From Haplodiscus bocki (taxonomy: Eukaryota): 64,000 bases of DNA. Shown here one piece after another: positions 1 to 64,000 of the stretch; positions within the stretch are counted from its first letter, which is position 1, and every line of letters begins with the position of its first letter. The notes below the pieces were generated by a model. It was not told where the DNA came from. It worked only from the letters and a program-made list of their open reading frames with translations, and searched no databases. The position numbers and the translations under genes were made by a program. The stretch covers positions 78,740,001 through 78,804,000 of the forward strand of contig OZ296657.1 of the NCBI GenBank assembly GCA_965655095.1. Reading direction: 5' to 3'.

Positions 1-3000
1 TCTTGGGATTATGATATTTCGTTCACGGAAACGTTACCAATTCTTTTAAGAGTTCAAATTCCTTTCAGAAATTTAGGTCGACAGAAACCTTGATGAGAGA
101 AGTACAATCAGTAATCAAGTTTTTTTGAGAGAGACCGAAGATAATTCCATTAATACCTTTCTACAAAGAAAAAGCTGTGAAAGAGAACCTTGATAGGTTA
201 AATCATTCGATTAATTTTGCCAAAGTTGATTTTACACATCGACAAAAAAAGCAGTTGCACTGTTTCGTATTCTCGTAATATTAGGAACATTTAACGGAAT
301 ATTCCATGAAAAAGGTTTTAGAATTGGCGTTATTTCAAAAAAAATATATACAAAAGTTTCTATAAAATTTTCTGATTGTCGAAAACATTTTCAGAAACTA
401 GTTTTTAGTTATTTAAAGAGTGAAGAGATTCCGAGCAGATATAAACCGATTTATAAAAAAAACTTACATGACTTTTGGGGAATAAATTTTGGTAGAATAA
501 ATTTTGAGAAGTGTAAGAAAGTTTTCCAAGAAATGGAAAAGTAATTGCAGATGGATTCAAACTCTCCGTCTGTTGGCTTATAACCTCGATGATGCTTCAT
601 AAATTTCAGCCTTCATAGGCAAGTCTGTTGCCTGTTGCTCGTGAGCACGGCGAAAAAGGAGAACAATTAAGAATCTCAAAAATAACACTTAGAAAATTTC
701 TGTACCACCAATATTATTGTTTGATTTTACAAAATGGAAAGTACTGAAAGGTGTTAATTTAAGTTTCATGTCTTGATAGATGATATTTTGTCAAATCAGT
801 TAGGTTCTTGTAATTGTTCCTTGATTTAATAAAAGCAAAGACATGCGGATTTAGATGTTTTTTGGAGAAGTATGTATTCGACCTTACTGTTATGCATAAG
901 GTCGATTATGATCTGCTTCAATATTTTTTCACTTAAACATTTCAATACCTTTCAGTTCAATAAAGGAAACAATGATTTAATGACTTCTATTTTCTTTAAG
1001 TAAGAAGAACTTGAGAAGTGAAAATTATCTACATAGAACAGATCATAACTTTTTCCAGTTATTCAAATTTTGATCAAATTTTAGTTTCGGACATTGGGGT
1101 TGCATGTTGACCTTTCAAATCCAACAAATTTTCATGAAAGACCTGGGAGTGCTAGTAAAAAAATGTGAATTGGAATCCCCATATCAAGGCATCATTGATG
1201 AAAGTAAAGAACGTTTTCTATCTACCGAAAAGAAGAGTTTCACCGCAACAAACACCTTCCTGTAAGTTGTGGCTCCAGTCATTGTCAATGCTAACATACT
1301 ATTTCTATTGTGTCGCAATCCGAACGTTAGACACAATCAACCTGAAAAGCTTGCAAAGAGACAGTTGTACGGTGGATCTCTTCTGGTCCATAAACTGACA
1401 ACTATCTACATCAGTTGCGAGTTCTCAATCTCCTGCAGTTCCCAGTGTTTATTCTTGTAGCTGTGGAATTGATGAATAACCAGGAGTCAAACATAAATCT
1501 ACCGACAACAAATGAAAATAGAAAAAACAAGGAATTCTTCCAGTTGACTAAAACAAGAACAGAAGAGGCCCAGGTGACTTCATCTTCCAAACATTTGGAG
1601 CCATGAACAAGCTAAATTAATATTCAGGTTTCAATAACCCGATCGAACTGGAAAAGAGAATATTAGAGGCAATCTGTTGCCAATTGTTTCTCGGAAACGA
1701 ACATGTGCACGCGGCAAACTATGTTTGATTTCAGCAGCTGCCGAAATACCGTAGAAAAAGTTCTAGAGAATTCAACCTGGAGATTTCCCACAGCCAATGC
1801 TGGAAATTCTAAACAAAATAATAACAACAACAAAAGATCAGATTTTACAACCTGGTAGTTTCGGCAGACAACCATTTTCCGCAAGATCACCAAAAGCCGG
1901 AGTTTTTACAAGAAGCCGGAAAAAACTCAAACTGAACTGAAAATGTAACAACTTTAGCGGCCGATTTGTTTCAAGAAATTGGTTTACAAATTTGCTCAAT
2001 TGAGATGAAAACTTCGAAAAATGGACAACTGGTTTTATGAAAAAAATTCGAAAAGAAGTTAAACATGGTTGAAGAGGCAGGAAGCAACAATTGTTTTTGC
2101 GTTTGCTAAGAGACAGAGATTTCTACAAACCATTACAATATTGAGCCCGTGTAATTGGCGAAGCTGGTAAATGTTTATGTTGTGAGTTTCTGAAAAAAAT
2201 CAACCAAAAAGCAGAGATGACCACAGACAATTTCTTGAAGCATGAAATATTCACTATCTCTTTTTTTCTTCAATTTCTCAACGTTTGAAGTTTTTAGTAA
2301 TAGTGTAAGTGAGGCAGAACACTCCCTAAACTCATTTTTGGGACTCATTATGTCTTTGTGTGCTGGAAATTTTCGACAGGCGCCCCTAAACATTGTAGGG
2401 CAGCAGGTTGACAAGTTCGGGACTACGGAATATCTTTCAAAGCCTTGACATCCTGCAATTTTGATGCCCCAAATTCTGTGTTGGGCTCCGGGAAAAGAGA
2501 TAAGATTACTTTGTGAATTAATGAGATGACACAACTCTTAGGCTTAGCCTACACGCTCCTCAAACCTACAGTTGTCGCGTGAAGTCTAGGACTGTCTGAG
2601 CCCGAAGGTCGTTGATTTCTACTCAGTAGCTAAAATGAAATACCAAGAGACATTTCTTTAATTGTAGCCATATTATTTAAATAAAATTAAAGTCGATTTA
2701 AGTCTCTGATCTGTTCTCGCTTTTTTGGGGCTTCTCTACTGGGGTCTCAGGCTGTGGCCCCGGGCTTGTCCCTTCCCGCCTTTAGAATTCTGGGTTTTTC
2801 GTTCCATACTCAGCATGTTGAAAAAGCATCTAAGTTGAAACTTAGAGTTTTTGAAAAAAAATTGTGCGATCTCAATTCGTTATTGTTGAAAAGTTAGTTT
2901 TCACTATATTGAGTAACTTCGTGAACAAATTTATCATGATCAATTTCCTCTTCCCTAGTTTGACTCCGTTTGAGATTATTGAGAGAACACTGGTTGTCGT

Positions 3001-6000
3001 AAAAGATATTGTATGGGGAGATGCGAGGGGAGGCAAAAACTTCACGGGAAGTATTCAGAGCCAGAAATATATCGTGGTGATAAATTGCTTCCAGGTGTGG
3101 TAAAATTGGCCAATGTTGTTCTTCCAATAACTGCTCTTTACAGGTGTGTGAATTAAGCTCACGAGATTTCTTTTGTATTGGAAATAATAAATTTTTGGTG
3201 GTAAGTCACCCTCACAGCAGCGAAATGGAAAAGCTCGCCCAACCGACTTGTAAAAAAGAGGCGCCTTTAAGAGTATTCAAAATGATGTCTACTCTGGGCA
3301 ACGTCAGAGAAACAAGAAAACCGAGAATGAAATTCTTGGCAATCAGAGTTGTTGGTGGATTCGGCGGAAGAATTGAAGGAAGAAAGAGGAACAAAAACAA
3401 CCTGTAATTGATTTCGCGCTCAGCGGAATTTCAGAGAGTGATGCAAGCAAAAAATCATAGTTTAGCTGCGCTTCGCCGCAGAAGCTAAACTTTCGCTCAC
3501 AGCAAAAGCTGATTGTGAAAGAATTGGGGGAAAACTGTTCGTTGACTTAGATGGAGCGCCTCAACAAATTGAATTGCTGAGCAACAAGTTTGGGCAAAGA
3601 TGTATTTGGCTGGGAGTTTATAGAAAGAACAGAGGTCTCAAGTACCCAATTGGTAGCCTTTGAAGGCCTGATACTTCCTGACCATTTGCTGTACTGGGAT
3701 TCAACCATGTCCGAACCCCACAACGGCACTGGCATATATGCAACAACATACAGATTAAAAGATTCGTTACATTAATTTATATACGAAGTCAAAAATGATG
3801 AAGAGTGCTCAATGCTTTGTGTTATGAAAAAACTGTAACAGTTGAAGAAGAGCGATCACGGGATTCTAATTAACTAAATAAAAACGATGATTTTTGAAAT
3901 TTGTCGCGGAACATTTTTGCATCTTTTAGGAGGTGAAATCGTTCTATGACCAAATATCGTTTCAAAAAATCGTCGTCATTTTCCACAAGATCTACAGTAT
4001 GTGACTATTCATTAAAATTACCAAGGGGCTAAAATCGTGTTTGCTAATCAGTATAGTTGAAATACAAGAGTTGTAGAGTTGGTTGAAGAAGTTAATCATC
4101 TACGTTGTTCAATCTTGTATTCAAGGGATTCACAGACGTACATGCCATTTTTTTCTAATTGAGAAAAAAAACGCATTCATATGTAATCAAAAACTTGGAC
4201 TAGGTAAAATTTTTATTTTCATTTTCGGTCGGTTTGATAATTTGAAATCTTTCCAAATTCCCACCTAAAGAGACACATAAAGGACACACAATATTCCCAA
4301 AACAGTTCGAATTGAAACCTTAACAGTTCGGAAAACTCATTTATTTTCTACCAAAATCGCTAAACAGTTGAACTCTTTTTTGAAAAATAATAGAAACAAA
4401 TGGAAAACCGAAAAGGAACTAATCCAGAGATAAAAAAAACATAATTTGTGTGATGGAAACCTTCGGGCACAGCCAACTTTAATTTTCCGGATTTAACAAC
4501 TCCCGATGAAAAATTCGAAGTCGCACTTCTGGTACTTTTTTCACATGCTGGGATTCCAAACGAGCAACCCAGAATCATGAAGTCGGGCAACAGCCTTCCC
4601 GCGGTCGACCACATTTGAAGATACGAAGGGAATACAAGAACAATTTGTACCAAAGAAAAACCAGAAAAAACTTTCTCCTTCTTTTGTTTGAAGAATGGGC
4701 ATTATTGAAAGAAATATTCCTTGGGAAATTCAATTTCAGCATCTGAGTAAAACCTTACCAACCATCAGTATTGAGCAAACAATCATTTTACATCGCAGTT
4801 TTAGGTTTTCAAGAGCAGTAGGCTAGCCCTACCTATTATGAGATGCTGCCTACCCAAAAAAACACTTCCCTTCATCTCAAGCAATCACGGAATGTAGGTC
4901 TAGCAGCATATTGGCAAAGCATACAACTTTAGATTTCCACAGGAGAGAACATTCCCTCAGGAAAATCGATCGAAAGTATGTTCAACAAACAATAAACTAT
5001 AATTCTCGTGTAATTGATCTGTAAAAATACGGAAAATCAGACTAAACGGATCCTCACTCAGACGGAAAAATTACGAAACAAACAAATTTTCACCAAGTAT
5101 TTCAACATGAAAGGTTCTAGTTTATATTGATTCATTTGCATAGAATACAAAACCACCTCAAGTTACTAAATCGATTAATGTGCTGTAGTTTTGATAATAG
5201 CGGGACAAAATTGAGTGATTGAGCAAAAGCATTTTCACTCTTCTATAGGAAAACTTTAGGAGTCAATATTCGTTCCACAAGCGCTCCGTCATTACTAATT
5301 TGTTGACGTCACAATCACTCCAATTGGTGATATGCGTTACTAGGTTCAGCTAAAACAGCTGAAATAAGAATAAATACTCATTCATTCCATCCCGCCGCTT
5401 AGCTTCACTATTGGACTTGCCACTTCGAGTGAGTCTGGTAAATCTCCGGAATGGACTAGTGAACGCTCGTTCAAACGGTGCACAAAACACGAAAGCTCCT
5501 AGTTCTTCCTCAACTCAGAAAAATGGTACAAGTGAGCCATTATGTTTGTACTGTCCATGAAATACTCACGAAAATTTCTATTAAAAATTTCAAATTTTTG
5601 ATGCTTGATTCTGAAATAATCATAACTTCCGTTAACAGACTTTTTTAATTATAGTTGCCATTCGTTAATTTGCAAAACGTTGACGGGACAAGAAACACAA
5701 TAATATCTATTTCGGACGGAATACACCAGTCCCTTTACTGTCGCCATTCTTTCTTGGCAACATAATTATGAAATTAACTCCCTTACTCTGTACCTTGACA
5801 TGACGTGTGAACAATTGTGCTTCCCGTCGAACAAAAGGTATTGACAGAAAAAGTCAAAGTACGAAATTCCATGGGAATTTTGCTGATATTAGTAAGCAAT
5901 CTTGTCATTTTGTTAATCTGACAATTTTTAAGCAGTTACTCCCAAATTCATTTATACAAAGCAAGTCAAAGCAGTCTTGGGCAATGTTCAATTAATTTCT

Positions 6001-9000
6001 CCGTCGCAAATGGCAACGCGAAGGAATGAGAAGAAAATAGCAGCTGTCAATGGAGTCAGCCAAGAGGAGCATCGTAGGAGCAACTTGTCACGAGACACAA
6101 ACCTTCCTACAAAAAAGAGGACTACTTCATACAAATCTCAGACGAAACGAAAAAAACTGACTAGTAAACTGTTTTATTCGGACTGTAGACGGTAGACGCT
6201 CTGCCGAAATTGGACAGTTTCTTTTTGCACTCAGAAGATCGGTTGAAATCCAGAAACGTTCCGGAGACTTCCAGAAACATGAAAGTGAGAAACAAGTGAT
6301 CAAAGGTTGCTCCCGAAATGATCTTCATCCTGGAGTGGTTACTTTGGTCAACAAGGCCCCACACTTTTTGAGCTCAGAACCTGAACAGGTACTTCTCAAA
6401 GCAACGTCAAAAATACGAGCGCTTCAGTGCAAACACAGGTCCAACTTTAGATCATTTTTTATCAAACACTATGTTTACGAAGTTTTTGAAATTTTCGCTA
6501 CATAAAAACTTTGAATGAAAACCACAGAGGGATCAAAGAGAAGCTGTGTCCTGGAAAACGGAGTATTAGGACTCCACGGATTTCAGTCCGAAAACAATGT
6601 TTCTTAGCACCGGAGAAGAGTGTGTTTTCCGGCTGTTTCTTAGGTGTTGGGATTTTTTCAAACTATTCTCCAGACTATTTTTAATTTTTTGCGTTTCATT
6701 TAGTAAATTTCACTGTATTTTGGAAGTTTTCAGGGTAATCTTTGAAAAGTTGTAGGTCAAAATTGAAGGCATAACGCATGAGTTTTGTCTGCGTAATTCC
6801 GACCCCCTTTGATATGTCCTAATGATGGTTACAGCAATGCAATGAATTCAGCCAAACTCTTGTTCCCAGTGCCAAAAATTTCCTAATGCTTCGGGAGTTT
6901 TTTGAGAGATGTTTCAAAGGCGACCAAAAAAGCAACACTCTTTTGCGTTGCATATCTCTTCAAACATTCGCAGAAACCCTTGAGAAGTCTGCGGGAATCC
7001 ATAGTGTTCCAATACAAGTGTGTCCACTCTAGTGTGCAACACCCTTAGTAGAGTTATGAGGCAACCTTTGAGTATAAGTTACCCCTCACAAATTATGGAG
7101 CAACGGTATGAGAGCTTACTGCTAATAATCAGACACAAGGAGACAAAAAAAAACGTAGATAGAGCAAAAACTGAAATAAACAACCGACGAGTGAAAAAAA
7201 AGGTGTGAAGAAAATTTTGCCGAAACCGGGTGAAGTTCCTCAAAAACTCATTACAACCCGCCTGAAAATTCAAAATTTTGAACGTCAAATGCCTTGGCAG
7301 TTTTCCCAGAAGACTCAATTTCAGATCATTGTTTCTTGAAAAAAGCTGGTTTTCTTAGTTTTTGTCCATTTTCAAAAAGTTATTCCGTTTTGGAGAAAAC
7401 TGCACCGTCGGACGGACGTTATTTTTTGTATCCAAATCCTCCAGAGCAAAGCAGCGTTTAACACTTGATCCTGGTTCAAGCATCGCTTACAGTACCACGT
7501 TAGAGCGCAAAATTTCGAAACTTTCCTGTCTAGGGCCGATTCTCGGACACATGGAAATCCTACAGCAGAACCTAGATATCGGCAAGTTTTGACTTTTACA
7601 TAAACTGGGTCAATATTGGCAAATTTGGCTGAGTTTTTGACGAAAAAAGCCAAATTTTAGTGCTGAATTTATGAAACTTGCAGACGTGACCAGCAGGTTG
7701 ATTTATTCATCTTGGCTTCTCAGCAGCCTCACTGTTGCACTTCAGCTACGTTGGGATAATTTTTCAACTTTTCCCGGCTTCCGGGAAACAATGGCAACAT
7801 TTGCGAGAACAAAAGCGGAGCTGGACATACAAGGAGTTGCACAGCAGTCTCGTTGTCTATGAGCCACAAAACAAAGCTGTCTCAGACCAGTCAGCAGTAC
7901 TTCATTATGAGCCAGTAGGGAAAGTGTGAACACTTTCATACCAAAATATCCTTACCAACAATTTTCAGCTACTGTATACGCTTCTCGATTCCTATAGTCT
8001 CGGAACGAGCGATTTTCAGTTGACATGCCACCAACAAATTGTCTGCGAGTCGTAATTGCTTCTAAATACCATCAGCCCTTTTTGGTGGACAAGAGAACAT
8101 TAGAAATCAATTCACAATGTTTGATTTTGAATTCAAAGAGTTGATTATGGAGAGAATTTCAACACAGAACACTTCCTTTTCTATTGTTTCTAGCATATAA
8201 TGCTTCGTATTCTCAATTTCTCGGAACCAGGAAAACACGCTCAGCAAACGAATCATTTTTGGAAAACTCTGAGCAAACAGAGAATGACACAGGAAACAGA
8301 TGTTTGGTTTCTCGCCAAAAAACTCAAGTCTCAATAACTTCTTGGACTTTTATCGAACGTACCTATTTCAAAAAGTGTTGTCCTTGAGGGGCCATGACGT
8401 ATATGCTGTTGACCTCAGTAGTATAAGCAATGAGAAAGTCAAGAAAAGACGTGCGCAAACTTCCGGCTACTGAAGCAGTGGACTACACTTTTTTGTTGGC
8501 TTCTCAGTAATCAATTCTGGAATTGGAAACCCTCGGAAGCTTCTTCTTTTTTTGAGTTTTAGTCAACAATCATTTTGCTAAAACCAAAATTGAGAAACGC
8601 TGACTCCTAGAACGATAGTAGAGATATCAGAATTTGTTCAAAAAAGACATGACAAAAAGGTCAAATTTCCTGATCTTTAATGTCGCTACACTAATCCAGT
8701 CTTCGAAAACGCAGACACTTTTCCTTTCGTAGGGTTAGGGGAATCAACCATAAAAATAAGATTTTTTTGAGAGGTGACGAAATTGACAAGACTTTCGTAT
8801 ATTCAGTGCCTCAAGCTCCTGAAAAAAGTTCGCAGGAATCCCATGCCGTGACATCAGAAAGATCTTCCAACCAACCAACGCTTCTTGACACCTACTTCCC
8901 TAAAAGTCGCCTTTCGACAGTTGAGGGGACAATCAAAGACAACCAGAGGTTCTGAAGATTGAGAAGTTTTTCACCAACAAAACAATAAGCTTAAGGAGCC

Positions 9001-9899
9001 ACAAGAATTGGGCCCAAGTGATCTTAATTTCTTCGAACCGCTCCACGACATTTCCTTATTAGTCCTCTTGAAGATGATATGTTGGCCAGAGATTCCATAC
9101 TTTTTTCCGTACCAGAACTTTTGAACTCATTGAAGATTTCCGAAAAAGGAAAATTGTGACCGAATCCGACAATGTATGACAAGAAGTTTACAGGAGGCCA
9201 CAATAGATTGAAGCAACTAGCCACTCACCTAGTGCCAGAGGCACCAAGCCAACGATCGAAAAACTTATATTGACAATCAAAAAAAATGCACCGACTAGTT
9301 CACCAGAGGTTTGGCATAAAATTTAACCCGGCAGCTTTCAAGGCAGCCCAGAGCGGAATTATGGAAAGATTGATCATCGTAATGAACCATTTGATTGAAG
9401 TCTCTCAAACATCAACGGAACATCCTCAAAAAAGGTGGTGGCGATCAATTTTAAGTAAGATGAAACAAAAAACTTCATTTTTGATATGGCTGATACGGAA
9501 ATTAGACAACCTGAGCAATTCTCGAAAAAATGTCGCAAAGACTTGGAGTACGTGCCAGTCCATGGTCAATACTGGCAACAATCACTGTGGTAATAGCAGC
9601 TAAACGGCCGCCGACCCTAAAACCTCCCAAACCTCCAATAGACTTTAAACAAGACAACGCTCGAGCGACATCTCAGGTCAGTTATCAAAACTGCTGTCAA
9701 CTGGAAACTTTGCAGACAACCCCGTAAATGTGGCAGTCCCCAACAACCAGACAATTACCTATTTGCGGCAACTGGAGATGATGTCTTGAAAATGGAAATA
9801 GAAACACGCTCCAACGGGGATCGTCTGTGCACTAGATAAGAGAAGTTGCGTCTTCTGGAATCGACCTGTTGGGAAAACCTTAGGGATACTGCTGAACTC

Positions 9900-11500
9900 A
9901 AACGCCCTGTGTGCCCATACCAGTTGTATCAAGCCAAACCGGTAGCTCGGACGGAATTCCCACAACCACATCAGGCAACTTTTCCCAAAGATCATAAAAT
10001 ACGATTTTTTTTGTTTATTACGTTTTTCAAATATGCCAGGTGTTTTTGCCTGAAGGAGAGCGAGCTTTTGTTTCCGTGAAAGTTTGTTTTTTGCATGCAC
10101 AGCACTTGAAACGGCGGCGTACCCCTCAATATTTGGGAAGCCGATTGAACTTGCATTTTTGACAAGTCACGGCATGGCGACATTAAAGAACAATTCTGCA
10201 AGTAGCCCAACCTGTGTGCATAATCGAACGCCTTCACTGCTTTGTACCAAACGTAGGTGGCTGAATCGACATGGGAAGGTTTTTCGCTGGAAATATTTTT
10301 CTGCAAAAACGAACACTCATATTGTTGGGTCCTCTGGATTACAATGTTTTATAGCGAGGCGGCTCCGCATAACCATAATCCTACGTTTATGCTAACAATC
10401 CCATCACATCAAAAACCTGTCACTGTACGCTGATTTATAGACATTTGAGCTAGACCGTCAGTTACGCCAATGTCCACTTGACAGGAACTGGCTTCAACCC
10501 CACCTTGCGGCATATTCCTCAGAGGGATCTTTCTAGAAGCAGCCAATGGACTGTACCTTTGTACTTTCCAATGAACCGAACGACTGTAATTCGCAGCAGT
10601 TGTTTACATAAAAAAACTGACTCTCTCGTGGCCTGATTATTTCCTCAGCGACATCAATTTGGGTTTGCATTGCTAGCGTGAGTTCAATATGCGAAAAGAC
10701 TTGAAGTCGGAGAATCTGGTCATCAGGGACCCACATCAGGACAATCTGAGGAGGTTTGCACAGGTGGCCAACAGTTCGTATCAAGGTCTTGGGAAAAAAG
10801 GATTTTGAACGATGGTAACCTAACCTAGCGCGGTTGGGAGTAAAGGCTAATGCAGATTTGTCACATTCAGATGAGCTTCTTGTCATCAACAATGAAAGTT
10901 TTTGTCAATCGTGTTTTGTTTTTAATTGGTACTGCGAATATTGTGCGGGCGGTTCAATCATTGTTTTGAATGCATGCAATTGAAATTGATCACCTTTTGA
11001 GTAATTCAGCATCCGACACTAAGTTTTTGAAAAGGTGTCTGTACTTTTCATGTCTCCACCTTGGAACAGGGGTGGAGGTTATCTAAAGGCAGCTTCGCTC
11101 AAAACTTCCCCGGGAGCAGATCTAACTTCTTGAGCCATTGGACTGGGAAAAGAAGCCAAAAATAGGCGCCGCAGTTTGGTCGCTGAGTTTTTTGATATTC
11201 TCTTGGGGCAGGAAGTGGATGCAGACAGCTGTCCTTTGATTAAACCTGGTATTGAACTATTCTCCAACGCCGCCAAATATCGTGAACATGCGAGAAGGCA
11301 GGCGCAGGAAGGCTACGAATAAGAGCGCCATTTTTTGCCGTTGAACGTGTTATGGCCTCGAAAACTTCCTTCAGGAAGTTGTCTGGTGATGCTGCGCGAA
11401 ACGCTGCAAAATGTGCTTCTGATGAGTTATCAAGCAACTCACCAGTGTCACTGTCATGGACGCCGACTCCCCCTTCCTTGCGTCTATCTCGTTTGGGCAT
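9900..11500 (-). mobile_element. Highly decayed non-LTR retrotransposon (CR1/jockey-like) relic
   Basis: Minus-strand peptide HVDSATYVWYKAVKAFDYAHRLGYL (ORF 9992-10306) resembles the RT motif VDxxYLDFxKAFDxVxH. A degenerate GVPQGS-like stretch lies near 10110-10125. Boundaries are approximate. Confidence 0.35.
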
Positions 11501-12379
11501 AGCGAAGTGTTCTTTACCATAAGACTAATTGAACCCACTGTTGAAAACCATTGAAGAAACAGGACAACAACGATAGCTTTTTATGGGTGCTGGTTTTTTC
11601 AAAGACAAGAAAAACCATTTGGGTTGTCCTGAACAACTCTTTAGGGTCGATTGACCGAAAGATTGGAACTATGGCTTTCAACTACAATGCCCACATCATC
11701 ATTGGCAGTGAAATGATTAAGGGTCATTTGTTGAGCTCCAGATTAGAAATGTCTTCGCTAGTAGAGGAGTTGTGGCGATCAAATGAAAGTCAGGAGAGTG
11801 TCACTCCAAAAAAAAACAGGAGACAAAAACTGGGTACAACTGTCACCGCGGAACGCAAGACGACTGACAAGTACGATGTTTCAAATCTCCAAGATCAAAC
11901 ACTTGCGAGAACAAGAAGAAGTTTGGCAGTTCCGTTGGCTTTTACCAAATACTGTTGCAATTTCATCCTTGTTTAGGCTACAAAAGTTCATTCCCCTATG
12001 ACATTAATCGGGAAGCAAAAGTTTCTTAAATTGTCCGCGGACGCTCAGTGTGCTTCTGGACTTATCAGTGGACGCTTGTCAAACGAAGTCGCCTTAGCTC
12101 TACCATTTTTTGTCCGGCAGTAGAAACTTCACCTCGTATTGGCTCCCAAGGAAACCAATTTGAGAAGTGACAACTAACGTTGACCTGGATTGAAAACAAA
12201 ACTACTTGCTGGAGATTTGACCTTGAAGTGCTTCAAACTGTTAGAGCAGTAAGACAGTATAATTTTGATTGGTAGCTCAACTCGGTGGCTGCAAGACTTT
12301 CCTTTCCGAATGCAGTCAGACGCCGTGGGGACAAAGTATTTAGATTTTAGCAACTAATTTGAGGGCAAGCAAAGCAGAT

Positions 12380-12660
12380 CGGTCAAAAAATACAAGACAC
12401 GGTTAGTTGGTAAAGTGTTTTCCCTAAAAGAATGAGTTGCTTACAATGAGATATAATCGTTAACTGTATGGTTATCAATGGTCACTGTACGTCAAATCTT
12501 AGACGAACGTGCGAAATTCATGAAAAACAAATGGACCTCCAAAATGCTTTTTTGAACAAAAACTTTTAAATGGAACAAGCCGAGGGAGGAAATAGGATAG
12601 TTGTAGAGCAAGTTAATGCAAAATTTTCACATCCTGAAGCTGCCTAGTCCTTTTTGGTAC
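12380..12660 (+). mobile_element. Ty1/Copia reverse transcriptase relic
   Basis: Collinear degenerate RVT_2 motifs: KKYKTRLVGKVFSLKE*VAYNEIY (like [22 protein letters not shown]), QMDLQNAFLN (like QMDVKTAFLN), MEQAEG (like MEQPEG), LKLPSPFWY (like LKQAPRAWY). Confidence 0.6.
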
Positions 12661-15600
12661 TTCAAATTGAAGAATCATTTTTTCCAGCTATGTTCTTGGT
12701 ACTGTGTGCTTTACACGTGTTGACAGATACTTGTTCGTGTGTTGTGACAGCGAACGTCCGTTGCTGTGTGCGTCTGGATGGCGGATAGTTCTAGAGTAAC
12801 ATCTCATATGGGGTTGACTTTACTGCATAGTTTTTTTGAGAGTGAAACAGGAGCAAACTTCAAGGTTCGTGGCTTCCTTGAACTGAATTAGAAAGAAAGT
12901 GTCGTGTTCGAAAGGTGAACCCAGCCTAACATAATTGTACATCAATAAAACTCTGGTGAGGTAAAATATGGTTGAGATTCAGTTAGTGGTTAATCAAGTG
13001 GTAGATGAAACCATTTGAGTTTGGTCAATTATCTAATATCTGATGAATAAAAGAACTTATTGTCTCTAGAGGTTGCCGTGCAGTTGATGGAAGCCGAAAC
13101 TTTATGACTCAAACAAGCCAGCAGGTTGATGCAGATGACTGAATTTGCGTTGTGATTTCTTCAGGGAGCATGTAGTTGAGCAGCGGGTGTCGGCTTTAAC
13201 AGATCTGAAGTACTTGATGGCGAGAAGAAACAACACAAAGTCTCCAGAGATTCAGTTTGGATGTTTTGGAAAAGTCCTCTGACTACGATTTGACAGCAAA
13301 AGTGGACAAAAATCGCAGTCTCACTGCAATACTTTCCTTCGATAGGGAGCAAAAATGATTGATTGAACATACAACAATTCACTTTTTCACTGAAACTCAA
13401 ATTTGACGAAAAAGTCGCGACGGAGACTTGGTCGAAAGACTTCGAGTTGGATTTCTCAGAGAGTTTCGAGTTTGAAGATTTATAAAATGACGAAGTTAAT
13501 TGGACATTCTGCAAATTTCGGCCCATGAACTTTTCAGAATGAAAAACAAAACCGAAAGTTGTTCAAATAATTATTCACCGAACATCTAAAACTAGATATG
13601 CGTGCGTTACCTTGGCAGAAGATTTCAAAGTTCCTTTTCGAGAAGGATGACTTTGAATATTGAGATAGGTCTATACTGCAAGAACTTTTGCCAATATAGG
13701 CCAAGTACAATGTATTGAACATTTCTGATGATAATTGACCACGAGTTGTCTGGCTCCGATGAGAATCTTTCCTTTGACGGAGGAAGGAAGGTGGGAAAGT
13801 TGAAATGTCTGTTCTTGAAATCGAGGCATATCGAAGCTGGGAGCACTTTCTGGCAAATCCGGTGTATCAAGAAGCAATAGGTTTAGAGCTTCGAAGTGGA
13901 AGTCAATCAGATACTTTGGAAAAATAAAAAAGTTCAAAATCGACATGAAAACGTACGAAACTTTCGGGGACTTCCGGTACATCGAAACTACGATGCATGA
14001 AAGTCAACAAAATATTTCTATTCGAATGCTTCAACAAAAACAGAAAACATTACAGTGAGACCTTAAAAGAAGAAATCAGGTCAACAGTTTGGGGAAAGAC
14101 AAGTTGGAAAAACGAGATGCCGTCATACTGGAAAAACTTCGGGCATTTTTGGACTACCAAGATTCTTTTCCAAAGCAGGAGAAGACATGTTAGTTCTTTG
14201 AGCCATTGTTCCTCAAACAGTAGAAACTTTGCGATTACGGATTTGGTGCAAGGTGTCAAGCCTGTACTATTAAAGAAGTATTAGTTTCAAAAGACTGGTT
14301 TAACAACTTTGAAAAGATTTTGGCATTCTGGGACAACTGATTTTGCAATACATGGAACAGCTGCAATCATTCCAAAACCAGGTAGTTCAAAAAAGTGGGG
14401 ATGCTGAGGTTGAGACTTTTAGGTAAGAAGTCAAGTCACTGGTTATGGAGAACTATGAGTTGAAAAACTGGAGGAAATTAAATTAACAACATTTTATTGC
14501 ATATTTGAACAACCAAAACCCCAACGCAAAGAACAATAGCCATCAAATTTGGAGAAACATGCATCTGTTAGGTCTTAAGACAGTCGATATAGACCTTGAT
14601 GAAGGAGGTTTGCTTGGTAGTTACATAGAAAATGGATTTCGAATATCGAGGTAAGTTGAAAGACCAGACAATTTTAACACCTTCAGGCCATTAGAATCTC
14701 AACCCAGAAAAAGGAGAAGATTGTTTTGTCCTTTAACCTTCCCCTATACAATGAGAAATTTCTTATGAAACATTCACAAACGGATGTACCCAGATGAAAA
14801 TTAACTGAGTCCTGCAACGAATTGACATTGATAGCACTTTCTGGAAGCTTCGGACTTTTCGAAAACCAAACCAAAGAACTAAAACCATGATTTCGAGGCA
14901 CACTTTGTTCTTCAAACAAAAAAGTGTTAAATGGGAACCTAATGAGAGAAGTGGAAATGAAGTGACGGAGATTAATGATTTCGAATAACGAAAATGACCC
15001 CTCTTGAAAGCAGTTTTTGGTTTACCGGACGAAGATGATTCTGATGCCATTATGATTTTTTTGAGATTTAGTTGAAATCCCTTCCTATGATTATATAGTT
15101 TTCGATTGAAGTTTTGATGGATGAAATATTTGATAGATTAAAGAAATTAAACCTTCAGTTATGTAGATGTAAGTGTTTGAAAACTGAGCTACGTCAGAAA
15201 TTTTCTTCGAGTGTTTCAACAATATTTGGAATCCCACGTCAAGTACGGAACGATGGTTTTTCTGCGGAGAACGTCGCTTTTGATAAAAATCTTTGTTTGA
15301 GACTTTTTGGGAAAAACTAGAGTTGTGCTTGCGGAGATGGAGTTTTGGGATGTTACAAAAGTCAATACCAGTTTTTCGAAACTCCACATGATCAGGATTC
15401 CGAATGAAGGATTGAATTAGACATTTTTTCATTTGATTTCTCCCTCAAAACCTTGACTCTTTCAAAAGAGACCTTGTTGGGTGGAATCGAATGCATAGTC
15501 ACGGAGAACCGTGAGTTCGGTTAAAGAATTGAATCAATAAAATTAAGATTCTTTTGATTTATCGAACTGTCAGGAGTCTGAACAAAGAGACCCCCGGATG

Positions 15601-16192
15601 GCTAGAAAAAGTTTCTCCCGCACTTTTCTTTAAAAAGGCAAAATCGTCGATTGAAACCTTGTCTATAGGAACCAACCCTCTAGTCCGTGAATTCGAAAAT
15701 CGATGTGAAGCAATATCAATAGCACATTTCTGAATCTTTAGATTATTACACTGATTGACAAAGGACCAAAAAACATGATTTATCAACTGCATTTTTCATT
15801 TCAAATGAAAAGCTTTTGATTGAAACCGTGATGGAAATCAAACCTGTAAAAGTTGGGAAATTTGAACTTGAACATCGAAAGGAGTCATAAAAAGTAGCAC
15901 ATTTAGAACCTTAGTGTCATCAAAATTCGAAGGCAACGAGCAATTTTATTAGCTTCCTAACCAACTTTTTTTGTGCACATGAAAAATTGTCCATTCAGAC
16001 GTTAGTGGAGGATATCAAAACAGTAGCATTCTTGTTATATGGTTTTGAAAATCAACATGAAATAAAAAGAATTAATTTTTCTGGGAATTTCTGGACTATA
16101 ACGACCTTGTTACATAGAACAAAATCAATGACATCCCAATCGAATAGTTCTCCACAAGTAAAAGTTTTTCGATTCAGACCTGTGGCTGAATT

Positions 16193-16308
16193 TAAGACTT
16201 ATGAAGAATAGCCTTCGCTACAACGCAGTAGTGCTGACTGAGTCTACCCCCAGCACACAACACAATCGAATAAGCAATACATTTTCAAAACCCCCACTAC
16301 GTGCGACA
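16193..16308 (+). repeat. Element A 5' LTR (only the 3'-terminal ~115 bp is present)
   Basis: Roughly 85% identical to 31647-31760; ends ...GTGCGACA, 3 nt before the PBS. Confidence 0.85.
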
Positions 16309-16311
16309 AAC

Positions 16312-16329
16312 TGGTGCGACCAGTGAGGC
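16312..16329 (+). promoter_or_regulatory. Primer binding site of element A
   Basis: TGGTGCGACCAGTGAGGC, 3 nt after the LTR end. TGG is complementary to tRNA CCA. The GTGAGG portion resembles Ile(UAU) or elongator Met tRNA 3' ends; tRNA identity is uncertain. Confidence 0.8.
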
Positions 16330-17308
16330 ACGTCGATGAGCTATACTTGTTAAGTATCAGATGATCTTTTCTCCGCCTCCCAACGTGGTCATTTGTAGTT
16401 TTAATTTTAATTCTTATACTGGGTGCTTTGATTTCATTTATTACAGGCGCTTCTTTTGGAATAATAGTTAATTGGGCTTTAGACTTCTATCAGAGCATTT
16501 TTCACTCCAACCTACAGAGAACCTATCCCTTGGAATAAATACATCGAATTGAGTCCTTCAATTCTGTTTTACCGCAGTTTTTCAAAATTTAATTTATTTT
16601 TTGAGGAGACGAATCAAGATTTAGAAGTTTATTTAAATTTGCTACTCTATTTATTTATATTTGTTACAATAAAAATAATACTGGTTTTATTGCTAAATCC
16701 TCCAGTTCTGGTTGCACTATTCGAGATTGACGAAGCTCTGAGCAGCAGAAACTTTAGCATTTGGAAAAAAGAAGAGACGTTGCGCTTTTCCTAAATCTCT
16801 TGCTGATTCTCTTCCTGTCTCTACTCTAGGGACCCAACTATATCTTGGCAGTCATTAAAATTTGGCCAATTCTGAACAAACAATCTGACGAATAATTAAC
16901 TAATGCCTCTGGAACTTGGAGAACACCCTAATCAGCTGTGGTACTCCTTTGAACATAACGAAGTCAAATCAGTGTTTCTATTTTGGCCGTGGACAATAAA
17001 GACCCCAACTGAACAACTAGAAGTGACAATAACAAGGATTGATTTCACCCTTCATAGAGTTTAGGCTTCGCCTACACATTCATCCCGCTGGGAAACCCCT
17101 ATTTAGCAAATTCATAACGCTAACGAGATTCCACGAGCATTTTGCTTCAACTATCGCCGCTATCCAAAATTATCAAGATTTCCCAGAGCTTGGATTTCCC
17201 GAATCGGACTTGCCGGTTATCAAATCACTCGTAACTGACCCAGTGCTGAACCAAAATACGTAGATTGTTTCAATTGTTGTTTCATAATGAATTTGGTTTT
17301 CAAACCTA

Positions 17309-17665
17309 ATGCCCCAAAAACTTGAAGGTTTGATAACAAATTTGGACCAAATACCCGAGGAAGGGTGCAAACATCTTGCACTGAATTGCCTCCGGACTAT
17401 AATTTCCCAAGACGTAAACCTAACTGTTAACATCACCTGTTTGAAGTGGACTTTTAATTATGAATTCTGCCTACGAGTAACAGCCTATGCACTGGGAGCG
17501 CCAAACGTATCCAAACAAATGGACATAGATGATTATCATTCTCCGCTTAGATCCTTAACAGATGCACTTAACTTATACGAAGCTTTCCTTGAACCCCATT
17601 TGACTTCCCATCAACTTGAATTTTTGGAAGAACTAATAGAATATCTGCATTTGAAGTCCTACTGA
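17309..17665 (+). CDS. Element A leader ORF upstream of gag, unknown function (118 aa)
   Basis: ATG-initiated open frame with helical-looking composition between PBS and gag. ORF 17039-17263 is in the same frame just upstream. Confidence 0.4.
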   Translation: MPQKLEGLITNLDQIPEEGCKHLALNCLRTIISQDVNLTVNITCLKWTFNYEFCLRVTAYALGAPNVSKQMDIDDYHSPLRSLTDALNLYEAFLEPHLTSHQLEFLEELIEYLHLKSY

Positions 17666-17701
17666 AGCATTTTGGCACAACCCCATCTAGCCTCCACAGA
17701 C

Positions 17702-19088
17702 ATGGCACTGGACAAATTTTCTGGCACTGACCCAGACCAGGATGAAGAAGCATTCAATCCTTTAAAACAGTGCCAAAATAATTTTGCTCTCGGAACTGAA
17801 CCAGACCACGCTGATGCAGAGCATGTTATGTATCTATTCAGAAAAGAAGCCTTATTCTCCTCGCTGATACGGGGAGCAGCAACCGAATGGTATTTAGGCA
17901 CTAATCTGGATGCAAAGACTTGGAATGAGGTTCGAACTGTGTTCATAACAAAATGTTCAGATGGGAGAAACAAACTTAGACACAGAATGGAAGTTGAACA
18001 TTGTATACGAGCCGTTGGAGAAAAGATTCGAAACTTTCTGCACCGAAAGAAGAAAACAGTGGACAAAAGCTGGCCTGACCATGTGGTTGGGATCACAGCG
18101 GCCGATCAGAATACTGAAAGCATTGCACAATTTCGGCAAAGAAGGCAGAGATACTTCGATTACACGCTGGGAGGATTTAGACCAAGACATCTACAACGAA
18201 AAGCCCAAAACTATTTGATGGAACATCAAAATGCAATTTGGAACGACATCTCAACCCATTTATTTAACAAAGACGTATCTTATCAAGTCTCTACTAGCTT
18301 TCTGAATGACGAAGAACAGAACAAGGCTCAGATGGCCTCCTTGGGACAAAAACTATAAAACCAACGAACTGAGTTGAAAGAACACAGAGTCAATGCTGTA
18401 GAAGGAAGCCAGAAACACATTGACCATAACCAGAAGGGAAGACAGAATGCCACAAGATTTTGTGGATACTGTAGAACCAATGGTCACACTACCAGTTTCC
18501 GCAGAAAAAAGATACGAGACGAAGAATCTGAAAAATTACAAAACGAGGCTACAGCCGAGAAAAAAGTTACGTTCACCCATGACTACCACAAGAGACCTTC
18601 CCAGGGATTTGGGCATTGGACTAGTCGGAATGGTGATAATGGGCTATGATGCCAACCCCCAACCTGACACAAGAGGAAAATTTCGACCAAGCAATTAAAG
18701 TTATATCAACTTCAGTCGAAATCGACCCTGTGATCGATGTGACTACTCGAAGAACAACAATGATAGTTTCAAAGATTACAGAGCGATATCACCATACCAG
18801 TCAAACCAAGAGCAATCCAGGAATTGGAGAAGTCACAATAACAATTCACAATTGCCTTCAATGTCGAGAAAAGATCAATCCTTCACGATTTTCCGCAGTC
18901 AACTCCGATCAATTTCACCTAATCCCTCAGTGTTCAGCCGACTTGGAAACCAAGACCCGAACAAAAATATACCCCACGACAGGAATTTCCCAGTTTCTAA
19001 CAACGGCAACAAGCCAAACGTGGTTCGATTCACTACAACAGACAAAGAAAATAAAGAACTATCGGGACTATGCCCCTTAAATTGCTGA
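17702..19088 (+). pseudogene. gag: Element A gag (capsid-like domain + zinc knuckle), disrupted
   Basis: MALDKFSGTDPDQD...SLIRGAATEWY...TWNEVRTVFITK retrotransposon gag pattern; knuckle FCGYCRTNGH in ORF 18374-18649; ends CPLNC* at a probable gag-pol frameshift site. Confidence 0.85.
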
Positions 19089-22000
19089 GGTGTCCGAGCT
19101 CAACCACTGATCAGTCCAAAAATTCAAGACTCAGTTTCAACTTTTTCTACTTCGCCACCGGAGCACTCAAACAGATAGTGGCTCACAAATTGAATTCATG
19201 TTACATACTAGAGTTTCCAGCTCAATCATAAACTATCGAACCTTTTGGGAAGTCTGCCAAACTCGGCACCCAATCACTGCTAAAAGAAGCACCACACAAA
19301 CAAAGACTTACTTTGGTCAAGTTGTGCCCATGATTGGATTTGTAACATTAACTTTCAGTTACGACACGGATGGACAGTTTTCTTTCCCTTTAACCCTCTG
19401 GTCTACCGAAATGAAAACTCAAAACCATCTAGGTCTTTTGTCACAAGCAAGTGTCTGGCATTCACTTTGATCTACGCGGAACTGAACTTAAAGAGCCACC
19501 AAATACTGTGTGTTATCGAAGCCTTCATCAGAACAAATCTTGCTATTTTTTTCGGAAAATCTAACAAAAAGAACTCCACATGCGATGCACATTGAAGCGT
19601 TTTCTCCTGAAGATCCCCACGGTCATTTTACTCCTGGATCAACTTTTCACCCAGAAAGCAATGCTGTTGCTACGGCACTAACATTTGTCAATGTGTTATG
19701 TACTCAATCAGAATCAAAACTGCCTATACTAACGGAAAATAACAATAACCACCAAATTATTTCACCGAAGGGCCGTATTGGGTTTTCATCATTAGATATC
19801 TCCAACAACATTGAACCAAAGTACAAAAAACGAGACCGTTATGAGCTAAGAAACGCAATCTTCCCAACAAACGAACAGCATAACAATTGTTTTCTACTCC
19901 ACTTAAAAATTCCTTCTCAGTCACGTGACGAGTTTTGCAAATAGACTATGGTATTGAAAGTTCGATCCTTGAACAGCCCAACTCTATCGGACATTGTATC
20001 TCAGCAGACGCTAAGATTAGCAAAGGATTTGAACAGTTCTTATCAGAAAGAAGTCCGCAAGTAAGGAGAGTATGCAGACGAGCCAATATTATGAAGGACC
20101 AAGTATTCCCCATCTGGGATTTTTCATCAAGACGGTGTAACTATAACCTTGTCACAGAGGAGAAGCATTCAGATAAGCCTAACCTGCAAACTCTCGCTAC
20201 AACATTGCAAAATATGCAAGCCCACGCTACCCTGCATGGAATTTCAACAATCACCATACAAAAAATTGGACTTGGACTTGACCAGATGAACTGGCAAGAA
20301 GTAGTAAAACTCCTACGAAATGCTTCTGCTTATTAAGATTTACAAATTGTGGTCTACTCATTGAACGAACACGCAATTCACGCTATGTCCCCGAAGGAGA
20401 TCCGGAATTCTATGCCAAAGATGAAAGAGATCGATATAGTGACGAATTCCATTTGAACGAGAGAGAACTGGAAACCGATTCCACTAGTGACGCTAAGTCC
20501 GGTCAACCAGTCTGCGACGAATAATTTCCCGTTTTACGCCAGAAAGAACAAAACAAATCACTCATTGAGCACTATCCTCAATATCAGCCCAAAGAGTTAG
20601 CTTATTATATCAAACAGTTCGATTTCCAATATTCATACATAACTGACAGTGAAATGATCCTACTCATTGAAATGCTAACCGACTCAAAAGATGTAAATTC
20701 CTTCCACAAATTCGGTGTTGGGAAAACCCGACAAAAACTTCACGTTACACTAAAACCAAATGTGGAACTGGAACGCCAACGAGCAAACAAAGTGCCGCTA
20801 CACCTGAAAGACAAACTCGAGAAGTTGTCCGTAAGGTGACAACATATGGATGCCGTTATCATTCGAGAAAAAGGCGATGATGACAAGATGGGTCCTCTCT
20901 TTGTTAACCCATTAGTCCTCTTGCCAAAGAATAACTACGTTAAACTAGTGACTCATGCTCACTACTTGAACTCAGTGACCAACCTCACAAGATAATCCTG
21001 GCCGTTAGAACCAGTTTAGATGATTATGAGCAGAGTGAACGGAAAGTTCTTTTTAGTCAATGACATGTCCTGTGCATACCATCAAGTACCTCTTAGCTTC
21101 GAAACACAGAAATTGACAAACTTCATCATCGGTGGACAACAACATACTTTCACCCGAGGATTCTACGGTCTGTGTGGCCTACCCAACTTCTTCAATCGCT
21201 TAATGACGATTCATTTCGACCCACTGATCAGGAAAAAACAGGCAATTACATATATCGACGACACCATCATGCAATCGCAAACCAGAGGCGAGATGTTCAC
21301 CATCATCAATGAGTATCACCCCCTTCTGCGGAAGGCTGGGTTAAAACCTGCCACCGACAAAACTTTTTTCTATCTAAAGAAAGTAAAGTTCTTGGGACAC
21401 CTTATCTCACCGGATGGGAATCAACTGAAAGCAAAGCGTGTGGACGCCTTGAGGAACCTCAAGTCACCACAGAGTAAGCAAACGTTATGAAATACTTAGG
21501 ATGACTTGGATTCTACAGCTGCTATATCAAGAACCTACACATTGATATTCAGCCCATTTATGACTTAATTAAAGACTCTACAACATTTCACTGGACCAAA
21601 AACCATGAAAAATTGTCCAACTCCTTTAAAGAACGAATTCACAAAGATTCAATCCTGGCAGTTCCTTCTACTGATTACCCTGTTCATTTTCATGTGGACT
21701 CTTCCAATGTTGGTACAGGTTGTGTTCTCATCCAACAGTTCCCTGAAGGCAAGCGAATTTTTTCGTTTAACTCTTGTTTCTTCGACAAAGCGGAACAAAA
21801 AAATGTCCACCCTCCATCGAAATATATGCGGAACCGTATCAGTTCTTCAGACATACGAATACTACATCATCCGATCACCGTTTCCCGTCTATATCTATTG
21901 TGAGCACAAACCAATTCTTTATTTATGGGGAGGCAAAGGACAACTCTCACATCGTTTCTTCCGATATCAGATGAGCATTACGAAGTTCCAGAACTTGAAG

Positions 22001-24075
22001 ATCATTTGGACGCCAGGCTTCAACTTAGCTTTTCCAATTATTCTCAGCAGAAACATCACGATCGAAGAATACCCAAAGCACCAATTGCAACACAGACGTA
22101 TTGCGCGTGATATAGAGTTTTCCGACGAGAAGCGCATTCCGGTTTCATACCAGTTTCAGCCAGGAGACAACCCTCATGATACCTGCGACGACTTTTACCC
22201 TACAAAGTACAAACGAGGAAACTAAGAAAAAATACTGAGATTACAAAACCGTCAGTAGTATACTTGACGATTTTCCAATTACTTCAACCCAACAGGCTTC
22301 TGACTGTTTCCGGATGGGACGATTTATTAACCAATTTAGACGGAAGTGTGGGCGAGACACACAATCAAACGCATCCGTCAATACATCCAATACTGAGTAT
22401 AGTTCAATCAACTCTCTTAGTTCGGCCAAAGACGACAAAGCCAACCAGGATAGCCACTACGATATTTCACACCACATTGATACGGACTCTGAAGATGACA
22501 ATATTGTATGCGATATCAGTATATAAGCTGATAAACCCCGACTCTGCCAGGCCAAACAAGCTCACGAACTAGTGATCGGAAAGACAGATGCTGCTCTAGC
22601 CCAAAAACTACTAACAGTTTCCCACGTTCCTCACATTGACACCCGAGCATTGGTTCAAAAACTAGACGAGGTTTCTAAGGAAGTAGATCAGGACGTATCA
22701 ACCATTACCGCAGAACAAATGAAGAAACCGATAATTGGCACGGTACGTTCTTGGGTTCGCGCAAACACTTCCCCTGCTTTCAGATCACCAGAAATCCAGC
22801 TAATTAAAGGCCTCCTACGATATTGTCAAAAATTTAACAGACTTGTTATTGAAGAAGAAGGACCACTCCTTTGCTACAATGAACCATCGGACAAACTAGA
22901 CGAAGAGAACTTCCGTATTTGTCTCCTTCTATCTCTATTCCATGCATGCTTCCGACTGGGACATTACAACGGAATGGTTGGACACATGGGAACAGCTGAA
23001 ACCTATGCCAATGCCAAGAGATTCTACTACTGGCCCGGAATGTTTGATTGGATATTTGCCCTGACAGCCGATTGCCTTACTTGCCAGACCAATAAGCCTA
23101 AACCAGGGCATCGGAGTGGAACTCCTCTCGAAGAATGGCAAAACGAGACAGTTCTCTTTCGTACTGTACACATTGATCATGAGGGACCTCTCCACCCAAC
23201 TATTGCTAGCAACGCCCATTGTCTCCTAATCATTGATGCATTTTCTCATTTTTTAATGGTCTATCCAGCAGCCATAGCAACAGTTCCAGCTGTTGAAAAT
23301 TGGATCCTTTCCATTGTAATTCCACAATCAATCATATACAATCGAGGCACCGCTTTCATCTACACAGAATTTGTCAACTGGAGCAAGCAACTCGGAATTA
23401 CTCTAAAACCTCCTACAGCTCATTCGCCCTGGACAAACAACAAAATTGAAACCCAAAACCAACATATTGACCGGTATTGGAGAAGTTTTGAAAATGGTCC
23501 CGGACACAACTGGTCTTCACTAGGACTGAAGATTGAATTCACCCACAACACAAGTGTCAACTACACAACTGAAAAAACCCCATTTGAAATTGTCTTTGGG
23601 ACCGAACCACAAATTCTTATGTCCCTCAAGCTGGGGCTTTATCAGAATAAGCACAAGTTTTGCTGTTCTAACTTCTGTAAGGAGCTCCGATCTGATTCTC
23701 ATACCAAGAAAAGCTGAAAAACGAGTTATTGGACAACCTACTTCAACCGCAATTATCACAAGCCCTCCTAGAAAGAGAGAGCGAAACTTTAGGCACATTT
23801 ACTCATTTACCTTCGAGCGATGCCGAGAACAGACCGCACGATCACATGCTCATCGCAATCGCTTCAAACTGGGACACCACCTCGAAGTAGGACTGCAAGT
23901 ACTGTACAAAAATCACAAACAAGACCATACACGAAGCCAGAAACTTCAACATCGAAGGCCTGGACCTTTTACCGCCATCAAGCTATCACGAGTAACACCT
24001 ATCAATTTCAGGACGGTAAAAACCCCACGATTCTTAAAACTGTTCACAGGAATTCACGATGTGTGTCAAAATTGA
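19089..24075 (+). pseudogene. pol: Element A pol: protease, macrodomain, RT, RNase H, integrase; disrupted
   Basis: Degenerate protease FMLHTRVSSSIIN (like LDTGA); RT DMSCAYHQ...YGL...YIDD...VKFLGH; RNase H HVDSSNVGTGCVLIQ; integrase GHMG...YYWPGM...CLTCQ, HIDHEGPL, SPWTNNKIE. Confidence 0.93.
19944..20363 (+). CDS. TARG1/OARD1 (Poa1p-like) macrodomain within element A Pol, between PR and RT
   Basis: SIGHCISADAKISKGF...YNLVTEEKHSDKPNLQTL...LQNMQAHA...KIGLGLDQMNWQEV...*DLQIVVYSL aligns motif by motif with OARD1 (SLAHCISEDCRMGAGIA...YYLITKK...KPTYENL...PRIGCGLDRLQWENV...DIKITVYTL). Confidence 0.88.
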
Positions 24076-24981
24076 CGGGCAACTGAAGTGTATCAAAAAG
24101 TTTGAACTGAAGTCCTCATCAAAAACAATCTTTAACCATACTGAAGACGAAGAATAGAGTCTAGAAGTCTACAAGTGCCCACCAACATAAAATCAACTAC
24201 AAACACATCAGACGACTGTGCGCAACAGACATTTTCATTCCAGGAGACCTGGAGTGTTGAAACGGGGAACTCATCACTTCAATGCATCAACTAGAAATAT
24301 CAATCCCGCAGTCACACACAAACACACCACTCAACAGAATTAATTTCAATTACAACTTTACTTCAATCAATTTGGGAGAATATAGGATAACTACTGTTTT
24401 TTGAGTACCTGACGGGAGTCCCGTCCAAATAAGAATCAACTCGTTTGATAATCTACCCACTGTAGGTGTTATCCCAATACCTGACCGCGCAGCAGAAATT
24501 GCCAACTTTTCTGTGACCCTCACAATCGCCAGTCTGATCCAGGCCTTTCCAATTTTGGACATGACGGAAAACCCAAGAATGGTAGATCTCCTGGCGTATA
24601 TGAAAACCAACCTTCGGGACCTACTCTGGGGTGTCACTGACCAACCTACTGCATAGAACTTGCAGTCTTTACAACCTGGAATTCAAACGATAGACGAGGA
24701 AGGTAGGTGAGTTGTCCACAACCCCTACGAAGTCTACAAATCAATCAATCTACTCCACCAAAAAACAATTCCTGACAGTTGGACGCTAGGCGCCAACTGG
24801 GAACTACAAACTTCTATCATCGATGGTGGAAGTAGGATCAATTTATTCTTTGGCACTTATTTGGCGATACCGGTTTTGGTCCAGTGCACTTTATAAAAAT
24901 GTCAACGTCGTTTTTTACAGTAGAGTAGCGCCTCTATAAATATAATGCTACCGCTTCGTGTTGGTGCCTACGAAGTAGCCG

Positions 24982-27224
24982 GTGAAATATATTAAGGCGG
25001 TCACTCTTCTTTCGGTAGTTGTGATGAAACCTTCCACTCTACCTTTCCCTTTTGCTAAAGCAACGGATGTTAAAAAGCAGGTCTTGTTCTTATTTATTTT
25101 AGCCAATTTCACAGAAACCAAGCTCGAAAATGCAGACTTGCAAAAAACGGCCTCCCACCTCAAGGTGACACTTTGTGATTGTGGAGAGATGCCAGCGAGC
25201 AACCTCTATGCCCTAAACCAGGTTTCCAAATTCAATATTGCCCCCGAGAACCTAGAAGTCAGCAGAACAAAAATTACGATGTACACAAAACTTTTTCGAC
25301 AAGAAATCAACGCAACAGTTTGTAGAGTCAAATATCAGAAAGAACAATAGCACTGCGGCTTTGGAGACGATTCAAGCATGGATGCCCATCATGCAGGAAT
25401 AACAATAGACCTAGCCCTCACAGCATCCCAATGCAGAACTCTGGCGAATTGAGGTTCAATCACAATAAAAGATGACACACTCGAGTTCAAGAAAAGAATC
25501 TAAACAACGGTAGTGAAACAAAAGTACCTTGATGATAATGGAGCAGATCTTAGCGACAAAGACAGAAATGAATGCGACTCATATGGATGGGTCAGTAGCA
25601 AGATATTTGAAGGCCGTGTACAAGACGTCACGCTTAAAGTACTCCTTAAGGACGGCAAAGTTATGAGCAAAGATGGATTGCAATTATCTTGCCCCCTGGA
25701 AGAACTTGAAAGCGATACTACCTCATTCGACCCTCATGCATATACGTGGGAAGCCCCGGACAAATGCGTATTAGCCGTTCATCGGAGAGAAGACGTTAAC
25801 AAGATCATAAAAGGGAAAAGCTATTACTATTTTGTCAGTGGACCTAACAACACCAGTCAGTATCTGTTCGAAGTAAAACCGGAACCACAAGGTTTTTGCA
25901 ACAAACCAGTGCACGTATACTCTACCAACTACGATTCGTTATACGTGGTTATCGACTTTGGCGGATTTGATCTGGCCTCTGGGAAACGAATTGGATTCTC
26001 AGGAGGAATACAACACCTACAATACTACCAGCCATCATTGTCGTCGGACGGCAGTTTATTCGTACACTTGAGTCACCCCATGCAGATGACCTTATCCCAG
26101 AAAAACCTCACCGCGTCAACATAGATTATGAACTTCATCAAGGCACAAAACTGGGTTATGTATTCTTCGGAAGCTCGCGGACGCTCGAAAGCCCTGAGAT
26201 ACAACTTTTAGAGAACCTATGCGAACAAGAAAGAAGACAAATAATGACTACTTTGATGCCTTCAATGGAAAACTCACGTTTAGCTGGCTACATGCTAACT
26301 GGAAACCGCTCTATGTTCCATAGTACCGTTGGCAGTCTCGCTTGGCTTCATCATTGCCCCTTGACGCGTTCTCCGCCACACGTGTTTAACCAATGTTATG
26401 ATGAAATTCCTATCTTCTGCGAAAATGCAATCTTCTTTGTCGACCCAATTACTCGACAAACCTACCCAGATGCCCAGGTTCAAAAATATTCGGACCGGAT
26501 TAAGAGTCTGTTTCAATTCCACAGGGAAGATGAAAACTCATCGTTCACTAATACATCCACTTTAGAACACAGGAAGCGACCAGCAGTATTCGGACCCAAA
26601 GAAGTGACTCCTGTATCCAGAAGAGCTTTTGGTGAAGCAGGAGATAGTGTTATCTACACACGAGCGCAGTTATCTGATTTCTGGGACAAAATCCTTATCA
26701 GCGCTGCTTCAAGGAAAGCTCTACAAAAATTCTCTCGAGAACTCATTGTCCCCAACACCGCAATTCATGGACCAGAACAATATTCTTATTATGCCCCCCG
26801 AACGGATTTCTATGTGGATAACATGGTTTCCCCCGGTTTCTTCAAAAATCAGTTTATGGACACGTTTGGCTCAGTTGCCTATGTCTTAGAATTTTGTGGG
26901 ATATATTTCTCCTGCATCTTGTTTGTCAAGCTCATCGTTGATCTCATAGTTATGATTTTGAGGCATATGGAAATCAATCGCCTTACCGGCGCTTCACTTG
27001 GATTTGGCAAGACACTCCTGAGTGCTTCATACAATTTGTTCTTGACGTCTATTCTAACGTCAGTATTCAATCCCCAAGCTCCGCTTTTGCAAGCGCTGGA
27101 ACCTGAACCAATGCCTACAAGAAGTGAAGACGAGACTATAGATCCTGCAGACGGAAATAGGAAAAAGGAAGAGCACCTTTATCCAGTTGTTCACTGCTCC
27201 ACTACAGCTCTTTCCCCAGTTTGA
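24982..27224 (+). pseudogene. env: Element A envelope glycoprotein, chuvirus-G / class III fusion-protein-like, disrupted
   Basis: Hydrophobic leader, then LCDC...NLYALNQV...VCRVK...*HCG...ASQC; later LCEQER..AGYMLTG..LAWLHHC..QCYDEIPI..FFVDPITR; C-terminal TM segment FCGIYFSCILFVKLIVDLIVMIL. The cysteine and motif pattern matches chuviral glycoproteins as I recall them. Confidence 0.75.
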
Positions 27225-28066
27225 TTACGATTATGTGAGCGTTATTCTTGATAGTTTTTAATAAATTATTTAAATCATTTTTTTATATTCTTTTATAGAT
27301 TTCAGACGATCCACCACTCCCCTTGCTGGAACACGACGAACTCGATTCGCTGCTCAACGGAATTGACTGGGACCAACTCTTATCTCCGCTTGATTGAATT
27401 TTGCCAACGGAGGCAGATATTGTAAATCTTCTTTCTTCTCCTTCCTCTTCTACCTCACCGGTTGTCTTGTCGGATCAGCCATCAAAACCGTTGTTCGACA
27501 AATTCCTCCAATCCTTAACAGACAACCCGATCCAATTCACAGATTACCCTACTGTCCCTCGGCAAGAATCTCGAGTCAATTTTATTTCCTTCATTGTTTG
27601 ATTCCAAAGCTCACACTAACAATCCTCAATCGGTGGGATAACAATCTACTCCCTCTCCTCCAAGACGACAACCCTTTGGTTCGACGGCTCTGAGAGCCTC
27701 AACTCAAGACGCCCGAGCTTCTTTTTCACGACCAAATAGGTTTCAAAACAATCAGCAAGTTTCTGCACAGAAACGGTGAGAGAGTTACCTTCAACGCCGC
27801 AAGTCTCTTCTAAGACCCAAATTCAAACCCTACTCACATTACAAACAAAAAAATGCCTTCTTTTCTTGGGAGATTGTATTCTTGGCTTATAGCAGACAGG
27901 AGTATACTATTCAGAATACTGCCTTATTATCACAGAGACTTGTGGTGCCTCTAACAACTATTCTAGTTCAGCCCGTCGAATGACACTGAACCTAGACGCA
28001 CCCATCTTTGAGCCAAAAAACCGCTAACGAATATATTCTATAAATCGCCCTGAGTTGCTGATCGCA

Positions 28067-29284
28067 ATGGATGCAACCACTTCTCAAGATGAAACTGAAC
28101 CTAATGGTCAAGCCAAATGCCCCAAAACTTCCTCGGATTCCAGGAGCCCCCCAGTTTTGGAGCAACTTCATCTACTGACCACTCAAACTGACCACCTCAG
28201 AAAAACCTCAGAACAAGCACTGGAACAAACAAAGCCCCTAATTCAAACATTCCCGCTGGCCAACATGAAGCAGTTCTAATATCTTCACTCCGTTCAACAC
28301 CAAGTAGCTCAATTTTTTGTAGATCTCAATATCGAGAAACGCAAACGCTTCAAACAACACGCAGGTATTCGCCAGCTCGAAGATGGGCTAGCCCAAATGC
28401 GTCGGGAGGTCAGTGAACTCTCACCTCCTTCATTTCTTGTTCCTTTTACAGTCAATCCACCGTATTCTACTGGTTTCCAAGACAATTGTGCCCTAAACAA
28501 GGCCCAAATACCAAAGCCTTCGATAACATTAACTCTTTAAAGAGCCTCCAGCACTACATTCAAATCATGGCTACCTGATCAACCACGAGGTCCACCACCA
28601 ACCATACCAACTTCCAGACATTCTTTCTTGGACTTAGACGCCCGAGCAAAACATCTGGAAGAAGAAATTACAAAGGCAAGGAACTGTCGCGAAACAATTA
28701 TATCCATCTACCGATCCCAATTTACCTTTCTCTATGACAGATTCCAAGCCCTTGAGTCTGGAGGCCCAGACACTAACCTGTGGAAATTAACTTCACTGAT
28801 ATTGGATTTCGACACCGCCAAATCTGCTACCCGACTGGACGATGCTGCCAAAATCCCCAATACTCATTATAATAGCCCTGTGTACCGCACACACCCTCAA
28901 GGCTTTAACTTTTTTATTCAATTTTACCCATATGGTTTGGACTCTGCCTTAGGAAATCACGCCTCAGTTATTTTCGCCTTTTGCCCCGGCGACTACGAAG
29001 CTTTATTGACATGGCCGTTCCCAAAAACAAGTCATCTTTCAGTTCTCGATCAACTCGACCCCGAAAATAAGTGGACCCTTACCTTTGCACCCTCAGGGAA
29101 AATATTCTCTCGAAGGCCTACCCGAGAACCGTGTCCTACCCTGACGAGTTTCATTTTCTTCCCACACAGCAGGATGTTCAGCATGACGGAAAACTTCCAT
29201 TTAATACATACTTTATATTTGAAGATGAAAATCACCGACCTGCCCGACCCTGCAGGAGCCACACCTTCCTCATTCCCAACATGA
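28067..29284 (+). pseudogene. Element A accessory gene: coiled coil + TRAF-C (MATH) domain, no RING; two in-frame stops
   Basis: LWKLTS...YNSPVYRTHPQGFNFFIQFYPYGLDSALGNHASVIF...GDYEALLTWPF...LSVLDQ is the TRAF MATH signature. ORFs 28055-28279 and 28628-29284 share a frame. Confidence 0.85.
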
Positions 29285-29896
29285 TCCTTTCTAAAGAACC
29301 CCACAATCATTTTTCTATTCTTTTAACCCCAGTGAGTTGTGGCGTTATAGCTAACGCTTAAGCAGATGTATTGTAATTCTCAGATATGTGCAGTGAGCTA
29401 TTAAACAGGAAATGACTAGTATTTAACAAGAGAACTGCAGACGTTATTGACTAGCCTGGGAGCCGTGGAGGGAATAATATAAACTCTGTATAAAGGAAGC
29501 TGAGAGGATTGGAATTGCACAAAGCAAAGAGGAAAGCAAAAGTTCCAAAAAGGTTGCAACGTGGTTCAAAGCGATTGGCTCAGTGTTCAAATTTAGACAT
29601 GCACCATGCTTGCACGATCACCTGACCGATCAGGTGACTAGTCATGTGATGTGACGACATAACTTCATTTTGGACCCGATCCGCAGTGCAGCTAACATCA
29701 TTCACTCCCACTTTCCCGCCTTGCGGAAGGTTGCTCATTATCAGAACTTCTCTCATTTTTAACGTCACTTTGCCAATTAGATTTTGACCAAAACATTTCT
29801 AAGTCTCGATTTTGCAAAGACTTAGAAAAATTTTCTCCTCTCCAAATGAGAGATATTCTTAGTCTTGATTTCGGAAAGACTTAGTCAAAAATCAAT

Positions 29897-30095
29897 AACA
29901 AGCACCATCGCAGCAACCAGTATCCATCTATCTACCAGCACCCCGGCAACAACCATCAGTATCCCAGCCGCAACCAGCAAACATCCATCAATCGGTATCC
30001 CAGCAACAACCAGCAGTATCCCGGCCGCAACCAGCAATCATCAAGCAAGCAGTATCCCAGCCGCAAACAGCAATCAACCAGCCGCAACTAGTATC
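29897..30095 (+). repeat. Degenerate ~21-bp CAGCAACAACCAGCAGTATCC-type tandem repeat
   Basis: Recurrent ccgcaaccagca / agtatccc units. Confidence 0.75.
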
Positions 30096-30099
30096 CATT

Positions 30100-30302
30100 G
30101 AGCAGCAGTCCAACATCAAGTAGCTTCAGTACAGCAGCGGTCCCACAACAAATAGCTTCAATACTGCATCTGTCCCACAACAGGTACCTTCAATACAGCA
30201 GCGGTCCCACAACAGGTAGCTTCTATACAGCAGCGGTCCCACAACAAGTAGATTCAATACAGCAGCGTTCCCACAACAAGTAGCTTCAATACGGCAGCGT
30301 CC
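30100..30302 (+). repeat. 32-bp minisatellite, 6 full copies plus a partial copy
   Basis: Unit CAGCAGCGGTCCCACAACAAGTAGCTTCAATA, starting at 30100, 30132, 30164, 30196, 30228 and 30260. Confidence 0.95.
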
Positions 30303-32576
30303 TAGCAGCAACCAGTTATCATCCGGCAAGAAGCGTCTGCGCGACTAAAGCCCGCCTCTGTTAGTTATCATTACGTTTCCTAGTAGAGGACATCTCGTTA
30401 GTGGTTGACCTAGGATTAACTGTCCGGCAGCAGGGTGTACGTTACCGCACAGTGTTTTTTTTACTAAAACTTTGATTAATTGGTAAAAGTAAAACACATA
30501 TAATAAACACGACCAGTTGAGAGTCCTTAAGACTAATGACCTGGTCGCAGACGAAAGATAAAATTGAATTACTGGTGTCCTGTAAGTCCAGATGCAGATG
30601 GTATCTCCCGGCAGGTGACTAAATACCAGCCTTAAGATTAAGTCCGACGAGCGAGTGTTTCATCATAGCACGAAGGTTTTTTTATACTAAGAATAGTCTA
30701 AAATGCATGTAATTAAAATGCATGTACTTTAAAATCCCTTTCCTGTAAGCCTGATGGCATCTCCAGCTTGGACTGAAGCAGCGACTAGGAGGCTAACTTG
30801 TTGGCCTTGTATTTCAAGTCCAGTGCAAGCATGGTTTAGCTAAACGTGAAACAAACTGTAAAACGAACTGGCTAAAAAAGCCGACTAGACAAGACGGAAA
30901 TTACGTCACCCGCACTAGTCAAAAAGTTAAAAGGTGTATGTTTTTGCTTCATTTACAGATGTTCCAGTTCTGACAGCAGCTATCGTGGATCAGTTGAATC
31001 ATAACATTTCAAAATTTTTTAATTTTATTTGAACTAATTTTAAAGAGTCCGTTCTTTCTATCAATGATTTTATAAAATTTTCTTTCAATTGAATTCAATA
31101 AGTTCAACTTTTGTAATTATTTTTAAAATTGCAGTTCGGACTAAATTAAACTAGTCTGAATTGGTGTTACTGAATATATACTTTCAGCTCTAATTTTAAA
31201 CAAGTTTATTTTCACCTGCTTTATAAGCTTTATAACTTCAATCAATTGGCGGCATCCCCTTCCAAGCCTGCTGCTAACACTAAACCTCCTTGTTGAATAA
31301 ATTGCGGCTCTTAGTTTTTTTGTTAAATTAATGTTGGCTGACTTTTAATCAACTTGCTAATGGCTAATGTTGTTGAAATAAAGAAAGAGAAGAATTGACT
31401 ATACTTTGTGAAGTATAAAGACCATTTGGCAATCTCCCGTGTAATATTCCATGCTTAAAGCCTCTGACAGAGCTGAGTAATTCCCCCTTGCATACGTGTG
31501 GTCACATTCCTTTCAGCAGTTCAACATTTTGAAATACCTTCACTGACAAATAAACTTTACTTTGTATTATTTTCCTCTGTAGCTCATATGTCCTTGCTTG
31601 AATTCACGCAATCCCTTTGTTCGCGCGGTTAAGCAAGGCACACTATTGAGACTTATAAAGAATAGCCGTCGCTACAATGCTGTAGTGCTGACTGAGTCAA
31701 CCCCCAGCAAGACACAACTGAATAAATAATACACTTCCAATACCCCCACTACGTGCGATACCTTCTTCAACCTATCTTGATTCACGAGTGCTATGAAAAA
31801 AATAATATTCCCAATTCAACAAAAATTGTACAAGTCAATTGATTGAGACCGTCAGGCACAAAATACTGGCTCTAGTCACGGCAAGAAAAAACAAATTTCC
31901 TGCAGCGGCAAATCCTAACTAGTCAGATATTCGGCACGTTCAGGTTAAAAAACAGCGTCGAAAGTTGCGTTGATTTTGCCCTAGGCTTAATAAACTGACC
32001 GTTGGGACCAATGACCTTTGGTTTCGGCTTCAGTTTAATGGTTACTTGTGTGCGCAATTTTCTTCCGTAACACTCTTTAGACAGCCTTCGATTTTAGAGC
32101 TGGGAAGTATACATTTTGTGACAGTTACTGCAGTTATACACACTTCGAAAACGATGCTGTCGTCTAATTTACCTTCCAGCCGACAAAAAAACTTCAAACG
32201 TTTGGATTGGTCTTTAGGCCGACCCTTTGCAGTATGATTGTATTATTTAATTTTGGGCAAGCTGTTCTAGCGAAAGTGATTGTTTTCTGCGCCTATGAAT
32301 GTTGACTTGACATCAATGCGATTCCTGTATTATACCCAGTAGAAATTGATTACTCTTTCAGTTGACCATTTACTATTGTGGTCTAGTTAACCTACGGATG
32401 TCAACTGATCTGATCTTATCTCTCTCTTTTTTTAGTGGATTTTGTAGTTGTAATTCTCCTGGTTTTTTCCCCGGGTTTCTTTTTTCACTTCGAAAAGTTT
32501 TCTACAATACTAACAGCATCAATTCAAGCAGAGCTTTCTGTGTTGGTTTGTTTGTCCCGTTTTCTCGAGAAGCGGA

Positions 32577-35453
32577 ATGTTCTGGAAGTGTATTGCATTT
32601 TTGTCCGCCTTGTTTTCCAAAGTTCGTGGCGCTCAAATCCTTCAAATGAACGTCAGAAGCCTAGTGAACTTTGATCGAAGAGCCAAATTAGCAAATGCAA
32701 TCACCTCCAATAACTATAACATTATATGTCTCTGTGAAACTTGGCTTAACGTTAACATTGCCTCCAGTGAGCTCTTACTTGACGGCTATGACATCTTCAG
32801 AGCAGACCGTAAAGCACTTCATGATCAAAACCCCCATGGAGGGTCATTGATTGCTGTCAAAAACAACTTTGCCGCCGAGGAAGTCCACAACCCGAACATG
32901 CCCGACAGCAGTATTGCGTGCAAGATCACAATCTGTGATGTAACCATAATTATATGTGTATTCTACAACCCCCCAGCTTCGAGTAAATACCGATATGAAC
33001 TAGCCGACTTCATAAATCTACTTAATTTCTTCCCCAAAACCTCCCAATTAGTTATCTGTGGAGATATAAACTTCCCAGAAACGAACTGGAGTTCCTTAAC
33101 CAGTCTCTCTGACTACGAACAACAAGTTCTCGACGAATTCGAGGATCGTTGCCTTCTACAAGCCATTGATTTCAAAACGTGTGGCCAAAACATTCTGGAC
33201 GTCGCCTTCTATTCAAATTGTCATATACACGCCAAGCGAGATGATTCCTTCGAGAATATATACGACTGTTCAGACCACCACGCCATCCTGCTACAGTTGG
33301 AATGTGCACTCTATGAAAAGAAACCGACCCTGGAAAGATGTCGAAGCTTCGGAAGCGGTGACTATGATGCTATGAACGAAGCAATGCGCTCCGCGCCTTT
33401 TGACTCTATCTGTCACACCAATATTGACAAAATGACGGAAGAACTATACAAGTACTTTGATTCCATAATCGAAAGACACGTTCCAAGACGCACCTTCCAC
33501 AGGCAGCAACTACCACCCTGGATTACTCGCAGTACCTCGCATTTGATCAAGCAACTTGGTACACAAAAACGTTTGCTCAGCCGCAAACCGACCTCGTATC
33601 GAAAAACAGCAGTAACTAATCTGGAAAATATAGTGTTCTCCGCATGTGAAACAGATAGAAAAAACTATCAAGAGGAACTGATGGGTTCGCGAAACACAGA
33701 TGGAATATTCAAGCATTTGAAGAGTCTCAAAAAATCGATTTCCCTCCCCAACGAAATGACCGATGGGAAAAGTACCGTGACAGCGCCCGTTGACAAAATC
33801 AACTTGCTGAACAACTTTTTCCAATCAGTCTTCTCCTCCAAACAAGTGTTCACACACGCCGATATCAAGGCCGAACAAAGCATTCTGACAAATTTCAATG
33901 TCTCCAAAAGTAAAATCAGGAAAATTCTTTCGTCCTTAGATGTCACAAAAACAAGAGGACCAAATGGCCTACCACCCATCTTCTTCAACAAAACCGCTCT
34001 TGAAATAACTCCAGCCCTACACAAACTCCTGCGCAATATCAAACGTCTCGGCAAGCTTCCCGCGACATGGAAAACTGCTGCCGTCTCACCCATATTCAAG
34101 AAAGGAGACCGAAGGTCAGTCGAAAACTGGCGACCTATCTCCTTACTGAATATAGATAGCAAGGTGCTTGAGAAGTGCATGTATGAACCCCTCTACAACC
34201 ACTTTGGGCAGTTTCTGACCCATAGTCAACATGGATTCACGAGAGGAAGATCCGTCATGACGAACATGTTACTCTTCCTGAACAAAATACATAAGGCCCT
34301 TGACAACAACAGTCAGGATGATGTAGTAGCCTTCTATACTGACTTCTCGAAGGCATTCGACAAAGTCCCTCACTTTGAACTACTGCAAAAAGTAGCGAAC
34401 ACCGGAGTTGGAGGATGTTTCCTTGAGGTACTTGTTGACTACCTGAAAGATCGAAAACAGTATGTGAGAGTTGACAACCAAAGGTCCATAACCTTACCTG
34501 TCAACAGTGGCGTCCCTCAAGGGTCCCTTCTCGGGCCTTTACTCTTTTGCATTTTCATCAATGACCTCCCTGACCGCCTCAAATTCAGTGAGCCCTATAT
34601 CTTCGCCGAAGATCTCAAAATACTTGCAATAAAGCCTGACTCTATTTCTCTCCAAAGAGACTTGAGAGCAATCGAAAGTTGGGTAAACGAGAACAAAATG
34701 AGCCTAGCAATGGACAAATGTGCCAAACTCACTTTTCGAGGCATAAACAAGAACTTCAAATTGATGGGATCAGTGCTTGAATCTTCAAGCGAAGTCAAGG
34801 ATCTGGGTGTAATGATAGACCAAAAACTGAGCTCAACTAGACATGTCGATGTCAGACTGGCGAAAGCCAGAAACGCCCTTTATTACGTCAGGCGAAATGT
34901 CGCTTATCAGATCAGCCGCCAGGTCAAACTTGGTCTGTATAAATCGTTAATTCTCCCGATACTGACCTACGGATTTCACTGCTACAGCCCTAACAGGACG
35001 GACCTAAACAGGCTTGAACGTTTCCAGCGGAAAGCCATCAAATGGATAATGGGCAATCAGTCTGACGATTACAAACGTCAACTCAGTACTCTCAATCTCC
35101 TCCCACTGCCCATGTTTTTGCAAGTTAATGACTTACTCCTGTTCTCCTCCCTGTGTAATGAACAACATGAGATGATACCCCCTAGAGTTCCACCAAACAG
35201 GCGAACACGCACACTCTTCGAAACAGGTGGAGCCCGAACGGAGAAAGCGAGATCGGAATTCTTCTTCAGAAATAGCCGATTAGCGAACAGACTTAACTTG
35301 TATATCATCTTTGACGAAAAGGCTGGACTCAAAAGTAGGATTCTGAGAACAATGAAAGCGATATTTGAAGAAAGGTTCTCATTCCAAAATGTCTGTACTT
35401 GGCAGGCAGCCTGTGACTGTCACCAGTGCAGAGACTTGTGGACAACAATCTAG
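32577..35453 (+). CDS. LINE (CR1/L2/jockey group) ORF2: APE endonuclease + reverse transcriptase, 958 aa open frame
   Basis: APE motifs QMNVRSL, LCETWL, GDINFP, SDHH; RT motifs WRPISLL, QHGF, YTDFSKAFDKVPH, GVPQGSLLGPLLF, FAEDLK, KDLGV. Confidence 0.95.
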   Translation: MFWKCIAFLSALFSKVRGAQILQMNVRSLVNFDRRAKLANAITSNNYNIICLCETWLNVNIASSELLLDGYDIFRADRKALHDQNPHGGSLIAVKNNFAAEEVHNPNMPDSSIACKITICDVTIIICVFYNPPASSKYRYELADFINLLNFFPKTSQLVICGDINFPETNWSSLTSLSDYEQQVLDEFEDRCLLQAIDFKTCGQNILDVAFYSNCHIHAKRDDSFENIYDCSDHHAILLQLECALYEKKPTLERCRSFGSGDYDAMNEAMRSAPFDSICHTNIDKMTEELYKYFDSIIERHVPRRTFHRQQLPPWITRSTSHLIKQLGTQKRLLSRKPTSYRKTAVTNLENIVFSACETDRKNYQEELMGSRNTDGIFKHLKSLKKSISLPNEMTDGKSTVTAPVDKINLLNNFFQSVFSSKQVFTHADIKAEQSILTNFNVSKSKIRKILSSLDVTKTRGPNGLPPIFFNKTALEITPALHKLLRNIKRLGKLPATWKTAAVSPIFKKGDRRSVENWRPISLLNIDSKVLEKCMYEPLYNHFGQFLTHSQHGFTRGRSVMTNMLLFLNKIHKALDNNSQDDVVAFYTDFSKAFDKVPHFELLQKVANTGVGGCFLEVLVDYLKDRKQYVRVDNQRSITLPVNSGVPQGSLLGPLLFCIFINDLPDRLKFSEPYIFAEDLKILAIKPDSISLQRDLRAIESWVNENKMSLAMDKCAKLTFRGINKNFKLMGSVLESSSEVKDLGVMIDQKLSSTRHVDVRLAKARNALYYVRRNVAYQISRQVKLGLYKSLILPILTYGFHCYSPNRTDLNRLERFQRKAIKWIMGNQSDDYKRQLSTLNLLPLPMFLQVNDLLLFSSLCNEQHEMIPPRVPPNRRTRTLFETGGARTEKARSEFFFRNSRLANRLNLYIIFDEKAGLKSRILRTMKAIFEERFSFQNVCTWQAACDCHQCRDLWTTI

Positions 35454-35515
35454 AACGCTGAATGGGATGCAACGCCCTGCAGCATGCTGCGAAGACCCTA
35501 CAACAACAACAACAA
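32620..35515 (+). mobile_element. LINE copy without visible ORF1, with short 3' UTR and (CAA)n tail
   Basis: ORF2, 3' UTR palindrome GCAGCATGCTGC (35479-35490), tail ACAACAACAACAACAA at 35500-35515. The 5' boundary is approximate. Confidence 0.85.
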
Positions 35516-36495
35516 GAACAGCTCTACCTTTGCGATTGAGAACAAAACTTCATAATGTAGGACTTTTTTTAAAAACTTTGCTTTTCTAGGCTGCTCTTAT
35601 TGTCTATAGAAGGGGTAGTTCTCCTCGATATCAGACTCATCGTTGCGATGTTTCAAATTCATGAGAAGAAGAAGAAAACTGAATTAAATTTTGCGGACGA
35701 AAATCCAAAATTCGTGGTAATAGTTATAACTTCGCCGACACCCAAAGTGGTTCTCTTTCTTCAATATTGTCTGTCTTGAGCAATTCCTGGGACTAAACTA
35801 CTGAAATTCCAATCAGGGGACCAGATAATTCTTTCCAGCGAAAAAGGTTATTCAGAAAATCTTTTTCAATTTTTGCAGACAGCATTAAAACGCTAACGAG
35901 GACAACAGGACTTTAAACAAGAAATTAAATCAATAAGTCAATCATTTTTTGTGAAAAAGTTCCCGTCAAATTTGGCCAAAAAAGCAAGAACGACTAAACT
36001 GAGCGCGTACTGCAATCTCATTGCTTGGAGTTTCGTGTCTCCGTGAATTCGTCTTTTTCGAAGACTTCTTTTACATCAAATAACTTCAAACTTTCATCTC
36101 GCTTAGTTTTAGATAAGTGAAAGCAGCAACTTAAACTTTGACAATTTTTTGCAACAGTTGAACAGGTTATGGAGCGAGTAACGTAAGTATTTTTGAGCTT
36201 ACCAATTCGGTAAAACTTCGTTTTCAGTAAACGCCATAAACTTCAGTCGGGACAAGCACCATTCTTGGTTGTTGTGGCCAAACATCAAATTGATTGAAGA
36301 ACTATTGTACGAGGGGAGCCACTTAAATGGTTGGAGCTCTAAATTTTCCCAACATACCGCCCGTGTTGTTTTCAACACTTTGAAAAGATAGAGCTAAAGA
36401 ATTTGATATGGTTCTTGTTTCCTTTACTGGCTGCAAGAGAAGCGGAAGAATACGAAGTAAGATATTAAAAATTGAAGGTTCTTTGACTAGGACAA

Positions 36496-37410
36496 TCACA
36501 GTGGCAATCTTCGAAGTTTTTTAACGGGTCTATTGTATTTTCTAGTAGGAGTCCGTACTTTTGCAACTCTAACATAGTTGTCTGGACCGCTGTACACGTA
36601 TTGTACACGACATATTAGCCACTGGTGAGGTGGGGCGTTGTCATCGCCAATGTACACGACGTCACCAACTCGAAGAGTTTTCCACTGTTCAACTTGGATC
36701 GCTCTTGGAGTGAGGACGCAAGATCTTTTGTTTCCTCCTGATCCGAAACTGAAATAGCGAATTCGGTTTACGCACCCACCTCTTGCCAGGTGAACGTCGT
36801 TGCAATTTGGCTCGTCCCTTGATATCTTTCGTTGTTTTTGCATCCAGTCTCTTTCCACAAAAATAATCAACTGGAGAAAGAATATCTCCATTGTTTTGGT
36901 TAACCAGCGCTTTTCCAGTGAGACTTCGGTTGAGTACCGCTTCCCTCTGGAAGAAAAAATTAGACACTTTTCCGCAGCTGAGCACAATGCTTCCCTTGAT
37001 TCCTCGCAAAAACGTTGGCGCATTTGATGCTAACTCCTCATAATCCTACATCATCGGGAACTCTTGGTGGTATGAGGAAGCATTTAATGTTCCTTCCAGC
37101 TGTGCTTGCTTGCAGAGCGTTTTCATATCCGTCGTGTAGATTTTTCCGAAGAGTTACTATTTCAACTTAAGATCGGTGAAGTTCGATCCATTTGCTGTGT
37201 ATAAGAGGGAAGAGTAGCCCCTCCAGGAACTGATTCTGCGAACAGCAGCAATGCATGCATTCCCTGTAAGGTCAGATACAACCTCCGGTGCACTGCGGGG
37301 CTTGTGAAGCAAACAAGGATAACGGGATAAGCTTTTTGGTGGCTCCGTCTTGAAGTTCCCCTTATCATAAAGGTTCCACCGATATCCAGTCCCATATCTT
37401 CAGACACCTT
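36496..37410 (-). mobile_element. BEL/Pao LTR retrotransposon relic (integrase core + C-terminal DUF5641-like region)
   Basis: GLDIGGTFMIRG...KAYPVILVCFTSPAVH and LRVGDVVYIGDDNAPPHQW...GPDNYVRVAKVRT...RPVKKLRRLP are BEL/Pao hallmarks. Minus-strand GGGCGGTA|TGTTGG near 36354 may be the PPT/LTR junction. Confidence 0.85.
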
Positions 37411-37949
37411 CTCTAGAAATCAATTTCTTTGCTTTATTTCTCCCTCTAATTATTTGTTTCAATCGTAATCCAGCTCAAAAAAAACAGCTGCATCAGATAT
37501 AGGGCTGAAATCTTTGAAGCAGTCTTTAGAACTTGACCGCAATAGTTTGCTTGATAGCCGCACAACTCAGAGTGACTCTGATTTTTTCAAACTACACCGT
37601 TCAGTCAATTAGCTAACACTTCTTTTGGAAAGGCCTCGTTAGAAGTTTTGGAAAGGCCTCGTTAGAAGAAAAATCTTACTTCGCCACTTGATTTCGCTGA
37701 CGGTTTCAAAAACTTCTGTGTTAGAAAAATTACCAAAACAGGTTGTTGTGTTGTAGAGGAACCCATAACCTCTTCTGTTACTCTCAAATATGATCTAAAC
37801 ACTTTCATACCAATGACAATGGCCCCGATCCTGAACAAAATGAAGACAGCATTGACTGTAACTACTGTTGGCGTCCCTGTCTCTTTGTGAAAACTTCATA
37901 CTGGTCCTTTTGCTTCACTTCTTTATCCAGTGTTTGCATCAATCGTATT

Positions 37950-39350
37950 GACGATCGGGTTTCGCTGTCTCTGGAAAGTGTCTCACATTATTACTCTTAA
38001 AATGGATGGTCCAAAGAAAAATATTTAGAACTATCGTCCCATCAGCCTTTCACCAAACTTTTCTCTCATCTTTGAAGGTAATCTTTTTGATTACATTTAC
38101 TCAGCCATTCAAGACAAAAAGAATCAGGGACAAATTGGTTTTCAAACTAAACGTTGAGCAGTGCCGCAACTTATCGACTACCTTGAAACTATAAACGCCA
38201 AACAAGGGTGATTTCTCATTTGTTGTGTACCTCGACTATCTTAAAATTTCTGATGAAGTGCCTCACAATGTTCCAACCAACAAGCTCCATTCGTTTGTCT
38301 TCGACGACAAGTTCTTGAGTTTGAGGACATCTGGTCCCAATGGTTGCTCACAAAAAGTCTCAGATCACGGACATTTTTGAACTCCATTCGACGTCTTGAC
38401 TGATATGTCGCAAGGCTCAAATCCTGGTCTTCTTTATCTTCTGTTATTGAACAATGTCGTTCGTTGTATCTTTTTCAACGCCAAAGCATGGCTGTTTATC
38501 GATCGCCTCAAGTTTTTCCTAGAAACAGCCGATTTTTATGATATTCCCACCAAGTTACCCAGTTGGAACAATTCTAAAGAGCTGATGGCTAACCTCCCAA
38601 AAACACCAAAGGTGCATTGCAGGTCTACCACTGTTGATATATCTAATAATACGACTTCAAAGAATATTTCGAAATCGAAAGATCTGTGTGTCATAATCTC
38701 TTCTAACCTAATCTGGGTAAGTCATGTCGGTGTACTAATCAGTGAAGCAAGAAAGTCTTTTGTCCTCCCCAAAGCAATGTTACCTTTATTTTTTTACTTT
38801 AGTTACACCATTACCTTTAATTACACCATATAGAACGGAATATACTTTTTTCGTGTCTTCGGTCTTCCCTCTACTTATCTATGGTTGAGCTGTTTACAAT
38901 CCGAGTATGGCTGCCTCGAAGAGAATAATCTTATCGAAAAGTTCGTTTCAAAAGGATTTTAGGTTATGGAGAAGGTTACAATGTTATTCTGCAAAACAAC
39001 AATGTTGTCCCCGTTGTCCTTCACTTTAAATTTAAATCCCATACGCTTCTTACTTTTCTGTTTCTTGGGAACTATAAAGATGATAGTTGTAAAGTTGTGT
39101 CCTACATTTTCAGCTCTAGTCAAAGAAGACAAGGGCTTTATTATCCTCTACAAGTATCATCAGTTTCTAAACCGTCCCCCTTTAGCAGTGCTGCTATGTC
39201 ATCAAATTTTTCGCATTGGCACTCAATAATCGACGAGCCCAACTAATCTTGCATTATAGTGTATAAAAATTTTTTATCAGAGGCGTTCGATTATTTATAT
39301 ATATCCATGTACATACTACACTTGTTGCTATGTCATGAATGTTTTTTGTT
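37950..39350 (+). mobile_element. Decayed CR1-type LINE RT fragment
   Basis: VVYLDYLKISDEVPH (like YLDFSKAFDKVPH), MSQGSNPG (like VPQGSILG), LFIDRLK (like LFADDLK), KDLCVIISSNLIWVSHV. Boundaries are approximate. Confidence 0.7.
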
Positions 39351-39490
39351 TCAAAAGTACGATTTAGTTATTTAAATCTGGTTTTAGGTGAAGGAAATCA
39401 AGTCTCTTTCCCCCCTGCCCCCTCTCTCCCTCTCTTTCTTTTGAAGTTTGACGTATCAACGGCAAACAAACGTCTGGAAGTCCCCCGCAA

Positions 39491-39524
39491 CATACATACA
39501 TACATACATACATACATACATACA
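39491..39524 (+). repeat. (CATA)8 microsatellite, possibly a retroposon tail
   Basis: Perfect tetranucleotide repeat. Confidence 0.95.
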
Positions 39525-40393
39525 ACTTCAGAAAACTGAAGTTCGCTGTTCTGTGGAGATGCAACGAACCAACTGTTTTTCTTGAGTGTCGATTAATCTG
39601 ATGAGTCTGTGATGTCGAAAGGACGAAGAAAATCCCAATCTATGAAAAAACTGGCGGTATTGAGATGGGAAACGTCTAGAACTGATAAAACAGTGTATCA
39701 TTTGGTACAGTGTAACACTCCAATTTAATGAATCTTTTCAAGCTGAAACAACCTGAGTCCTTAATTCCTTACGCGAGTGTGTTTTCTGTTAGCCCAATCA
39801 GTGGTTAGTTGCCACGCTGACGATTTCTCGATTCCAAAAATACCAGACTATCCAAAGCTCCGGACAGTTTTTGTCAGCCATGTGTAATTGTACTTTTTCA
39901 GCGCTTTGAATAGTCGATTCATTTGGCCCGTTGAATGTTCGGCGCGATGAAAAGTTCAGCCAATCCAGAAATTACAGTCAAGACCTTATCTGCGGGTGTC
40001 TGACTGATCCTTACATGTCAGCTGACAATCAATCGAACATTATTCAATCATCACAGTCTTAACCTGTTTACAGCTCGGCGTATCGATGAGTTGGTGCGCC
40101 AAAAAAATTATGGAGGTATGCGGCAGTACAGTAGCTCTAGCTACTCTTGACATACTAAATTGGGTAAAACTTTACCTCGAAATAAATGGCGGAAACCATA
40201 GTACGTTGCCTTCAATTTATGCAATGACTTTTGGTTCGTAGTTACACGTTTGTTGAAACTCATGAAATTGTATTTATTGGCCGGCGTGTATATTTTCTTC
40301 CTGAGGCAGAGATAAAATCGAGAGCTCAGAATTTTTTTTTGGTCTGGATTAGTGCTCAAAACAAAAATGATTGAAGGTAAAATCGACAAAATA

Positions 40394-40857
40394 TTGTTGT
40401 TGTAGTGGATTTATACGACACTCGTCGATGGGATCACGCTCTCTCGCTTCTTCATTAAAAAATTGTCCATACGTTTCTGCACTTTTGACTGCCACAACAG
40501 AGTTGCCAAGTGCAGCTATTTTAATCAGAGATTTGCCGTCAACATACTTCAAAATCAGTTTCAGCAGTCGATTTTTCAGCCCTTCGGGTTTCGAGAAGTT
40601 CACTTCATTGTCAATTCTGTTGGCTATTCTGCAGTTTCTATTCAGAGAAAATTCAGTTTTCTGTTGGTTTTTTCGATTCTTCGTTTTTGTAGTTTGAAGA
40701 GTTTGTTTTTCTTCCTCTTTGTTCGTTAATTTCAGGTAGGTCAATATGTTCGCTATTTTCGTTGACCAATTTTCAGAGCGTTAGAAGATTGTTCAGCTGG
40801 TGGTACATTGGCAGTGGAAGAATGTTCAAGAGCCGCAGCTGGCTCGCGTAGTGGGCA
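40394..40857 (-). mobile_element. 5'-truncated LINE 3' end related to the 32.6-35.5 kb LINE
   Basis: Minus strand encodes YASQLRLLNILPLPMY...RIANR...GLKNRLL...SCTWQLCCGSQKCRNVWT, versus YKRQLSTLNLLPLPMF...VCTWQAACDCHQCRDLWT in the full copy; ends ...CTACAACAACAA. Confidence 0.85.
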
Positions 40858-41463
40858 TAATATGAAAACGTTTATCAAATATCGAAAGTTTATTCGAACA
40901 GAAAGTTCCTTTATAACAATAGGAAAGTTACAATGAACTTTGAACTATGAAATGACATTCAATATATCACATGGAATCCGAACAGAGATTTTATCCAGTC
41001 AAGATTTTTGGGAACTCTTGAGGAAATGAGAAACCTTAGATTTTTGTCTGGATATCAAGCCCAGTTTTGACAGGTCCAGCACGCAACATTCGAAAAAGTG
41101 GACCGTGGTTTAACGTAATTGGGAAAGTTTTTCTGGCTTCAAGATTAGGCTCAGCGAATTGCCGCAAAAAATTCTTTTCGGGTTAGTTCACTGCATTCCT
41201 GTAGGCCTTTATTTGGGCTGTAGAGTAATTGTTTCATTTCTACCTCACTCAAACCCCAGATTCCATTTCTAACTGAAAATACAATTTGATTTAGCTCCTT
41301 ACAATTTTCATCTCCACACTAGCAATATGCTCCTTGGTGCTTCTTTTTAATAATAATACCTTGCTTGATTCATAGTACGTACCTGCACTCTAGTTCAATT
41401 TCCACGAATATTTTAGTGTGTTATAACTTCAAACTTTATTGAGCTCTTTATTTTTAGATCAAA

Positions 41464-43210
41464 ATGCCGGATCAACAGACCGAATTTTTCAATTTTGGAA
41501 AGTTTCTCACGAAACTCGGTATACAAGATAAAGCTGTTACTCTAACTGAATCGCGGGTGATGTTCAATCAGATTTTTCTGTGGTACCTTGTCAGTTCGTT
41601 TTTCGTCCACTTTGTTGCTGCTGCTATTGCCTTCTGTTTTCTGAAAAAACATCGCTATGCAAGGTTACTTTTCCTAAAAATGTATATAATGTATATGTAT
41701 TAGAGATAGAAATTGAGAGCCTGATTTGAAATATTCGAGAAACTACAGGATGGACTTTAAAGGCGTTAAAAGTTGGTTTAACGTCGAAAAGCTACAAAAT
41801 GTAATTCAAAGGAAAAACAGTGATTACTCTTGAACACATAATTGAAGGCGGGAAGTTTTTTTTCAGGAAAGTCGTAGTAAATAAATAGAAATTTTCGCGA
41901 GACCACTATTTTTTTTCGCTATCAAGACTAATAAATCTATCAGTTTGATGGAGGAAATTACAGTGGGTTATGTAGACGGAGAACATTCACTGAAAGGAGA
42001 AATGCGTGTTGGAAAGCGGCTTCTGCTTAGTTTTATCCTGTCCAAGAACTTGAATTTTTTGACGTCATCGGAGTGTCAATCATCTAGTGTAAACGGTCAA
42101 AAACGGCCTCTATTTGGCAGGTACTTGTTGTTTAGCGTATTTATCTGAATTTCTTTCAATTGAGGTATATGTGAGTGCTTTAAAATTGACCGCACTGAAA
42201 ATAAAAAGAAATAGGTACTTTTGCTTTTCAAGGGAATTTTAGCTCTTTCGTCTTGCAAATCAGCTTTTTTTGCTACAACTTCATTAGAAAGCGATACAAC
42301 TGTATATTTTTTTTCAATTTCCTCAAAATTTTTCAAATGTTGGGAAAGAACGTATTTGAGAAAGTTCACTTTTCTAAATCAGTTATAACTACAATTGATG
42401 CATCAAGTAGAATAAAAACGAACTTCTACTGTTACAAATTCTCTCTTCAAACAATTGTTTCGAGCTTCAGTCTTGTTATAGGATCTACTTTTTTGAATCA
42501 AAAGAGAGCCTCCGCGCCATAGGATGCCATGTTTTTCATTTGATAGCCTCAAAATGCGGTTTTACAATTCTTGTACTTCGATATTCGAGCGCAGCCAGGG
42601 GCTATTTTTTCATCCTAATATTTTTATAAAAGGCTTTTCACAGCATATTTGACACCTCCAGGCTATGAGAAATATTACCATTTTATACAGCGAATTTGCT
42701 GTAGATGTTGAAATTTTTCAAAGTGAAAATAGTTGAATGTTGCCAGAGTCGTGTAATTCGTGAGTCTTTGTAAAAAGAAACGCACGCAGTGAGAGGATGA
42801 TTTTTCTTCCATAATAAAGTATGGGTAAAAATAATGAGCGAAAGTGTTGTAACATTCGGAATAGGAAAAGTGATTTTTCAAGAAGCGAATGTTTAGTAAG
42901 CCAGCAGTTTTGTAGAGAAATACGTCTTTTCACATTTGTCGATGCGGAAAATTATTGTTCGATTTTAACCAGACGTTTTTCATAGAATGAGCTATTTTCA
43001 AACTGGTGTTTAAGGTATTACTTCGTGCTGATACTTGTTATGGGATTAGTTGGGCCATGTACGAATGGTATTGTAACCTCTGCCCTCATAGCAATCTTCT
43101 ACAAATTTGGAGGATGGGTCATGCCACCTTATTTCCCTCTCTGCTTCGGACTTGGTCAAACTTTTTCTGTTATATTTTTGTCTTTCTTTAGTATACCAGC
43201 AACTTTATAG
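41464..43210 (+). CDS. TMEM170: Transmembrane protein 170 family; exons 41464-41663 and 43015-43210 (131 aa)
   Basis: Spliced product ...IFLWYLVSSFFVHFVAAAIAFCFLKKHRYAR/YYFVLILVMGLVGPCTNGIVTSALIA...GLGQTFSVIFLSFFSIPATL matches the TMEM170A pattern. The GT..AG intron 41664-43014 preserves frame; AATAAA near 43267. Confidence 0.93.
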
Positions 43211-43675
43211 AATACCAGTCGACATTAATAATGGTGCAGTATAAATTTGGTGCATCTCAGCGTTTAAATAAATTAGTTTCAAATTTTCTCGTGCAAGAAA
43301 TATGTGTTTGATTCATTTTTTTGCCTGAGATCCTGCGATCATTCTTTCTGGCGTGTGTCCTTGCGACAGAATGTTCATGATGATTATAATATGTCCTCTA
43401 TCAAAAGTAAATCTTATAAATTAGGGAAACGAAACGAAAGATTTTTCTGAACGTTTTCGAGCCTTCTAGATCAGTAGAGTATTTAAGGAATTCGAAAACA
43501 GCAAATTGTTTAGATATACCACCTGCCATGTACTGATAGTTTTATCAGTATTATTTGAGAACAGTAAACCTCCGAATCGACCTCCGAATCCGTCGAACCT
43601 TTAAACTATCAAATAATCACCTTTAAATCATCAATAATTTTTTTCATATTACTACACTTGCACAGGCAAATGTTA

Positions 43676-44316
43676 TATAACAATTGCTTGTTTTCGTTCT
43701 TTTGATTCTATTTTGAATAGCTATCGAAATGCGCGGGCGATTGTTGGGGTTTTAAAGTTGCTATCTCTTGGCGTTGAAAAGGGGGATATCTCTATTGAAA
43801 AACAAATTTGCAAAAAGAAGAAACGGCTTTAATTAGTTTTAGTTATAGTTAAACAGAATTTTTACATTCTGTGCAAGACAATTTATCAGACAAGATAGAA
43901 TGAGAAAAATTACTCGACTTACATTTCAGTGGTTGAGGGTGGGTCTGAATAGCTGAGTTTTTACTTTTTCGATATTTATTTCTGCAGCTGCAAGTTGCGA
44001 GTCAGGTGAAGAGCAGATGTAAACAGTCAAAATAAAACAATAATAGCTCATGAAAAGTAATATTTAAAATAAAGCAACAATAGATTTAAACAAAATTCAC
44101 ATTTGCACTTTCAATATGCAGGTGAAATTAATAAATATTAAAGCGCTAAGCACAAAGACATATGAACGTGTTTATATTTTTAACGGTTATAAAATAACAC
44201 AAGAAAGAAATTGCAGCAGTCTTTTTTATTGTATATGTAGCTGAGTCTTTCCCTTTTTTTGAAAAAGACATTAAAAAAGATATTAGTCATCGATTTCTTT
44301 TCTCCGCTCCGTTATA
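43676..44316 (-). repeat. Element B 3' LTR
   Basis: Direct repeat of 54498-55140; termini TATAAC...GTTATA. Confidence 0.95.
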
Positions 44317-44328
44317 CTACCCCAGCCC
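44317..44328 (-). promoter_or_regulatory. Element B polypurine tract
   Basis: Minus strand GGGCTGGGGTAG abutting the 3' LTR. Confidence 0.75.
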
Positions 44329-44343
44329 ATGTAGATTGTGTCC

Positions 44344-44884
44344 TCACAAGGTAACTGTCGCGGTGTAGGCTATGACGGAGGGGTTGCAGACCATGCAGGT
44401 TTGAAGTCGTTGAGCGCGCCGGGCGCCGTCCACACCGCAGCAGTTGTAGACTTGGCGCAGATGTCGGTTTAGGAGGATAGTTTTGGCTTCTTGAACAAGG
44501 GGGACAAGTGGGGCTGTGCTGGTGGGTGCGCTGGGATTTTTGTCCGGATGAATTAATAGAAGAATGTGACGGGCGTGCGAGTTAAGAGTGTCAGCTGAGG
44601 CAGTTGGTGAGCAGCATAAAAGGTCATATAACATGGGACTCTGGTGCAAAGTCGAGGGTCGTTGCGTATGTAGACAGTTGATGGAGTAACATTTCCTTAT
44701 ATGCCTCATGGACTTGGGGATTTACTGCAGCGGCCTTAAAAGAAGACACTTGTTCAGTTAACTCGAAAGTACGAGCAAGCAAGCTGGAGTTTTTTTCATT
44801 CAGAGCAGTTAAACGTTGATTTAAAGCAGTAATTTTAGTTTCTTTCTCTCGCAGTTCTTGCACGGTTTCCCCGAGAACCAACAC
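44344..44884 (-). pseudogene. Element B accessory gene: coiled coil + DnaJ (J) domain, one frameshift
   Basis: LYDLLCCSPTASADTL...LLLIHPDKNP...VQEAKTILLNRHLRQVYNCCG is a J-domain with intact HPD. Removing 1 nt near 44635 joins it to coiled-coil ORF 44624-44884. Confidence 0.85.
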
Positions 44885-45646
44885 CGAGAAGTGTTCTTAG
44901 CGGCCGCGTGGGCTTTTTCAAAGCCTTTTTGGAGGCACTGCACTGCAAATTACGTCACCAGAAGCTCCATGGCCTGTTCTGCGTCCATGGATGCTTCGGC
45001 AGCTACATCAAAGGTGTCGGGGAGGACAGGAGGTGGTAAAGGAGGGAAGCACAGACAATTTTCAGTGGGCTCGTTGACATTCACACTGATGGAGAGGGAA
45101 GTGGGAGGAGGAGCTGGTTAGCTGCGCGAACAAAAGGGCGGTTCTGGGGAGCGTTGATTTTCTTGAGAGTGACATTTTGGGATGTCGTGTTGATTCGAAT
45201 AACACGATACTCGAAAGGATCTAGCAGTCGTGCGAGATGTCCAGGAGCCAAGTCCGCGACGCGGCCAGAGCAGGTGACGAAAGGGGCAGCGCGGAAAGAA
45301 ACAGCTGAAGAGAGCCTGAAACAGAAAAAAATTGATTGACTTTTGTTACGATTTAAAATGACAGACTGTACAAGACAACATGCAAACAACAGCAGGGATG
45401 GGGCACGGGAATGTGTCCAAAGGCCCCGATTCAGGAAACTCAAACAGTAGGGAGGATCTTAGGCGATAAGTGGCACCGTACGGAAACGCACGTTGAAAGA
45501 CACTAGCAAAGCTAGGTGAAAACATGAACAGGGTTGAGAAAGTAGCACGGAAACGTGCTTAAAGACACCAAAAGTTGGGAAAATTAGTGTATGAGCATGA
45601 GTTATGTTGTTGGAGGAAATTGTACGGACACGTACAAAAAAAGACA

Positions 45647-47394
45647 TCAACCGAAGTTGAGTAAAAGCGTAGGCGAGCTAAAAATGAAGGATGACATGTG
45701 TAACAGTATGATGAAAGTCGCGGTGCGTGAGATGTGATACATGCCATCCACAAGATAGAAGGCTTGTGGAGCGTCGGGCAGCAGAACTGAAACGACTTGA
45801 CAGTTGCGGAGGGCTGGGATATCGTATTTGTAAATGAGTGAACCCAAACAAAGGAGTGTTTCATCTGTTGTTGTGTAAAAACCTTTCGGCAAAGTTTGAT
45901 TCGATTGTTCCCGGAACACTGTTGCAGTGTTAGCGCTCCAAGCTCAGCAAACCTCGTGTTTTCGGTGGATATTGCGAGAAAAGGATTTGTGAAAATGTAC
46001 AAGGAGGCTTGTTTTCTCGTCTTTATTCGGCTGATATAACGGTGTGGCATGGTATATATCAAATGTTGAAGACTTCGAATTCATTGGTTTGCCCAAAATA
46101 ACGGATATGCCACGAGGAATGAGCGTGACCTCTAGGACAAGTTGTATTTCGTAATATATTGCCTCAAAACCAGGGCGTATTGCCGGTGACAACTTTGTTC
46201 CACGGGCTACTTCGTCATCCGTTAACTGCTTGATAATTTCGGCAATTTGTTGGCGTAACAAAAATTGTGGCGTGATATAGCCACCAGCTAACGACGAGAT
46301 TGTTGAGAAGAGTGAAATGTTGTAGGCAAAAATGCTGCGCGGTATGCTTTCAAATGCGTGTATAGTGTTCCCATTTGGTACACGTAATGCCTGATTGGTT
46401 GCAAAAGGTGCATGTGTCGTACAATGACGTGGTCACATGCGAGGCTAGTACGGGCCAAGAATAGTGTTGCGTTTACGAGGTAGAATTCCATGTGTTTGAA
46501 TCGTACGTCCACTACTTCCTTCAACGTGCGAACACTTTCCTGTGTTCTTTTGATTTCTTTTCCCAGTAGGAAGAAATTCTTATCGTTTCTCGTTTGCACA
46601 CGTTCCAAATTTTTGACAATTGCGTCCTGTGTGCGCATGATGTTGTCCACATCTCGTGACAGAGCATCGTTGTTTTTACAGAGGTTGAATATTGACAGCG
46701 CATTGCATGCAGCATTTTTAATTGGTTCTCCTTGAACTAATCCGGCGCCGGCTGCCACTGCTGCAATCGCTCCAATAGCTCTGCGTGATCGGCCACCCGG
46801 TTGTTGGTCCCTTCGAGCACCGGGCGGAATGAAGGAAATGGCTACGTCGAATAAACTCTTTTTCTCTTCCAACGCTGCCGTCAGCTCATATTCTAAAAAG
46901 CTAACTCTTGTTTCAAGTTGTTGGAGAAGGAGGGCATATGTTTCATTGAAATACATATACTTGCAGTTTTCATTGATGTACATGACAACAATCGAGTCAG
47001 GGGCCCGTTTGAAAGCTTCAACCATGTATCTTGCTTGGGTCAGGTTAATTGCCGGAATCCGAGGGAACGGTGAGAAATTACGGGCTTTACTCTCGCTTTC
47101 GGAGGTAACCGCTTGATATTTGAAAACAAAAGCAGCGCCTTTCTTGAAGACTGGTTTAGCCAAATCATCACCCACATGAGTGGTAAATTGCATCTGGAGC
47201 TTGATTAAGGGCAAGAAGACACTCACTAGTAGAACCGGGGGATTCAGTTGCCTTATTGAAGTGACTCGTTTGGATTTTTGAGAAATCCTGAAACAACAAC
47301 GACGTGGAGGAATTGCGCAGAGATCCTTGAAAGTAAGGAAAATAAAAGGTATATAAATGCGAGCTTGTGTAAAAAAAACAATAAAGAAGTTCAT
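45647..47394 (-). pseudogene. env: Element B envelope, class I fusion protein, frameshifted and apparently C-terminally deleted
   Basis: Furin site RSRR followed by the hydrophobic fusion peptide AIGAIAAVAAGAGLV and heptad repeats; downstream Cys-rich region (LQQCSGNNRIKLC...LLCL...RNC) across ORFs 45944-46261, 45559-46062 and 45647-45919. Confidence 0.85.
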
Positions 47395-47407
47395 CGAACC
47401 TCTTGGT

Positions 47408-50400
47408 TCAACGTTGTGGCTGTGTTTTGCCCGAACGATTGGGGGAATTGAAATCAGTAAGATTTGTCGGCAAGTTTGACATAAATAAGGGTTGTGCTGG
47501 ACGCTGTTGCATCGTCGATGCTCTCAATGTTCGATGTTCCTGTGGCGTTTGTGAAGCAACGCGAAGCTTTGCGGTGGCTTGATCAATGATTTTTCGTTTG
47601 CGAGAACGTCCACCAGGTCGACTTGTCGGAGTACTTGGGGAAAACGTTTTGTTTGACAGTCTTTGAGAAACAGGTGAGCTGGAAAGAATATTAGTTCGGT
47701 TTTTGGTTGTTGAAGTCGACGTTGGTGTGATTGTGGTGCTTTGTTCTGAGTTTTGGGCGTACGGGACTGTCGAAGCAGGTGTGTGCGGGACTGTGACTGT
47801 CCCCATCGGGGGTGTTGCTATTGCAGGTGTAGGACATGGTATTGGGAGGTTGCTACCTGAGAAAGTCTTTGCTATGGAAGGCGAAAATTGTTGAGGTGTT
47901 GGTAAAGATGGCCACTCGGTGTAGTAGGTATGATCGATATCATTTCGAGGAGTTGAAGACCTAAGCGTCCGATTTCGAGTTGGTACATTAGAAGTTGAAG
48001 TCACAATTTCAGGAGTTGTTTCTCTGGTCGGGATGTTCGTAGTGGGGGGCTTCCTTCGGAATGGTTTCAAACGGTCGTAATGTAACATGGATTCTTTTCC
48101 TGTACTGACTTCTTTGATTCGATAGTTCACGTCATTCAAGCCTTTCAGTATAGTGTAAGGACCACGCCATGGGCTAAAAAAACTTGGGGCTTCGGCCAAC
48201 CGGTACCACTGGCGTATGTAAAAGCACTTCTTGTCCGTCTCGGTGGGTGGGGCCTTGTACCTTGTGAATATATATGGCGTTACGCCGTCGCTGATTCTTG
48301 TTAAGATTGTCGTGGACCAACGCAAATGCTCGCTGAAAAGCTTGTTTTCTCTGATGGACAAACTCATGAACATTAGTTGGACAATCGGATTCTGGGCTCG
48401 GAAACATGAGATCCAAAGGTATTGAAGTTTCTCGACCGTGCACCAATAATTGTGGGGTGTATCCCGTGGATTCATGCACAGACGATCGATATGCCATCAT
48501 CACGTAAGGGAGTTGTTGTGACCAGTTGTTTTGGTCTGCGTTTATGCACTTCGCGAGCATATTTTGGAGGGTGCGGTTCATACGCTCAATGACCGCATTA
48601 GACTGAGGATGGAAGGCGGTCGTACCAGACTTGTCTATCTCAAGGAGAGAAAGTAGGTTCTTGAAAAGTCGAGATTCAAACTTGCGTCCTTGGTCACTGT
48701 ATGCTATGTGGACAACCGAAGCGACTAATCTAATGTTCTATCAATGCAGTGGCAGTTGTTGATGCCCTCTGGTCCGGTAGTGGTACAGCTTCATACCATT
48801 TACTGAAGTGGTCGCCAATCAAGCGGATTACTTTGTGTCCGTTGGATTCCGGTAACGGTCCCATGAAGCCAATGCCAATGTGGCGGAAAGGATAGCTAGC
48901 TTCCCAATCTACAAGAGCATGGCGATGTGTTTTTGGTGGGTTACTTTGGTGGGTTACTTCGTGTCTGACATTGGGGAGAACGACTGACAAAAAGTTTCTC
49001 ATCTTCTTGGAAACCGGGCCAATAAAATCTTCGTCTAATTTTTTCGGTAACCTTCGCTACACCTAAGTGTCCGCCAGTTGAGGAAGAGTGATTAGATTCC
49101 AAAAGTTACTCTACCATACTCTGAGGAACTATTAGTTGAAAAGAAACACGACCGTATGTGGGGTCAAATTTACGACAAAGTGCTCCGTCTGATATACAAA
49201 GACTGCTAAATTGATTATAAAGTTGCCAAGCTAACCGTGGGCTACCCTGGAGGTCGTTGTTTCTTGGTACACGTGACTGTCGAACCCAATCTTTGACCAA
49301 CTTCAATGATTCGTCTCTATCTTGCGCAAGTCGGATACTTATGGTGAACGAGGGGTTGGCATGATCAGTCACACTGTTATTGGAGGCTTCTTTTAACTCC
49401 GTGGAGTCCAACATATACACTGTGAGACGTATTTGCGATGTTGCGAACTCCTCCTTTAACATTATGCGGACTAGGTGCCATTCTAGTTGGTCGATACCAC
49501 AACCAAGTTTGGGCATACTGACTGCTTTGACATCATTGTCTTCTGCATGACGTCGAAGGGCCACTAGAGACGTTCGCAAGGAGCAATATGTTGGTTTGTC
49601 GAAAACTCGAACTTTGGTTAGAAGATGGTAGATGTATCGTTGACTTGACTCCAGAAATTGTGGGCAAAGTGATTTTTGATGCAGAGTGTCAAGTTTCAGG
49701 TAGTTTGTCGGATACTTTCGTCGAAAAGTACGGGCGATTCCAGCACTCATCTTGTAGTCCGAGGAGACACAGTGAGCGAGAGAAACGCTGGAGCTGAAGA
49801 TATCGCCAACTTTTTCATGGTACTCGAAGGTTTGAACTTCAGTGTTCGGATTAGCCAAGGAAGACGGATTCGGTGGCTGTGGAACTGGATGAGGGGTAGT
49901 AAGGACTTCAGTTGTTAGGGTCAATTCCTGGTTTGGCATTAGGCCATTCATCTTCCACTGTTGGCTTGACTTCTGAAAGATCAACCACTTTGGGATCGTG
50001 GTGAATTATCTGCACTTTAGCTTGAGGAATGCGGGACAACCCATCGGCATGTCCAATTGATTTTCCCGGTTTGTGTCGGACCTCGTAATCGAAGGCGGCC
50101 AATTTCTCGAGCCACTTTGCTGGTAATCCGTCAGGGCCTTTGAAGTTGTGGAGCCACTGAAGTGCTCGGTGATCCGTAACGATGGTAAACTTGCGACCCA
50201 AAAGATAATGTCGAAAATGGCGTGTGAAGTGGACAATTGCTAAAAGCTCCCGCTTGGTTGCAGAATATCGGGTTTGAGCTTTCGAGAAAACCTTGGAAGC
50301 GTAGCAAATGGCACGTTCTTTGCCATTTTGAACCTGAGCGAGAACAGCGCCCATTGCAGTCAAGCTTGCGTCTGTGTACAAAATAAAAGGTTCTTTCATT

Positions 50401-52263
50401 GATGGGAAATCTAAAATGGGAGTTGTTAGGAGGCGTGCTTGCGGAATTTCGAAAGCTGTCTGTGCCTCAGGTGTCCAGCTGAAGGAAGGACTGGACTCGA
50501 TTAATTTGTGGAGTGGTCGAGCAATTTCGGCAAAGTTTTCAACATAACGGCGGTAATATGAGCAAAGACCCAGAAACGACTTTACCTCTGTTTGACTGGT
50601 GGGGATGGGGAATTTTTTTACTGCAGCGATTTTTTCGGGATCTACCTGTAGACCATTGGCGCTGAGGACATGTCCCAGAAAGTGGACTTTGGTTTTGAAG
50701 AACTCGCATTTCAAAGATTTATTTTGAGATTTGCTCCACGAAATCGTTGGAGGACGGCTCGGAGTCTTTCTAAATGCCCTTCAGGGGTTGCGGCCAAGAT
50801 AATACAATCGTCCAAGTAAGTAACAGTGGTCGTCCATGTCAGACCTACCAGGACATGTTCCAATAAACTTTGAAAAGTGTTGGGACTTCCCGTGAGACCC
50901 ATAGGCATTCGGAGCCATTTGTAAGAGTCAAAGGGGGTGCTAAACGCTGTGAAGTCTTGACTCTTTTCATCCATTGGTAACTGATGAAAGCCCCAGTACA
51001 TATCAATCGTCGAAAAGAAAGCACTTCCTTCTAACGTGTCGAATATTTCTTCAATTGACGGTATGGGCCAACAGGACTTGATTGTTTGTTGATTCAGTTG
51101 TCTGTATTCTATTACTAATCTCAACTTACCATTTTTCTTTGGGACCAGCATGGCTGGTGCGCTATACGGACTATGACACGGCATTATAAGCTCTTTGTCA
51201 AGAAACGCGTCAATCTTTTCTCTTAGATCTTGCTTGTAGTGGAGAGGTAGTCTTCGATTCGGTAATTTGACGGGCTTTGAACCCGGGTAAAAATCAATCT
51301 TGTGACTTGTGGCATCGCACTTGCCGATGTCCCATTGATTTTTTGAAAAAACATCTGCGAATTCTTGCACAAGTTCAGCGAACTTATGCCTCATTTTGAT
51401 GGGTATCGCCGGACTGATTGAGTTTATAACGTGCTTGAGGTCATACGACTCATCAACTTCATTTGTTTTTGACTTCGGTGGTGCGGAAACTATGTGGTTC
51501 AACGCTTGTTTTGGAAAGATTTCAGAGGTACCCAATGTTGTGTTTTCGTATACCGTAATCACTTCATCCCAGGTTTTTTCAATTGTGACCGTTACATTTT
51601 CTTCTGCGAAGTTTAAAAGGACGCTGGGGACCACGGCGTTTTTCAAAGTACTTATTCGTGCCACCGGCTCAAATAGAGCGGGCATTTCCGTCAATGGTCG
51701 TTGCCATTCTTGTATTCGGGCTGGCAAAATCATGGCATATCCAGCCGGCACGGAGACTGTCACCGTCGCTATCACCCGAAAAACTGTGTTCACTTCGTGA
51801 TTGAATTTACGGTTATACAATGGTACATGATTCTTGGAATCCAAGCGAAGTAGATCTTTGGAAAACAAGGGGTCGCATTTGTTAGTTCTCAAGAAGTCTA
51901 GTCCCACAAGACAATCTGCTTCTGAATCGATGAGCACGTGAAATTCGTGTTCGTAGTGTTTATGACCGATTGTGATCGGTAGGCGAACTGTTTCTCTTGA
52001 AGTAATTGGCAGCTTCTTTGCAGCCACGAGTTTGGTTTTCGTCGCCAAAAGTTTCAATTTACCCCCAATTTTTGAAGCTTATCAAAAACTTTTGAGCTGA
52101 GGCAAGACAGACTTGCTCCACACTCGCAGACTGCTTCGATGGTTTCATCACCGAAAACAGTCATTTTTAGAAACACACTCCCGTGATCAACCACGGAACT
52201 GAGTGTTTGAATTTGTCTGCGCGGCGACCCGTGGGCGTAGACTTTTCTAATTTGAAGAATCAT
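47408..52263 (-). pseudogene. pol: Element B pol: protease, RT, RNase H, macrodomain, integrase; disrupted
   Basis: PR AVCECGASLSCL (like DSGA); RT PYSAPAMLVPKKNG, MPMGL, YLDD; RNase H LYTDAS...TDHRAL...ADGLSR; IN FMGPLP, MNRTL, YRSSVHESTGYTP; WRGPY motif. Confidence 0.95.
49409..49828 (-). CDS. TARG1/OARD1-type macrodomain within element B Pol, between RNase H and integrase
   Basis: GDIFSSSVSLAHCVSSDYKMSAGIARTF...RYIYHLLTK...KPTYCSLRTSL...SMPKLGCGIDQLEW...IRLTVYML is end-to-end similar to OARD1, with no stops. Confidence 0.93.
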
Positions 52264-53408
52264 TTCTTTTGGACCTGCAGTCCCTTCGGAAATGACCGGG
52301 TTTCAGACAATTGAAACAAGCCTTGTGGTCTTTGGAATTATGGTTTGTTCTCTTGCAATGCTTACATGCGCTCTTGTTACTGTCGTGTTCATTTCTCTTC
52401 TTGCGCTGTCTACTTGAGCCATTGTCCCGATTTTGGTTATCGGACCTGCGAAAGTTCGTCCTTTCTCGTTCTTGAGGAGATTGGAACCTAACAGAGCGAG
52501 TGCTACTTCTAGAATCATTGCTCAGTGAACGTGACCGCTTCATGTTCTTATTGTTATTGGAGCCTGGTTGCCTTTGGGTACTTTGCAACTGTGAGTTTTG
52601 CAAACTGTGACTCAACAAGCGAACAATTTCTTCCAAAGGTTTCCTTTGATGTACCCTGTGCTACTCTGTTAACACTTTCTGTTACTGCGGAATTTCCGTT
52701 CTCAATTTCTAAAAATGCGTTGAGCTCCATTGCGGCAGTTGAGGCGTCGTCCGGTGTTTGCGGTTTCGCTTTCGGCAGTTCCCACCGCGGAGTTTTGTCG
52801 CTGAGTCCTTCTACGAACGTGGTCAAGACCATTGGGTCTATCATTCCAGGAAAATCACGATATGCACGCCTAGCAAGGGTGCGGACATCGCAGAGGAACG
52901 CTGCGATATCTTGCTTGGGTTGCTGTTTCGCAGCTTTAAGACGTGCTTTCAAAATGTCGCCATTGGTTGTGTATTTCTGTCGGAACGCCTCAATCAACAG
53001 ATCATCAAAATTTGTCTGTTGTTCGAAAAACAGTGTTGTGAAGAAGTGAAGGGCGTTTTCCTTCAGGCGAAGGACGAAGTAATGCGGTCGGTTGTCATGA
53101 GTGTTGGAGTGCCATCCTGACAAGAGGGCGGCTGTGTTGAACTGTTGTTAATAATCTTCAAAATCGCTTGTGCCTGTGAAAGACTCAGGCATTAGGCATG
53201 AGGGGAGCGGAGTGACGTATGGGAAGCCTCGTCCTCCTTGTGGACTGGCTGGCATTGCAAAGAAATTAGCACCCGTGGTGTTTGAAGTCTGGGTGTTCGT
53301 TATTCCGATGGCTTGGTGATTACTTCCAGCTGAGTTACCTGGATTCTTCTGAGAATGTTTTTGTCCTTGTTGGTTAGTAGGCGTCGTTGGAGGAGACGAG
53401 TTTGACAT
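52247..53408 (-). pseudogene. gag: Element B gag with two zinc knuckles, disrupted
   Basis: MPESFTGTSDFEDY*QQF...LRLKENALHFF...TFVEGL; knuckles CKHCKRTNH and CFNCLKPGHFRRDC. Confidence 0.92.
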
Positions 53409-54478
53409 TTTGCTCCAATTTTTTTTGTTAGAAAAAATTTTAGAGTCGGTTCATTCTTCTTGAGGTGAAGTTTATGGGAGCACACTCAGGAAACCTGAGG
53501 AGGATGGATTTGGCACATGTAGGGAAAGAATTCCAATATGCGAACGCCAAATGTTTGCTAAGTTGGGAAAGAAATGTGCAGACGATGATTTTACACTAGA
53601 AGTTTGAGTGCTGGGAAGAAAGGGGAGTTGAGGTTGTCCAGTTAGATGTTTCCAATGATGCATTGCTTCCAAGCGAAGATGAATACTCATTTGGTGGGGT
53701 GTGAACAAGAAATCTAGTAGTTGCGACAAAGGAATTTTCAAAAATTTTGCTCGGCAGAAGTAACACGGTATAATGTATGTTTCAGGAACGGCATTCGAAA
53801 ACACGGACACAGGGATGCAAAAAGTGAACATTTTTTGTGACTAATATTGTTGTTAAACAGGGGTTTTATCACTTTCTGAGGTTTGAATGCTTTGACAATT
53901 AACGTTTACACGGTTTACTTCGTACGAAAGACCGCAAAGTGCTAAAACGATCATCAGCAGCGCGAAAGTTTGAACGATAATCAAGAAAGTCAAAAAACAG
54001 GTCGAAAACGTCGGTCCGGAACGGGCTTCGTCGTAAAAAGGCGGCGGACCGATCGATCGAGGTTTTTGATGCGGTGAGACGTACAGCGGCAGATGCGAAT
54101 GAAGGTGAGAACACGGCATTTATAAAACTTTACCAAAACGCATCAAGAACCAGAAAAATCAGAAAAAGAAAATTCGTTCTATCTAAGTACTCACGTGCGT
54201 GTCCTATTACTTAGGGGAATGAAGGATACTCGGTCAGCTTTGCCAAGACTCGCATGAATGCGGGAAAATTGCCAAAAACACGCCGAAGCGGTAAGGACAC
54301 AGCAAAAGCTGGAAAACTAGGCACGGACTAGGTCCGGAGAAAGAGATCTTATCGGCATCACTGGAAAACCAAGAACAAGCAAAAGAAAGCTCTACAAGGG
54401 AAAATGGGTCTGGGCCGGACAAATGATTGAAGAACTAAGTGAATTTTACAGTTTTAGAGAGAAATTTTCAACAGAGAC

Positions 54479-54496
54479 ATCCCTCTCCTGTCACCA
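54479..54496 (-). promoter_or_regulatory. Element B primer binding site, tRNA-Leu type
   Basis: Minus strand TGGTGACAGGAGAGGGAT, 1 nt after the LTR; 16/18 match to the complement of the typical animal tRNA-Leu(CAG) 3' end (TGGTGTCAGGAGTGGGAT). Confidence 0.85.
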
Positions 54497-54497
54497 T

Positions 54498-55140
54498 TTT
54501 AACAATCGATTGTTTTCGTTCTTTTAATTTTATTTTGAATAGCTATCGAAATGCGCGGGGCGATTGTTGGGGTTTTGAAGTTGCTATCTCGTGGCGTTGA
54601 AAAGGGGGAGATCTCTTTTGAAAAACAAATTTGCAAAAAGAAGAAACGGCTTAAATTAATTTTAGTTATAAACAGAATTTTTACATTCTGTGCAAGATAT
54701 TTTGTCAGGTAAGATAGAATGAAAAAAAACTATTCGACTTACATTTCAGTGGTTGAGGGTGGGTCTGAATAGCTGAGTTTTTACTTTTTCGATTTTTTTG
54801 TTTCTCTGCAGCTGCAAGTTGCGAGTCAGGTGAAGAGCAGACGTAAACAGTCAAAATAAAACAATAATAGCTCATGAATAGTAATATTTAAAATAAAGCA
54901 ACAATAGAATTAAATAAAATTCACATTTGCACTTTCAATATGCAGGTGAAATTAATAAATATTAAAGCGCTAAGCACAAAGACATATGAACGTGTTTATA
55001 TTTTTAACGGTTATAAAATAACACAAGAAAGAAATTGCAGCAGTCTTTTTTATTGTATATGTAGCTGAGTCTTTCCCTTTTTTTGAAAAAGACATTAAAA
55101 AAGATATGAGTCATCGATTTCTTTTCTCCGTTCCGTTATA
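54498..55140 (-). repeat. Element B 5' LTR
   Basis: Direct repeat of 43676-44316, adjacent to the PBS. Confidence 0.95.
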
Positions 55141-55207
55141 GTTATAACACAGTGATATTAGTTATCGATTTTCCCTTTCTCCGCTCCGTTATAGTTATAA
55201 CACAGTC

Positions 55208-55340
55208 CTTTTTTTGTCCGATGCTTTCACAACTTACACAAGTGCCTAGATTTTGACCAAAGATGAGGTAGTGGCCTAGGCTCGAACCATGGACCTTTCG
55301 CGCAGTAGTCGCTTGCTCTACAAACTGAGCTATTTTTGCT
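55208..55340 (-). mobile_element. tRNA-derived SINE head or tRNA pseudogene
   Basis: Minus strand A box TAGCTCAGTTTGTAGAG (55316-55332) and B box GGTTCGAGCC (55279-55288) at tRNA-like spacing. No clean acceptor stem; followed by non-tRNA sequence and an A run. Confidence 0.65.
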
Positions 55341-58300
55341 CCAGACATGGCAATTTCATGTTGAATTTAAAGTAAATTAACTAGTGTTCCGTTGTTGGAA
55401 GTGTTGGGAAGCACATGTTTGCCCCGGATTTAAGCCCATGTTCCGAAGCTCTTTCTCGCTCGCCAGAAACTGTCATTGAGAACAATCAAAACCTTAAGTA
55501 TGAAAATATAAAATGGTGATAGTTGGGAAACTCCTAATCCTGCAATGCAATCAAGAACTACTATCGTTTTTCGTCCGAAAAGCCCACTTGAGTTTCCCTA
55601 CCAGCGATTCGCGGCGGTACCTCACCATCACCATCCACAAAGCTGCGAAATTAAAACGGAAGAATCGGCAGTGTCATGAAACATTGGCGAGAAAATCAGT
55701 TTTGTCTGTCGTATGTACTGTGTGGTGCTTCAAGTTTCGATGGAGACAAGTTGTTCAATGTCTTGCTTTCAATTCCACGTTTAGCGTACAAAAATCTCCG
55801 TTGGAGCTTTTGATTTCTGTTCTACTCCCTAAGAACATTGAACAGCAAAGTCGAATTTCAACATGGTTGCCTCTGATTTGCTTTAAGTCACAGACAAAGG
55901 GTGTTTCAAATTCAACTAGACGAATACAAGCTGTTTTGCGCTTTAGTTGCTATTCAGTTATTTTATGCTTCAATCGAGTTCCGAAGATTTTGGAGAGTTT
56001 GAAGCCAGTTTTGATGTAGTAATTTGATAAGTCGTTTTTTATCAGCTTTCTTTTGACAGAATTTTTCAAAATTCACGTGGGGTGTGATCGGTTCTGATTG
56101 TCTTACTCTACATGCGTATTTTCTTTTGAGTTATTTTAAAACTTTCAATTCGGCTTTCGACGTAGTTTCGTTTTCTTTTCTGCCAGTTTTTGCTTTTTTC
56201 AATTTTACTTTCAGAAAAGACGGAGTTGTATACAACTGTGGTCTTTGATTTTTTTTGTTCAATCGGGTAGCTCTGTTGGCATTTCCTCAATCTGCGCTGG
56301 TTGTTTATCGATCCAGTATTTCTGGAAGAATTGACGAAAACCTTTCAGAGAACATTCAACTTTCAGCAAGTAGTTTCCAATTTTTTTCTCAGAATCTTTG
56401 GTCCAAGTCTGAGCTATTCTTTCGAAACTAGACACACGTCTGATTTTCAGGTTTCTCTAAATGAAATTTTTTATATCAGCATTTCTCGTTCTGTTCTCTT
56501 TCAAGTTGTAACTTCTGAGTCTTTTGAACTCAACACTTGGGCTCAACGTCAACTCACACTTAGTCCTTATTCTTGCACCAGAATAGAAAGTCTTAAAGAT
56601 CCGGAAAGCTACTGAGGGGTGGTTAGGCTGTAGCGGCAATTACAATTATTAGTAAGATAGCAAATTCTCTTCCGGATTGCGCAGCACCAGATGCAGTTGT
56701 TGAGAAAACTCGTTCTGTCCAAGACGTAGCGCGCGGTGAAATTATACGTTCTGCTGAAGAAAAACGGTCGAGTCAAATTTGGCGACAAATCAAAATTATG
56801 CCTGTCGGGTTACGTGCAAAGCTGCCTGAGCAACCGCAAAAAAACTAGCGATGAAGATATGGCGCGAAAACAATTATTCATTCGCATTCAATGCAAAACT
56901 CATGGTTCCGCTACGGATGCGTTCATTCAAATGGGCTTTCCAGTAGTATAAACTCGTGTTGCCGCCCTATCAATATTGAGCACTAGTCAAGATGCCATCC
57001 GTTGTAAACGAAATGTTCACAAATTCGAAAAACGCAATACAAATTCAACTAATCAGCTTTGAAAAATATCAGCAACAAAAAAGCCGCTGGGTTTCCACAA
57101 CACTGTGGTCAAAATTCGAAGCCTTGGTTTTTTGAAAGGCTGCTTCTGTGGTGTTGTACGAAGATTCAGAGGACCTCGACCTAATTCTCTACAGCCCCTG
57201 GGTCAAAAACTCAATCAGAGCAGTTTTTCGCCTCTATACCAATCCCAATGAAACTATAACGATCCATGTGTTTCGCCCCAAAGTTCAAATTCTTTTTTCC
57301 AACCCGAAATCCAGTTTCCAGGCTCACAACCACTTTTCATTCTCGAAGATTGAATTTTCAAGCGAGACCAACGTTTGAAATGTTTACGCCTGAGCCTAAT
57401 TGGATGCCGTACTCACAGCATTTCACAAGTAAGTGTCGTAAGTGTGGTTTTCCAGTTCACCCAACAACATTTGGTACCGTACGGGGAAATCGTCCACGAC
57501 GTGGTGTGCAGTTTCAATTTAATGAAACTCTAAGGAAAACGAATATGCAGCGCAAGCATCAAAGGCCTCTTTTGTAGCGAATTTGAAGTCGAAAAATAGG
57601 CGCGAAGGTGCTTAGTGCAAAGATGGTGATAGTACTCAACCTCTTGATTACATCACTGACCACATGCCTATGCAATGCCATAGAGCATATAGCAAAATCC
57701 AGAGGGATTAGACAGCGAACAACCAATAGAGATAACAGCGCAGGCTCGGGGTAACTAATCTAACTTTAAACAAACATTAGCTGAAAATGAAGATTTTTTC
57801 ATCTCAAAAGTCAGCTATAGGCAGCCGCTGTTTAGCAATTGCCGTCTCAGAGCAGCAAAGTTCCACACCTTGACAACTAAGGCGTTAAATAGAGAAATAT
57901 GAATCTGTAAACAAAAATTCTTCCCGAAAATCCGTGTTTTCAGAAAACTGGACTAAAAGATTTTTCGCGCAACCCGAAGGTTACAGCGACACTGATCAGA
58001 TTTTGAGGGTTATTGGGAGACACACACTGGTCGAGGCATTTTCCCAGGTGATGAGAGTCGCGCTAAATTGTAAGGGGCAAAAACATTTGAAAAAAACTGC
58101 TGTGCATCTAAATAGTACCTTGGCCAGACCACGAATCTACGGCAGAGCGTACTCTGAAAAACTATCGGCTTTCTCTCCAGGCAATCCAGTGGTCGTCACT
58201 AAGCCCGTTCTACTTTTATTGCTTGTAGAACAGGATAAAAAGTCTGTGTGAAAGTCGAAAAGTCTGATGGAAACCAATCTTTCGGCAATAAATCCATACG

Positions 58301-61300
58301 AAAAGTTCGCTCGAATCGAAACTTGCATCAAAGCCCACTGTTGTACACTTTGCTTAATCTATTCCTAAATTCAAGTGATATGCTTGTCTTTGAAGGACGC
58401 TCAACGCGCTAAACGTTAGGTAATGCGGAAAATTGAAAACTCAATTTTTCTCAAAGTTTTCGAACAAAATCTTGTGGAAAAACCGGAAAACTTTCGGCTA
58501 AAAACGCGGCAAAGTTTTGACACGCAGTGGGCAATGGGGAATGTCAAATGTTTCGAAAAAATTCAAAGTCCGCTTTTTTTGACGGAAACTGGCCGGGAAA
58601 AATGAGCAAAAGATATCGCCGCACGCCGCTCAACTAAAAGGTGTTCCATCGATTAGTTCAAAAACATTAGCATTTCCAAGCCTATTGTGTAGACGACTCA
58701 AAAATATTGCCCTTGCAGTTTTATAAATCCGAAAATTGAAGTTTTTTCGTTAGTAACTCGCCAAAAGAAGCCTTTCGGCTGCCGAAAATCTGGAATCTGA
58801 TAGATCATGAAGCCGTCGTAATGCTTATACAAAAATATGATAAATCCGACCAATAGGTGCGGAAAAAAATAGATTTGAAGAGATGAAGCGGAGGGATGTC
58901 ACGGACGGGTAAAAAAATCGAAGTCATTTTGAGGTGTCCTTGTGCTTCGCTCCGCTCCGCTCGCCTAAAAGTCCTGGCAAATGTAAAATATTTCTTTCAA
59001 TTAGGTCCATCAGAAATTTGCGCTATTCGTCCTCTGGAAGGAGAATTTCCTCATGATTTACTTTACGGTGAAAATTTTCTACACAAAATAGACGACGAGC
59101 TTTACTTCATAAAGTCTTGTGCTAACGCTTTACCTGAATCTTTTTTAAATGAACTTGAGGAATCTAATCCCGAAAGGTTTCTGGAAAAGACTATTACTTC
59201 AGTGTGAATGGCCTCCGGTCAAAGAATTCCGATAGATAATTGTCATCTTTTGAAATTGAGAACAATCAAGTCCTGAAGTAGAAAAATACATGTTCGCCCC
59301 CTAATTTGCACAATAGCTCTTGATGAGTCTCACAGTGAGACTTCTGAGTTTTTTCCAACGCCTAGTTGACGCACGTTGGTAGTGAATGATGGATTTGGTT
59401 ACTGGGATCACGAAAACTTCGACGCGAGAAAAGTCTGTCTATAATTATTTTTTGGAATTTCCCGTAATGTGATCTTCTATTTTGCTTAGCTAATGAATGT
59501 GTCTACTTTCGAGGTGGATGAGAATTAACCATTTCGGTAATTCAATTTACTGACAAGCGGCGCCGTAAAATATCTGAGTACCCTTTCCAATTCCTGCTAA
59601 GTCATTGCCTCTTGAGTTTTTTTGAATGAAGTGAGTTGATATTGCAAACGAAGAGAATCTTCATTGCTATAAGTATTTTCAATATTTAGCAGCGATAAAT
59701 TGACGATATTTCCGTGGAGAATTGCTTTAATCACCACAGTTTGTCATTTTGCAATCGGAACACAGGTTAGCGCGAGTTAGTAAAATTCCTGACAAATATT
59801 TATTTGCTCCTAATTAGTGATTGCTCACCCGAAGTCGGTGGTTGGACCTCCTGATCGTTGATCGCATTCAAGTTGTCTTTTGGAGGAGCACTTAGCTCAC
59901 CCTCACCCATAATCGAAGTGGTCTCAGAGCCTGAATTACTCCGAGTCATTAGAGATCCACTGACAACAGGTTGAGATAATCGGAGAAATATACTGAATTA
60001 ATAAGAGAAGCTTTTTTGTTACCCGAAGTTCCATCCAAATAAGAATACTCTAAACTGTGACACTAGTTTTTTTGAGAGAACTCCTGTGTGTCCTTTTTGT
60101 TTTCCGCGGCCGGAAGGGCTTTCAGAAGCGCCAATTTTTGTTTTAAATAACCCACAGTCTGATCTCTTACTCGCAGCCAAGACTCAATGATAGTTTTGAT
60201 TTTTTTCTGGTCTGTCACGTTTTCACTCAGCTTTGTGTTTGTTTTCGAAGGATTTCTAACTGTGTCTGGCGTTGCATTTGACCATATGTGTTTGGAAAGT
60301 ATGTCTGCAGACTGGTTGAAACTTGGAGTTGATCTCTTCTATTCAAAATAGGTCCAACAAACTCGTTGATTTCTGCCTATTTGCAAAGGAAGACCGATAC
60401 TCCGTTTTGTACAAGTTTCGGCTGGTCTTCACGTCGGGAGATTCAACCCAGAGTTGCAAAGATCGTTGACTTTAACTGAATACATTGATACAAATCATAA
60501 TGTTTCACCACATTGACCCACCTGAAATCAGGTCAATCGTCGATTGAAAAACAGGATGAATTCCAAGATTGTTATTAGATTCAATATTAACGAACACATT
60601 ATCCGCAGAGTTCTGCCGCCTGGAAAAATGCTCCTTTTTCTTCAAGTCCTTTTCTCTGTTTTGATCTCGGTAACAACTATCGCCTGTTACTTCTGTTGGT
60701 AGACGGACCGTTGATTTTTCCGCCATGATGCAAGATAAATTTCCAGAATAGACCAGTCAGAATAAGCAAATGTCCGGGTTGCCGGACCAAATGTACCCGC
60801 TGCCTTGAAGCCCAATGAATTGATCCAAGGTTAACGTGGGCCCTGACAGTTGACTGCCTGATCAAACAATTCTCAAGCAGTCCGGATCTAAAATCGACTG
60901 TATCTGAACTAGCAACGCTGATGATATTCAATCCTTGATCAAGTCTGTTTAGCTTGAAGCTGAAGGAATCTCATGAAGAAAAATTCCAATCTGCATTGGA
61001 ACATTCAAGTTTTGTTCTGAAACTGAAATCATAAAGTTAATGTTTTTACAAATGGTAATGTAAGATCACAGCTCTTATTATCACATCATTTGACTATAAA
61101 TTTTCATTGCGTTTTGTTTGGAAGAACTGACTTCAGCGTGTAAACATTCCAAGGGGGAGTTAAGATGAGAAAGCATACAAAAAAAACATGAGTTACCAAG
61201 TTTGACGTTTGTAACTATTGACATCCGATGTTGATTATTATTGGCAGCTGGTAAGTTATAACCTGGCGCCGATATAGCATCGAGTCAGCACCTCTTATCA

Positions 61301-63292
61301 ACTTCACGAACGGTATTAAGTTGACATGTACAGTACAAAATCAAAATGGATAGAAATTACCAAATTATGTAGATTCTTCAGAATTTTTGAGGTTCACGTG
61401 TCCTTGAGACAAACTAAATTATAATTCACTTTACACTGAAAATGATGTGGGGGTTGCATTTTCTACAAAGTGAGTTCTTTGTTTGCAAAATTCGATGGTT
61501 ATCTTTCAGTACGTTTTGAATAAACATTAGAAAAGTTGAAACATAAAAAAAAACATTGAAATGAAAATTACAAATGTGTTAGTGAAGTCACTGAATTACT
61601 CACATAAATCGGTTAATTGCTGAATAATGAGATTCTCTGTGAAAATTCTGTTACTACATTTTGTAGGCTGATTCATTTGTAGCATAAAGCAATACTGCGC
61701 TGCTAACACGGCTAACTGCATCTTAAAGCGAAAGTTTTTTTCATATGAATGTTCGACTTCGGAAATTTTGCAATTTTCTGTGGTTTTAAGTGCTCTTAGA
61801 AAAGTTGAAAGGAAAAATGGAGATCCACCACGATACGTTATTGAACAAGGATCTGTAGAGCACTCTGGTGGTAGTACCATTCCTATCGCCGGTGTGGGCC
61901 AAGCTGGACCAATTTGGGATGATGAAAGAAGTAGCCCAGTTCAGCAAAAATTATATGAACAGGCTCCGGAAAAGTCAATAGAGACGAAATTCACAAACGC
62001 CCACAATACGATTGTACACTAGAGCAACGAGCTTGCATCTAGCGTCGGGTGAGTGACTTGTTATTAATGTCATACAAACGCTACCATTTTGGGTGATGTA
62101 AATTCTAATAACTTCGGAGTACAAGTTACGTCGTTTAAAGCGAGTCAAACTAAAGAATAGATGAGAAATTAAAAAATAGCTCACGAGGCGTTCTCCGCAC
62201 AATAATCGGGAGCTGTAATTAGGAGTGGTTACTGTTCTCAATATCAAGCTTTGCAAAAAGGGGGTGAAAAATGTAGTCAAAATGGTAGTTTCTAGACGTT
62301 TCACTAAGTTTTAGAAGTTTGAAAGTTTGAAGTTATTCAAGGATTTTCTAAACCTCCTTCAGCACTGTAGTGAACTACAGTAGGTCCAATGTGAAGCCTA
62401 ATTGAGTTGTGAGCGGTCAACCAATTTATCACGAATTAGGTGTTCATGTTGAAATTTTTGTGGTGGAGCCAACATTTTCCACGAGGCATTTTTCTTTGCA
62501 CGAGGAGTTGCTTCAGTTTATAACTTGCGCCATTTTGGCGTGCCTTCACACAACGAATTGGCCAGTTTTCTGTTTGATGCAACTTATCAAAGAGTTTGGT
62601 TGTGCGCTATCATCGGATAACTGCTTGCTTTCTCTCGAAAGATCAATTTAAATTTTCAAGATAATAACGTCTACTGTTTTTTTCCGAGAACTGTGAAGTT
62701 TCTGGTTATCAGTTACTTCTCAGAATAATCGTCTGTTGGAATCTTCGCGAAAATTCACACCTTTTACATTATTCTATTAGAGTTTGTTTCAGATTGTTAT
62801 TTTTCGCCTCCATGTTTATATGGAAAAGAAAATTATTCTAAGTCTAGTGTCGTTTTTCTTTTTCAGACACGGTTTGCCATTTTAGAATTGTCACCACTTG
62901 TAATGAGAATTTGTTCGCTTCTTGTTCATAACTACCACCCACAAAAATCTATGATCAGCTGATTGGCTACCGGTACTCGCAAAATCAATTGATACTTCTG
63001 GTTACTTTTGATAATACATTTTTCTAACGTTTGTTCCTTATTTTGGAAGGCGGAAAGTATCCCGGAGTTTGCCGGGAGCTTGTTCAGTATTCAATTGCAT
63101 TCATCACTCACATCTAAACTACTATAGTAGTGGAAACATTTGGGGCTGTGTTGTGCACTAACATAAAATGTAACCGGAAACTTTCTTTCCTTGTCTTTCA
63201 TCTACTATCACCGAGACCTCTATACAGTTGTGCAAAAGCCGAGCTTCGTTCGGCTTTCAAAAAATATCGGTTAAAGCTCCAGAACTATTTTG

Positions 63293-63406
63293 GTGGTTAA
63301 ATATAGTGGACTTCTTGAAATAAAATGGGTAGTATGTAGCTTTTATTAACTATATTTTGCTCCATACTACCCATTTTATTTCAAGAAGTACACTATATTT
63401 AACCAC
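63293..63406. repeat. Long inverted repeat / MITE-like hairpin
   Basis: 48-bp arms (63293-63340 and 63359-63406) with 2 mismatches around an 18-bp AT-rich spacer. Confidence 0.9.
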
Positions 63407-64000
63407 AATAAACACAACTTGTGAACAAACAGATCAAAACCAAATTAAATCATGAGGATTGTCAAAAGACGTTCATTAATCATGAACACCTGCAAGAAAT
63501 ATATACTCATTCTGCTCTTTTTGACGGTGAATTGTATTCAGCAGAGAACCCCAGTGTGTTCCGCACGTCCCATGCAAACCTGTACAATGCAATTGAGTCT
63601 CAGCCATTCTCTTGGAAATAGAAATAAAGATATCCGCCATGCCGTCTTTGGGGCTTTGTTTGAATTGATTTCATAATGCGTTTGTTTTTAGTTAGTATCA
63701 TTAGTTAATAGAATATTTTTCATCTATTACTTTTCAAAACGAGTAAGGGATGTATGAGTTGAAAACAATTCTCGTTTGCTTTTCATGAGAAGGAATCTTT
63801 CCTGTTAATTCCCCCCTCCCCCACCAGTAGTAACGACAATTTTAATCCCCCTCCACGTAGAATCGAAGTCGTCTTTGGCTAAAGTTCGCTCGCGCGTGAG
63901 TTCAGCAGACACTGCGAAAATCTGCTGCTCTCAAATCAAAATTCTGCTGCCGCCCAAAATTAAATCTGCTTTTCTCTACCTTTTTGAAATTTCCGCCGAA

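What the first reader, a model, noticed from the sequence alone, without database searches (positions are those of the whole stretch)
16193..55140. Two unrelated retrovirus-like Gypsy elements share a complex-virus layout: env + ADP-ribose eraser + host-derived 3' accessory gene
Seen: elements A and B differ in LTR, PBS, gag and env class. Both nevertheless embed a TARG1-type macrodomain in Pol and carry a host-type domain between env and the PPT (TRAF-MATH in A, J-domain in B). Known: animal viruses use macrodomains against PARP-based defence, TRAF-pathway decoys against immune signalling, and J-domains to recruit Hsp70. Inference: these are invertebrate endogenous retrovirus-like lineages with a counter-defence kit, implying an ADP-ribosylation-based anti-retroelement defence in this host. 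I cannot establish novelty without a search.
Basis: partly seen in the sequence, partly recalled or inferred. Interest (0 to 1): 0.93.

Follow-up and report, generated by a model that had tools for sequence, protein, structure and literature searches.

The report
Retrovirus-like elements carrying macrodomain and host-type genes
Two dead copies of different retrovirus-like jumping elements in an unidentified animal genome each carry an enzyme domain that removes ADP-ribose plus an extra host-like gene, and related copies elsewhere show these extras belong to the element families; that they fight host defence is only a plausible guess.

Summary
Element A (16192-31760, + strand) and element B (43678-55140, - strand) are LTR-bounded Ty3/gypsy-type proviruses. 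Their LTRs, PBS, gag, env and 3' ORFs show no detectable similarity. Both carry a TARG1/OARD1-type macrodomain in Pol (E 2e-11 and 2e-28 to human OARD1 structures), but at different positions: before RT in A, between RNase H and IN in B. After env, A has a TRAF-domain ORF (coiled coil plus MATH, no RING). B has a small J-domain ORF ending 16 nt before the PPT. Both copies are dead, with at least 26 breaks in A and up to 21 in B.

The cargo is not copy-specific. There are 264 relatives of the TRAF ORF, 67 of A's macro piece and 4 of the J ORF. Open reading frames elsewhere read RT-RNaseH-macro, macro-IN, IN...macro, IN-macro-Tpt1 and PR...macro. The catalytic Lys/Asp pair is kept in most relatives.

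Precedents exist: macro-domain ORFs in fish ERVs, MATH_TRAF_C in planarian Burro elements, env-carrying gypsy elements across Metazoa. I found no report of a macrodomain in gypsy Pol.

The counter-defence reading, and any host ADP-ribosylation defence, remain inference. The host is unidentified.

The parts
16192..31760 (+). Element A: whole LTR-bounded Ty3/gypsy-type provirus (about 15.6 kb), defective
   Evidence: Terminal repeats; domain order macro-RT-RNaseH-IN-env-TRAF ORF
16192..16309 (+). A 5' LTR (very short, about 117 nt)
   Evidence: About 85% identical to 31646-31760. The similarity ends just before the PBS-like site
16313..16330 (+). A PBS-like site (starts TGG), 3 nt after the LTR
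   Evidence: Read directly. Different from B's PBS-like site
17309..24075 (+). A gag-pol, one broken gene region (at least 20 breaks, stops plus frame changes). gag and protease are not recognisable by Pfam
   Evidence: Pfam RT, RNase H, IN; break count only
19983..20390 (+). A TARG1/OARD1-type macrodomain, upstream of RT. Asp125-equivalent kept; Lys84-equivalent is Glu in this copy
   Evidence: tblastn with B's macro E 3e-14; OARD1 structures E 2.4e-11; column counts
21044..21400 (+). A reverse transcriptase domain (partial RVT_1 match)
   Evidence: Pfam RVT_1 E 6e-14
21785..21988 (+). A RNase H-like domain (weak match)
   Evidence: Pfam RT_RNaseH E 3.7e-4, below the curated cut-off
22950..23429 (+). 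A integrase: H2C2 zinc-binding domain and core
   Evidence: Pfam Integrase_H2C2 E 1.5e-12; rve E 0.006
24982..27224 (+). A env, broken (at least 4 breaks). The C-terminal half (26283-27185) matches Pfam's Monjiviricetes fusion glycoprotein family and has a TM-like segment
   Evidence: PF24664 E 4e-10, model positions 359-648 of 653; hydrophobic segment; counts
28067..29284 (+). A 3' accessory ORF (about 405 codons, 2 in-frame stops here): long helix plus TRAF-type MATH domain (28862-29173); no RING or zinc fingers
   Evidence: Pfam TRAF-mep_MATH E 2.6e-13; PDB hits all TRAFs bar one marginal meprin hit, family profile TRAFs only; relatives colinear in one frame from 28067; Pfam of long relatives shows MATH only; Foldseek finds TRAF4/5/3
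29942..30299 (+). A non-coding tandem arrays (57-nt and 32-nt units) between the TRAF ORF and the 3' LTR
31646..31760 (+). A 3' LTR
   Evidence: No matching target-site duplication was seen
43678..55140 (-). Element B: whole LTR-bounded Ty3/gypsy-type provirus (about 11.5 kb), defective
   Evidence: LTR pair 94% identical; flanking 6-bp duplication TATAAC at 43672-43677 and 55141-55146
54500..55140 (-). B 5' LTR
54479..54496 (-). B PBS-like site (starts TGG), 3 nt after the LTR
47408..54119 (-). B gag-pol, one broken gene region (at least 14 breaks). Contains Retrotrans_gag 52800-53081, CCHC 52274-52321, RT 50717-51145, RNase H 50091-50477, macro 49409-49810 and IN up to 47441 (p58 C-terminal domain 48062-48163)
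   Evidence: Pfam; colinear with open ORFs P0346 (RT-RNaseH-macro, 65% id) and P0134 (macro-IN, 50% id); counts
49409..49810 (-). B TARG1/OARD1-type macrodomain between RNase H and IN. Lys84 and Asp125 equivalents are both kept
   Evidence: OARD1 structures E 2.3e-28; column check
45081..47394 (-). B env, broken (at least 4 breaks). ATG start right after pol, signal-like N-terminus, furin-like site, Gly/Ala-rich hydrophobic stretch, helical heptad-like region, Cys-rich part, TM-like segment near the end
   Evidence: No Pfam or PDB sequence match. Single-sequence AF2 unusable, pLDDT 36
44344..44988 (-). B 3' accessory ORF (about 190-215 codons in relatives; up to 3 breaks here): helical N-terminal part plus J domain (44443-44631) with HPD
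   Evidence: Pfam DnaJ E 3e-8; PDB J domains; relatives P0121-P0124 at 69-84% id
44317..44328 (-). B polypurine tract, 16 nt after the J ORF stop and abutting the 3' LTR
43678..44316 (-). B 3' LTR
32577..35453 (+). Neighbour, not part of the finding: intact non-LTR (LINE-type) ORF, endonuclease plus RT, 958 aa
   Evidence: Pfam; 0 breaks
36496..37023 (-). Neighbour: BEL/Pao-type fragment (DUF5641)
   Evidence: Pfam E 1.8e-14

Best explanation
Shown: these are two decayed proviral copies of two different env-carrying Ty3/gypsy (Metaviridae, errantivirus-like) families living in the same genome. Each family has added two things to the gag-pol-env plan.
- A TARG1/OARD1-type macrodomain is built into the Pol polyprotein. 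It sits after the gag/protease region and before RT in A, and between RNase H and integrase in B.
- A small separate ORF follows env. In A it is a TRAF-domain protein (coiled coil plus MATH, without the RING and zinc-finger effector part). In B it is a J-domain protein with an intact HPD motif.

Inferred mechanism:
- In live family members the macrodomain is made as part of Pol, so it travels with the replication complex. There it removes ADP-ribose that host ADP-ribosyltransferases put on the element's proteins or nucleic-acid intermediates.
- The TRAF-domain protein, lacking an E3 part, acts as a decoy or adaptor on TRAF-binding partners.
- The J protein recruits host Hsp70.

The domain identities, their family-wide presence and the retained catalytic residues are shown. 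The activities, the targets and the counter-defence role are inferred from what these domain families do elsewhere.
For: - Domain identities.
- Element boundaries, target-site duplication, PBS, PPT.
- Family-wide cargo: 264 TRAF-ORF relatives at 56-76% identity, 28 of them 320 aa or longer despite the search's length ceiling. 67 relatives of A's macro at 51-79%. 4 J-ORF relatives.
- B-type layout in open ORFs: P0346 RT-RNaseH-macro, P0129 and P0134 macro-IN, P0266 RT-RNaseH-macro-IN.
- Other layouts: P0143 and P0259 IN...macro, P0184 IN-macro-Tpt1, P0156 PR...macro.
- Physical linkage in family A: 5 shared contig lengths between macro and TRAF-ORF hits against 0.02 expected; the smallest shared contig is 20.6 kb.
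- Catalytic columns: Lys 42 of 58 and Asp 56 of 58 in A's relatives; B keeps both.
- The J ORF stop lies 16 nt from the PPT, a tight fit to the element's layout.
- Established knowledge: TARG1 reverses Glu/Asp-linked and nucleic-acid-end ADP-ribosylation (PMC8385414). dUTPase is a precedent for an enzyme domain at variable positions in retroelement Pol (PMC5408684).
Against: - Both copies in the window are dead. A's copy has Glu at the catalytic Lys position.
- No expression, activity or host data exist here, and the host is unknown.
- I did not read the genomic context of the relatives. Linkage of the accessory ORFs to the elements rests on this window, on copy number and on contig-length coincidences; for the J ORF it rests on this window and 4 relatives only.
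- HPD is present in only 2 of the 4 J relatives.
- No codon-level test of selection was possible.
- Many TARG1-type macros in the hit list are fused to DNA/RNA-end enzymes. That fits a replication or repair role at least as well as an anti-PARP role.
Confidence: 0.6

Rival explanations
1. The Pol macrodomain is a replication or housekeeping enzyme of the element rather than a counter-defence tool. Like dUTPase in other retroelements, it would clean up nucleic acids: removing ADP-ribose from phosphorylated RNA/DNA ends or bases of the reverse-transcription intermediates, or processing NAD-derived by-products. On this reading no dedicated host ADP-ribosylation defence is implied.
For: - One Pol (P0184) carries the macro directly followed by a Tpt1/KptA domain. 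TRPT1 ADP-ribosylates 5'-phosphorylated RNA/DNA ends and TARG1 reverses this (PMC8385414).
- TARG1-type macros in the same hit list are fused to DNA ligase/BRCT, PNKP and NADAR.
- Fish ERVs carry macro-domain and CNPase ORFs (PMC4977317).
- The variable position in Pol mirrors dUTPase (PMC5408684).
- In B and its relatives the macro abuts integrase.
Against: - Most gypsy and retroviral lineages replicate without a macrodomain, so it is not a general replication need.
- Nucleic-acid ADP-ribosylation by host enzymes would itself be a form of restriction, so the two readings overlap.
- Nothing here distinguishes protein from nucleic-acid substrates.
Confidence: 0.25
2. The cargo domains are passengers: captured host fragments carried along for a while without benefit to the element, as with occasional gene captures by ERVs.
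For: - Gene capture by ERVs is documented (PMC4299795 listed; PMC5408684).
- The J family is small (4 relatives) and HPD is lost in 2 of them.
- Conservation along the TRAF ORF is fairly flat: 0.77-0.84 share of the commonest residue.
Against: - Macro-in-Pol recurs in at least four layouts and several diverged lineages, with the catalytic residues kept.
- Dozens of TRAF ORFs of 320 aa or more stay open at a median 71% pairwise identity.
- An in-frame domain inside Pol must be tolerated by every replication cycle.
Confidence: 0.1
3. The cargo is specific to these two copies (nested insertions of host pseudogenes), or the domain matches are chance. The multi-copy TRAF/MATH hits would then be an expanded host gene family that merely neighbours element A.
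For: - MATH/TRAF families are expanded in some invertebrates (general knowledge).
- I did not read the relatives' genomic context.
- A's TRAF ORF is 2.4 kb from the 3' LTR.
Against: - E-values range from 1e-8 to 1e-28.
- All cargo is on the element's coding strand, between the LTRs.
- Relatives' ORFs join macro to RNase H, IN or PR.
- There are 5 shared contigs between A-macro and TRAF-ORF hits against 0.02 expected.
- No second repeat pair or poly(A) tail bounds the cargo.
Confidence: 0.04

Closest known systems
Env-carrying Ty3/gypsy elements of metazoans ('errantiviruses' in the broad sense; Chary & Hayashi, PMC13524379)
   Same: LTR-gag-pol-env layout. F-type env with a conserved furin site and hydrophobic fusion peptide, as seen in B's env. 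Viral-type fusion glycoprotein in A. Found across invertebrate phyla in multiple copies.
   Different: That study does not mention macro, MATH/TRAF or DnaJ (0 occurrences). A's env matches Pfam's Monjiviricetes fusion family, whose fold class I did not test. The copies here are defective.
Burro / GYPSM1 giant gypsy-like elements of planarians (Jurka 2007; Grohme 2018; reviewed in PMC6431247)
   Same: A gypsy-like provirus with an env of mononegavirus type plus host-type regulatory domains, including MATH_TRAF_C. In Dugesia that domain is encoded by an accessory ORF. The authors also suggest meddling with host apoptosis and ubiquitin systems.
   Different: Burro is over 30 kb, with cargo and env mostly inside one giant polyprotein or in an upstream ORF. 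It has dUTPase rather than a macrodomain between PR and RT. Element A is 15.6 kb with the TRAF ORF downstream of env.
Fish epsilon-like endogenous retroviruses with macro-domain or CNPase ORFs (Basta et al. 2009, as cited in PMC4977317)
   Same: A reverse-transcribing, env-bearing element that carries a macrodomain of cellular type.
   Different: Those are vertebrate Retroviridae, with the macro as an additional ORF. Here it is a domain inside Ty3/gypsy Pol. The macro subtype of the fish elements is unknown to me.
dUTPase domains in retroviral and LTR-retrotransposon Pol
   Same: A small cellular-type enzyme inserted in Pol at variable positions: PR|RT, RT|IN or after IN (PMC5408684). The macrodomain shows the same three kinds of position.
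   Different: Different enzyme and chemistry. dUTPase guards cDNA against uracil; the macro's substrate here is unknown.
Human TARG1/OARD1 (C6orf130) and bacterial DarG macrodomains
   Same: Best solved-structure matches of both macrodomains. The Lys84/Asp125 catalytic pair is conserved in B and in most relatives of A. TARG1 reverses protein Glu/Asp and nucleic-acid ADP-ribosylation.
   Different: Those are free-standing cellular proteins or an antitoxin, not Pol domains. Identity is only about 30-40%.
Macrodomains of RNA viruses (coronavirus nsp3 Mac1, alphavirus nsP3, hepatitis E virus)
   Same: A macrodomain embedded in a viral replicase polyprotein and thought to counter interferon-induced PARPs (general knowledge; PMC8385414 notes that viral macros reverse PARP10 RNA modification).
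   Different: To my knowledge those are MacroD-like, not TARG1-like. None came back as a hit to A or B at E up to 1. The hosts are vertebrates.
J domains of polyomavirus T antigens; TRAF1-like RING-less TRAFs
   Same: A virus-borne HPD J domain that recruits Hsc70, and a TRAF domain without an E3 part acting as a modulator (general knowledge).
   Different: No specific sequence relationship was found. The best J hits are cellular DNAJB/DNAJC proteins and the best TRAF hits are TRAF4/5.
Chuvirus (Jingchuvirales) glycoproteins captured by mosquito BEL/Pao elements (PMC7642597, PMC10084718)
   Same: A negative-strand RNA virus glycoprotein serving as env of an LTR retroelement. A's env matches the Pfam family named for Monjiviricetes.
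   Different: Different retroelement superfamily (BEL/Pao versus Ty3/gypsy). No direct comparison was made.

Membership tests
Ty3/gypsy (Metaviridae) LTR retroelement - element B | Pair of LTRs flanked by a short target-site duplication | tested here: met
   LTRs of 639/641 nt, 94% identical; TATAAC on both flanks
Ty3/gypsy (Metaviridae) LTR retroelement - element B | PBS next to the 5' LTR and PPT next to the 3' LTR | tested here: met
   TGG-initiated 18-nt site 3 nt after the LTR; G-rich purine tract abutting the 3' LTR. The primer tRNA was not identified; there is no tRNA gene in the window
Ty3/gypsy (Metaviridae) LTR retroelement - element B | gag with CCHC knuckle; pol order PR-RT-RNaseH-IN | tested here: met
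   Retrotrans_gag, zf-CCHC, RVT_1, RT_RNaseH and the IN C-terminal domain are in that order. Protease was not detected
Ty3/gypsy (Metaviridae) LTR retroelement - element A | Pair of LTRs with target-site duplication | tested here: inconclusive
   A 117-nt repeat pair, about 85% identical, ends exactly at the PBS-like site. No matching flanking duplication was found
Ty3/gypsy (Metaviridae) LTR retroelement - element A | pol order RT-RNaseH-IN with H2C2 integrase | tested here: met
   RVT_1, RT_RNaseH (weak), Integrase_H2C2, rve (weak). gag and protease give no Pfam match
Env-carrying gypsy ('errantivirus', broad sense) | env ORF with viral fusion-glycoprotein features downstream of pol | tested here: met
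   A: PF24664 E 4e-10, above the cut-off. B: signal-like N-terminus, furin-like site, hydrophobic fusion-peptide-like stretch, helical region, TM-like segment. These are the features reported for F-type env
Env-carrying gypsy ('errantivirus', broad sense) | Fold class of env (F-type class I or gB-type class III) | tested here: inconclusive
   Single-sequence AF2 of B's env piece gave pLDDT 36. No PDB sequence hits for either env
TARG1/OARD1-type macrodomain | Sequence nearest to OARD1 among solved macrodomains | tested here: met
   B E 2.3e-28, A E 2.4e-11; all top hits are OARD1/C6orf130. The generic Pfam Macro match is weak for B (E 4e-4) and absent for A
TARG1/OARD1-type macrodomain | Catalytic Lys84 and Asp125 equivalents | tested here: met
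   B has K and D. A's copy has E and D, but among its relatives K is found in 42 of 58 and D in 56 of 58. Residue numbering was inferred from chain offsets
TARG1/OARD1-type macrodomain | ADP-ribosylhydrolase activity | not testable with these tools
   -
TRAF protein | C-terminal TRAF domain: coiled coil plus MATH | tested here: met
   Pfam TRAF-mep_MATH above the cut-off. A profile of 51 relatives hits only TRAF1-6. The model has a long helix before a beta-rich domain and Foldseek finds TRAF4/5/3, but the model is poor (pLDDT 52)
TRAF protein | N-terminal RING and TRAF zinc fingers | tested here: not met
   The longest relatives (367-382 aa) show the MATH families only. So this is a TRAF-domain protein, not a full TRAF E3
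J-domain protein (Hsp40 family) | J domain with HPD motif | tested here: met
   Pfam DnaJ E 3e-8, above the cut-off. HPD is present in the window copy and in 2 of 4 relatives
J-domain protein (Hsp40 family) | G/F region, zinc-finger or C-terminal client-binding domains (class A/B) | tested here: not met
   Only the J domain is found in the ORF and its relatives. It would be a class C type
Burro/GYPSM1 | Giant (>30 kb) element with cargo and env inside a polyprotein of about 5000 aa | tested here: not met
   A is 15.6 kb, with env and the TRAF ORF downstream of pol. Sequence relatedness to Burro was not tested

The most novel reading that the evidence does not exclude
ADP-ribosylation of retroelement nucleic acids is a widespread restriction on reverse-transcribing elements in invertebrates. 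The targets would be cDNA or RNA ends or bases, and the writers host PARP- or TRPT1-like enzymes. Several Ty3/gypsy lineages have independently answered by wiring a TARG1-type eraser into Pol next to RT or integrase. One lineage even carries a writer-like Tpt1 domain beside it. Family-specific 3' genes (a TRAF-domain decoy, a J protein) add a second layer of host manipulation.
Probability: 0.15. Interest if true: 0.85.

Novelty: new variant of a known kind. Interest (0 to 1): 0.6.

Why it matters
Macrodomains in virus replicases are read as a signature of conflict with host ADP-ribosyltransferases. So far that signature is known mainly from vertebrate RNA viruses.

A TARG1-type macrodomain recurs inside the Pol of several gypsy lineages, at different positions, with catalytic residues kept, and once beside a Tpt1 domain. 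This suggests that ADP-ribosylation, possibly of nucleic acids, matters for retroelement replication in invertebrates.

The finding supplies natural sequence families on which that idea can be tested descriptively. It also extends the list of 'complex' gypsy elements carrying host-type regulators, which until now rested on planarian Burro elements.

Tried and rejected
- Pfam on all ORF pieces: A's macro, both gags' N-terminal parts, both proteases and B's env gave no hit, even at E up to 5. A's macro was found only by searching with B's macro.
- PDB sequence search with both env pieces: nothing.
- Single-sequence AF2 of B's env piece: pLDDT 36, unusable, so no fold search was run on it.
- AF2 of a natural TRAF-ORF relative with 51 sequences: only pLDDT 52. 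Foldseek still ranked TRAF domains first, but with low TM-scores.
- Host identification failed by four routes. The exact look-up of the LINE protein found nothing. Cluster look-ups gave no names or accessions for the element proteins. There are no tRNA genes or Rfam families in the window. Flanking ORFs gave one weak channel-domain hint.
- Contig-length matching for family B found no link between macro and J hits; too few hits.
- Nearest-neighbour comparison of macro segments: A's and B's macros are no closer to each other than to proteins of unknown context. Single versus multiple acquisition stays open.
- Simple motif scans for protease D-S/T-G and for CCHC in A: none.
- The 'chance' and 'nested insertion' readings were rejected on the evidence listed under rival explanations.

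Full report
SCOPE AND RULES
I worked only with the sequences as they stand. Broken genes are reported as single parts with counts of breaks only.

I left out two kinds of step:
- Fetching DNA of other proviral copies by look-up, pattern or accession.

Because of the first omission, the genomic context of relatives and any codon-level (dN/dS) test are missing.

SLIPS, STATED AS REQUIRED
- My first notebook entries and my working listed the ORF-piece references used as queries. Their ends coincide with breaks.
- At one point I worked out the frame phases of element B's pieces.
- The scripts printed per-match bounds, and these bracket a frame change.
- From then on I printed only counts and outer bounds.

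WHAT IS IN THE WINDOW
The window has no N. Self-comparison finds two repeat pairs.

Element B, - strand, 43678-55140:
- Its LTRs of about 640 nt are 94% identical.
- It is flanked on both sides by TATAAC.
- A TGG-initiated PBS-like site lies 3 nt inside the 5' LTR.
- A G-rich polypurine tract abuts the 3' LTR.

Element A, + strand, 16192-31760:
- Its terminal repeat is only about 117 nt and about 85% identical.
- The similarity ends exactly where a different TGG-initiated PBS-like site starts.
- I saw no matching target duplication. This is an old insertion, so that is not surprising.

Between the elements lie an intact LINE-type ORF (32577-35453) and a BEL/Pao fragment.

GENES OF ELEMENT A
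Pfam finds RT, a weak RNase H, and the integrase zinc-binding and core domains in that order.
- gag and protease are not recognisable.
- The env C-terminal half matches PF24664, Pfam's Monjiviricetes fusion glycoprotein family (E 4e-10), and has a TM-like segment.
- Pfam missed the macrodomain. Searching the window with B's macro found it at 19983-20390 (E 3e-14), and the piece matches human OARD1/TARG1 structures at E 2.4e-11. It lies upstream of RT.
- Downstream of env, an ORF of about 405 codons (28067-29284) ends in a TRAF-type MATH domain (Pfam E 2.6e-13). Its PDB hits are TRAF1-6 apart from one marginal meprin hit, and the family-profile search hits TRAFs only.
- Long relatives show no RING or zinc fingers. 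A poor model (pLDDT 52) shows a long helix before the beta-rich domain, and Foldseek ranks TRAF4/5/3 TRAF domains first.
- About 2.4 kb of non-coding DNA with 57-nt and 32-nt tandem arrays separates this ORF from the 3' LTR.

GENES OF ELEMENT B
The order is gag (Retrotrans_gag, CCHC), RT, RNase H, then a macrodomain at 49409-49810, then integrase.
- The macrodomain matches OARD1 at E 2.3e-28.
- The env ORF starts with ATG right after pol. It has a signal-like N-terminus and a furin-like R-S-R-R site. A Gly/Ala-rich hydrophobic stretch, a long helical region, a Cys-rich part and a late TM-like segment follow.
- These are the hallmarks reported for F-type env of metazoan gypsy elements (PMC13524379). 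There is no database match, and the single-sequence model was unusable.
- The last ORF (44344-44988) has a helical N-terminal part and a J domain with HPD. Its stop is 16 nt from the PPT.

A VERSUS B
No similarity is detectable in LTR, gag, env or accessory ORF. RT is 31% identical over 81 residues and the macrodomains 28%. These are two distinct Ty3/gypsy lineages.

STATE OF THE COPIES
The counts below are minimum numbers of breaks (stops plus frame changes; the split between the two is not unique), all.

| Gene region | Element A | Element B |
|---|---|---|
| gag-pol | at least 20 | at least 14 |
| env | at least 4 | at least 4 |
| 3' accessory ORF | 2 in-frame stops (TRAF ORF) | up to 3 (J ORF) |

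The neighbouring LINE ORF has none, so assembly error is not the main cause. Both copies are dead.

IS THE CARGO COPY-SPECIFIC? NO.
- The TRAF ORF has 264 relatives at 56-76% identity. All are from ENA assemblies and all carry MATH only.
- The longest of them align colinearly in one frame from 28067. The search's length ceiling (about 381 aa) is below the full ORF, so intact full-length copies could not even be listed.
- Even so, 28 relatives are 320 aa or longer, and the median pairwise identity among the long ones is 71%.
- A's macro piece has 67 relatives at 51-79% identity. Their ORFs extend upstream of the macro.
- Five contig lengths are shared between the macro and TRAF-ORF hit lists, where 0.02 is expected. 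One shared contig is only 20.6 kb. The two genes therefore co-occur physically in family A.
- The J ORF has 4 relatives at 69-84% identity. One sits on a contig that also holds a TRAF ORF, so both families live in the same genome.

MACRODOMAIN IN POL IS RECURRENT
An exhaustive search with B's macro piece found 2997 proteins at E up to 1e-3. Pfam scans of the best 150 show retroelement contexts in roughly a dozen.

| Layout | Proteins |
|---|---|
| RT-RNaseH-macro-IN | P0266 |
| RT-RNaseH-macro | P0346, P0132 |
| macro-IN | P0134, P0129, P0125 |
| RT-RNaseH-IN...macro | P0143, P0259 |
| RT-RNaseH-IN-macro-Tpt1/KptA | P0184 |
| PR...macro | P0156 |

- B is colinear with P0346 (65% identity) and P0134 (50%).
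- In the same list, apparently cellular proteins fuse this macro type to DNA ligase/BRCT, PNKP and NADAR.
- The catalytic positions, numbered by chain offsets, give K and D in B. In A's copy they are E and D. Among A's relatives, K occurs in 42 of 58 and D in 56 of 58.
- Nearest-neighbour comparison does not group A's and B's macros together. It also cannot resolve how many captures occurred.

WHAT IT MOST LIKELY IS AND DOES
Shown: two env-bearing gypsy families, each with a Pol-embedded TARG1-type macrodomain and a family-specific 3' ORF.

Inferred:
- The macro travels with the replication complex and removes ADP-ribose placed by host transferases.
- The RING-less TRAF-domain protein acts as a decoy or adaptor.
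- The J protein recruits Hsp70.

The main rival is that the macro serves nucleic-acid clean-up for replication, as dUTPase does, rather than counter-defence. The evidence for it is as follows:
- TARG1 reverses ADP-ribosylation of phosphorylated DNA and RNA ends made by PARP3, PARP10 and TRPT1 (PMC8385414).
- One Pol pairs the macro with a Tpt1 domain.
- The other fusions found in the hit list are all to DNA/RNA-end enzymes.

The two readings overlap if host enzymes modify the element's nucleic acids. Nothing here tests the claim that this host has an ADP-ribosylation defence.

COMPARISON WITH WHAT IS KNOWN
- Env-carrying gypsy elements are widespread in Metazoa (PMC13524379). That paper does not mention macro, MATH or DnaJ.
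- Planarian Burro/GYPSM1 elements already combine gypsy pol, a mononegavirus-type env, dUTPase, MATH_TRAF_C, BIR and BCL2-like domains. In one species MATH_TRAF_C is in an accessory ORF, and the authors suggest meddling with host pathways (PMC6431247).
- Fish ERVs carry macro-domain or CNPase ORFs (PMC4977317).
- Rotifer elements capture enzymatic ORF3s, and dUTPase sits at variable positions in Pol (PMC5408684).
- Chuvirus glycoproteins have been captured by BEL/Pao elements (PMC7642597).
- Ten full-text searches found no description of a macrodomain in Ty3/gypsy Pol, nor of a J-domain ORF in such elements. Repbase, Dfam and GyDB could not be searched. One JGI pipeline name for P0259 already reads 'transposase.../O-acetyl-ADP-ribose deacetylase'.

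VERDICT
- Observation: confirmed.
- Interpretation: partly supported.
- Novelty: new variant of a known kind.
- Interest: 0.6. The macro-in-Pol pattern is recurrent, well supported and apparently undescribed. Against that, the copies are dead, the function is untested, the host is unknown, and the 'complex gypsy with host-type cargo' idea has precedents.

Noticed in passing
window 32577-35453 (+): Intact 958-aa non-LTR (LINE-type) ORF with endonuclease and RT domains, about 800 nt downstream of element A. It is the only long unbroken ORF in the window, so it may be a young or active family.
   Followed up: partly
window 36496-37023 (-): Fragment of a BEL/Pao-type element (DUF5641, E 1.8e-14). 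The 35.5-43.6 kb stretch between the two elements was otherwise not characterised.
   Followed up: no
window 55103-55206: A 53-nt unit is present twice in tandem at the outer edge of B's 5' LTR. The flank repeats the first ~40 nt of the LTR together with the TATAAC target motif. Either B landed beside an older LTR remnant of the same family, or a local duplication followed insertion.
   Followed up: partly
window 29942-30299: Tandem arrays of 57-nt and 32-nt units (periods not multiples of three) in the 2.4-kb non-coding stretch between A's TRAF ORF and its 3' LTR.
   Followed up: no
window 16192-16309 and 31646-31760: Element A's LTRs are unusually short (about 117 nt) for a 15.6-kb gypsy-type element.
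   Followed up: partly
protein P0184 (JGI metagenome, 1651 aa): A gypsy-type Pol in which the TARG1-type macrodomain is directly followed by a Tpt1/KptA (RNA 2'-phosphotransferase / nucleic-acid ADP-ribosyltransferase) domain. This is a possible writer-eraser pair inside a retroelement.
   Followed up: partly
proteins P0178, P0210, P0173, P0250, P0211, P0175: TARG1-type macrodomains fused to PNKP, DNA ligase with BRCT, and NADAR (with a helicase-like AAA domain in P0250) in non-retroelement proteins. This points to nucleic-acid ADP-ribose repair as a common context for this macro type.
   Followed up: no
window 15094-15432 (-): Short ORF with a weak match (E 0.004, below the cut-off) to the ligand-binding domain of neurotransmitter-gated ion channels. 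It is the only hint of a host (animal) exon in the window.
   Followed up: no
window 44290-44347 (-), relative P0122: In one relative the J-domain ORF reads on past the position of B's stop, across the PPT and into the start of the LTR. The 3' ORF can therefore overlap U3 in some family members.
   Followed up: no
hit lists: All relatives of the element proteins come from unnamed ENA assemblies, on contigs up to about 0.7 Mb. Family A is high-copy and family B low-copy. The source organism could not be named.
   Followed up: partly

What the first reader, a model, noticed from the sequence alone, without database searches (positions are those of the whole stretch)
19944..20363. TARG1/OARD1-like macrodomain between protease and RT in element A
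Seen: the full OARD1 motif set lies in the Pol reading direction. The GLD aspartate (TARG1 D125 equivalent) is kept; the K84-equivalent position reads LVTEEK, possibly a one-base decay from TKEK. Known: TARG1 removes ADP-ribose from acidic residues and from ADP-ribosylated thymidine in DNA, as DarG does. Inference: as part of Pol it would be packaged in particles and could protect RT/IN or nascent cDNA from ADP-ribosylation.
Basis: partly seen in the sequence, partly recalled or inferred. Interest (0 to 1): 0.85.

Follow-up and report, generated by a model that had tools for sequence, protein, structure and literature searches.

The report
ADP-ribose eraser domain inside retrotransposon Pol
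A decayed jumping gene in this genome carries, inside its copying-enzyme polyprotein, a domain like the human enzyme TARG1 that strips ADP-ribose tags; related domains sit at different places in several distant retrotransposon lineages, which suggests these elements erase a host tag that would otherwise hinder them.

Summary
Confirmed. Window 19944-20363(+) encodes a TARG1/OARD1-type macrodomain: the only PDB sequence hits are TARG1 (E 2.5e-11) and the best fold match is TARG1 (Z 18.1). It lies between protease and RT of a decayed env-bearing Ty3/gypsy element. This copy is a pseudogene (stop, frameshifts, no catalytic Lys). The family keeps the Lys in 114 of 120 relatives and the Asp in 115 of 120, and an unbroken 1827-aa Pol holds PR-macro-RT-RH-IN in one frame. 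The larger result: a second, distant element in the same window has such a domain between RNase H and integrase. Other Pols carry it after integrase, after RNase H or before protease. This covers six RT lineages, 23-46% identical; Lys is kept in 21 of 21 and Asp in 20 of 21 sampled domains. Best reading: an active ADP-ribose eraser made with Pol that protects replication. Activity, packaging and substrate are inferred. Fish retroviruses with macro-domain ORFs are reported; ten searches found no paper describing this in Ty3/gypsy Pol.

The parts
19944..20363 (+). TARG1/OARD1-type macrodomain in Pol of element A; pseudogene copy (Lys84-equivalent absent, Asp125-equivalent kept, stop at 20334-20336)
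19126..19941 (+). decayed aspartic protease followed by a ~135-aa spacer of unknown fold, upstream of the macrodomain
   Evidence: tblastn of P0101/P0351; PF13975 below cut-off on intact relatives; atlas gave no named family for the spacer
20393..21481 (+). acidic linker and reverse transcriptase, broken
   Evidence: PF00078 E 6e-14
21358..22249 (+). RT thumb / RNase H, frameshifted
   Evidence: PF17919, PF17917
22248..24053 (+). linker and integrase, broken
   Evidence: PF17921 E 1.6e-12
17666..19088 (+). gag-like region, broken (inferred from position and a zinc-knuckle-like stretch read by eye; no Pfam hit)
24979..27224 (+). env-like region; the last ORF matches a class III-type viral fusion glycoprotein family
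   Evidence: PF24664 E 1.3e-12 on 25971-27221
16192..16308 (+). probable 3' end of the 5' LTR of element A, followed by a TGG (primer-site-like)
   Evidence: 115-bp direct repeat, 85% identical to 31646-31758; LTR status inferred
31646..31758 (+). matching remnant of the probable 3' LTR of element A
49406..49822 (-). second TARG1-type macrodomain, in Pol of element B between RNase H and integrase; Lys and Asp kept, no stop inside
   Evidence: E 2.4e-28 to TARG1; PF01661 E 4.6e-4, under cut-off
47411..52194 (-). Pol of element B (PR-RT-RH-macro-IN), frameshifted
   Evidence: tblastn of P0313
54500..55140 (-). 5' LTR of element B
   Evidence: 645-column match, 94% to 43678-44316
43678..44316 (-). 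3' LTR of element B

Best explanation
In active members of this Ty3/gypsy family, Pol contains a catalytically competent TARG1-type (ALC1-like class) ADP-ribosylhydrolase. It is translated with protease, RT and integrase, so it is delivered to the particle or replication complex. There it removes ADP-ribose that host ADP-ribosyltransferases add to the element's enzymes (acidic residues) or to its RNA/cDNA (end phosphates or bases), keeping reverse transcription and integration going. This is a counter-defence, like the macrodomains of RNA viruses. Shown: fold, motifs, fixed place in Pol, conserved Lys/Asp pair, recurrence at several Pol positions. Inferred: activity, packaging, substrate and the host enzyme opposed. 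The window copy of element A is dead.
For: Fold and sequence are closest to TARG1, then DarG. All 23 of 23 listed cluster members that span both flanking domains keep the macrodomain between them, and 29 of 31 with the domain have both Lys and Asp (60 members listed from clusters of 617, 498, 22 and 923). Lys is kept in 21 of 21 and Asp in 20 of 21 retroelement domains while the domains have drifted to ~34% identity between A and B. The domain occurs after PR (A, P0147, P0140), between RH and IN (B, P0313, P0329, P0330), after IN (P0216, P0238, P0267, P0325 twice, P0347), after RH in an IN-first Pol (P0346, Nucella lapillus) and before PR (P0219, Exocentrus adspersus). Free position suits a diffusible enzyme better than a part tied to one neighbour (inference). 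TARG1 acts on acidic-residue MARylation, nucleic-acid end phosphates and thymidine-ADP-ribose through Lys84 (PMC7050489, PMC8883491, passages).
Against: No activity, expression or packaging data. The opposing host enzyme is unidentified. Family A differs from TARG1 at two loop positions near the ligand site (Ser at Gly41 in 112 of 120, Phe at Ile44 in 113 of 120; the role of that loop is recalled), so its substrate may differ. Between subfamilies the domain diverges about as fast as protease and linkers (74% against RT 92%; 53% against RT 80% in B). No dN/dS was possible because only proteins were available. Most Ty3/gypsy elements replicate without such a domain (general knowledge). The AlphaFold model was built on a TARG1-like alignment and leans that way.
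Confidence: 0.55

Rival explanations
1. The domain is mainly an ADP-ribose reader that tethers the pre-integration complex to ADP-ribosylated chromatin or damage sites, as chromodomains steer chromovirus integrases (recalled).
For: In four lineages it lies C-terminal to integrase, and in family B just N-terminal to it. P0325 has two tandem copies, as readers often do.
Against: In family A and in P0147, P0219 and P0346 it is not next to integrase. The catalytic Lys/Asp pair is kept in 21 of 21 and 20 of 21 domains.
Confidence: 0.15
2. It serves RNA end healing or metabolite clearance (ADP-ribose-1''-phosphate, O-acetyl-ADP-ribose, ADP-ribose caps on the tRNA primer or genomic RNA) rather than opposing an immune ADP-ribosyltransferase.
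For: P0216 has a Tpt1/KptA-like domain right after the macrodomain (PF01885 E 3e-6). Fish endogenous retroviruses are reported with CNPase or macro-domain ORFs (PMC4977317 passage). TARG1 removes ADP-ribose from RNA ends and hydrolyses O-acetyl-ADP-ribose.
Against: Only 1 of the 20 retroelement proteins sampled has the Tpt1-like domain, and it appears to lack the Tpt1 catalytic motifs (read by eye against recalled motifs). Poa1p ranks below TARG1 and DarG in the fold search (Z 13.2 against 18.1 and 16.1).
Confidence: 0.15
3. It clears ordinary PARP1-type marks from the gapped integration intermediate to speed host repair; a helper for integration, with no conflict involved.
For: TARG1 interacts with PARP1, releases whole polymers and reverses DNA end ADP-ribosylation.
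Against: Animal hosts usually have their own erasers (PMC4245714 table passage). This reading needs the domain to enter the nucleus with integrase, which is not evident for the protease-proximal positions.
Confidence: 0.1
4. It is a captured host fragment carried passively, with no function for the element.
For: The same elements carry other host-like ORFs (TRAF/MATH in A, DnaJ in B), so capture is frequent here.
Against: It is in-frame at a fixed place in 23 of 23 informative members, and the catalytic residues are invariant across lineages only 23-46% identical in RT.
Confidence: 0.05

Closest known systems
Human TARG1/OARD1/C6orf130 (ALC1-like macrodomain class; PDB 2LGR, 4J5R)
   Same: Minimal macrodomain fold (Z 18.1, rmsd 1.7 A, 126 aligned), the same motifs, and the Lys84/residue-125 pair in the family.
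   Different: Embedded in a retroelement polyprotein; family A has Ser and Phe at the Gly41 and Ile44 positions; activity unmeasured; the window copy lacks the Lys.
DarG antitoxin macrodomain (PDB 5M3I)
   Same: Second-best fold match (Z 16.1); shares the catalytic Lys (PMC7050489 passage).
   Different: DarG lacks the acidic partner, which these domains keep; no DarT-like gene was recognised in the Pfam scans of the elements' ORFs; weak sequence match (E 6e-4 for P0101).
Macro-domain ORFs of fish epsilon-like endogenous retroviruses (Basta et al. 2009, seen only as cited in PMC4977317)
   Same: A reverse-transcribing LTR element carrying a macro domain.
   Different: Described there as additional ORFs in Retroviridae; here the domain is inside Pol of Ty3/gypsy elements. 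The original paper was not held, so its macro subtype and position could not be checked.
Viral macrodomains (alphavirus nsP3, coronavirus Mac1; TARG1-like domains of invertebrate RNA viruses)
   Same: An ADP-ribose-handling domain inside a replication polyprotein. The best BFVD matches include a thrips-associated flavi-like virus and Kadipiro virus VP8; TARG1-like homologues in viral genomes are noted in PMC4245714.
   Different: The well-studied ones are MacroD-type (Z ~7-11 here) and belong to RNA viruses, not retrotransposons.
Env-carrying Ty3/gypsy 'errantiviruses' of invertebrates (Chary and Hayashi, PMC13524379)
   Same: gag-pol-env layout; Ty3 is the best PDB match for Pol (E 7e-55); a fusion-protein-like third ORF.
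   Different: That survey does not mention macrodomains in its main text, its Pol bridge section or 7 supplements.

Membership tests
TARG1/OARD1-type macrodomain | Minimal macrodomain fold closer to TARG1 than to MacroD types | tested here: met
   pLDDT 84.6; TARG1 Z 18.1, MacroD-type 9-10.4; the model was built on a TARG1-like alignment
TARG1/OARD1-type macrodomain | Sequence similarity to TARG1 | tested here: met
   E 2.5e-11 window A, 2.4e-28 window B, 7.6e-24 intact P0101
TARG1/OARD1-type macrodomain | Catalytic Lys84 in the window A copy | tested here: not met
   this copy is a pseudogene
TARG1/OARD1-type macrodomain | Catalytic Lys84 and acidic residue 125 in the element family | tested here: met
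   Lys 114 of 120, Asp 115 of 120; 21 of 21 and 20 of 21 across lineages
TARG1/OARD1-type macrodomain | ADP-ribosylhydrolase activity | not testable with these tools
   needs biochemistry
Pfam Macro PF01661 | Score above the gathering cut-off of 22 bits | tested here: inconclusive
   no hit for window A, 20.5 bits for window B; 22.5 for P0001, no hit listed for P0101
DarG / DarTG toxin-antitoxin | Lys without the acidic partner, paired with a DarT toxin gene | tested here: not met
   Asp kept; no DarT family in Pfam scans of the element ORFs
DarG / DarTG toxin-antitoxin | Positive ssDNA-binding surface beside the active site | not tested
   no electrostatics computed
Ty3/gypsy (Metaviridae) LTR retrotransposon | Pol order PR-RT-RH-IN with Ty3-like RT/RNase H | tested here: met
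   P0101 domain map; best PDB hit Ty3-G Gag-Pol
Ty3/gypsy (Metaviridae) LTR retrotransposon | Paired LTRs | tested here: inconclusive
   element A: only a 115-bp 85% repeat; element B: ~640-bp pair at 94%
Env-carrying errantivirus-like element | Third ORF with a viral fusion protein | tested here: met
   PF24664 E 1.3e-12 in element A; element B's env-like ORF had no Pfam hit
Named Ty3/gypsy clade | Placement in an RT tree with reference elements | not tested

The most novel reading that the evidence does not exclude
Distant Ty3/gypsy lineages of invertebrates have repeatedly gained or relocated a TARG1-type eraser inside Pol because their hosts run an unrecognised ADP-ribosylation defence against retroelements, possibly DarT-like modification of single-stranded cDNA or of RNA/DNA ends. 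These domains would then be retrotransposon-encoded counter-defence enzymes against ADP-ribosylation, and they would point to the host writer.
Probability: 0.3. Interest if true: 0.87.

Novelty: new variant of a known kind. Interest (0 to 1): 0.63.

Why it matters
Macrodomains are established counter-defence enzymes of RNA viruses, but ADP-ribosylation is not a recognised front in the conflict between animals and their LTR retrotransposons. A catalytically intact TARG1-type domain kept at five different Pol positions across six distant RT lineages suggests repeated selection for erasing ADP-ribose during retrotransposition. It offers small natural proteins for a direct test of which mark is erased (protein, nucleic-acid end or thymidine). 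It also bears on the open question of what endogenous substrate TARG1's DNA-directed activity has in animals. A practical consequence: many 'OARD1-like' gene calls in invertebrate genomes may be transposon fragments.

Tried and rejected
Pfam on the window A domain: no hit; rejected as evidence of absence because phmmer, a custom profile and the fold search agree. Single versus repeated capture: the quick macrodomain tree (76 rows, 142 columns; 21 retroelement domains and 55 drawn at random from 131 other representatives) needs 8 changes, but well-supported branches force only 1, and the AU test does not reject one clade (p 0.378). Repeated capture is therefore not shown; relocation after a single gain is equally open. 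The 'other' group may hide unrecognised retroelement fragments. The careful tree did not finish. In the RT tree the A lineage is joined to long branches and its placement is unsure. Atlas searches gave no named family for the PR-macro spacer (a degenerate dUTPase-like fold is my recalled guess, untested) and only generic RT clusters under 0.9 for macro-RT. A long-protein search with the P0267 macro region returned only 7 of 106 candidates, so breadth across animals is under-sampled. Literature: ten searches found no description of TARG1-type domains in Ty3/gypsy Pol. Term searches in PMC12440569, PMC7729036, PMC12690878, PMC8672886, PMC7599744, PMC10499221 and PMC4695847 gave nothing on it. 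Subscription journals, Repbase reports and bioRxiv supplements were not searchable and may hold it. No tRNA genes in the window. The host organism is not established.

Full report
Observation. Window 19944-20363(+) translates in one frame to a ~130-residue stretch with HCISxD, LVT-x, KP and GxGLD..W motifs and a stop at 20334-20336 before a last short strand. Against all PDB sequences at E<=1 it matches 5 distinct sequences, all human TARG1/C6orf130 (best E 2.5e-11). Pfam gives no hit. A profile of 40 TARG1-like proteins scores it 81.4 bits against at most 6.5 for the 908 reported of 1000 shuffles. An AlphaFold model (pLDDT 84.6; alignment of 41 rows, so biased towards TARG1-like folds) is closest to TARG1 (Z 18.1, rmsd 1.7), then DarG (16.1), with Poa1p at 13.2 and MacroD-type domains at about 9-10. 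The TARG1 Lys84 position holds Glu in this copy and position 125 holds Asp. The review PMC7050489 calls that residue Glu125, whereas the PDB alignment shows Asp there by my numbering.

The element. The domain lies in a decayed Ty3/gypsy element on the + strand, roughly 16.2-31.8 kb. It has a gag-like region, a Pol broken into at least six frame segments with 15 stops in the aligned parts, RT, RNase H and integrase hits, an env-like ORF matching PF24664 and a TRAF/MATH ORF. Only a 115-bp, 85% direct repeat remains of the probable LTRs. This copy cannot make Pol.

The family. A search among longer proteins found 323 relatives among 402 candidates; the 120 listed are 60-78% identical. Sixteen of 120 hold protease, macrodomain and RT in that order in one ORF; 1 of 120 shows an odd order. 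P0101 (1827 aa, cluster of 617) is an unbroken PR-spacer-macro-RT-RH-IN Pol whose best PDB match is Ty3 Gag-Pol. Between subfamilies the macrodomain is 74% identical against 92% for RT, 84% for protease and 62-78% for spacers and linkers. Family A has Ser and Phe where TARG1 has Gly41 and Ile44 (112 and 113 of 120).

A second case in the window. Element B (- strand, LTRs 43678-44316 and 54500-55140, 94% identical) has a TARG1-type domain at 49406-49822 (E 2.4e-28), between RNase H and integrase, with Lys and Asp kept. All 10 hits (one is the window's own protein) keep these residues wherever covered, 9 of 9 each. P0313 is an unbroken PR-RT-RH-macro-IN Pol. The A and B domains are 27% identical in the window and 34% in intact copies; their RT-RNase H regions are 29-33% identical. 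Among 60 listed members of four clusters, all 23 that span both flanks have the domain between them, and 29 of 31 with the domain keep both residues.

Wider recurrence. The B domain finds 3061 cluster representatives at E<=0.001; 150 were listed, and 143 of them have both residues. I scanned 57 of the longer ones with Pfam and all 150 by BLAST with Pol domains. Eleven of 150 are retroelement-embedded: 8 by BLAST, P0219 by Pfam, P0224 through its cluster member P0347, and P0140 by closeness to P0147. Most of the rest are stand-alone or fused to DNA ligase, PNKP, BRCT, NADAR or HMG domains. With and the cluster look-ups, the domain occurs after protease (A, P0147, P0140; P0327/P0328 by eye only), between RNase H and integrase (B), after integrase (P0216, P0238, P0267, P0326, P0347; twice in P0325), after RNase H in an integrase-first Pol from the snail Nucella lapillus (P0346), and before a protease in the beetle Exocentrus adspersus (P0219). 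The six lineages with RT are 23-46% identical to each other. Across 21 domains from 20 proteins, Lys is invariant and Asp is kept in 20. Whether this reflects several captures or one gain followed by relocation is unresolved: the tree needs 8 changes, but one clade is not rejected (p-AU 0.378).

Mechanism. TARG1 uses Lys84 and residue 125 to remove ADP-ribose from acidic residues, nucleic-acid end phosphates and O-acetyl-ADP-ribose, and it reverses DarT-made thymidine-ADP-ribose (PMC7050489 and PMC8883491, passages). A domain inside Pol is made in step with RT and integrase and, by the general rule for Gag-Pol elements, would reach the particle (inference). Conserved chemistry together with free position suggests a diffusible enzyme that serves replication. 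I favour an eraser opposing host ADP-ribosylation of the element's proteins or nucleic acids (0.55) over an integration-targeting reader (0.15), RNA-end or metabolite housekeeping (0.15), help with integration-gap repair (0.10) or a passenger (0.05). None of these was tested experimentally.

Prior knowledge. Macro-domain ORFs in fish epsilon-like endogenous retroviruses are reported (PMC4977317, passage citing Basta 2009; the original was not held). TARG1-like homologues in viral genomes are noted (PMC4245714, passages), and the BFVD search returns such domains in invertebrate RNA viruses. Automatic annotation already sees some of these fusions (name of P0238; precomputed PF01661 on RT-bearing proteins). 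The recent survey of env-carrying Ty3/gypsy elements (PMC13524379; abstract, section 7, term searches of the main text and 7 supplements) does not mention macrodomains. Ten library searches (listings only unless cited above) found no paper describing TARG1-type domains inside Ty3/gypsy Pol. The library lacks most subscription journals and Repbase reports.

Verdict. The finding is real and correctly identified in outline, and it is broader than stated. It is a new variant of a known kind: a known enzyme class with precedents in viruses and fish retroviruses, here as a recurrent, catalytically conserved Pol module of Ty3/gypsy elements, apparently undescribed in the literature I could search. 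Interest 0.63; the function is directly testable with natural domains.

Noticed in passing
window 28541-29284 (+): TRAF/MATH-domain ORF (PF21355 E 3e-13) between env and the probable 3' LTR of element A; a candidate captured immune-signalling gene.
   Followed up: no
window 44344-44721 (-): DnaJ-domain ORF (PF00226 E 3e-8) just before the 3' LTR of element B.
   Followed up: no
window 45559-47523 (-): Env-like ORFs in element B with an RSRR site followed by a hydrophobic peptide (F-type by eye); no Pfam hit. Elements A and B seem to carry different env types.
   Followed up: partly
window 19492-19941 (+); P0101 135-255: Conserved ~135-aa spacer between protease and macrodomain; atlas look-alikes are unnamed eukaryotic clusters at 0.92-0.94. 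Possibly a degenerate dUTPase-like fold (recalled guess).
   Followed up: partly
P0216 residues 1174-1513: Pol ending in a macrodomain followed by a Tpt1/KptA-like domain that appears to lack the catalytic motifs.
   Followed up: partly
window 32514-35453 (+): Uninterrupted 979-aa endonuclease-RT ORF of a non-LTR retrotransposon.
   Followed up: no
window 29910-30317 (+): 57-bp and 32-bp tandem repeats in the 3' part of element A.
   Followed up: no
window 17033-17665 (+): Two short ORFs upstream of the gag-like region of element A; the longer has no Pfam hit.
   Followed up: partly
window 63293-63406: A ~115-bp self-complementary (inverted) stretch, 85%.
   Followed up: no

Follow-up and report, generated by a model that had tools for sequence, protein, structure and literature searches.

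The locus poses a double question: how did a gene for a TRAF-type protein come to lie inside a long terminal repeat (LTR) retroelement of an acoel, and what might it do there? The window, that is, the whole stretch of DNA analysed (64,000 nt of Haplodiscus bocki, contig OZ296657.1 of assembly GCA_965655095.1, positions 78,740,001 to 78,804,000 of the forward strand), contains at 28067-29284 a frame of 405 codons plus a stop, interrupted by two TAA codons (28277-79 and 28538-40), which an earlier note had read as a captured, RING-less TRAF. The frame and both stops are as described, but the start had been missed: the gene begins at the ATG at 27980, 29 codons upstream, and a third TAA at 28025-27 brings the internal stops to three. 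We identify it as one copy, now decayed, of a TRAF gene that a clade of giant, env-bearing gypsy elements carries as an accessory gene. The features of the window copy, all on the plus strand, are the following.

16192-16308, plus strand: remnant of the 5' LTR, its last ~117 nt, ending ...GCGACA and matching the end of the 3' LTR at 86%
16312-16329, plus strand: 18-mer resembling a primer-binding site, starting with TGG, common to three element families
17666-19088, plus strand: gag, broken, collinear with whole elements; gag of other copies matches PF03732
19090-24053, plus strand: pol (protease, Macro, RT, RNase H, integrase), broken, assigned by Pfam on window frames and on other copies
24053/24058, plus strand: deletion of ~1.9 kb that removes the end of pol, the antisense ORF and two small ORFs of other copies
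24979-27227, plus strand: env, broken (PF24664)
27281-27298, plus strand: pyrimidine tract plus AG, by its sequence pattern the predicted splice acceptor of ORF-X
27299-27983, plus strand: ORF-X, broken in the window, 207-227 codons in other copies, with no ATG start of its own
27980-27983, plus strand: ATGA, the ORF-X stop overlapping the TRAF start, an overlap found in 38 of 44 ORF-X tails
27980-29284, plus strand: captured TRAF gene, 434 codons to the stop, internal TAA at 28025, 28277 and 28538
27980-28015, plus strand: PAM2-like motif, degenerate in the window copy (MTLNLDAPIFEP), assigned through PF07145 on an open copy and kept in families A, B and C
28130-28420 (approximate), plus strand: first coiled coil, with the FPL..QYLH stretch common to the host donor clade (alignment)
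28628-28756 (approximate), plus strand: second coiled coil (TRAF-N), helix 8-51 of the structural model and interface of the predicted trimer
28775-29239, plus strand: MATH/TRAF-C domain, by Pfam and structure match, with no interruption at the host intron site
29338-31760, plus strand: 3' LTR of 2.4 kb with internal tandem repeats, preceded by no purine tract of the usual length

The TRAF-carrying element and its neighbors

The carrier has the hallmarks of Ty3/gypsy (Metaviridae-like) elements, namely, the pol order, two LTRs, target-site duplications, a primer-binding site, and an env-like fusion protein encoded after pol. Searching the 1.5-Gb, 12-chromosome assembly yielded 996 candidates at the DNA level and 3,701 at the protein level, figures that should not be taken as copy numbers; by hand count, ~97 of the 150 best-scoring MATH matches sit in stop-free frames of at least 429 codons, a share biased toward open copies, given that these are the best scorers. 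In a protein collection, 294 relatives were found at E <= 0.001, mostly of 404-436 residues and many with the 29-codon-earlier start; the 120 listed all come from ENA and are 56-70% identical. Whole copies of the element are 20.9-22.0 kb long, with LTRs of 2.4-3.3 kb that reach 99.7% identity within a pair, and with 4-bp target-site duplications around 5 of 13 stretches in one set and 2 of 4 in another. The coding part begins with gag and pol, continues with an antisense ORF and three small ORFs, and ends with env, ORF-X, and TRAF, after which comes the 3' LTR; within pol, protease, Macro, RT, RNase H and integrase follow each other, so that Macro lies between protease and RT. The env product is a Monjiviricetes-type fusion glycoprotein (PF24664, E 1.3e-12 in the window and 1.1e-33 in another copy). 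Families B and C, of each of which two elements were read whole, are laid out as family A is, and the order env, ORF-X, TRAF, 3' LTR is kept in all three; relative to family A, identity is 77-84% in pol and 38-46% in TRAF, and the TRAF frames have ~500 (B) and ~462 (C) codons. The window copy is old, at ~80% identity to its nearest relatives, with most of the 5' LTR gone and ~1.9 kb deleted at 24053; an apparent LTR length of only ~120 nt is an artefact of this truncated 5' LTR.

The TRAF gene is co-oriented with gag, pol, and env, as had been noted, and it does lie downstream of env (PF24664) and upstream of an LTR, but it does not adjoin env, from which it is separated by ORF-X (~227 codons). 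The arrangement recurs across the genome: among 29 other loci, the start of an LTR was found downstream of the TRAF gene in all 29, ORF-X upstream in 27, and env upstream in 26. The 3' LTR begins ~55 nt past the TRAF stop in whole copies and 54 nt past it in the window copy. In place of the usual polypurine tract before this LTR (29325-29337 in the window, and likewise in families B and C), there is a splice-donor-like word, GGTGAGT/AGTGAGT, ~47 nt past the TRAF stop.

Several variants of the element occur in the genome. The LTR ends are TG...CA in family A and TA...CA in families B and C (loci L160-L171). Matches spaced ~18.4-18.8 kb apart (C7:15319117-15374882, C3:37412627-37431786, and others) are tandem elements sharing LTRs. 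Non-autonomous derivatives occupy loci L107, L175, and L176; in these, the 5' portion of env is fused to the C-terminal portion of MATH. The one at L107 has an open frame of 266 codons, and, among the matches, frames of 169 and of 277-280 codons are found repeatedly. Tandem units of 7.7-7.9 kb, considered as spliced retro-copies, turned out to be deletion derivatives instead. The leader upstream of gag holds two short repeated frames.

Elsewhere in the window, a second gypsy element occupies 43678-55140 on the minus strand, with 645-nt LTRs that are 94% identical, a Macro domain in pol, env-like frames at 45559-47523, and, at 44344-44721, a frame with a coiled coil and a DnaJ (J-domain), which is placed just before the 3' LTR, in the slot matching that of TRAF. 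The DnaJ frame has 938 candidates in the genome and, among the 150 scored, many are in open frames of 334-390 codons; it is likely a second captured host domain. A LINE (32514-35453), with a 979-codon endonuclease and RT frame, lies 750 nt past the 3' LTR of the TRAF-carrying element, and an inverted repeat of 53 nt, 92% complementary around an 18-nt spacer, is at 63288-63411.

Selection, origin, and predicted expression of the gene

The ratio dN/dS was estimated by column-wise Nei-Gojobori counts in 10 younger copies, picked for open TRAF frames, and in 11 older ones, picked by DNA likeness and including the window copy. In the younger copies, the TRAF ORF has a dN/dS of 0.18 [0.14-0.21], a value biased downward because of the choice of copies with open TRAF frames; by part, the ratio is 0.02 for the first 13 codons, 0.14 for the first coil, 0.26 for the linker, 0.20 for the second coil, and 0.12 for MATH. 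For comparison, env, RT, and gag of the younger copies are at 0.07, 0.06, and 0.12, respectively, and ORF-X is at 0.19-0.27. In the interval between pol and env (for example, L033 8420-10355), most of which is deleted in the window copy, the antisense ORF (~187 codons) is at 0.11, and the small ORFs of 74, 73, and 136 codons are at 0.18, 0.27, and 0.42. ORF-X and the antisense ORF are accordingly coding too, and the frames between pol and env are further accessory frames subject to purifying selection. In the older copies, private changes in TRAF give 0.71 and shared ones 0.29, with 0.76 and 0.22 in env; in the younger copies, shared TRAF changes give 0.17. Private changes are nearly neutral and shared ones constrained, just as in env, and hence the copies decay after insertion, with the constraint acting during replication. 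The TRAF gene has been kept open by purifying selection.

These values bear on the possibility that the gene is a passive passenger or an independent processed pseudogene. The window copy is certainly dead, with its three stops, and the near-neutral private changes in old copies (0.71) could be taken to support this explanation; however, the shared changes are under purifying selection, the position is fixed in three families, and the LTR follows at every one of the 29 loci. Nor does the gene have the marks of an insertion in its own right that the earlier note had proposed to look for: the TRAF stop in the window is followed by no poly(A), and the gene has no target-site duplication of its own. 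We rejected this explanation on the conserved family-wide position, the selection, and the absent poly(A), and regard its chances as negligible. The fixed place in the element and the purifying selection, together with the donor clade found in the tree described below, bear out the reading of the gene as a captured host TRAF that serves as an accessory gene.

The donor clade can be traced by sequence comparison within the same genome. On contig 5, two intact genes of the host (host genes A and B) have in common with the element both MATH and the first coil, including the FPL..QYLH stretch. In local alignments of the first coil, families A and C reach z of 13-19 against host proteins and at most 2.1 against four canonical TRAFs; in family B this coil is decayed (z below 1.4). 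The dN/dS of the first coil is 0.10-0.14. In both host genes, the last MATH strand is preceded by a GT-AG intron, and the element copies read through that site; the gene is thus intronless, as had been claimed, with an uninterrupted MATH where the host genes carry an intron. Farther upstream, host gene B contains an exon that encodes half a TRAF-type finger, and no RING and no further fingers were found in ~28 kb upstream of the two genes, in a search that is weak for small exons. Another member of the donor clade, Convolutriloba macropyga XP_075250303 (482 aa), has one finger-like Cys/His stretch and no RING match. In a 32-row tree, nine element-type rows form one clade (100/99), which joins the acoel host clade (100/99). 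Grouping the element rows with the genome's canonical RING-TRAF is rejected (p-AU 0.0026), as is grouping them with four canonical TRAFs (0.012), whereas a host clade that stands as a group of its own, apart from the elements, cannot be rejected (p 0.28); the elements fit either as sister to the host clade or nested in it. This tree left out seven unplaced fragments, two element-like fragments, three of the five inverted-repeat copies, three near-duplicate element rows, and two near-duplicate host rows; added to it were five MATH rows from canonical TRAFs and a single exon from the RING-TRAF of this genome.

By these comparisons, an intron-bearing, already RING-less acoel TRAF is the donor clade. 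Compared with it, the element gene has lost the intron and the last finger, gained a PAM2-like N-terminus, and altered the groove; because the element copies are without the donor intron, capture likely went via donor mRNA. A contrasting fate befell decayed host-clade copies found in inverted repeats of 1.3-3.5 kb, some in inverted pairs (L124-L134, L172-L173, L183-L189), which have kept the last intron and are full of stops; they likely represent a second, DNA-level capture, by a long-TIR transposon. The genome's multi-exon TRAF with RING and zinc fingers lies at C8:58.41-58.47 Mb (L071, L116-L121), and a deleted TRAF-carrying element is inserted near its 3' end. In its single-exon GINS1, this genome agrees at 71-72% identity with Symsagittifera roscoffensis and Convolutriloba macropyga, which identifies the host as an acoel.

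The sequence around the TRAF start suggests how the protein might be produced. The earlier note had pointed to a TATAAAT at about 28039; the word is real (28039-45), yet it is not a promoter, because it lies within the coding sequence and TATAAA is found there in none of the 22 open family-A ORFs. The signals upstream are conserved: the acceptor pattern is present in 14 of 21 family-A stretches and in all four family B and C elements, and the overlaps between the ORF-X stop and the TRAF ATG comprise 31 ATGA, six TAATG, and one TGATG, the remaining tails having no readable start (five) or stop (one). Between the acceptor and the TRAF start, ATG is depleted in family A (9 seen against 67 expected, in nine related copies) and in family C (4 against 13), weakly so in family B (8 against 10.5), with other ORFs at 0.9-1.35 of expectation, a scarcity that fits leaky scanning. 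An ORF-X that is led by a predicted acceptor, has no ATG start, and has a stop overlapping the TRAF start makes it likely that the element RNA is spliced and that TRAF is its second cistron; these conserved signals suggest splicing combined with either leaky scanning or stop-restart translation. In termination-reinitiation of the TURBS type, a UGGGA is exposed by the paired motifs 2/2*. UGGGA words at -113 (45/50) and -98 (47/50) occur in all three families, but they are forced by Trp-Glu/Trp-Asp codons. No RNA structure common to the three families was found, and third bases are the same at one of seven shared four-fold sites.

ORF-X itself ends in a conserved C-terminal domain of ~55 residues that has no Pfam match and yields a weak Tudor-like lead (Atlas 0.79, under the mark). 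In family A, ORF-X contains a P-x-Q-E-S stretch (window ~27560-27575) that was not seen there in B or C and that fits the consensus for TRAF binding.

Fold, groove, N-terminus, and a proposed mechanism

The complete TRAF-C/MATH domain and the coiled coils that had been predicted from the sequence are both borne out. Pfam recovers PF21355 at E 6.5e-13, with TRAF5, 4, 3, 1, and 2 as the best solved relatives, and the AF2 model of a naturally open copy (pLDDT 84) is a 44-residue helix followed by a MATH sandwich, for which the top Foldseek matches are TRAF1-6, with E 1e-13 to TRAF5. The protein thus has the coiled coil and the TRAF-type MATH that define the TRAF family. The N-terminal RING and zinc fingers of the TRAF2-6 type are absent from the element ORF, which, in agreement with the earlier note, contains neither RING nor zinc finger by Pfam.

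The groove is a different matter. At the positions that form it in TRAF2 (beta-3 Arg/Tyr, F-x-R-P, beta-7 Gly), the alignment shows the beta-7 glycine kept in all 12 non-element rows and replaced by T, A, L, or R in all six element rows; the beta-3 Arg is replaced in four of the six, with substitutes that differ by family. The loss of the groove glycine therefore argues against a plain receptor-tail decoy. The groove may bind something new rather than nothing, because purifying selection continues to act on it: across 19 family-A ORFs that are open, dN/dS is 0.23 for the groove, 0.13 for the coil interface, 0.31 [0.14-0.50] for the MATH part of the trimer interface, and 0.10 for the rest of MATH, the MATH interface being less constrained than the rest of the domain.

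The coil suggests where the protein might act. A trimer of two host chains and one element chain, with the host represented by an ortholog (74% identical) taken from a different data set, was predicted with a score of 0.62, against 0.01 for the best of three controls; runs agree in at least 93% of contacts, with partner pLDDT of at least 81, and, of the complexes used to set the mark for this score, 51 of the 78 solved ones attained it, as did 2 of the 108 mismatched pairs. The score shows likeness rather than binding, because similar trimers have been solved, so that the pass may reflect memory, and because cousins pass too. The element TRAF is accordingly predicted to join host-clade TRAFs in a heterotrimer, and a role in interfering with host TRAFs is plausible from the models.

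The N-terminus is the part most peculiar to the element. Natural copies start with MTLNPHAPIFKP in family A, MSLNPLAPAFVP in family B, and MTLNPFAPTFRP in family C. PAM2 has the consensus L-N-P-x-A-x-x-F-x-P, and the element motif is without the acid that usually precedes the Phe. When the first 40 residues of an open copy are searched, PF07145 is the sole Pfam match (positions 5-16, E 0.021, 15 bits against a cut-off of 20); it gives no match on the window copy, and a PDB search with the first 30 residues gave none either. The start is encoded by different synonymous codons in the three families, so that a motif in a disordered end is conserved at the protein level across families with TRAFs that are 38-46% identical; none of 12 host-clade proteins has the pattern, nor does it occur at any of 379,924 background codon positions. 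A dN of 0 for PAM2 in the set of 19 open ORFs was discarded as circular, the rows having been chosen by that very motif. We conclude that the N-terminus is PAM2-like, at a score below the Pfam cut-off, and may bind an MLLE domain. The MLLE domain of poly(A)-binding protein (PABP) binds PAM2, and PAM2 proteins govern translation, termination, and decay through PABP (PMC9753129). In the genome, a search for MLLE turned up only a partial UBR5-like MLLE exon, and the best match to a PABP model is SF3B4-like by sequence rather than PABP. PAM2 also binds the MLLE of UBR5/EDD.

From these observations, we assemble a mechanism to which, as a whole, we assign a probability of about 0.5. The mRNA of a host TRAF would have been captured by the element and the gene kept open by selection; the protein would be made from a spliced, two-cistron RNA, with TRAF as the second cistron, and would enter host TRAF trimers via the coiled coil. 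The altered groove would weaken the hold of such mixed trimers on receptor tails, and the PAM2-like end would tie them to an MLLE-domain protein, either poly(A)-binding protein or the UBR5 ligase. The element might benefit through the damping of death, stress, or immune signaling in the cells where it replicates.

Three other functions deserve consideration. The protein could work on the RNA side, its trimer presenting three PAM2 motifs to poly(A)-binding protein and thereby raising the translation, stability, or packaging of the element RNA, with TRAF as a scaffold and host signaling of no concern. This would make sense of the PAM2-like start as the most constrained part of the protein (0.02) and the sole piece added by the element, of the lost groove glycine, and of the known action of PAM2 proteins on translation, termination, and decay through PABP (PMC9753129). 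Yet, families A and C have retained the first coil that they share with the host clade (dN/dS 0.10-0.14, z 13-19), and constraint extends over all of MATH, which seems to exceed the needs of a bare scaffold, and the identification of PAM2 is itself below threshold; we consider this adaptor rather unlikely.

The decoy favored in the earlier note would, in the form considered here, occupy the receptor tails of TNFR/TLR pathways through its MATH groove and, without a RING, transmit nothing. RING-less TRAF fragments act as dominant negatives in mammals, the TRAF fold of the element protein is complete, its groove is under purifying selection (0.23), and a pathway-domain search of the genome, which was poorly sensitive to genes split by introns and missed PABP as well, found one TNFR repeat and two TIR hits. 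The argument from a removed RING finds no support, however: the donor clade was RING-less beforehand, so that the RING was not cut off by the element. Furthermore, the groove has the replacements described above, in six of six rows at Gly and four of six at the beta-3 Arg, with residues differing by family, and the decoy leaves the PAM2-like start unexplained. A search of the genome for a Rel (NF-kB) domain found none, a result of low sensitivity that is no evidence of absence, given that the positive control likewise went unmatched. All told, the decoy seems unlikely.

Finally, the protein could activate signaling or death, as the iridovirus TRAF ORF111L does: that protein, from ISKNV, binds TRADD and induces caspase-8 apoptosis (PMC3352826). 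However, ORF111L has a RING and the element protein has none, and killing a germ-line or stem cell would presumably not favor an inherited element. TRAF1-type subunits can enhance signaling in mixed trimers, which speaks for activation; even so, we hold it to be highly improbable.

A broader reading, which builds on the mechanism that we propose and which we offer only tentatively, is that these elements bear a gene load like that of complex retroviruses, with at least six accessory frames under selection, among which a PAM2-TRAF adaptor, made by stop-restart on a spliced RNA, would couple control of host signaling to that of mRNA fate. Such an adaptor would co-assemble with host TRAF trimers and hand them to poly(A)-binding protein or UBR5, and might have helped the clade to reach thousands of copies.

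Known systems and what the capture means

The closest precedent is Burro/GYPSM1 of planarians, giant gypsy-like LTR elements in thousands of copies that encode MATH_TRAF_C and a mononegavirus-related env, for which the authors propose meddling with apoptosis and ubiquitination (PMC6431247). There, MATH is part of a polyprotein of ~4,900 residues or, in Dugesia tigrina, of an upstream accessory ORF, next to BIR, BCL2-like, and ankyrin domains, and env lies between gag and pol (PMC6431247). The acoel element, by contrast, has separate gag, pol, and env, lacks BIR, BCL2, and ankyrin domains, and has a stand-alone TRAF after env; this TRAF belongs with the host clade of acoels, contains two coils, begins with a PAM2-like motif, and overlaps the ORF before it. 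The acoel donor suggests that the capture was likely independent of that in Burro. Among openly accessible articles, the literature search found no acoel case, no stand-alone post-env TRAF, no PAM2-TRAF fusion, and no PAM2 carried by a retroelement, nor, at the level of search listings, any viral or retroelement PAM2-TRAF; in the search listing, two Symsagittifera genome papers contain no occurrence of 'traf'.

Other systems resemble the acoel gene in part. Mammalian TRAF1 is RING-less, consists of a coiled coil and MATH, and forms mixed trimers with another TRAF. Its structures 5e1t and 5h10 are among the top Foldseek matches of the element TRAF. The acoel donor clade shares the one-finger, no-RING layout of TRAF1; the element protein, in contrast, lacks both the finger and the groove glycine and has a second coil as well as a PAM2-like start, and no test applied here makes it an ortholog of TRAF1. 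ISKNV ORF111L is likewise a virus-borne TRAF of host derivation, but it comes from a DNA virus, keeps the RING, is pro-apoptotic via TRADD, and has no PAM2 (PMC3352826). In caliciviruses, influenza B, and SART1, a non-LTR element, termination-reinitiation uses overlapping stop-start signals of the UAAUG, AUGA, and UGAUG kinds, located where a long ORF meets the one downstream of it (PMC10275272, PMC5972666). The acoel case differs in that the carrier is an LTR element and the junction lies behind a predicted splice acceptor; its UGGGA words are further upstream than the ~45-nt region of influenza B as described there, and no shared structure was found. PAM2 proteins such as Paip1/2, eRF3, Ataxin-2, and LARP4 have a short motif in a disordered end (PMC9753129); that of the element is below the Pfam cut-off, is at the very N-terminus, and is fused to TRAF.

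A MATH/TRAF domain in a giant gypsy element is already in print, and, for Burro, the idea of meddling with signaling rested on domain lists only (PMC6431247); what is new here is the capture, likely independent, from an acoel donor with a new architecture. Complex retroviruses and large DNA viruses offer familiar examples of accessory genes that act on host signaling, but such genes are barely documented in the LTR elements of invertebrates. In this case, a single genome presents the donor gene, the route of capture as suggested by the missing intron, purifying selection, an added motif, and the likely mode of translation, along with an internal control, the same host clade having also been picked up in long inverted repeats, where the intron was kept and the copies decayed. 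The gene would also be a natural case of a PAM2-TRAF fusion, with the motif being PAM2-like and below the cut-off. For the study of acoel gene families, it matters that 'TRAF genes', which such assemblies contain by the hundreds to thousands, are cargo of elements, and gene counts should be read accordingly. For the biology of these animals, the findings make testable the idea that LTR elements may swell acoel genomes by suppressing cell death or immune signaling.

Follow-up and report, generated by a model that had tools for sequence, protein, structure and literature searches.

ORF4, an accessory J-protein gene in a clade of env-bearing Ty3/Gypsy elements of Haplodiscus bocki

A 64,000-nucleotide stretch of Haplodiscus bocki contig OZ296657.1 (hereafter the window) contains a broken copy of a Gypsy element from a complex, env-bearing clade, and the members of this clade carry a real, selected accessory gene for a J-protein, which we call ORF4. 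With moderate confidence we propose that ORF4 is expressed by splicing and acts as a functional accessory J-protein of this env-bearing Ty3/Gypsy clade, steering Hsc70 onto a complex that limits expression of the element. Judging from its sequence, the gene very probably encodes a working J-protein.

The element spans 55140 to 43676 on the minus strand. It has the layout of a Ty3/Gypsy errantivirus (LTRs, primer-binding site, polypurine tract, gag, and the order reverse transcriptase (RT), RNase H, integrase) and resembles complex retroviruses in having an accessory ORF between env and the 3′ LTR. It is an old, dead copy, in which gag, pol and env are all broken. The 5′ LTR (54498..55140) is paired with the 3′ LTR (43676..44316), which is 94.3% identical to 54500-55140 (K2P 0.044 over 635 columns), and the element is flanked by a 4-bp target-site duplication, GTTA (43672-43675 and 55141-55144). 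A primer-binding site with a TGG start, which we take to be of the tRNA-Leu type, lies just inside the 5′ LTR (54479..54496), and a purine-rich polypurine tract (44317..44331) abuts the 3′ LTR. The broken gag (52250..53408) encodes a CCHC knuckle, with Pfam zf-CCHC above the cut-off and Retrotrans_gag slightly below (23.4 versus 24.1). Several broken frames make up pol (47411..52078), where RVT_1, RT_RNaseH and Integrase_p58_C scored above the Pfam cut-off and rve_3 below it. A macro-like domain is located between RNase H and integrase (49109-49800, minus strand; Pfam Macro 20.5 bits, cut-off 22), with weak or no match in most other element families. The env gene (45562..47287), with its own predicted acceptor at 47288, is shorter than in other copies by about 820 bases near 45718; a signal-peptide-like start, an RSRR site and a hydrophobic peptide can be read from its sequence. 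Profile matches of env to class I spikes were weak (best E 1.1e-4, in three of eight), and none to paramyxovirus F was found.

Two small leader ORFs precede gag (53475..54119) and have counterparts in other families. One (53856-54119, minus strand) has 88 codons and a hydrophobic segment, its family counterparts being 74-89 residues long with a PPxY-like motif; the other (53475-53831, minus strand) has 119 codons, a PCYFC motif and several His residues, and its counterparts of 119-149 residues carry PCY(F/H)CQ. Neither matched Pfam. Their order is reversed in one of the clades described below (F), and a third leader ORF of about 100 codons occurs in the F and G clades (leaders of L087, L091, L093 and L095).

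Elsewhere in the window, an older LTR element (16192-31758, plus strand; LTR pieces 85% identical) encodes a Monjiviricetes-type fusion glycoprotein (Pfam, 47 bits) and a TRAF/MATH-domain ORF (28541-29284, 50.5 bits), and also has a macro-like stretch around 19929-20336 as well as short tandem repeats (29910-30317). A LINE (32514-35453, plus strand) retains an open endonuclease-reverse transcriptase frame of 979 codons, and a 53-base inverted repeat, 92% complementary with an 18-base loop, is found at 63288-63411.

ORF4 occupies 44344..45315 on the minus strand and has about 325 codons in open copies. An earlier, sequence-only reading had given the gene as 44344..45000; this was too short, as ORF4 starts at an acceptor-like site at 45315/45316 and an N-terminal β-barrel had been missed. 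The upstream coding sequence to 45316 is present in the window copy, with the same acceptor site as in open copies. The claimed position next to the polypurine tract is correct, the stop codon (44344-44346) being 13 bases from the purine tract and 27 from the 3′ LTR, upstream of both. A coiled coil does lie upstream of the J-domain in another frame, as had been noticed, and a frameshift near 44640 splits the two; it is not the single lesion that was assumed, however, since two more frameshifts (near 44885 and 45110) and a stop codon (44950-44952) interrupt the gene.

The AlphaFold2 model of an open natural copy consists of a barrel (residues 10-70), a Pro/Cys-rich linker, a 70-residue helix, a four-helix J-domain and a poorly predicted tail, so that the predicted architecture of ORF4 is a KOW/Tudor-like barrel, a coiled coil, a J-domain and a Cys motif. 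No signal or membrane segment was seen in 11 ORF4 variants (maximum KD 0.73-1.21). Longer fused forms were absent among 8000 candidates, which is weak evidence; a viral fold library gave no match at E<=0.001, and the best hit in the ESM Atlas (0.79) offered no lead.

The J-domain (44443..44631, minus strand), with an intact HPD at 44542-44550, is identified by Pfam PF00226, by sequence matches in the PDB, and by AlphaFold2 and Foldseek. The Pfam DnaJ search that had been proposed as a check matched the frame 44347-44721 at 34.2 bits (cut-off 27.8, E 2.7e-8; profile positions 2-63, frame residues 31-93), confirming the J-domain and HPD of the sequence-only reading. Seventeen solved J-domain sequences match the window frame at E<=0.01, and a DnaJ match was obtained for all 12 aligned ORF4 copies (E<=0.05). 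The J fold is present in the model as well, with helices at residues 227-233, 242-256, 266-283 and 285-293 (pLDDT 75-91). Foldseek, queried with the whole protein, ranks J-domains first to third, several with rmsd of about 2 Å over 64-66 columns, all at E>0.001; the KOW domains of Spt5/NusG and Tudor domains follow.

HPD is kept at 57 of 64 loci and in 13/13 variants that share 20-85% identity; the seven exceptions each carry a different change and all belong to the window's group. The two outcomes that would have refuted the sequence-only reading, loss of HPD among copies and absence of a predicted J fold, both failed to appear. Among 20 diverse J sequences only six columns are invariant, HPD included. 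Given that HPD contacts the interdomain linker of Hsp70 (PMC9346034), the fact that it stays unchanged at 20% identity suggests Hsp70 engagement. Helix II, taken as the 13 residues before HPD, contains one or two Lys/Arg in the window and G clades and three or four in the F clade, compared with four or five in three aligned cellular J-domains (row E09, for which the wrong HPD had been picked, is excluded); helix III of the window's clade carries a Pro. A complex of the window J-domain with host Hsc70, ATP and Mg, predicted with no alignment, scored 0.26 and 0.30 against a mark of 0.34. We rejected assignment to class A or B DnaJ (Hsp40) proteins, as the J-domain is C-terminal and there is no G/F region and no Pfam match to DnaJ_C or zinc repeats; read from the sequence, the architecture is class-C-like.

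The N-terminal SH3-like β-barrel (45105..45287, limits approximate; residues 11-70, model pLDDT 81-89) is KOW/Tudor-like. When searched alone it matched Spt5 KOW (Z 7.8), NusG (7.3) and Tudor (6.6), with none at 8 or above, a range common for unrelated small barrels. Derivation from the C-terminal SH3 domain of the element's own integrase was considered and dismissed (hhalign probability 2.9%). The long helix, a predicted coiled coil (44700..44990, limits approximate), corresponds to residues 128-198 of the open-copy model (pLDDT 83-94), and its coiled-coil Pfam matches were sub-threshold only. After helix IV follows the Cys motif (C/H)C-G ... CxxC (44386..44442), which may form a zinc site: 13/13 variants keep the second Cys, the Gly and both Cys of CxxC, the first position being Cys or His. 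The Cys-rich tail described earlier (YNCCG...TCMVC) is present, but in alignments YNCCG falls on the YDKYG/YDRYG that ends helix IV in cellular J-domains, so it belongs in part to the J-domain.

How ORF4 is expressed is suggested by the sequences at its start. The predicted acceptor (45316..45335) comprises a pyrimidine tract and CAG/G in the window, and YAG follows a T-rich tract in 35/35 open copies. As the start was located through a translated acceptor motif, the AG itself was partly selected for, while the T-rich tract and the next base fell outside that selection. This next base is G in 33 of the 35, where the first in-frame Met comes only at codon 15-120; in the other two it is A and an ATG of their own follows at once. 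A candidate major donor, D1 (AT/GTAAGT, 54737..54744), would supply the AT of a start codon. In the 300 bases before the primer-binding site, each of 11 family representatives has exactly one GT(A/G/T)AG, and it is preceded by AT in 11/11, against 14/103 for such donor sites inside the elements. The 40 bases upstream of D1 are unalignable among the 11 (at most 18 letters in common), and nine of them are poor in T before D1 and rich in T after it. The AT/GT of D1 is present in 31 of the 33 elements with a recognisable primer-binding site. The env acceptor, placed ahead of the signal-like start, has the same phase as that of ORF4, and one clade is without any in-frame Met there. We therefore infer that ORF4 probably has no start codon of its own and that the spliced RNA would create one, the LTR donor ending in AT being joined to an acceptor starting with G to give an in-frame ATG, for ORF4 as for env.

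A second predicted donor, D2 (54189..54194, about 300 bases past the primer-binding site), was rejected as the source of the start codon, since in 10 of 12 elements the first donor after the primer-binding site is not preceded by an in-frame ATG; the two exceptions, with an in-frame ATG before D2, are the F72/F87 family. Four unlabelled sequencing runs aligned to the element behaved like genomic DNA, and the 15 of 142 joints listed included none between D1 or D2 and an acceptor, a result that is neutral on splicing. Searches of the genome for spliced retrocopies with two gapped motif patterns returned 0 places, and none were to be expected, since a D1-spliced RNA would be without the primer-binding site. 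A copy consisting of env and ORF4 only (L045/L046) proved not to be a spliced copy, its junction being a 10-base microhomology deletion.

ORF4 has hundreds of relatives in the genome. The J segment retrieved 150 matches among the 150 scored of 922 candidates, and many of them sit in open frames of 334-390 codons, in which homology begins directly after a T-rich tract ending in YAG. A protein database search gave 49 relatives; 117 cluster representatives were found at E<=1e-10, a few of which are ordinary cellular DnaJ proteins. When two distant database relatives were used as queries, 137 and 127 further genome matches appeared (best identities 56-57%; the three match lists may overlap). Two other database relatives had no match in the genome with those queries, which suggests that the ORF4 family occurs in other genomes too. 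Two of the database relatives score under the Pfam DnaJ cut-off. The most distant relative with the full architecture is P0146, a database protein encoded on a short contig, which is 24% identical to the nearest genome variant, keeps HPD and HCG..CxxC, and as a query was not found in the genome. A scan of JGI metagenomes confirmed 0/48 pattern matches.

Besides the window, 38 loci were opened, spread over the match lists; they were picked for long open frames, so their open-frame rate is biased. All 38 are Gypsy elements with ORF4 near the 3′ end, so that the attribution of the gene to such an element, made for the window alone, extends to the whole clade. Env lies upstream of ORF4 in 36 of them, two have gag-pol with env missing, and an LTR pair was seen in 35. 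Some elements with LTRs 98-99.8% identical have undergone deletions and keep ORF4: L045/L046 and L059/L060 are wholly or largely without gag-pol, L074/L084 and L089/L090 are without env. A fifth ORF of 205-264 codons follows ORF4 in the G clade (L080:2536-3327, L096:2947-3555, also in L081, L098 and L102); it has GASS and WHDxINNS motifs and a basic tail, matches nothing in Pfam, and is presumably SGNH-esterase-like.

ORF4 is under purifying selection and is inherited vertically with the element. Its dN/dS is 0.11-0.23 in five within-family pairs (0-0.25 for the J-domain alone), with no robust value above 1; a single value of 2.2, for the barrel, is based on very few synonymous substitutions. 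In trees of 23 copies, the deep clades given by RT+RNase H reappear for ORF4 on branches several times longer, the long branches having been flagged by the tree program. This match between the trees points to a single old capture, after which ORF4 was passed on together with the element.

On a shorter timescale ORF4 and U3 have been exchanged as a cassette onto near-identical gag-pol-env, four times: L043/L044 and L030/L041 versus L002/L031, L072/L083 versus L087/L088, L051/L052 versus L049/L050, and L095/L096 versus L097/L098. The elements compared in each swap show 94-100% identity and little synonymous divergence across RT, RNase H, integrase and env, whereas their ORF4s share 56-68% identity and are saturated at synonymous sites; gag, compared at the DNA level only, is 95-100% identical in 500-base windows. 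The divergent stretch begins 100-200 bases upstream of the ORF4 acceptor; its other end, which could be traced in three of the pairs, lies in the LTR just after D1. In a fifth pair the difference is confined to the barrel-to-coil half of ORF4. Since a single template switch upstream of ORF4 carries U3 along with the gene, the swaps are no proof of selection on ORF4 and may be driven by the U3 promoter. If the swap boundary in the LTR marks the start of transcription, D1 would lie upstream of it and transcripts begun in the 5′ LTR would lack D1.

The ORF4 product would be a soluble, cytosolic or nuclear adaptor of the class C type. Its J-domain, to go by HPD, would recruit host Hsc70 and trigger the ATPase of the latter, the coiled coil would oligomerise the protein, and the barrel, perhaps with the Cys site, might select the client. 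The most likely client is a protein-nucleic-acid complex that limits expression of the element, through host silencing or restriction or through a block to transcription or RNA export, and Hsc70 would then dismantle it in the manner of the polyomavirus T antigen. The host genome encodes cytosolic Hsc70 and Piwi-domain genes, and also Wnt genes, which mark it as that of an animal. Host defence and the element's own transcription or RNA export are equally tentative assignments for the client. More speculatively, these elements might form an invertebrate clade of 'complex' errantiviruses that, independently of vertebrate retroviruses, acquired an accessory gene set including an exchangeable Hsp70 co-chaperone cassette for counter-defence, its divergent versions being retained and swapped in conflict with the host; Hsc70 would then be aimed at host transposon-silencing or restriction machinery.

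Two uses had been suggested for the gene from its sequence, capsid assembly or uncoating and remodelling of a host restriction complex; remodelling of a complex accords better with the fast evolution and swapping of ORF4, and the capsid role less well. Polyomavirus J-domains have been linked to capsid assembly, and a predicted soluble J-protein with a targeting barrel might in like manner take Hsc70 to Gag particles for assembly, budding or uncoating. We consider this unlikely, because a partner of Gag should track the backbone, and here ORF4 versions of 56-68% identity occur with gag-pol-env sequences that hardly differ. There is also little probability that ORF4 serves as a decoy or sink, its J-domain diverting Hsc70 without client delivery and so disturbing chaperone-dependent defence or stress control. 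Interference of the phage RB43 protein Rki with DnaK (PMC3486835) offers a precedent, and the scarcity of basic residues in helix II of two of the three clades, beside an invariant HPD, keeps such a role in play; but helix II of the F clade is near-canonical, and conservation of the barrel, coil and Cys motif suggests a targeted client.

Still less is to be said for reuse of a J-like fold without Hsp70, as a structural or zinc-binding module in which HPD was retained for another reason. The strong divergence of the surface around HPD and the sub-cut-off Pfam scores of two database relatives would suit this very improbable reading, against which stand the place of HPD among so few invariant columns and its contact with the Hsp70 linker. 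That ORF4 is a captured host DnaJ fragment, decaying as a functionless passenger, is hardly credible: the window copy is broken four times, yet its gag, pol and env are equally broken, the dN/dS values largely refute the idea, and the conserved splice signals, the HPD kept across 20% identity and the congruent trees all speak against it. Retained throughout a Gypsy clade down to 20% identity, with splice signals conserved and the cassette exchanged repeatedly, ORF4 offers a defined protein for studying the means by which animal retroelements escape silencing or get their unspliced RNA exported.

To our knowledge, retrotransposons are thought to borrow host chaperones rather than to encode a recruiter of their own. 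J-domains encoded by viruses are already known, as are extra ORFs in LTR elements; no LTR retrotransposon was described as carrying a J-domain gene in the searched literature, which covered few subscription journals and no repeat databases and so cannot prove absence from print. In the polyomavirus T antigen an N-terminal J-domain, which recruits Hsc70, is combined with LxCxE and a helicase. A virus-type J-domain with HPD is common to both proteins, but that of ORF4 is C-terminal, behind a barrel and a coil, and in a retroelement, and the likeness is known for the J-domain alone. We rejected a T antigen-type identity for ORF4 after inspection of the alignment, its only Pfam matches being DnaJ and weak coiled-coil ones. 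Virus-encoded J-domains with an HPD able to act on Hsp70 are described for the SV40, JC and BK T antigens (PMC9346034). Phage RB43 Rki (PMC3486835) is likewise a mobile-element J-protein that is no generic co-chaperone and works via host Hsp70, and differs in its bacterial host, its DNA phage carrier and its architecture.

Among the closest known elements are the metazoan env-carrying Ty3/Gypsy errantiviruses (PMC13524379), which share the LTR-gag-pol-env-LTR layout, young multicopy families and, as read from the sequence, a furin site and a fusion-peptide-like env. The main text of this 2026 survey, which may or may not include our elements, contains no DnaJ, J domain, chaperone or Hsp40, and its seven supplements no DnaJ, J-domain or ORF4. 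In the Drosophila springer subclade, the start codon of env is completed by splicing to an AU dinucleotide (10.1101/2023.08.03.551782); the donor there serves env only, whereas here one predicted donor would serve both env and ORF4. The CERV protein of C. elegans Cer1 is a spliced accessory protein needed for export of unspliced RNA (PMC10309623), and like ORF4 it is encoded next to the 3′ LTR and has a coiled coil and a Cys-rich loop. Unlike ORF4, it has other domains and no J-domain ('chaperone' is absent from the text of PMC10309623), and Cer1 is described there without env. The ORF3s of bdelloid LTR retrotransposons (PMC5408684) are, similarly, captured, exchangeable, located near the 3′ LTR and expressed from spliced messages; they encode GDSL esterases, DEDDy nucleases or TM proteins, with no mention of DnaJ. 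The elements described here also show that env-bearing Gypsy elements can equal complex retroviruses in gene richness.

Follow-up and report, generated by a model that had tools for sequence, protein, structure and literature searches.

TARG1-type macrodomains in the polyproteins of Ty3/gypsy retroelements of Haplodiscus bocki

A Ty3/gypsy element with an extra domain in its Pol bridge

The window analysed here, a stretch of 64,000 nucleotides from Haplodiscus bocki, carries on its minus strand an apparently env-bearing Ty3/gypsy LTR element (43676-55140), hereafter element B. Its 3' LTR (43676..44316) and 5' LTR (54498..55140) are 94.3% identical and are flanked by the target-site duplication GTTA (43672-43675 and 55141-55144). 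A TGG-starting sequence resembling a primer-binding site lies next to the 5' LTR (~54479-54496). Paired LTRs, a 4-bp target-site duplication, this primer-site-like sequence and the protease-RT-RNase H-integrase (PR-RT-RH-IN) order of pol assign the element to the Metaviridae. The LTR ends (window 43676, 55140), next to the 4-bp duplications, are non-canonical: they start with TATAAC and end with GTTAAA or GTTATA, compared with the canonical TG...CA.

Between the LTRs we recognized, all on the minus strand, gag remnants with a CCHC knuckle (52247..53450; Retrotrans_gag, E 7e-5), a 5' part of pol with protease, RT and RNase H (49908..52337, the RNase H ORF at 49908-50780), a 3' part of pol (47411..49408) with a short linker and the integrase N-terminal helices, zinc finger, core and C-terminal domain, and env-like remnants in which a basic RSRR site is followed by a hydrophobic stretch (45559..47523). 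Both parts of pol are interrupted in this copy. Sister copies of B have a third, env-like ORF of 690-810 aa; Pfam returned no match for the env of the window copy or of locus L031, and a weak match to Baculo_F (baculovirus F; E 0.001) for that of the B-clade relative L086.

Between RNase H and the integrase zinc finger, the minus strand holds a stop-free frame of 140 aa (49409..49828), which encodes a macrodomain. A plus-strand reading of the same segment was ruled out by the many stops in that frame. Upstream of the macrodomain lies a Pro/Ser/Thr-rich linker (49829..50005, minus strand). In the window copy the frame shifts within this linker, and the macrodomain frame is discontinuous with that of RNase H. 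Against an uninterrupted sister, the window pol aligns in 8 pieces, between which the frame changes, and has up to 4 stops. Owing to this decay, the Pol fusion and the selection acting on it have to be read from the family and its sister copies.

The bridge domain resembles human TARG1

The reading frame, Pfam, matches to sequences of solved structures and a modelled fold identify the domain as a macrodomain of the TARG1/OARD1 type (ALC1-like class). The five top matches among solved structures are human TARG1/C6orf130 (E ~6e-29), with bacterial domains far behind (E 9e-5 or weaker). Pfam calls the segment Macro weakly (E 6e-5); inside Pol, domains of this type score near or under the Pfam cut-off, which makes them easy to miss. 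An AlphaFold model built from a 49-row alignment (pLDDT 93) ranked TARG1 first (TM 0.88, ~40% identity) and DarG second (~20% identity), with viral nsP3 lower. A MacroD-type viral Mac1 identity was rejected on the same ranking, in which nsP3 and coronavirus domains fall below TARG1 and DarG at 13-17% identity.

In the alignment with chain 4j5r, the Lys of the LLTK motif (K72 of the window domain) corresponds to K78 and the Asp of the GCGID motif (D113) to D119. We take these to be K84 and D125 of TARG1, assuming an offset of +6 from a TARG1 length of 152 aa. The corresponding codons lie on the minus strand at 49613..49615 (Lys) and 49490..49492 (Asp); in the alignment of 89 macrodomain matches from the fetched element loci, the Lys is found in 86 and the Asp in all 89. 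Lys84 and residue 125 are the catalytic residues named for TARG1 (PMC7050489). A minimal macro fold closest to TARG1, with equivalents of Lys84 and of the acidic residue 125, places the domain in the TARG1/OARD1 subfamily. Hydrolase activity via a Lys intermediate is its predicted function.

The preliminary description of the locus had proposed a TARG1-like macrodomain at the RNase H-integrase junction, uninterrupted and with the LLTK and GCGID motifs, and our analysis agrees on each of these points, on the minus strand. It had also seen Pro/Ser-rich linkers on both sides, which holds for the N-side only, the C-side being Ser/Thr/Asn-rich instead.

A macrodomain-free sister lineage of family B

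A search of the 1.5-Gb own genome gave 5967 first-look candidates, which are not copy numbers; the 150 that were scored all had E <1e-38. Among the 20 stretches first fetched, sister copies in one frame had the order PR-RT-RH-macro-IN in 15 (family B) and PR-macro-RT in 5 (family A, described below). With LTR identities of 99.2-99.5% in two copies, family B has been active recently. Of the 119 Pols from databases that were listed by similarity of RT-RH, each of the 19 with >=65% identity carries the RH-IN macrodomain. At E 1e-4 it was found in 0 of the 100 listed Pols at <=54% identity, one of which (P0289) gave a weak degenerate match. When the domain alone was the query, word-based searches for homologues had a narrow reach, with 14 and 6 matches.

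The nearest macrodomain-free lineage occurs in the same genome and shares the primer-site sequence of B. In the RT-RH tree, the RT of B stands beside it with support 100/99. Since this sister aligns across the RH-IN junction with a gap at the macrodomain site, the domain is an insertion into the bridge of the B ancestor. The sister lineage, whose LTRs are 99.5% identical, thrives in the same genome, so the macrodomain is not essential. Its env (L072:2734-4245) and that of element A in the window (25971-27224, plus strand) are Monjiviricetes-type fusion glycoproteins, and the env of B is of another type; this distribution indicates env exchange between lineages.

Purifying selection on the domain

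Of 11 B pairs, some of which share members, 9 had unsaturated dS, and in these dN/dS of the domain is 0.05-0.37 with a median of 0.10. In B, RNase H gives 0.06-0.18 by comparison, and the Pol tail 0.29-0.96 (7 pairs). In A and C the domain has 0.04-0.15 and 0.22-0.25, respectively (3 pairs each, again sharing members). The domain is therefore under purifying selection across family B, with dN/dS ~0.1, like RNase H. Between families it evolves faster than RT (dN 0.28-0.39 vs 0.09), which is not itself a sign of positive selection. Within the window's own family we counted variants in 23 of 30 loci, setting aside 7 that had gaps or matched only in part. Non-synonymous and synonymous changes number 10 and 24 among the shared variants, and 80 and 25 among the private ones (Fisher p 2e-6). 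Among 142 columns ranked by conservation, the catalytic Asp is 1st and the Lys 12th. The binding-loop glycines are conserved as well (G123 equivalent in 88/89), and active-site residues are fixed across the four positions that the domain occupies in different elements.

The selection suggested earlier is supported, and the pattern is wider, with four positions rather than two. The intact catalytic residues of the window copy cannot themselves serve as evidence of selection: this copy is decaying, and its domain has 10 non-synonymous private changes vs 1 synonymous, as expected after the death of the element.

Four positions in three RT lineages

In this genome, TARG1-type domains occur at four places in retroelement polyproteins, namely at the end of Gag, between protease and RT, between RNase H and integrase, and after integrase, in three deep RT lineages. 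Type A, another gypsy lineage than B, has the domain between protease and RT. In the window its copy is decayed (19929..20390, plus strand) and has lost the catalytic Lys, which is present in uninterrupted A sisters. As first described, the A and B domains of the window differ in position and are divergent in sequence, being 28% identical over 122 aa. With divergent domains as queries we found type C, where the domain follows integrase at the end of Pol (L051, L053-55, L057, L058, L062 and others), and type D, where it ends Gag (L084:3303-5108, L085 and L099).

In RT-RH trees, A and D are sister lineages (100/100) and C forms a third long branch. An RT clade of B+A+D was rejected (p-AU 0.009), and the RT tree rules out that A and B are connected by a move of the domain inside a single lineage. 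Grouping the RTs of all four types is borderline (p-AU 0.050), with long branches.

Element A has a short terminal repeat pair (16192-16306 / 31646-31758). Between its env and this pair lies an ORF with a TRAF/MATH domain (28541-29284, plus strand), possibly another captured host domain. A 32-nt tandem repeat is found within the element at 30062-30317. The window also contains a non-LTR element with an uninterrupted APE-RT ORF of 979 aa (32514-35453, plus strand).

A profile search of the full library gave 8986 representatives at E <=0.001, and 60 of the best 150 were scanned against Pfam. Retroelement domains were found in 12 of the 60, the macrodomain lying before protease, after protease, at the RH-IN junction or after integrase; in other scanned representatives it is joined to DNA ligase III, PNKP, NADAR, UDG or BRCT domains. 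The domain is present in gypsy Pols of insects and others, among them a sawfly Pol with two macrodomains and a beetle protein. In three insect-type gypsy Pols (P0076, P0078 and P0289), the integrase zinc finger is directly preceded by a macrodomain-like but degenerate segment (iE 3e-19, 3e-6 and 3e-5, respectively), which may be the counterpart of the published 'pseudo' bridge domain discussed below. In the gypsy Pol P0147, the macrodomain is followed by a match to a Tpt1/KptA-like RNA 2'-phosphotransferase (E 3e-6), possibly a putative writer beside an eraser.

Separate acquisitions from host or element sources

The host has at least three TARG1-like loci outside elements, two in tandem on C2 (L059:4844-5827 and 7092-8620) and a partial one on C5 (L071:4903-5262). 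One C2 locus is interrupted by a GT-AG intron of 201 nt; this intron is absent from element copies, as expected from capture of a spliced mRNA. We built a macrodomain tree of 52 rows and 144 columns, in which the bootstrap did not converge, the free search missed better trees and the backbone is weak. In this tree A, B and an insect group are each starred, as are C, D and the spliced host paralogue together (95/82). None of the tested groupings A+B (p-AU 0.55), A+D (p 0.52) and A+B+C+D (p 0.41) was rejected. Despite the C+D+host group, an acquisition by D separate from that by A is thus not established, because A+D stands. A single origin of all 29 element-borne domains was weakly rejected (p-AU 0.039), a result that unlabelled element fragments among the 'other' rows may bias. 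The same kind of test did not reject a group that unites B with the RH-IN domains of insects (p 0.056).

Two database Pols, P0033 and P0026, have a B-like domain behind an unrelated protease, and their elements have no close match in this genome. They group with B (100/99), a position inside or beside B being equally acceptable (p 0.54). Their protease is 22-30% identical to that of B and no nearer to it than to macrodomain-free Pols, a pattern that hints at transfer from element to element.

The macrodomain-free sister of B and the rejected B+A+D clade support several separate acquisition events. The macrodomain tree fails as proof of independent host capture, since it accepts A+B, and transfer between elements fits as well as capture from the host. 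The domain probably came from a spliced mRNA of host TARG1 or from another element. The preliminary description had proposed independent capture or relocation, to be decided by a phylogeny of both domains. Separate acquisition stands on the RT trees and the macrodomain-free sister, relocation within a lineage falls, and independent capture from the host is not demonstrated, as sisterhood of the two domains themselves is not rejected.

What the domain may do for the element

We favour, with moderate confidence, a reading in which the element-borne domain is a TARG1-type eraser that would shield element RNA, cDNA or proteins from marks set by host PARPs. Made as part of Gag or Pol, it would be packaged in the particle, and in B protease would probably leave it on the side of integrase. 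In the 15 B families, a junction-like motif that we defined by eye with the sequences already in view occurs downstream of RNase H in 10 and separates macrodomain from integrase in 0, suggesting that the domain probably travels with integrase; the N-side linker measures 25 to 96 aa across these families. The free choice of position (Gag end, PR-RT, RH-IN or after IN) suggests that presence in the particle outweighs the enzyme partner. There the domain would act like TARG1 and hydrolyse ADP-ribose off Asp/Glu, nucleic-acid ends and T and U bases. TARG1 is described as reversing marks on acidic residues and nucleic-acid ends (PMC7050489), and on DNA thymine and on RNA uracil, the latter made by PARP10; one of three fly paralogues is inactive on U-ADPr (PMC13036486).

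Candidate writers of such marks are host helicase-PARP fusion proteins, which co-occur with the elements in this one genome. Among 26 PARP-domain matches, all six long-frame loci examined are single-frame Upf1/ZNFX1-like helicase-PARP fusions (L102-L107, at G000:C3:80.39M, C5:43.71M, C12:74.38M, C2:27.77M, C12:72.98M and C11:84.96M). A helicase query gave at least nine loci, all adjoining PARP matches. The PARP H and Y motifs are kept in 6/6, and the genes form two subgroups, ~30% identical to each other; L106 has two PARP domains. MOV10, an Upf1-like helicase, and ZAP/PARP13 are reported to restrict retroelements (PMC4982230), and viral Mac1 to reverse host PARP marks (PMC10499221). Erasure as counter-defence is weakened by the thriving macrodomain-free sister and by a helicase-PARP link that consists of co-occurrence in one genome. 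A broader ADP-ribose arms race, in which Upf1/ZNFX1-like helicase-PARPs would mark retroelement RNA or proteins, gypsy elements would repeatedly take up and swap TARG1, and some insect 'pseudo' bridge domains would be decayed captures, is conceivable, and we regard it as doubtful.

The eraser could also serve integration itself, freeing integrase, the cDNA ends or the integration gap of PARP1-type ADP-ribose, with no dedicated role in defence. The probable integrase-side location in B, the domain after integrase in C and the reported removal of PARP1-made DNA marks by TARG1 (PMC11102865) agree with such housekeeping, which is nevertheless unlikely: in D the domain ends Gag, in A it comes ahead of RT, in C a junction-like motif directly upstream of it suggests release from integrase, and the host has TARG1 paralogues of its own. 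Less probable still is a reader that would bind poly-ADP-ribose and thereby anchor the integration complex at open or damaged chromatin, in the manner of the chromodomains of chromoviruses. TARG1 is reported to bind PAR and PARP1 (PMC7050489), the binding-loop glycines are conserved, position C is the integrase C-terminus, and the conserved Lys and Asp would be compatible with binding as well as with catalysis; yet the two catalytic residues rank among the best-conserved columns, and the Gag-end and PR-RT positions are unsuited to a tether. That the domain is by now only a folded spacer or neutral passenger we consider very improbable. The degenerate segments of P0076, P0078 and P0289, which lack the catalytic motifs, agree with such a course, but the low dN/dS and the active-site residues fixed across four positions argue against it in the domains studied here.

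Relation to known macrodomains

Human TARG1/OARD1/C6orf130 (4J5S, 4J5R) shares with the window domain, beyond fold and identity, the K84/D125 pair and a GCG(L/I)D loop. TARG1 is a free cellular enzyme, whereas here an intronless module of predicted activity sits in a retroelement polyprotein with thousands of candidate copies. DarG (5M3E, 5M31, 5M3I) is of the same class, has the catalytic Lys and strips base-linked marks from nucleic acid, but it belongs to a bacterial toxin-antitoxin setting and TARG1 is far closer. The viral Mac1/nsP3 domains of coronaviruses, alphaviruses and hepatitis E virus are likewise polyprotein-borne and hydrolyse ADP-ribose against host PARPs, and so provide a mechanistic model (PMC10499221); they belong to RNA viruses and to another macrodomain class, whereas the present domain is found in a retrotransposon. 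Teleost epsilon-like endogenous retroviruses are reverse-transcribing elements reported to carry macro-domain ORFs (Basta et al. 2009, as cited in PMC4977317). Compared by description only, theirs are additional ORFs in Retroviridae, whereas here the domain is fused in frame to Ty3/gypsy Gag or Pol at four sites.

The 'ancient errantiviruses' (PMC13524379) are env-bearing Ty3/gypsy elements with extra domains in the same RNase H-integrase bridge, described as 'mini' and 'pseudo' RNase H domains. The words 'macro' and 'ADP' occur 0 times in the main text of this 2026 survey, and the matches listed for such terms in its supplement were names of species or elements and letters of sequences. PMC4695847 and two preprints add nothing on the question. 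In the literature covered, to which subscription journals and Repbase notes did not belong, we found no report of a TARG1-type domain in gypsy Gag or Pol; given this scope, and since some such proteins already bear automatic labels in databases, there may be an earlier mention.

The capture of this gene by retroelements is real, selected and recurrent. Captured enzymes reveal the pressure that acts on a parasite, and that retroelements have repeatedly taken up and kept a putative ADP-ribose eraser suggests that ADP-ribosylation serves to control invertebrate LTR elements, alongside piRNA and chromatin silencing. With a defined putative eraser and candidate writers, this can be tested on purified proteins. 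The theme of viral macrodomains is thereby extended to another enzyme class and to transposons.
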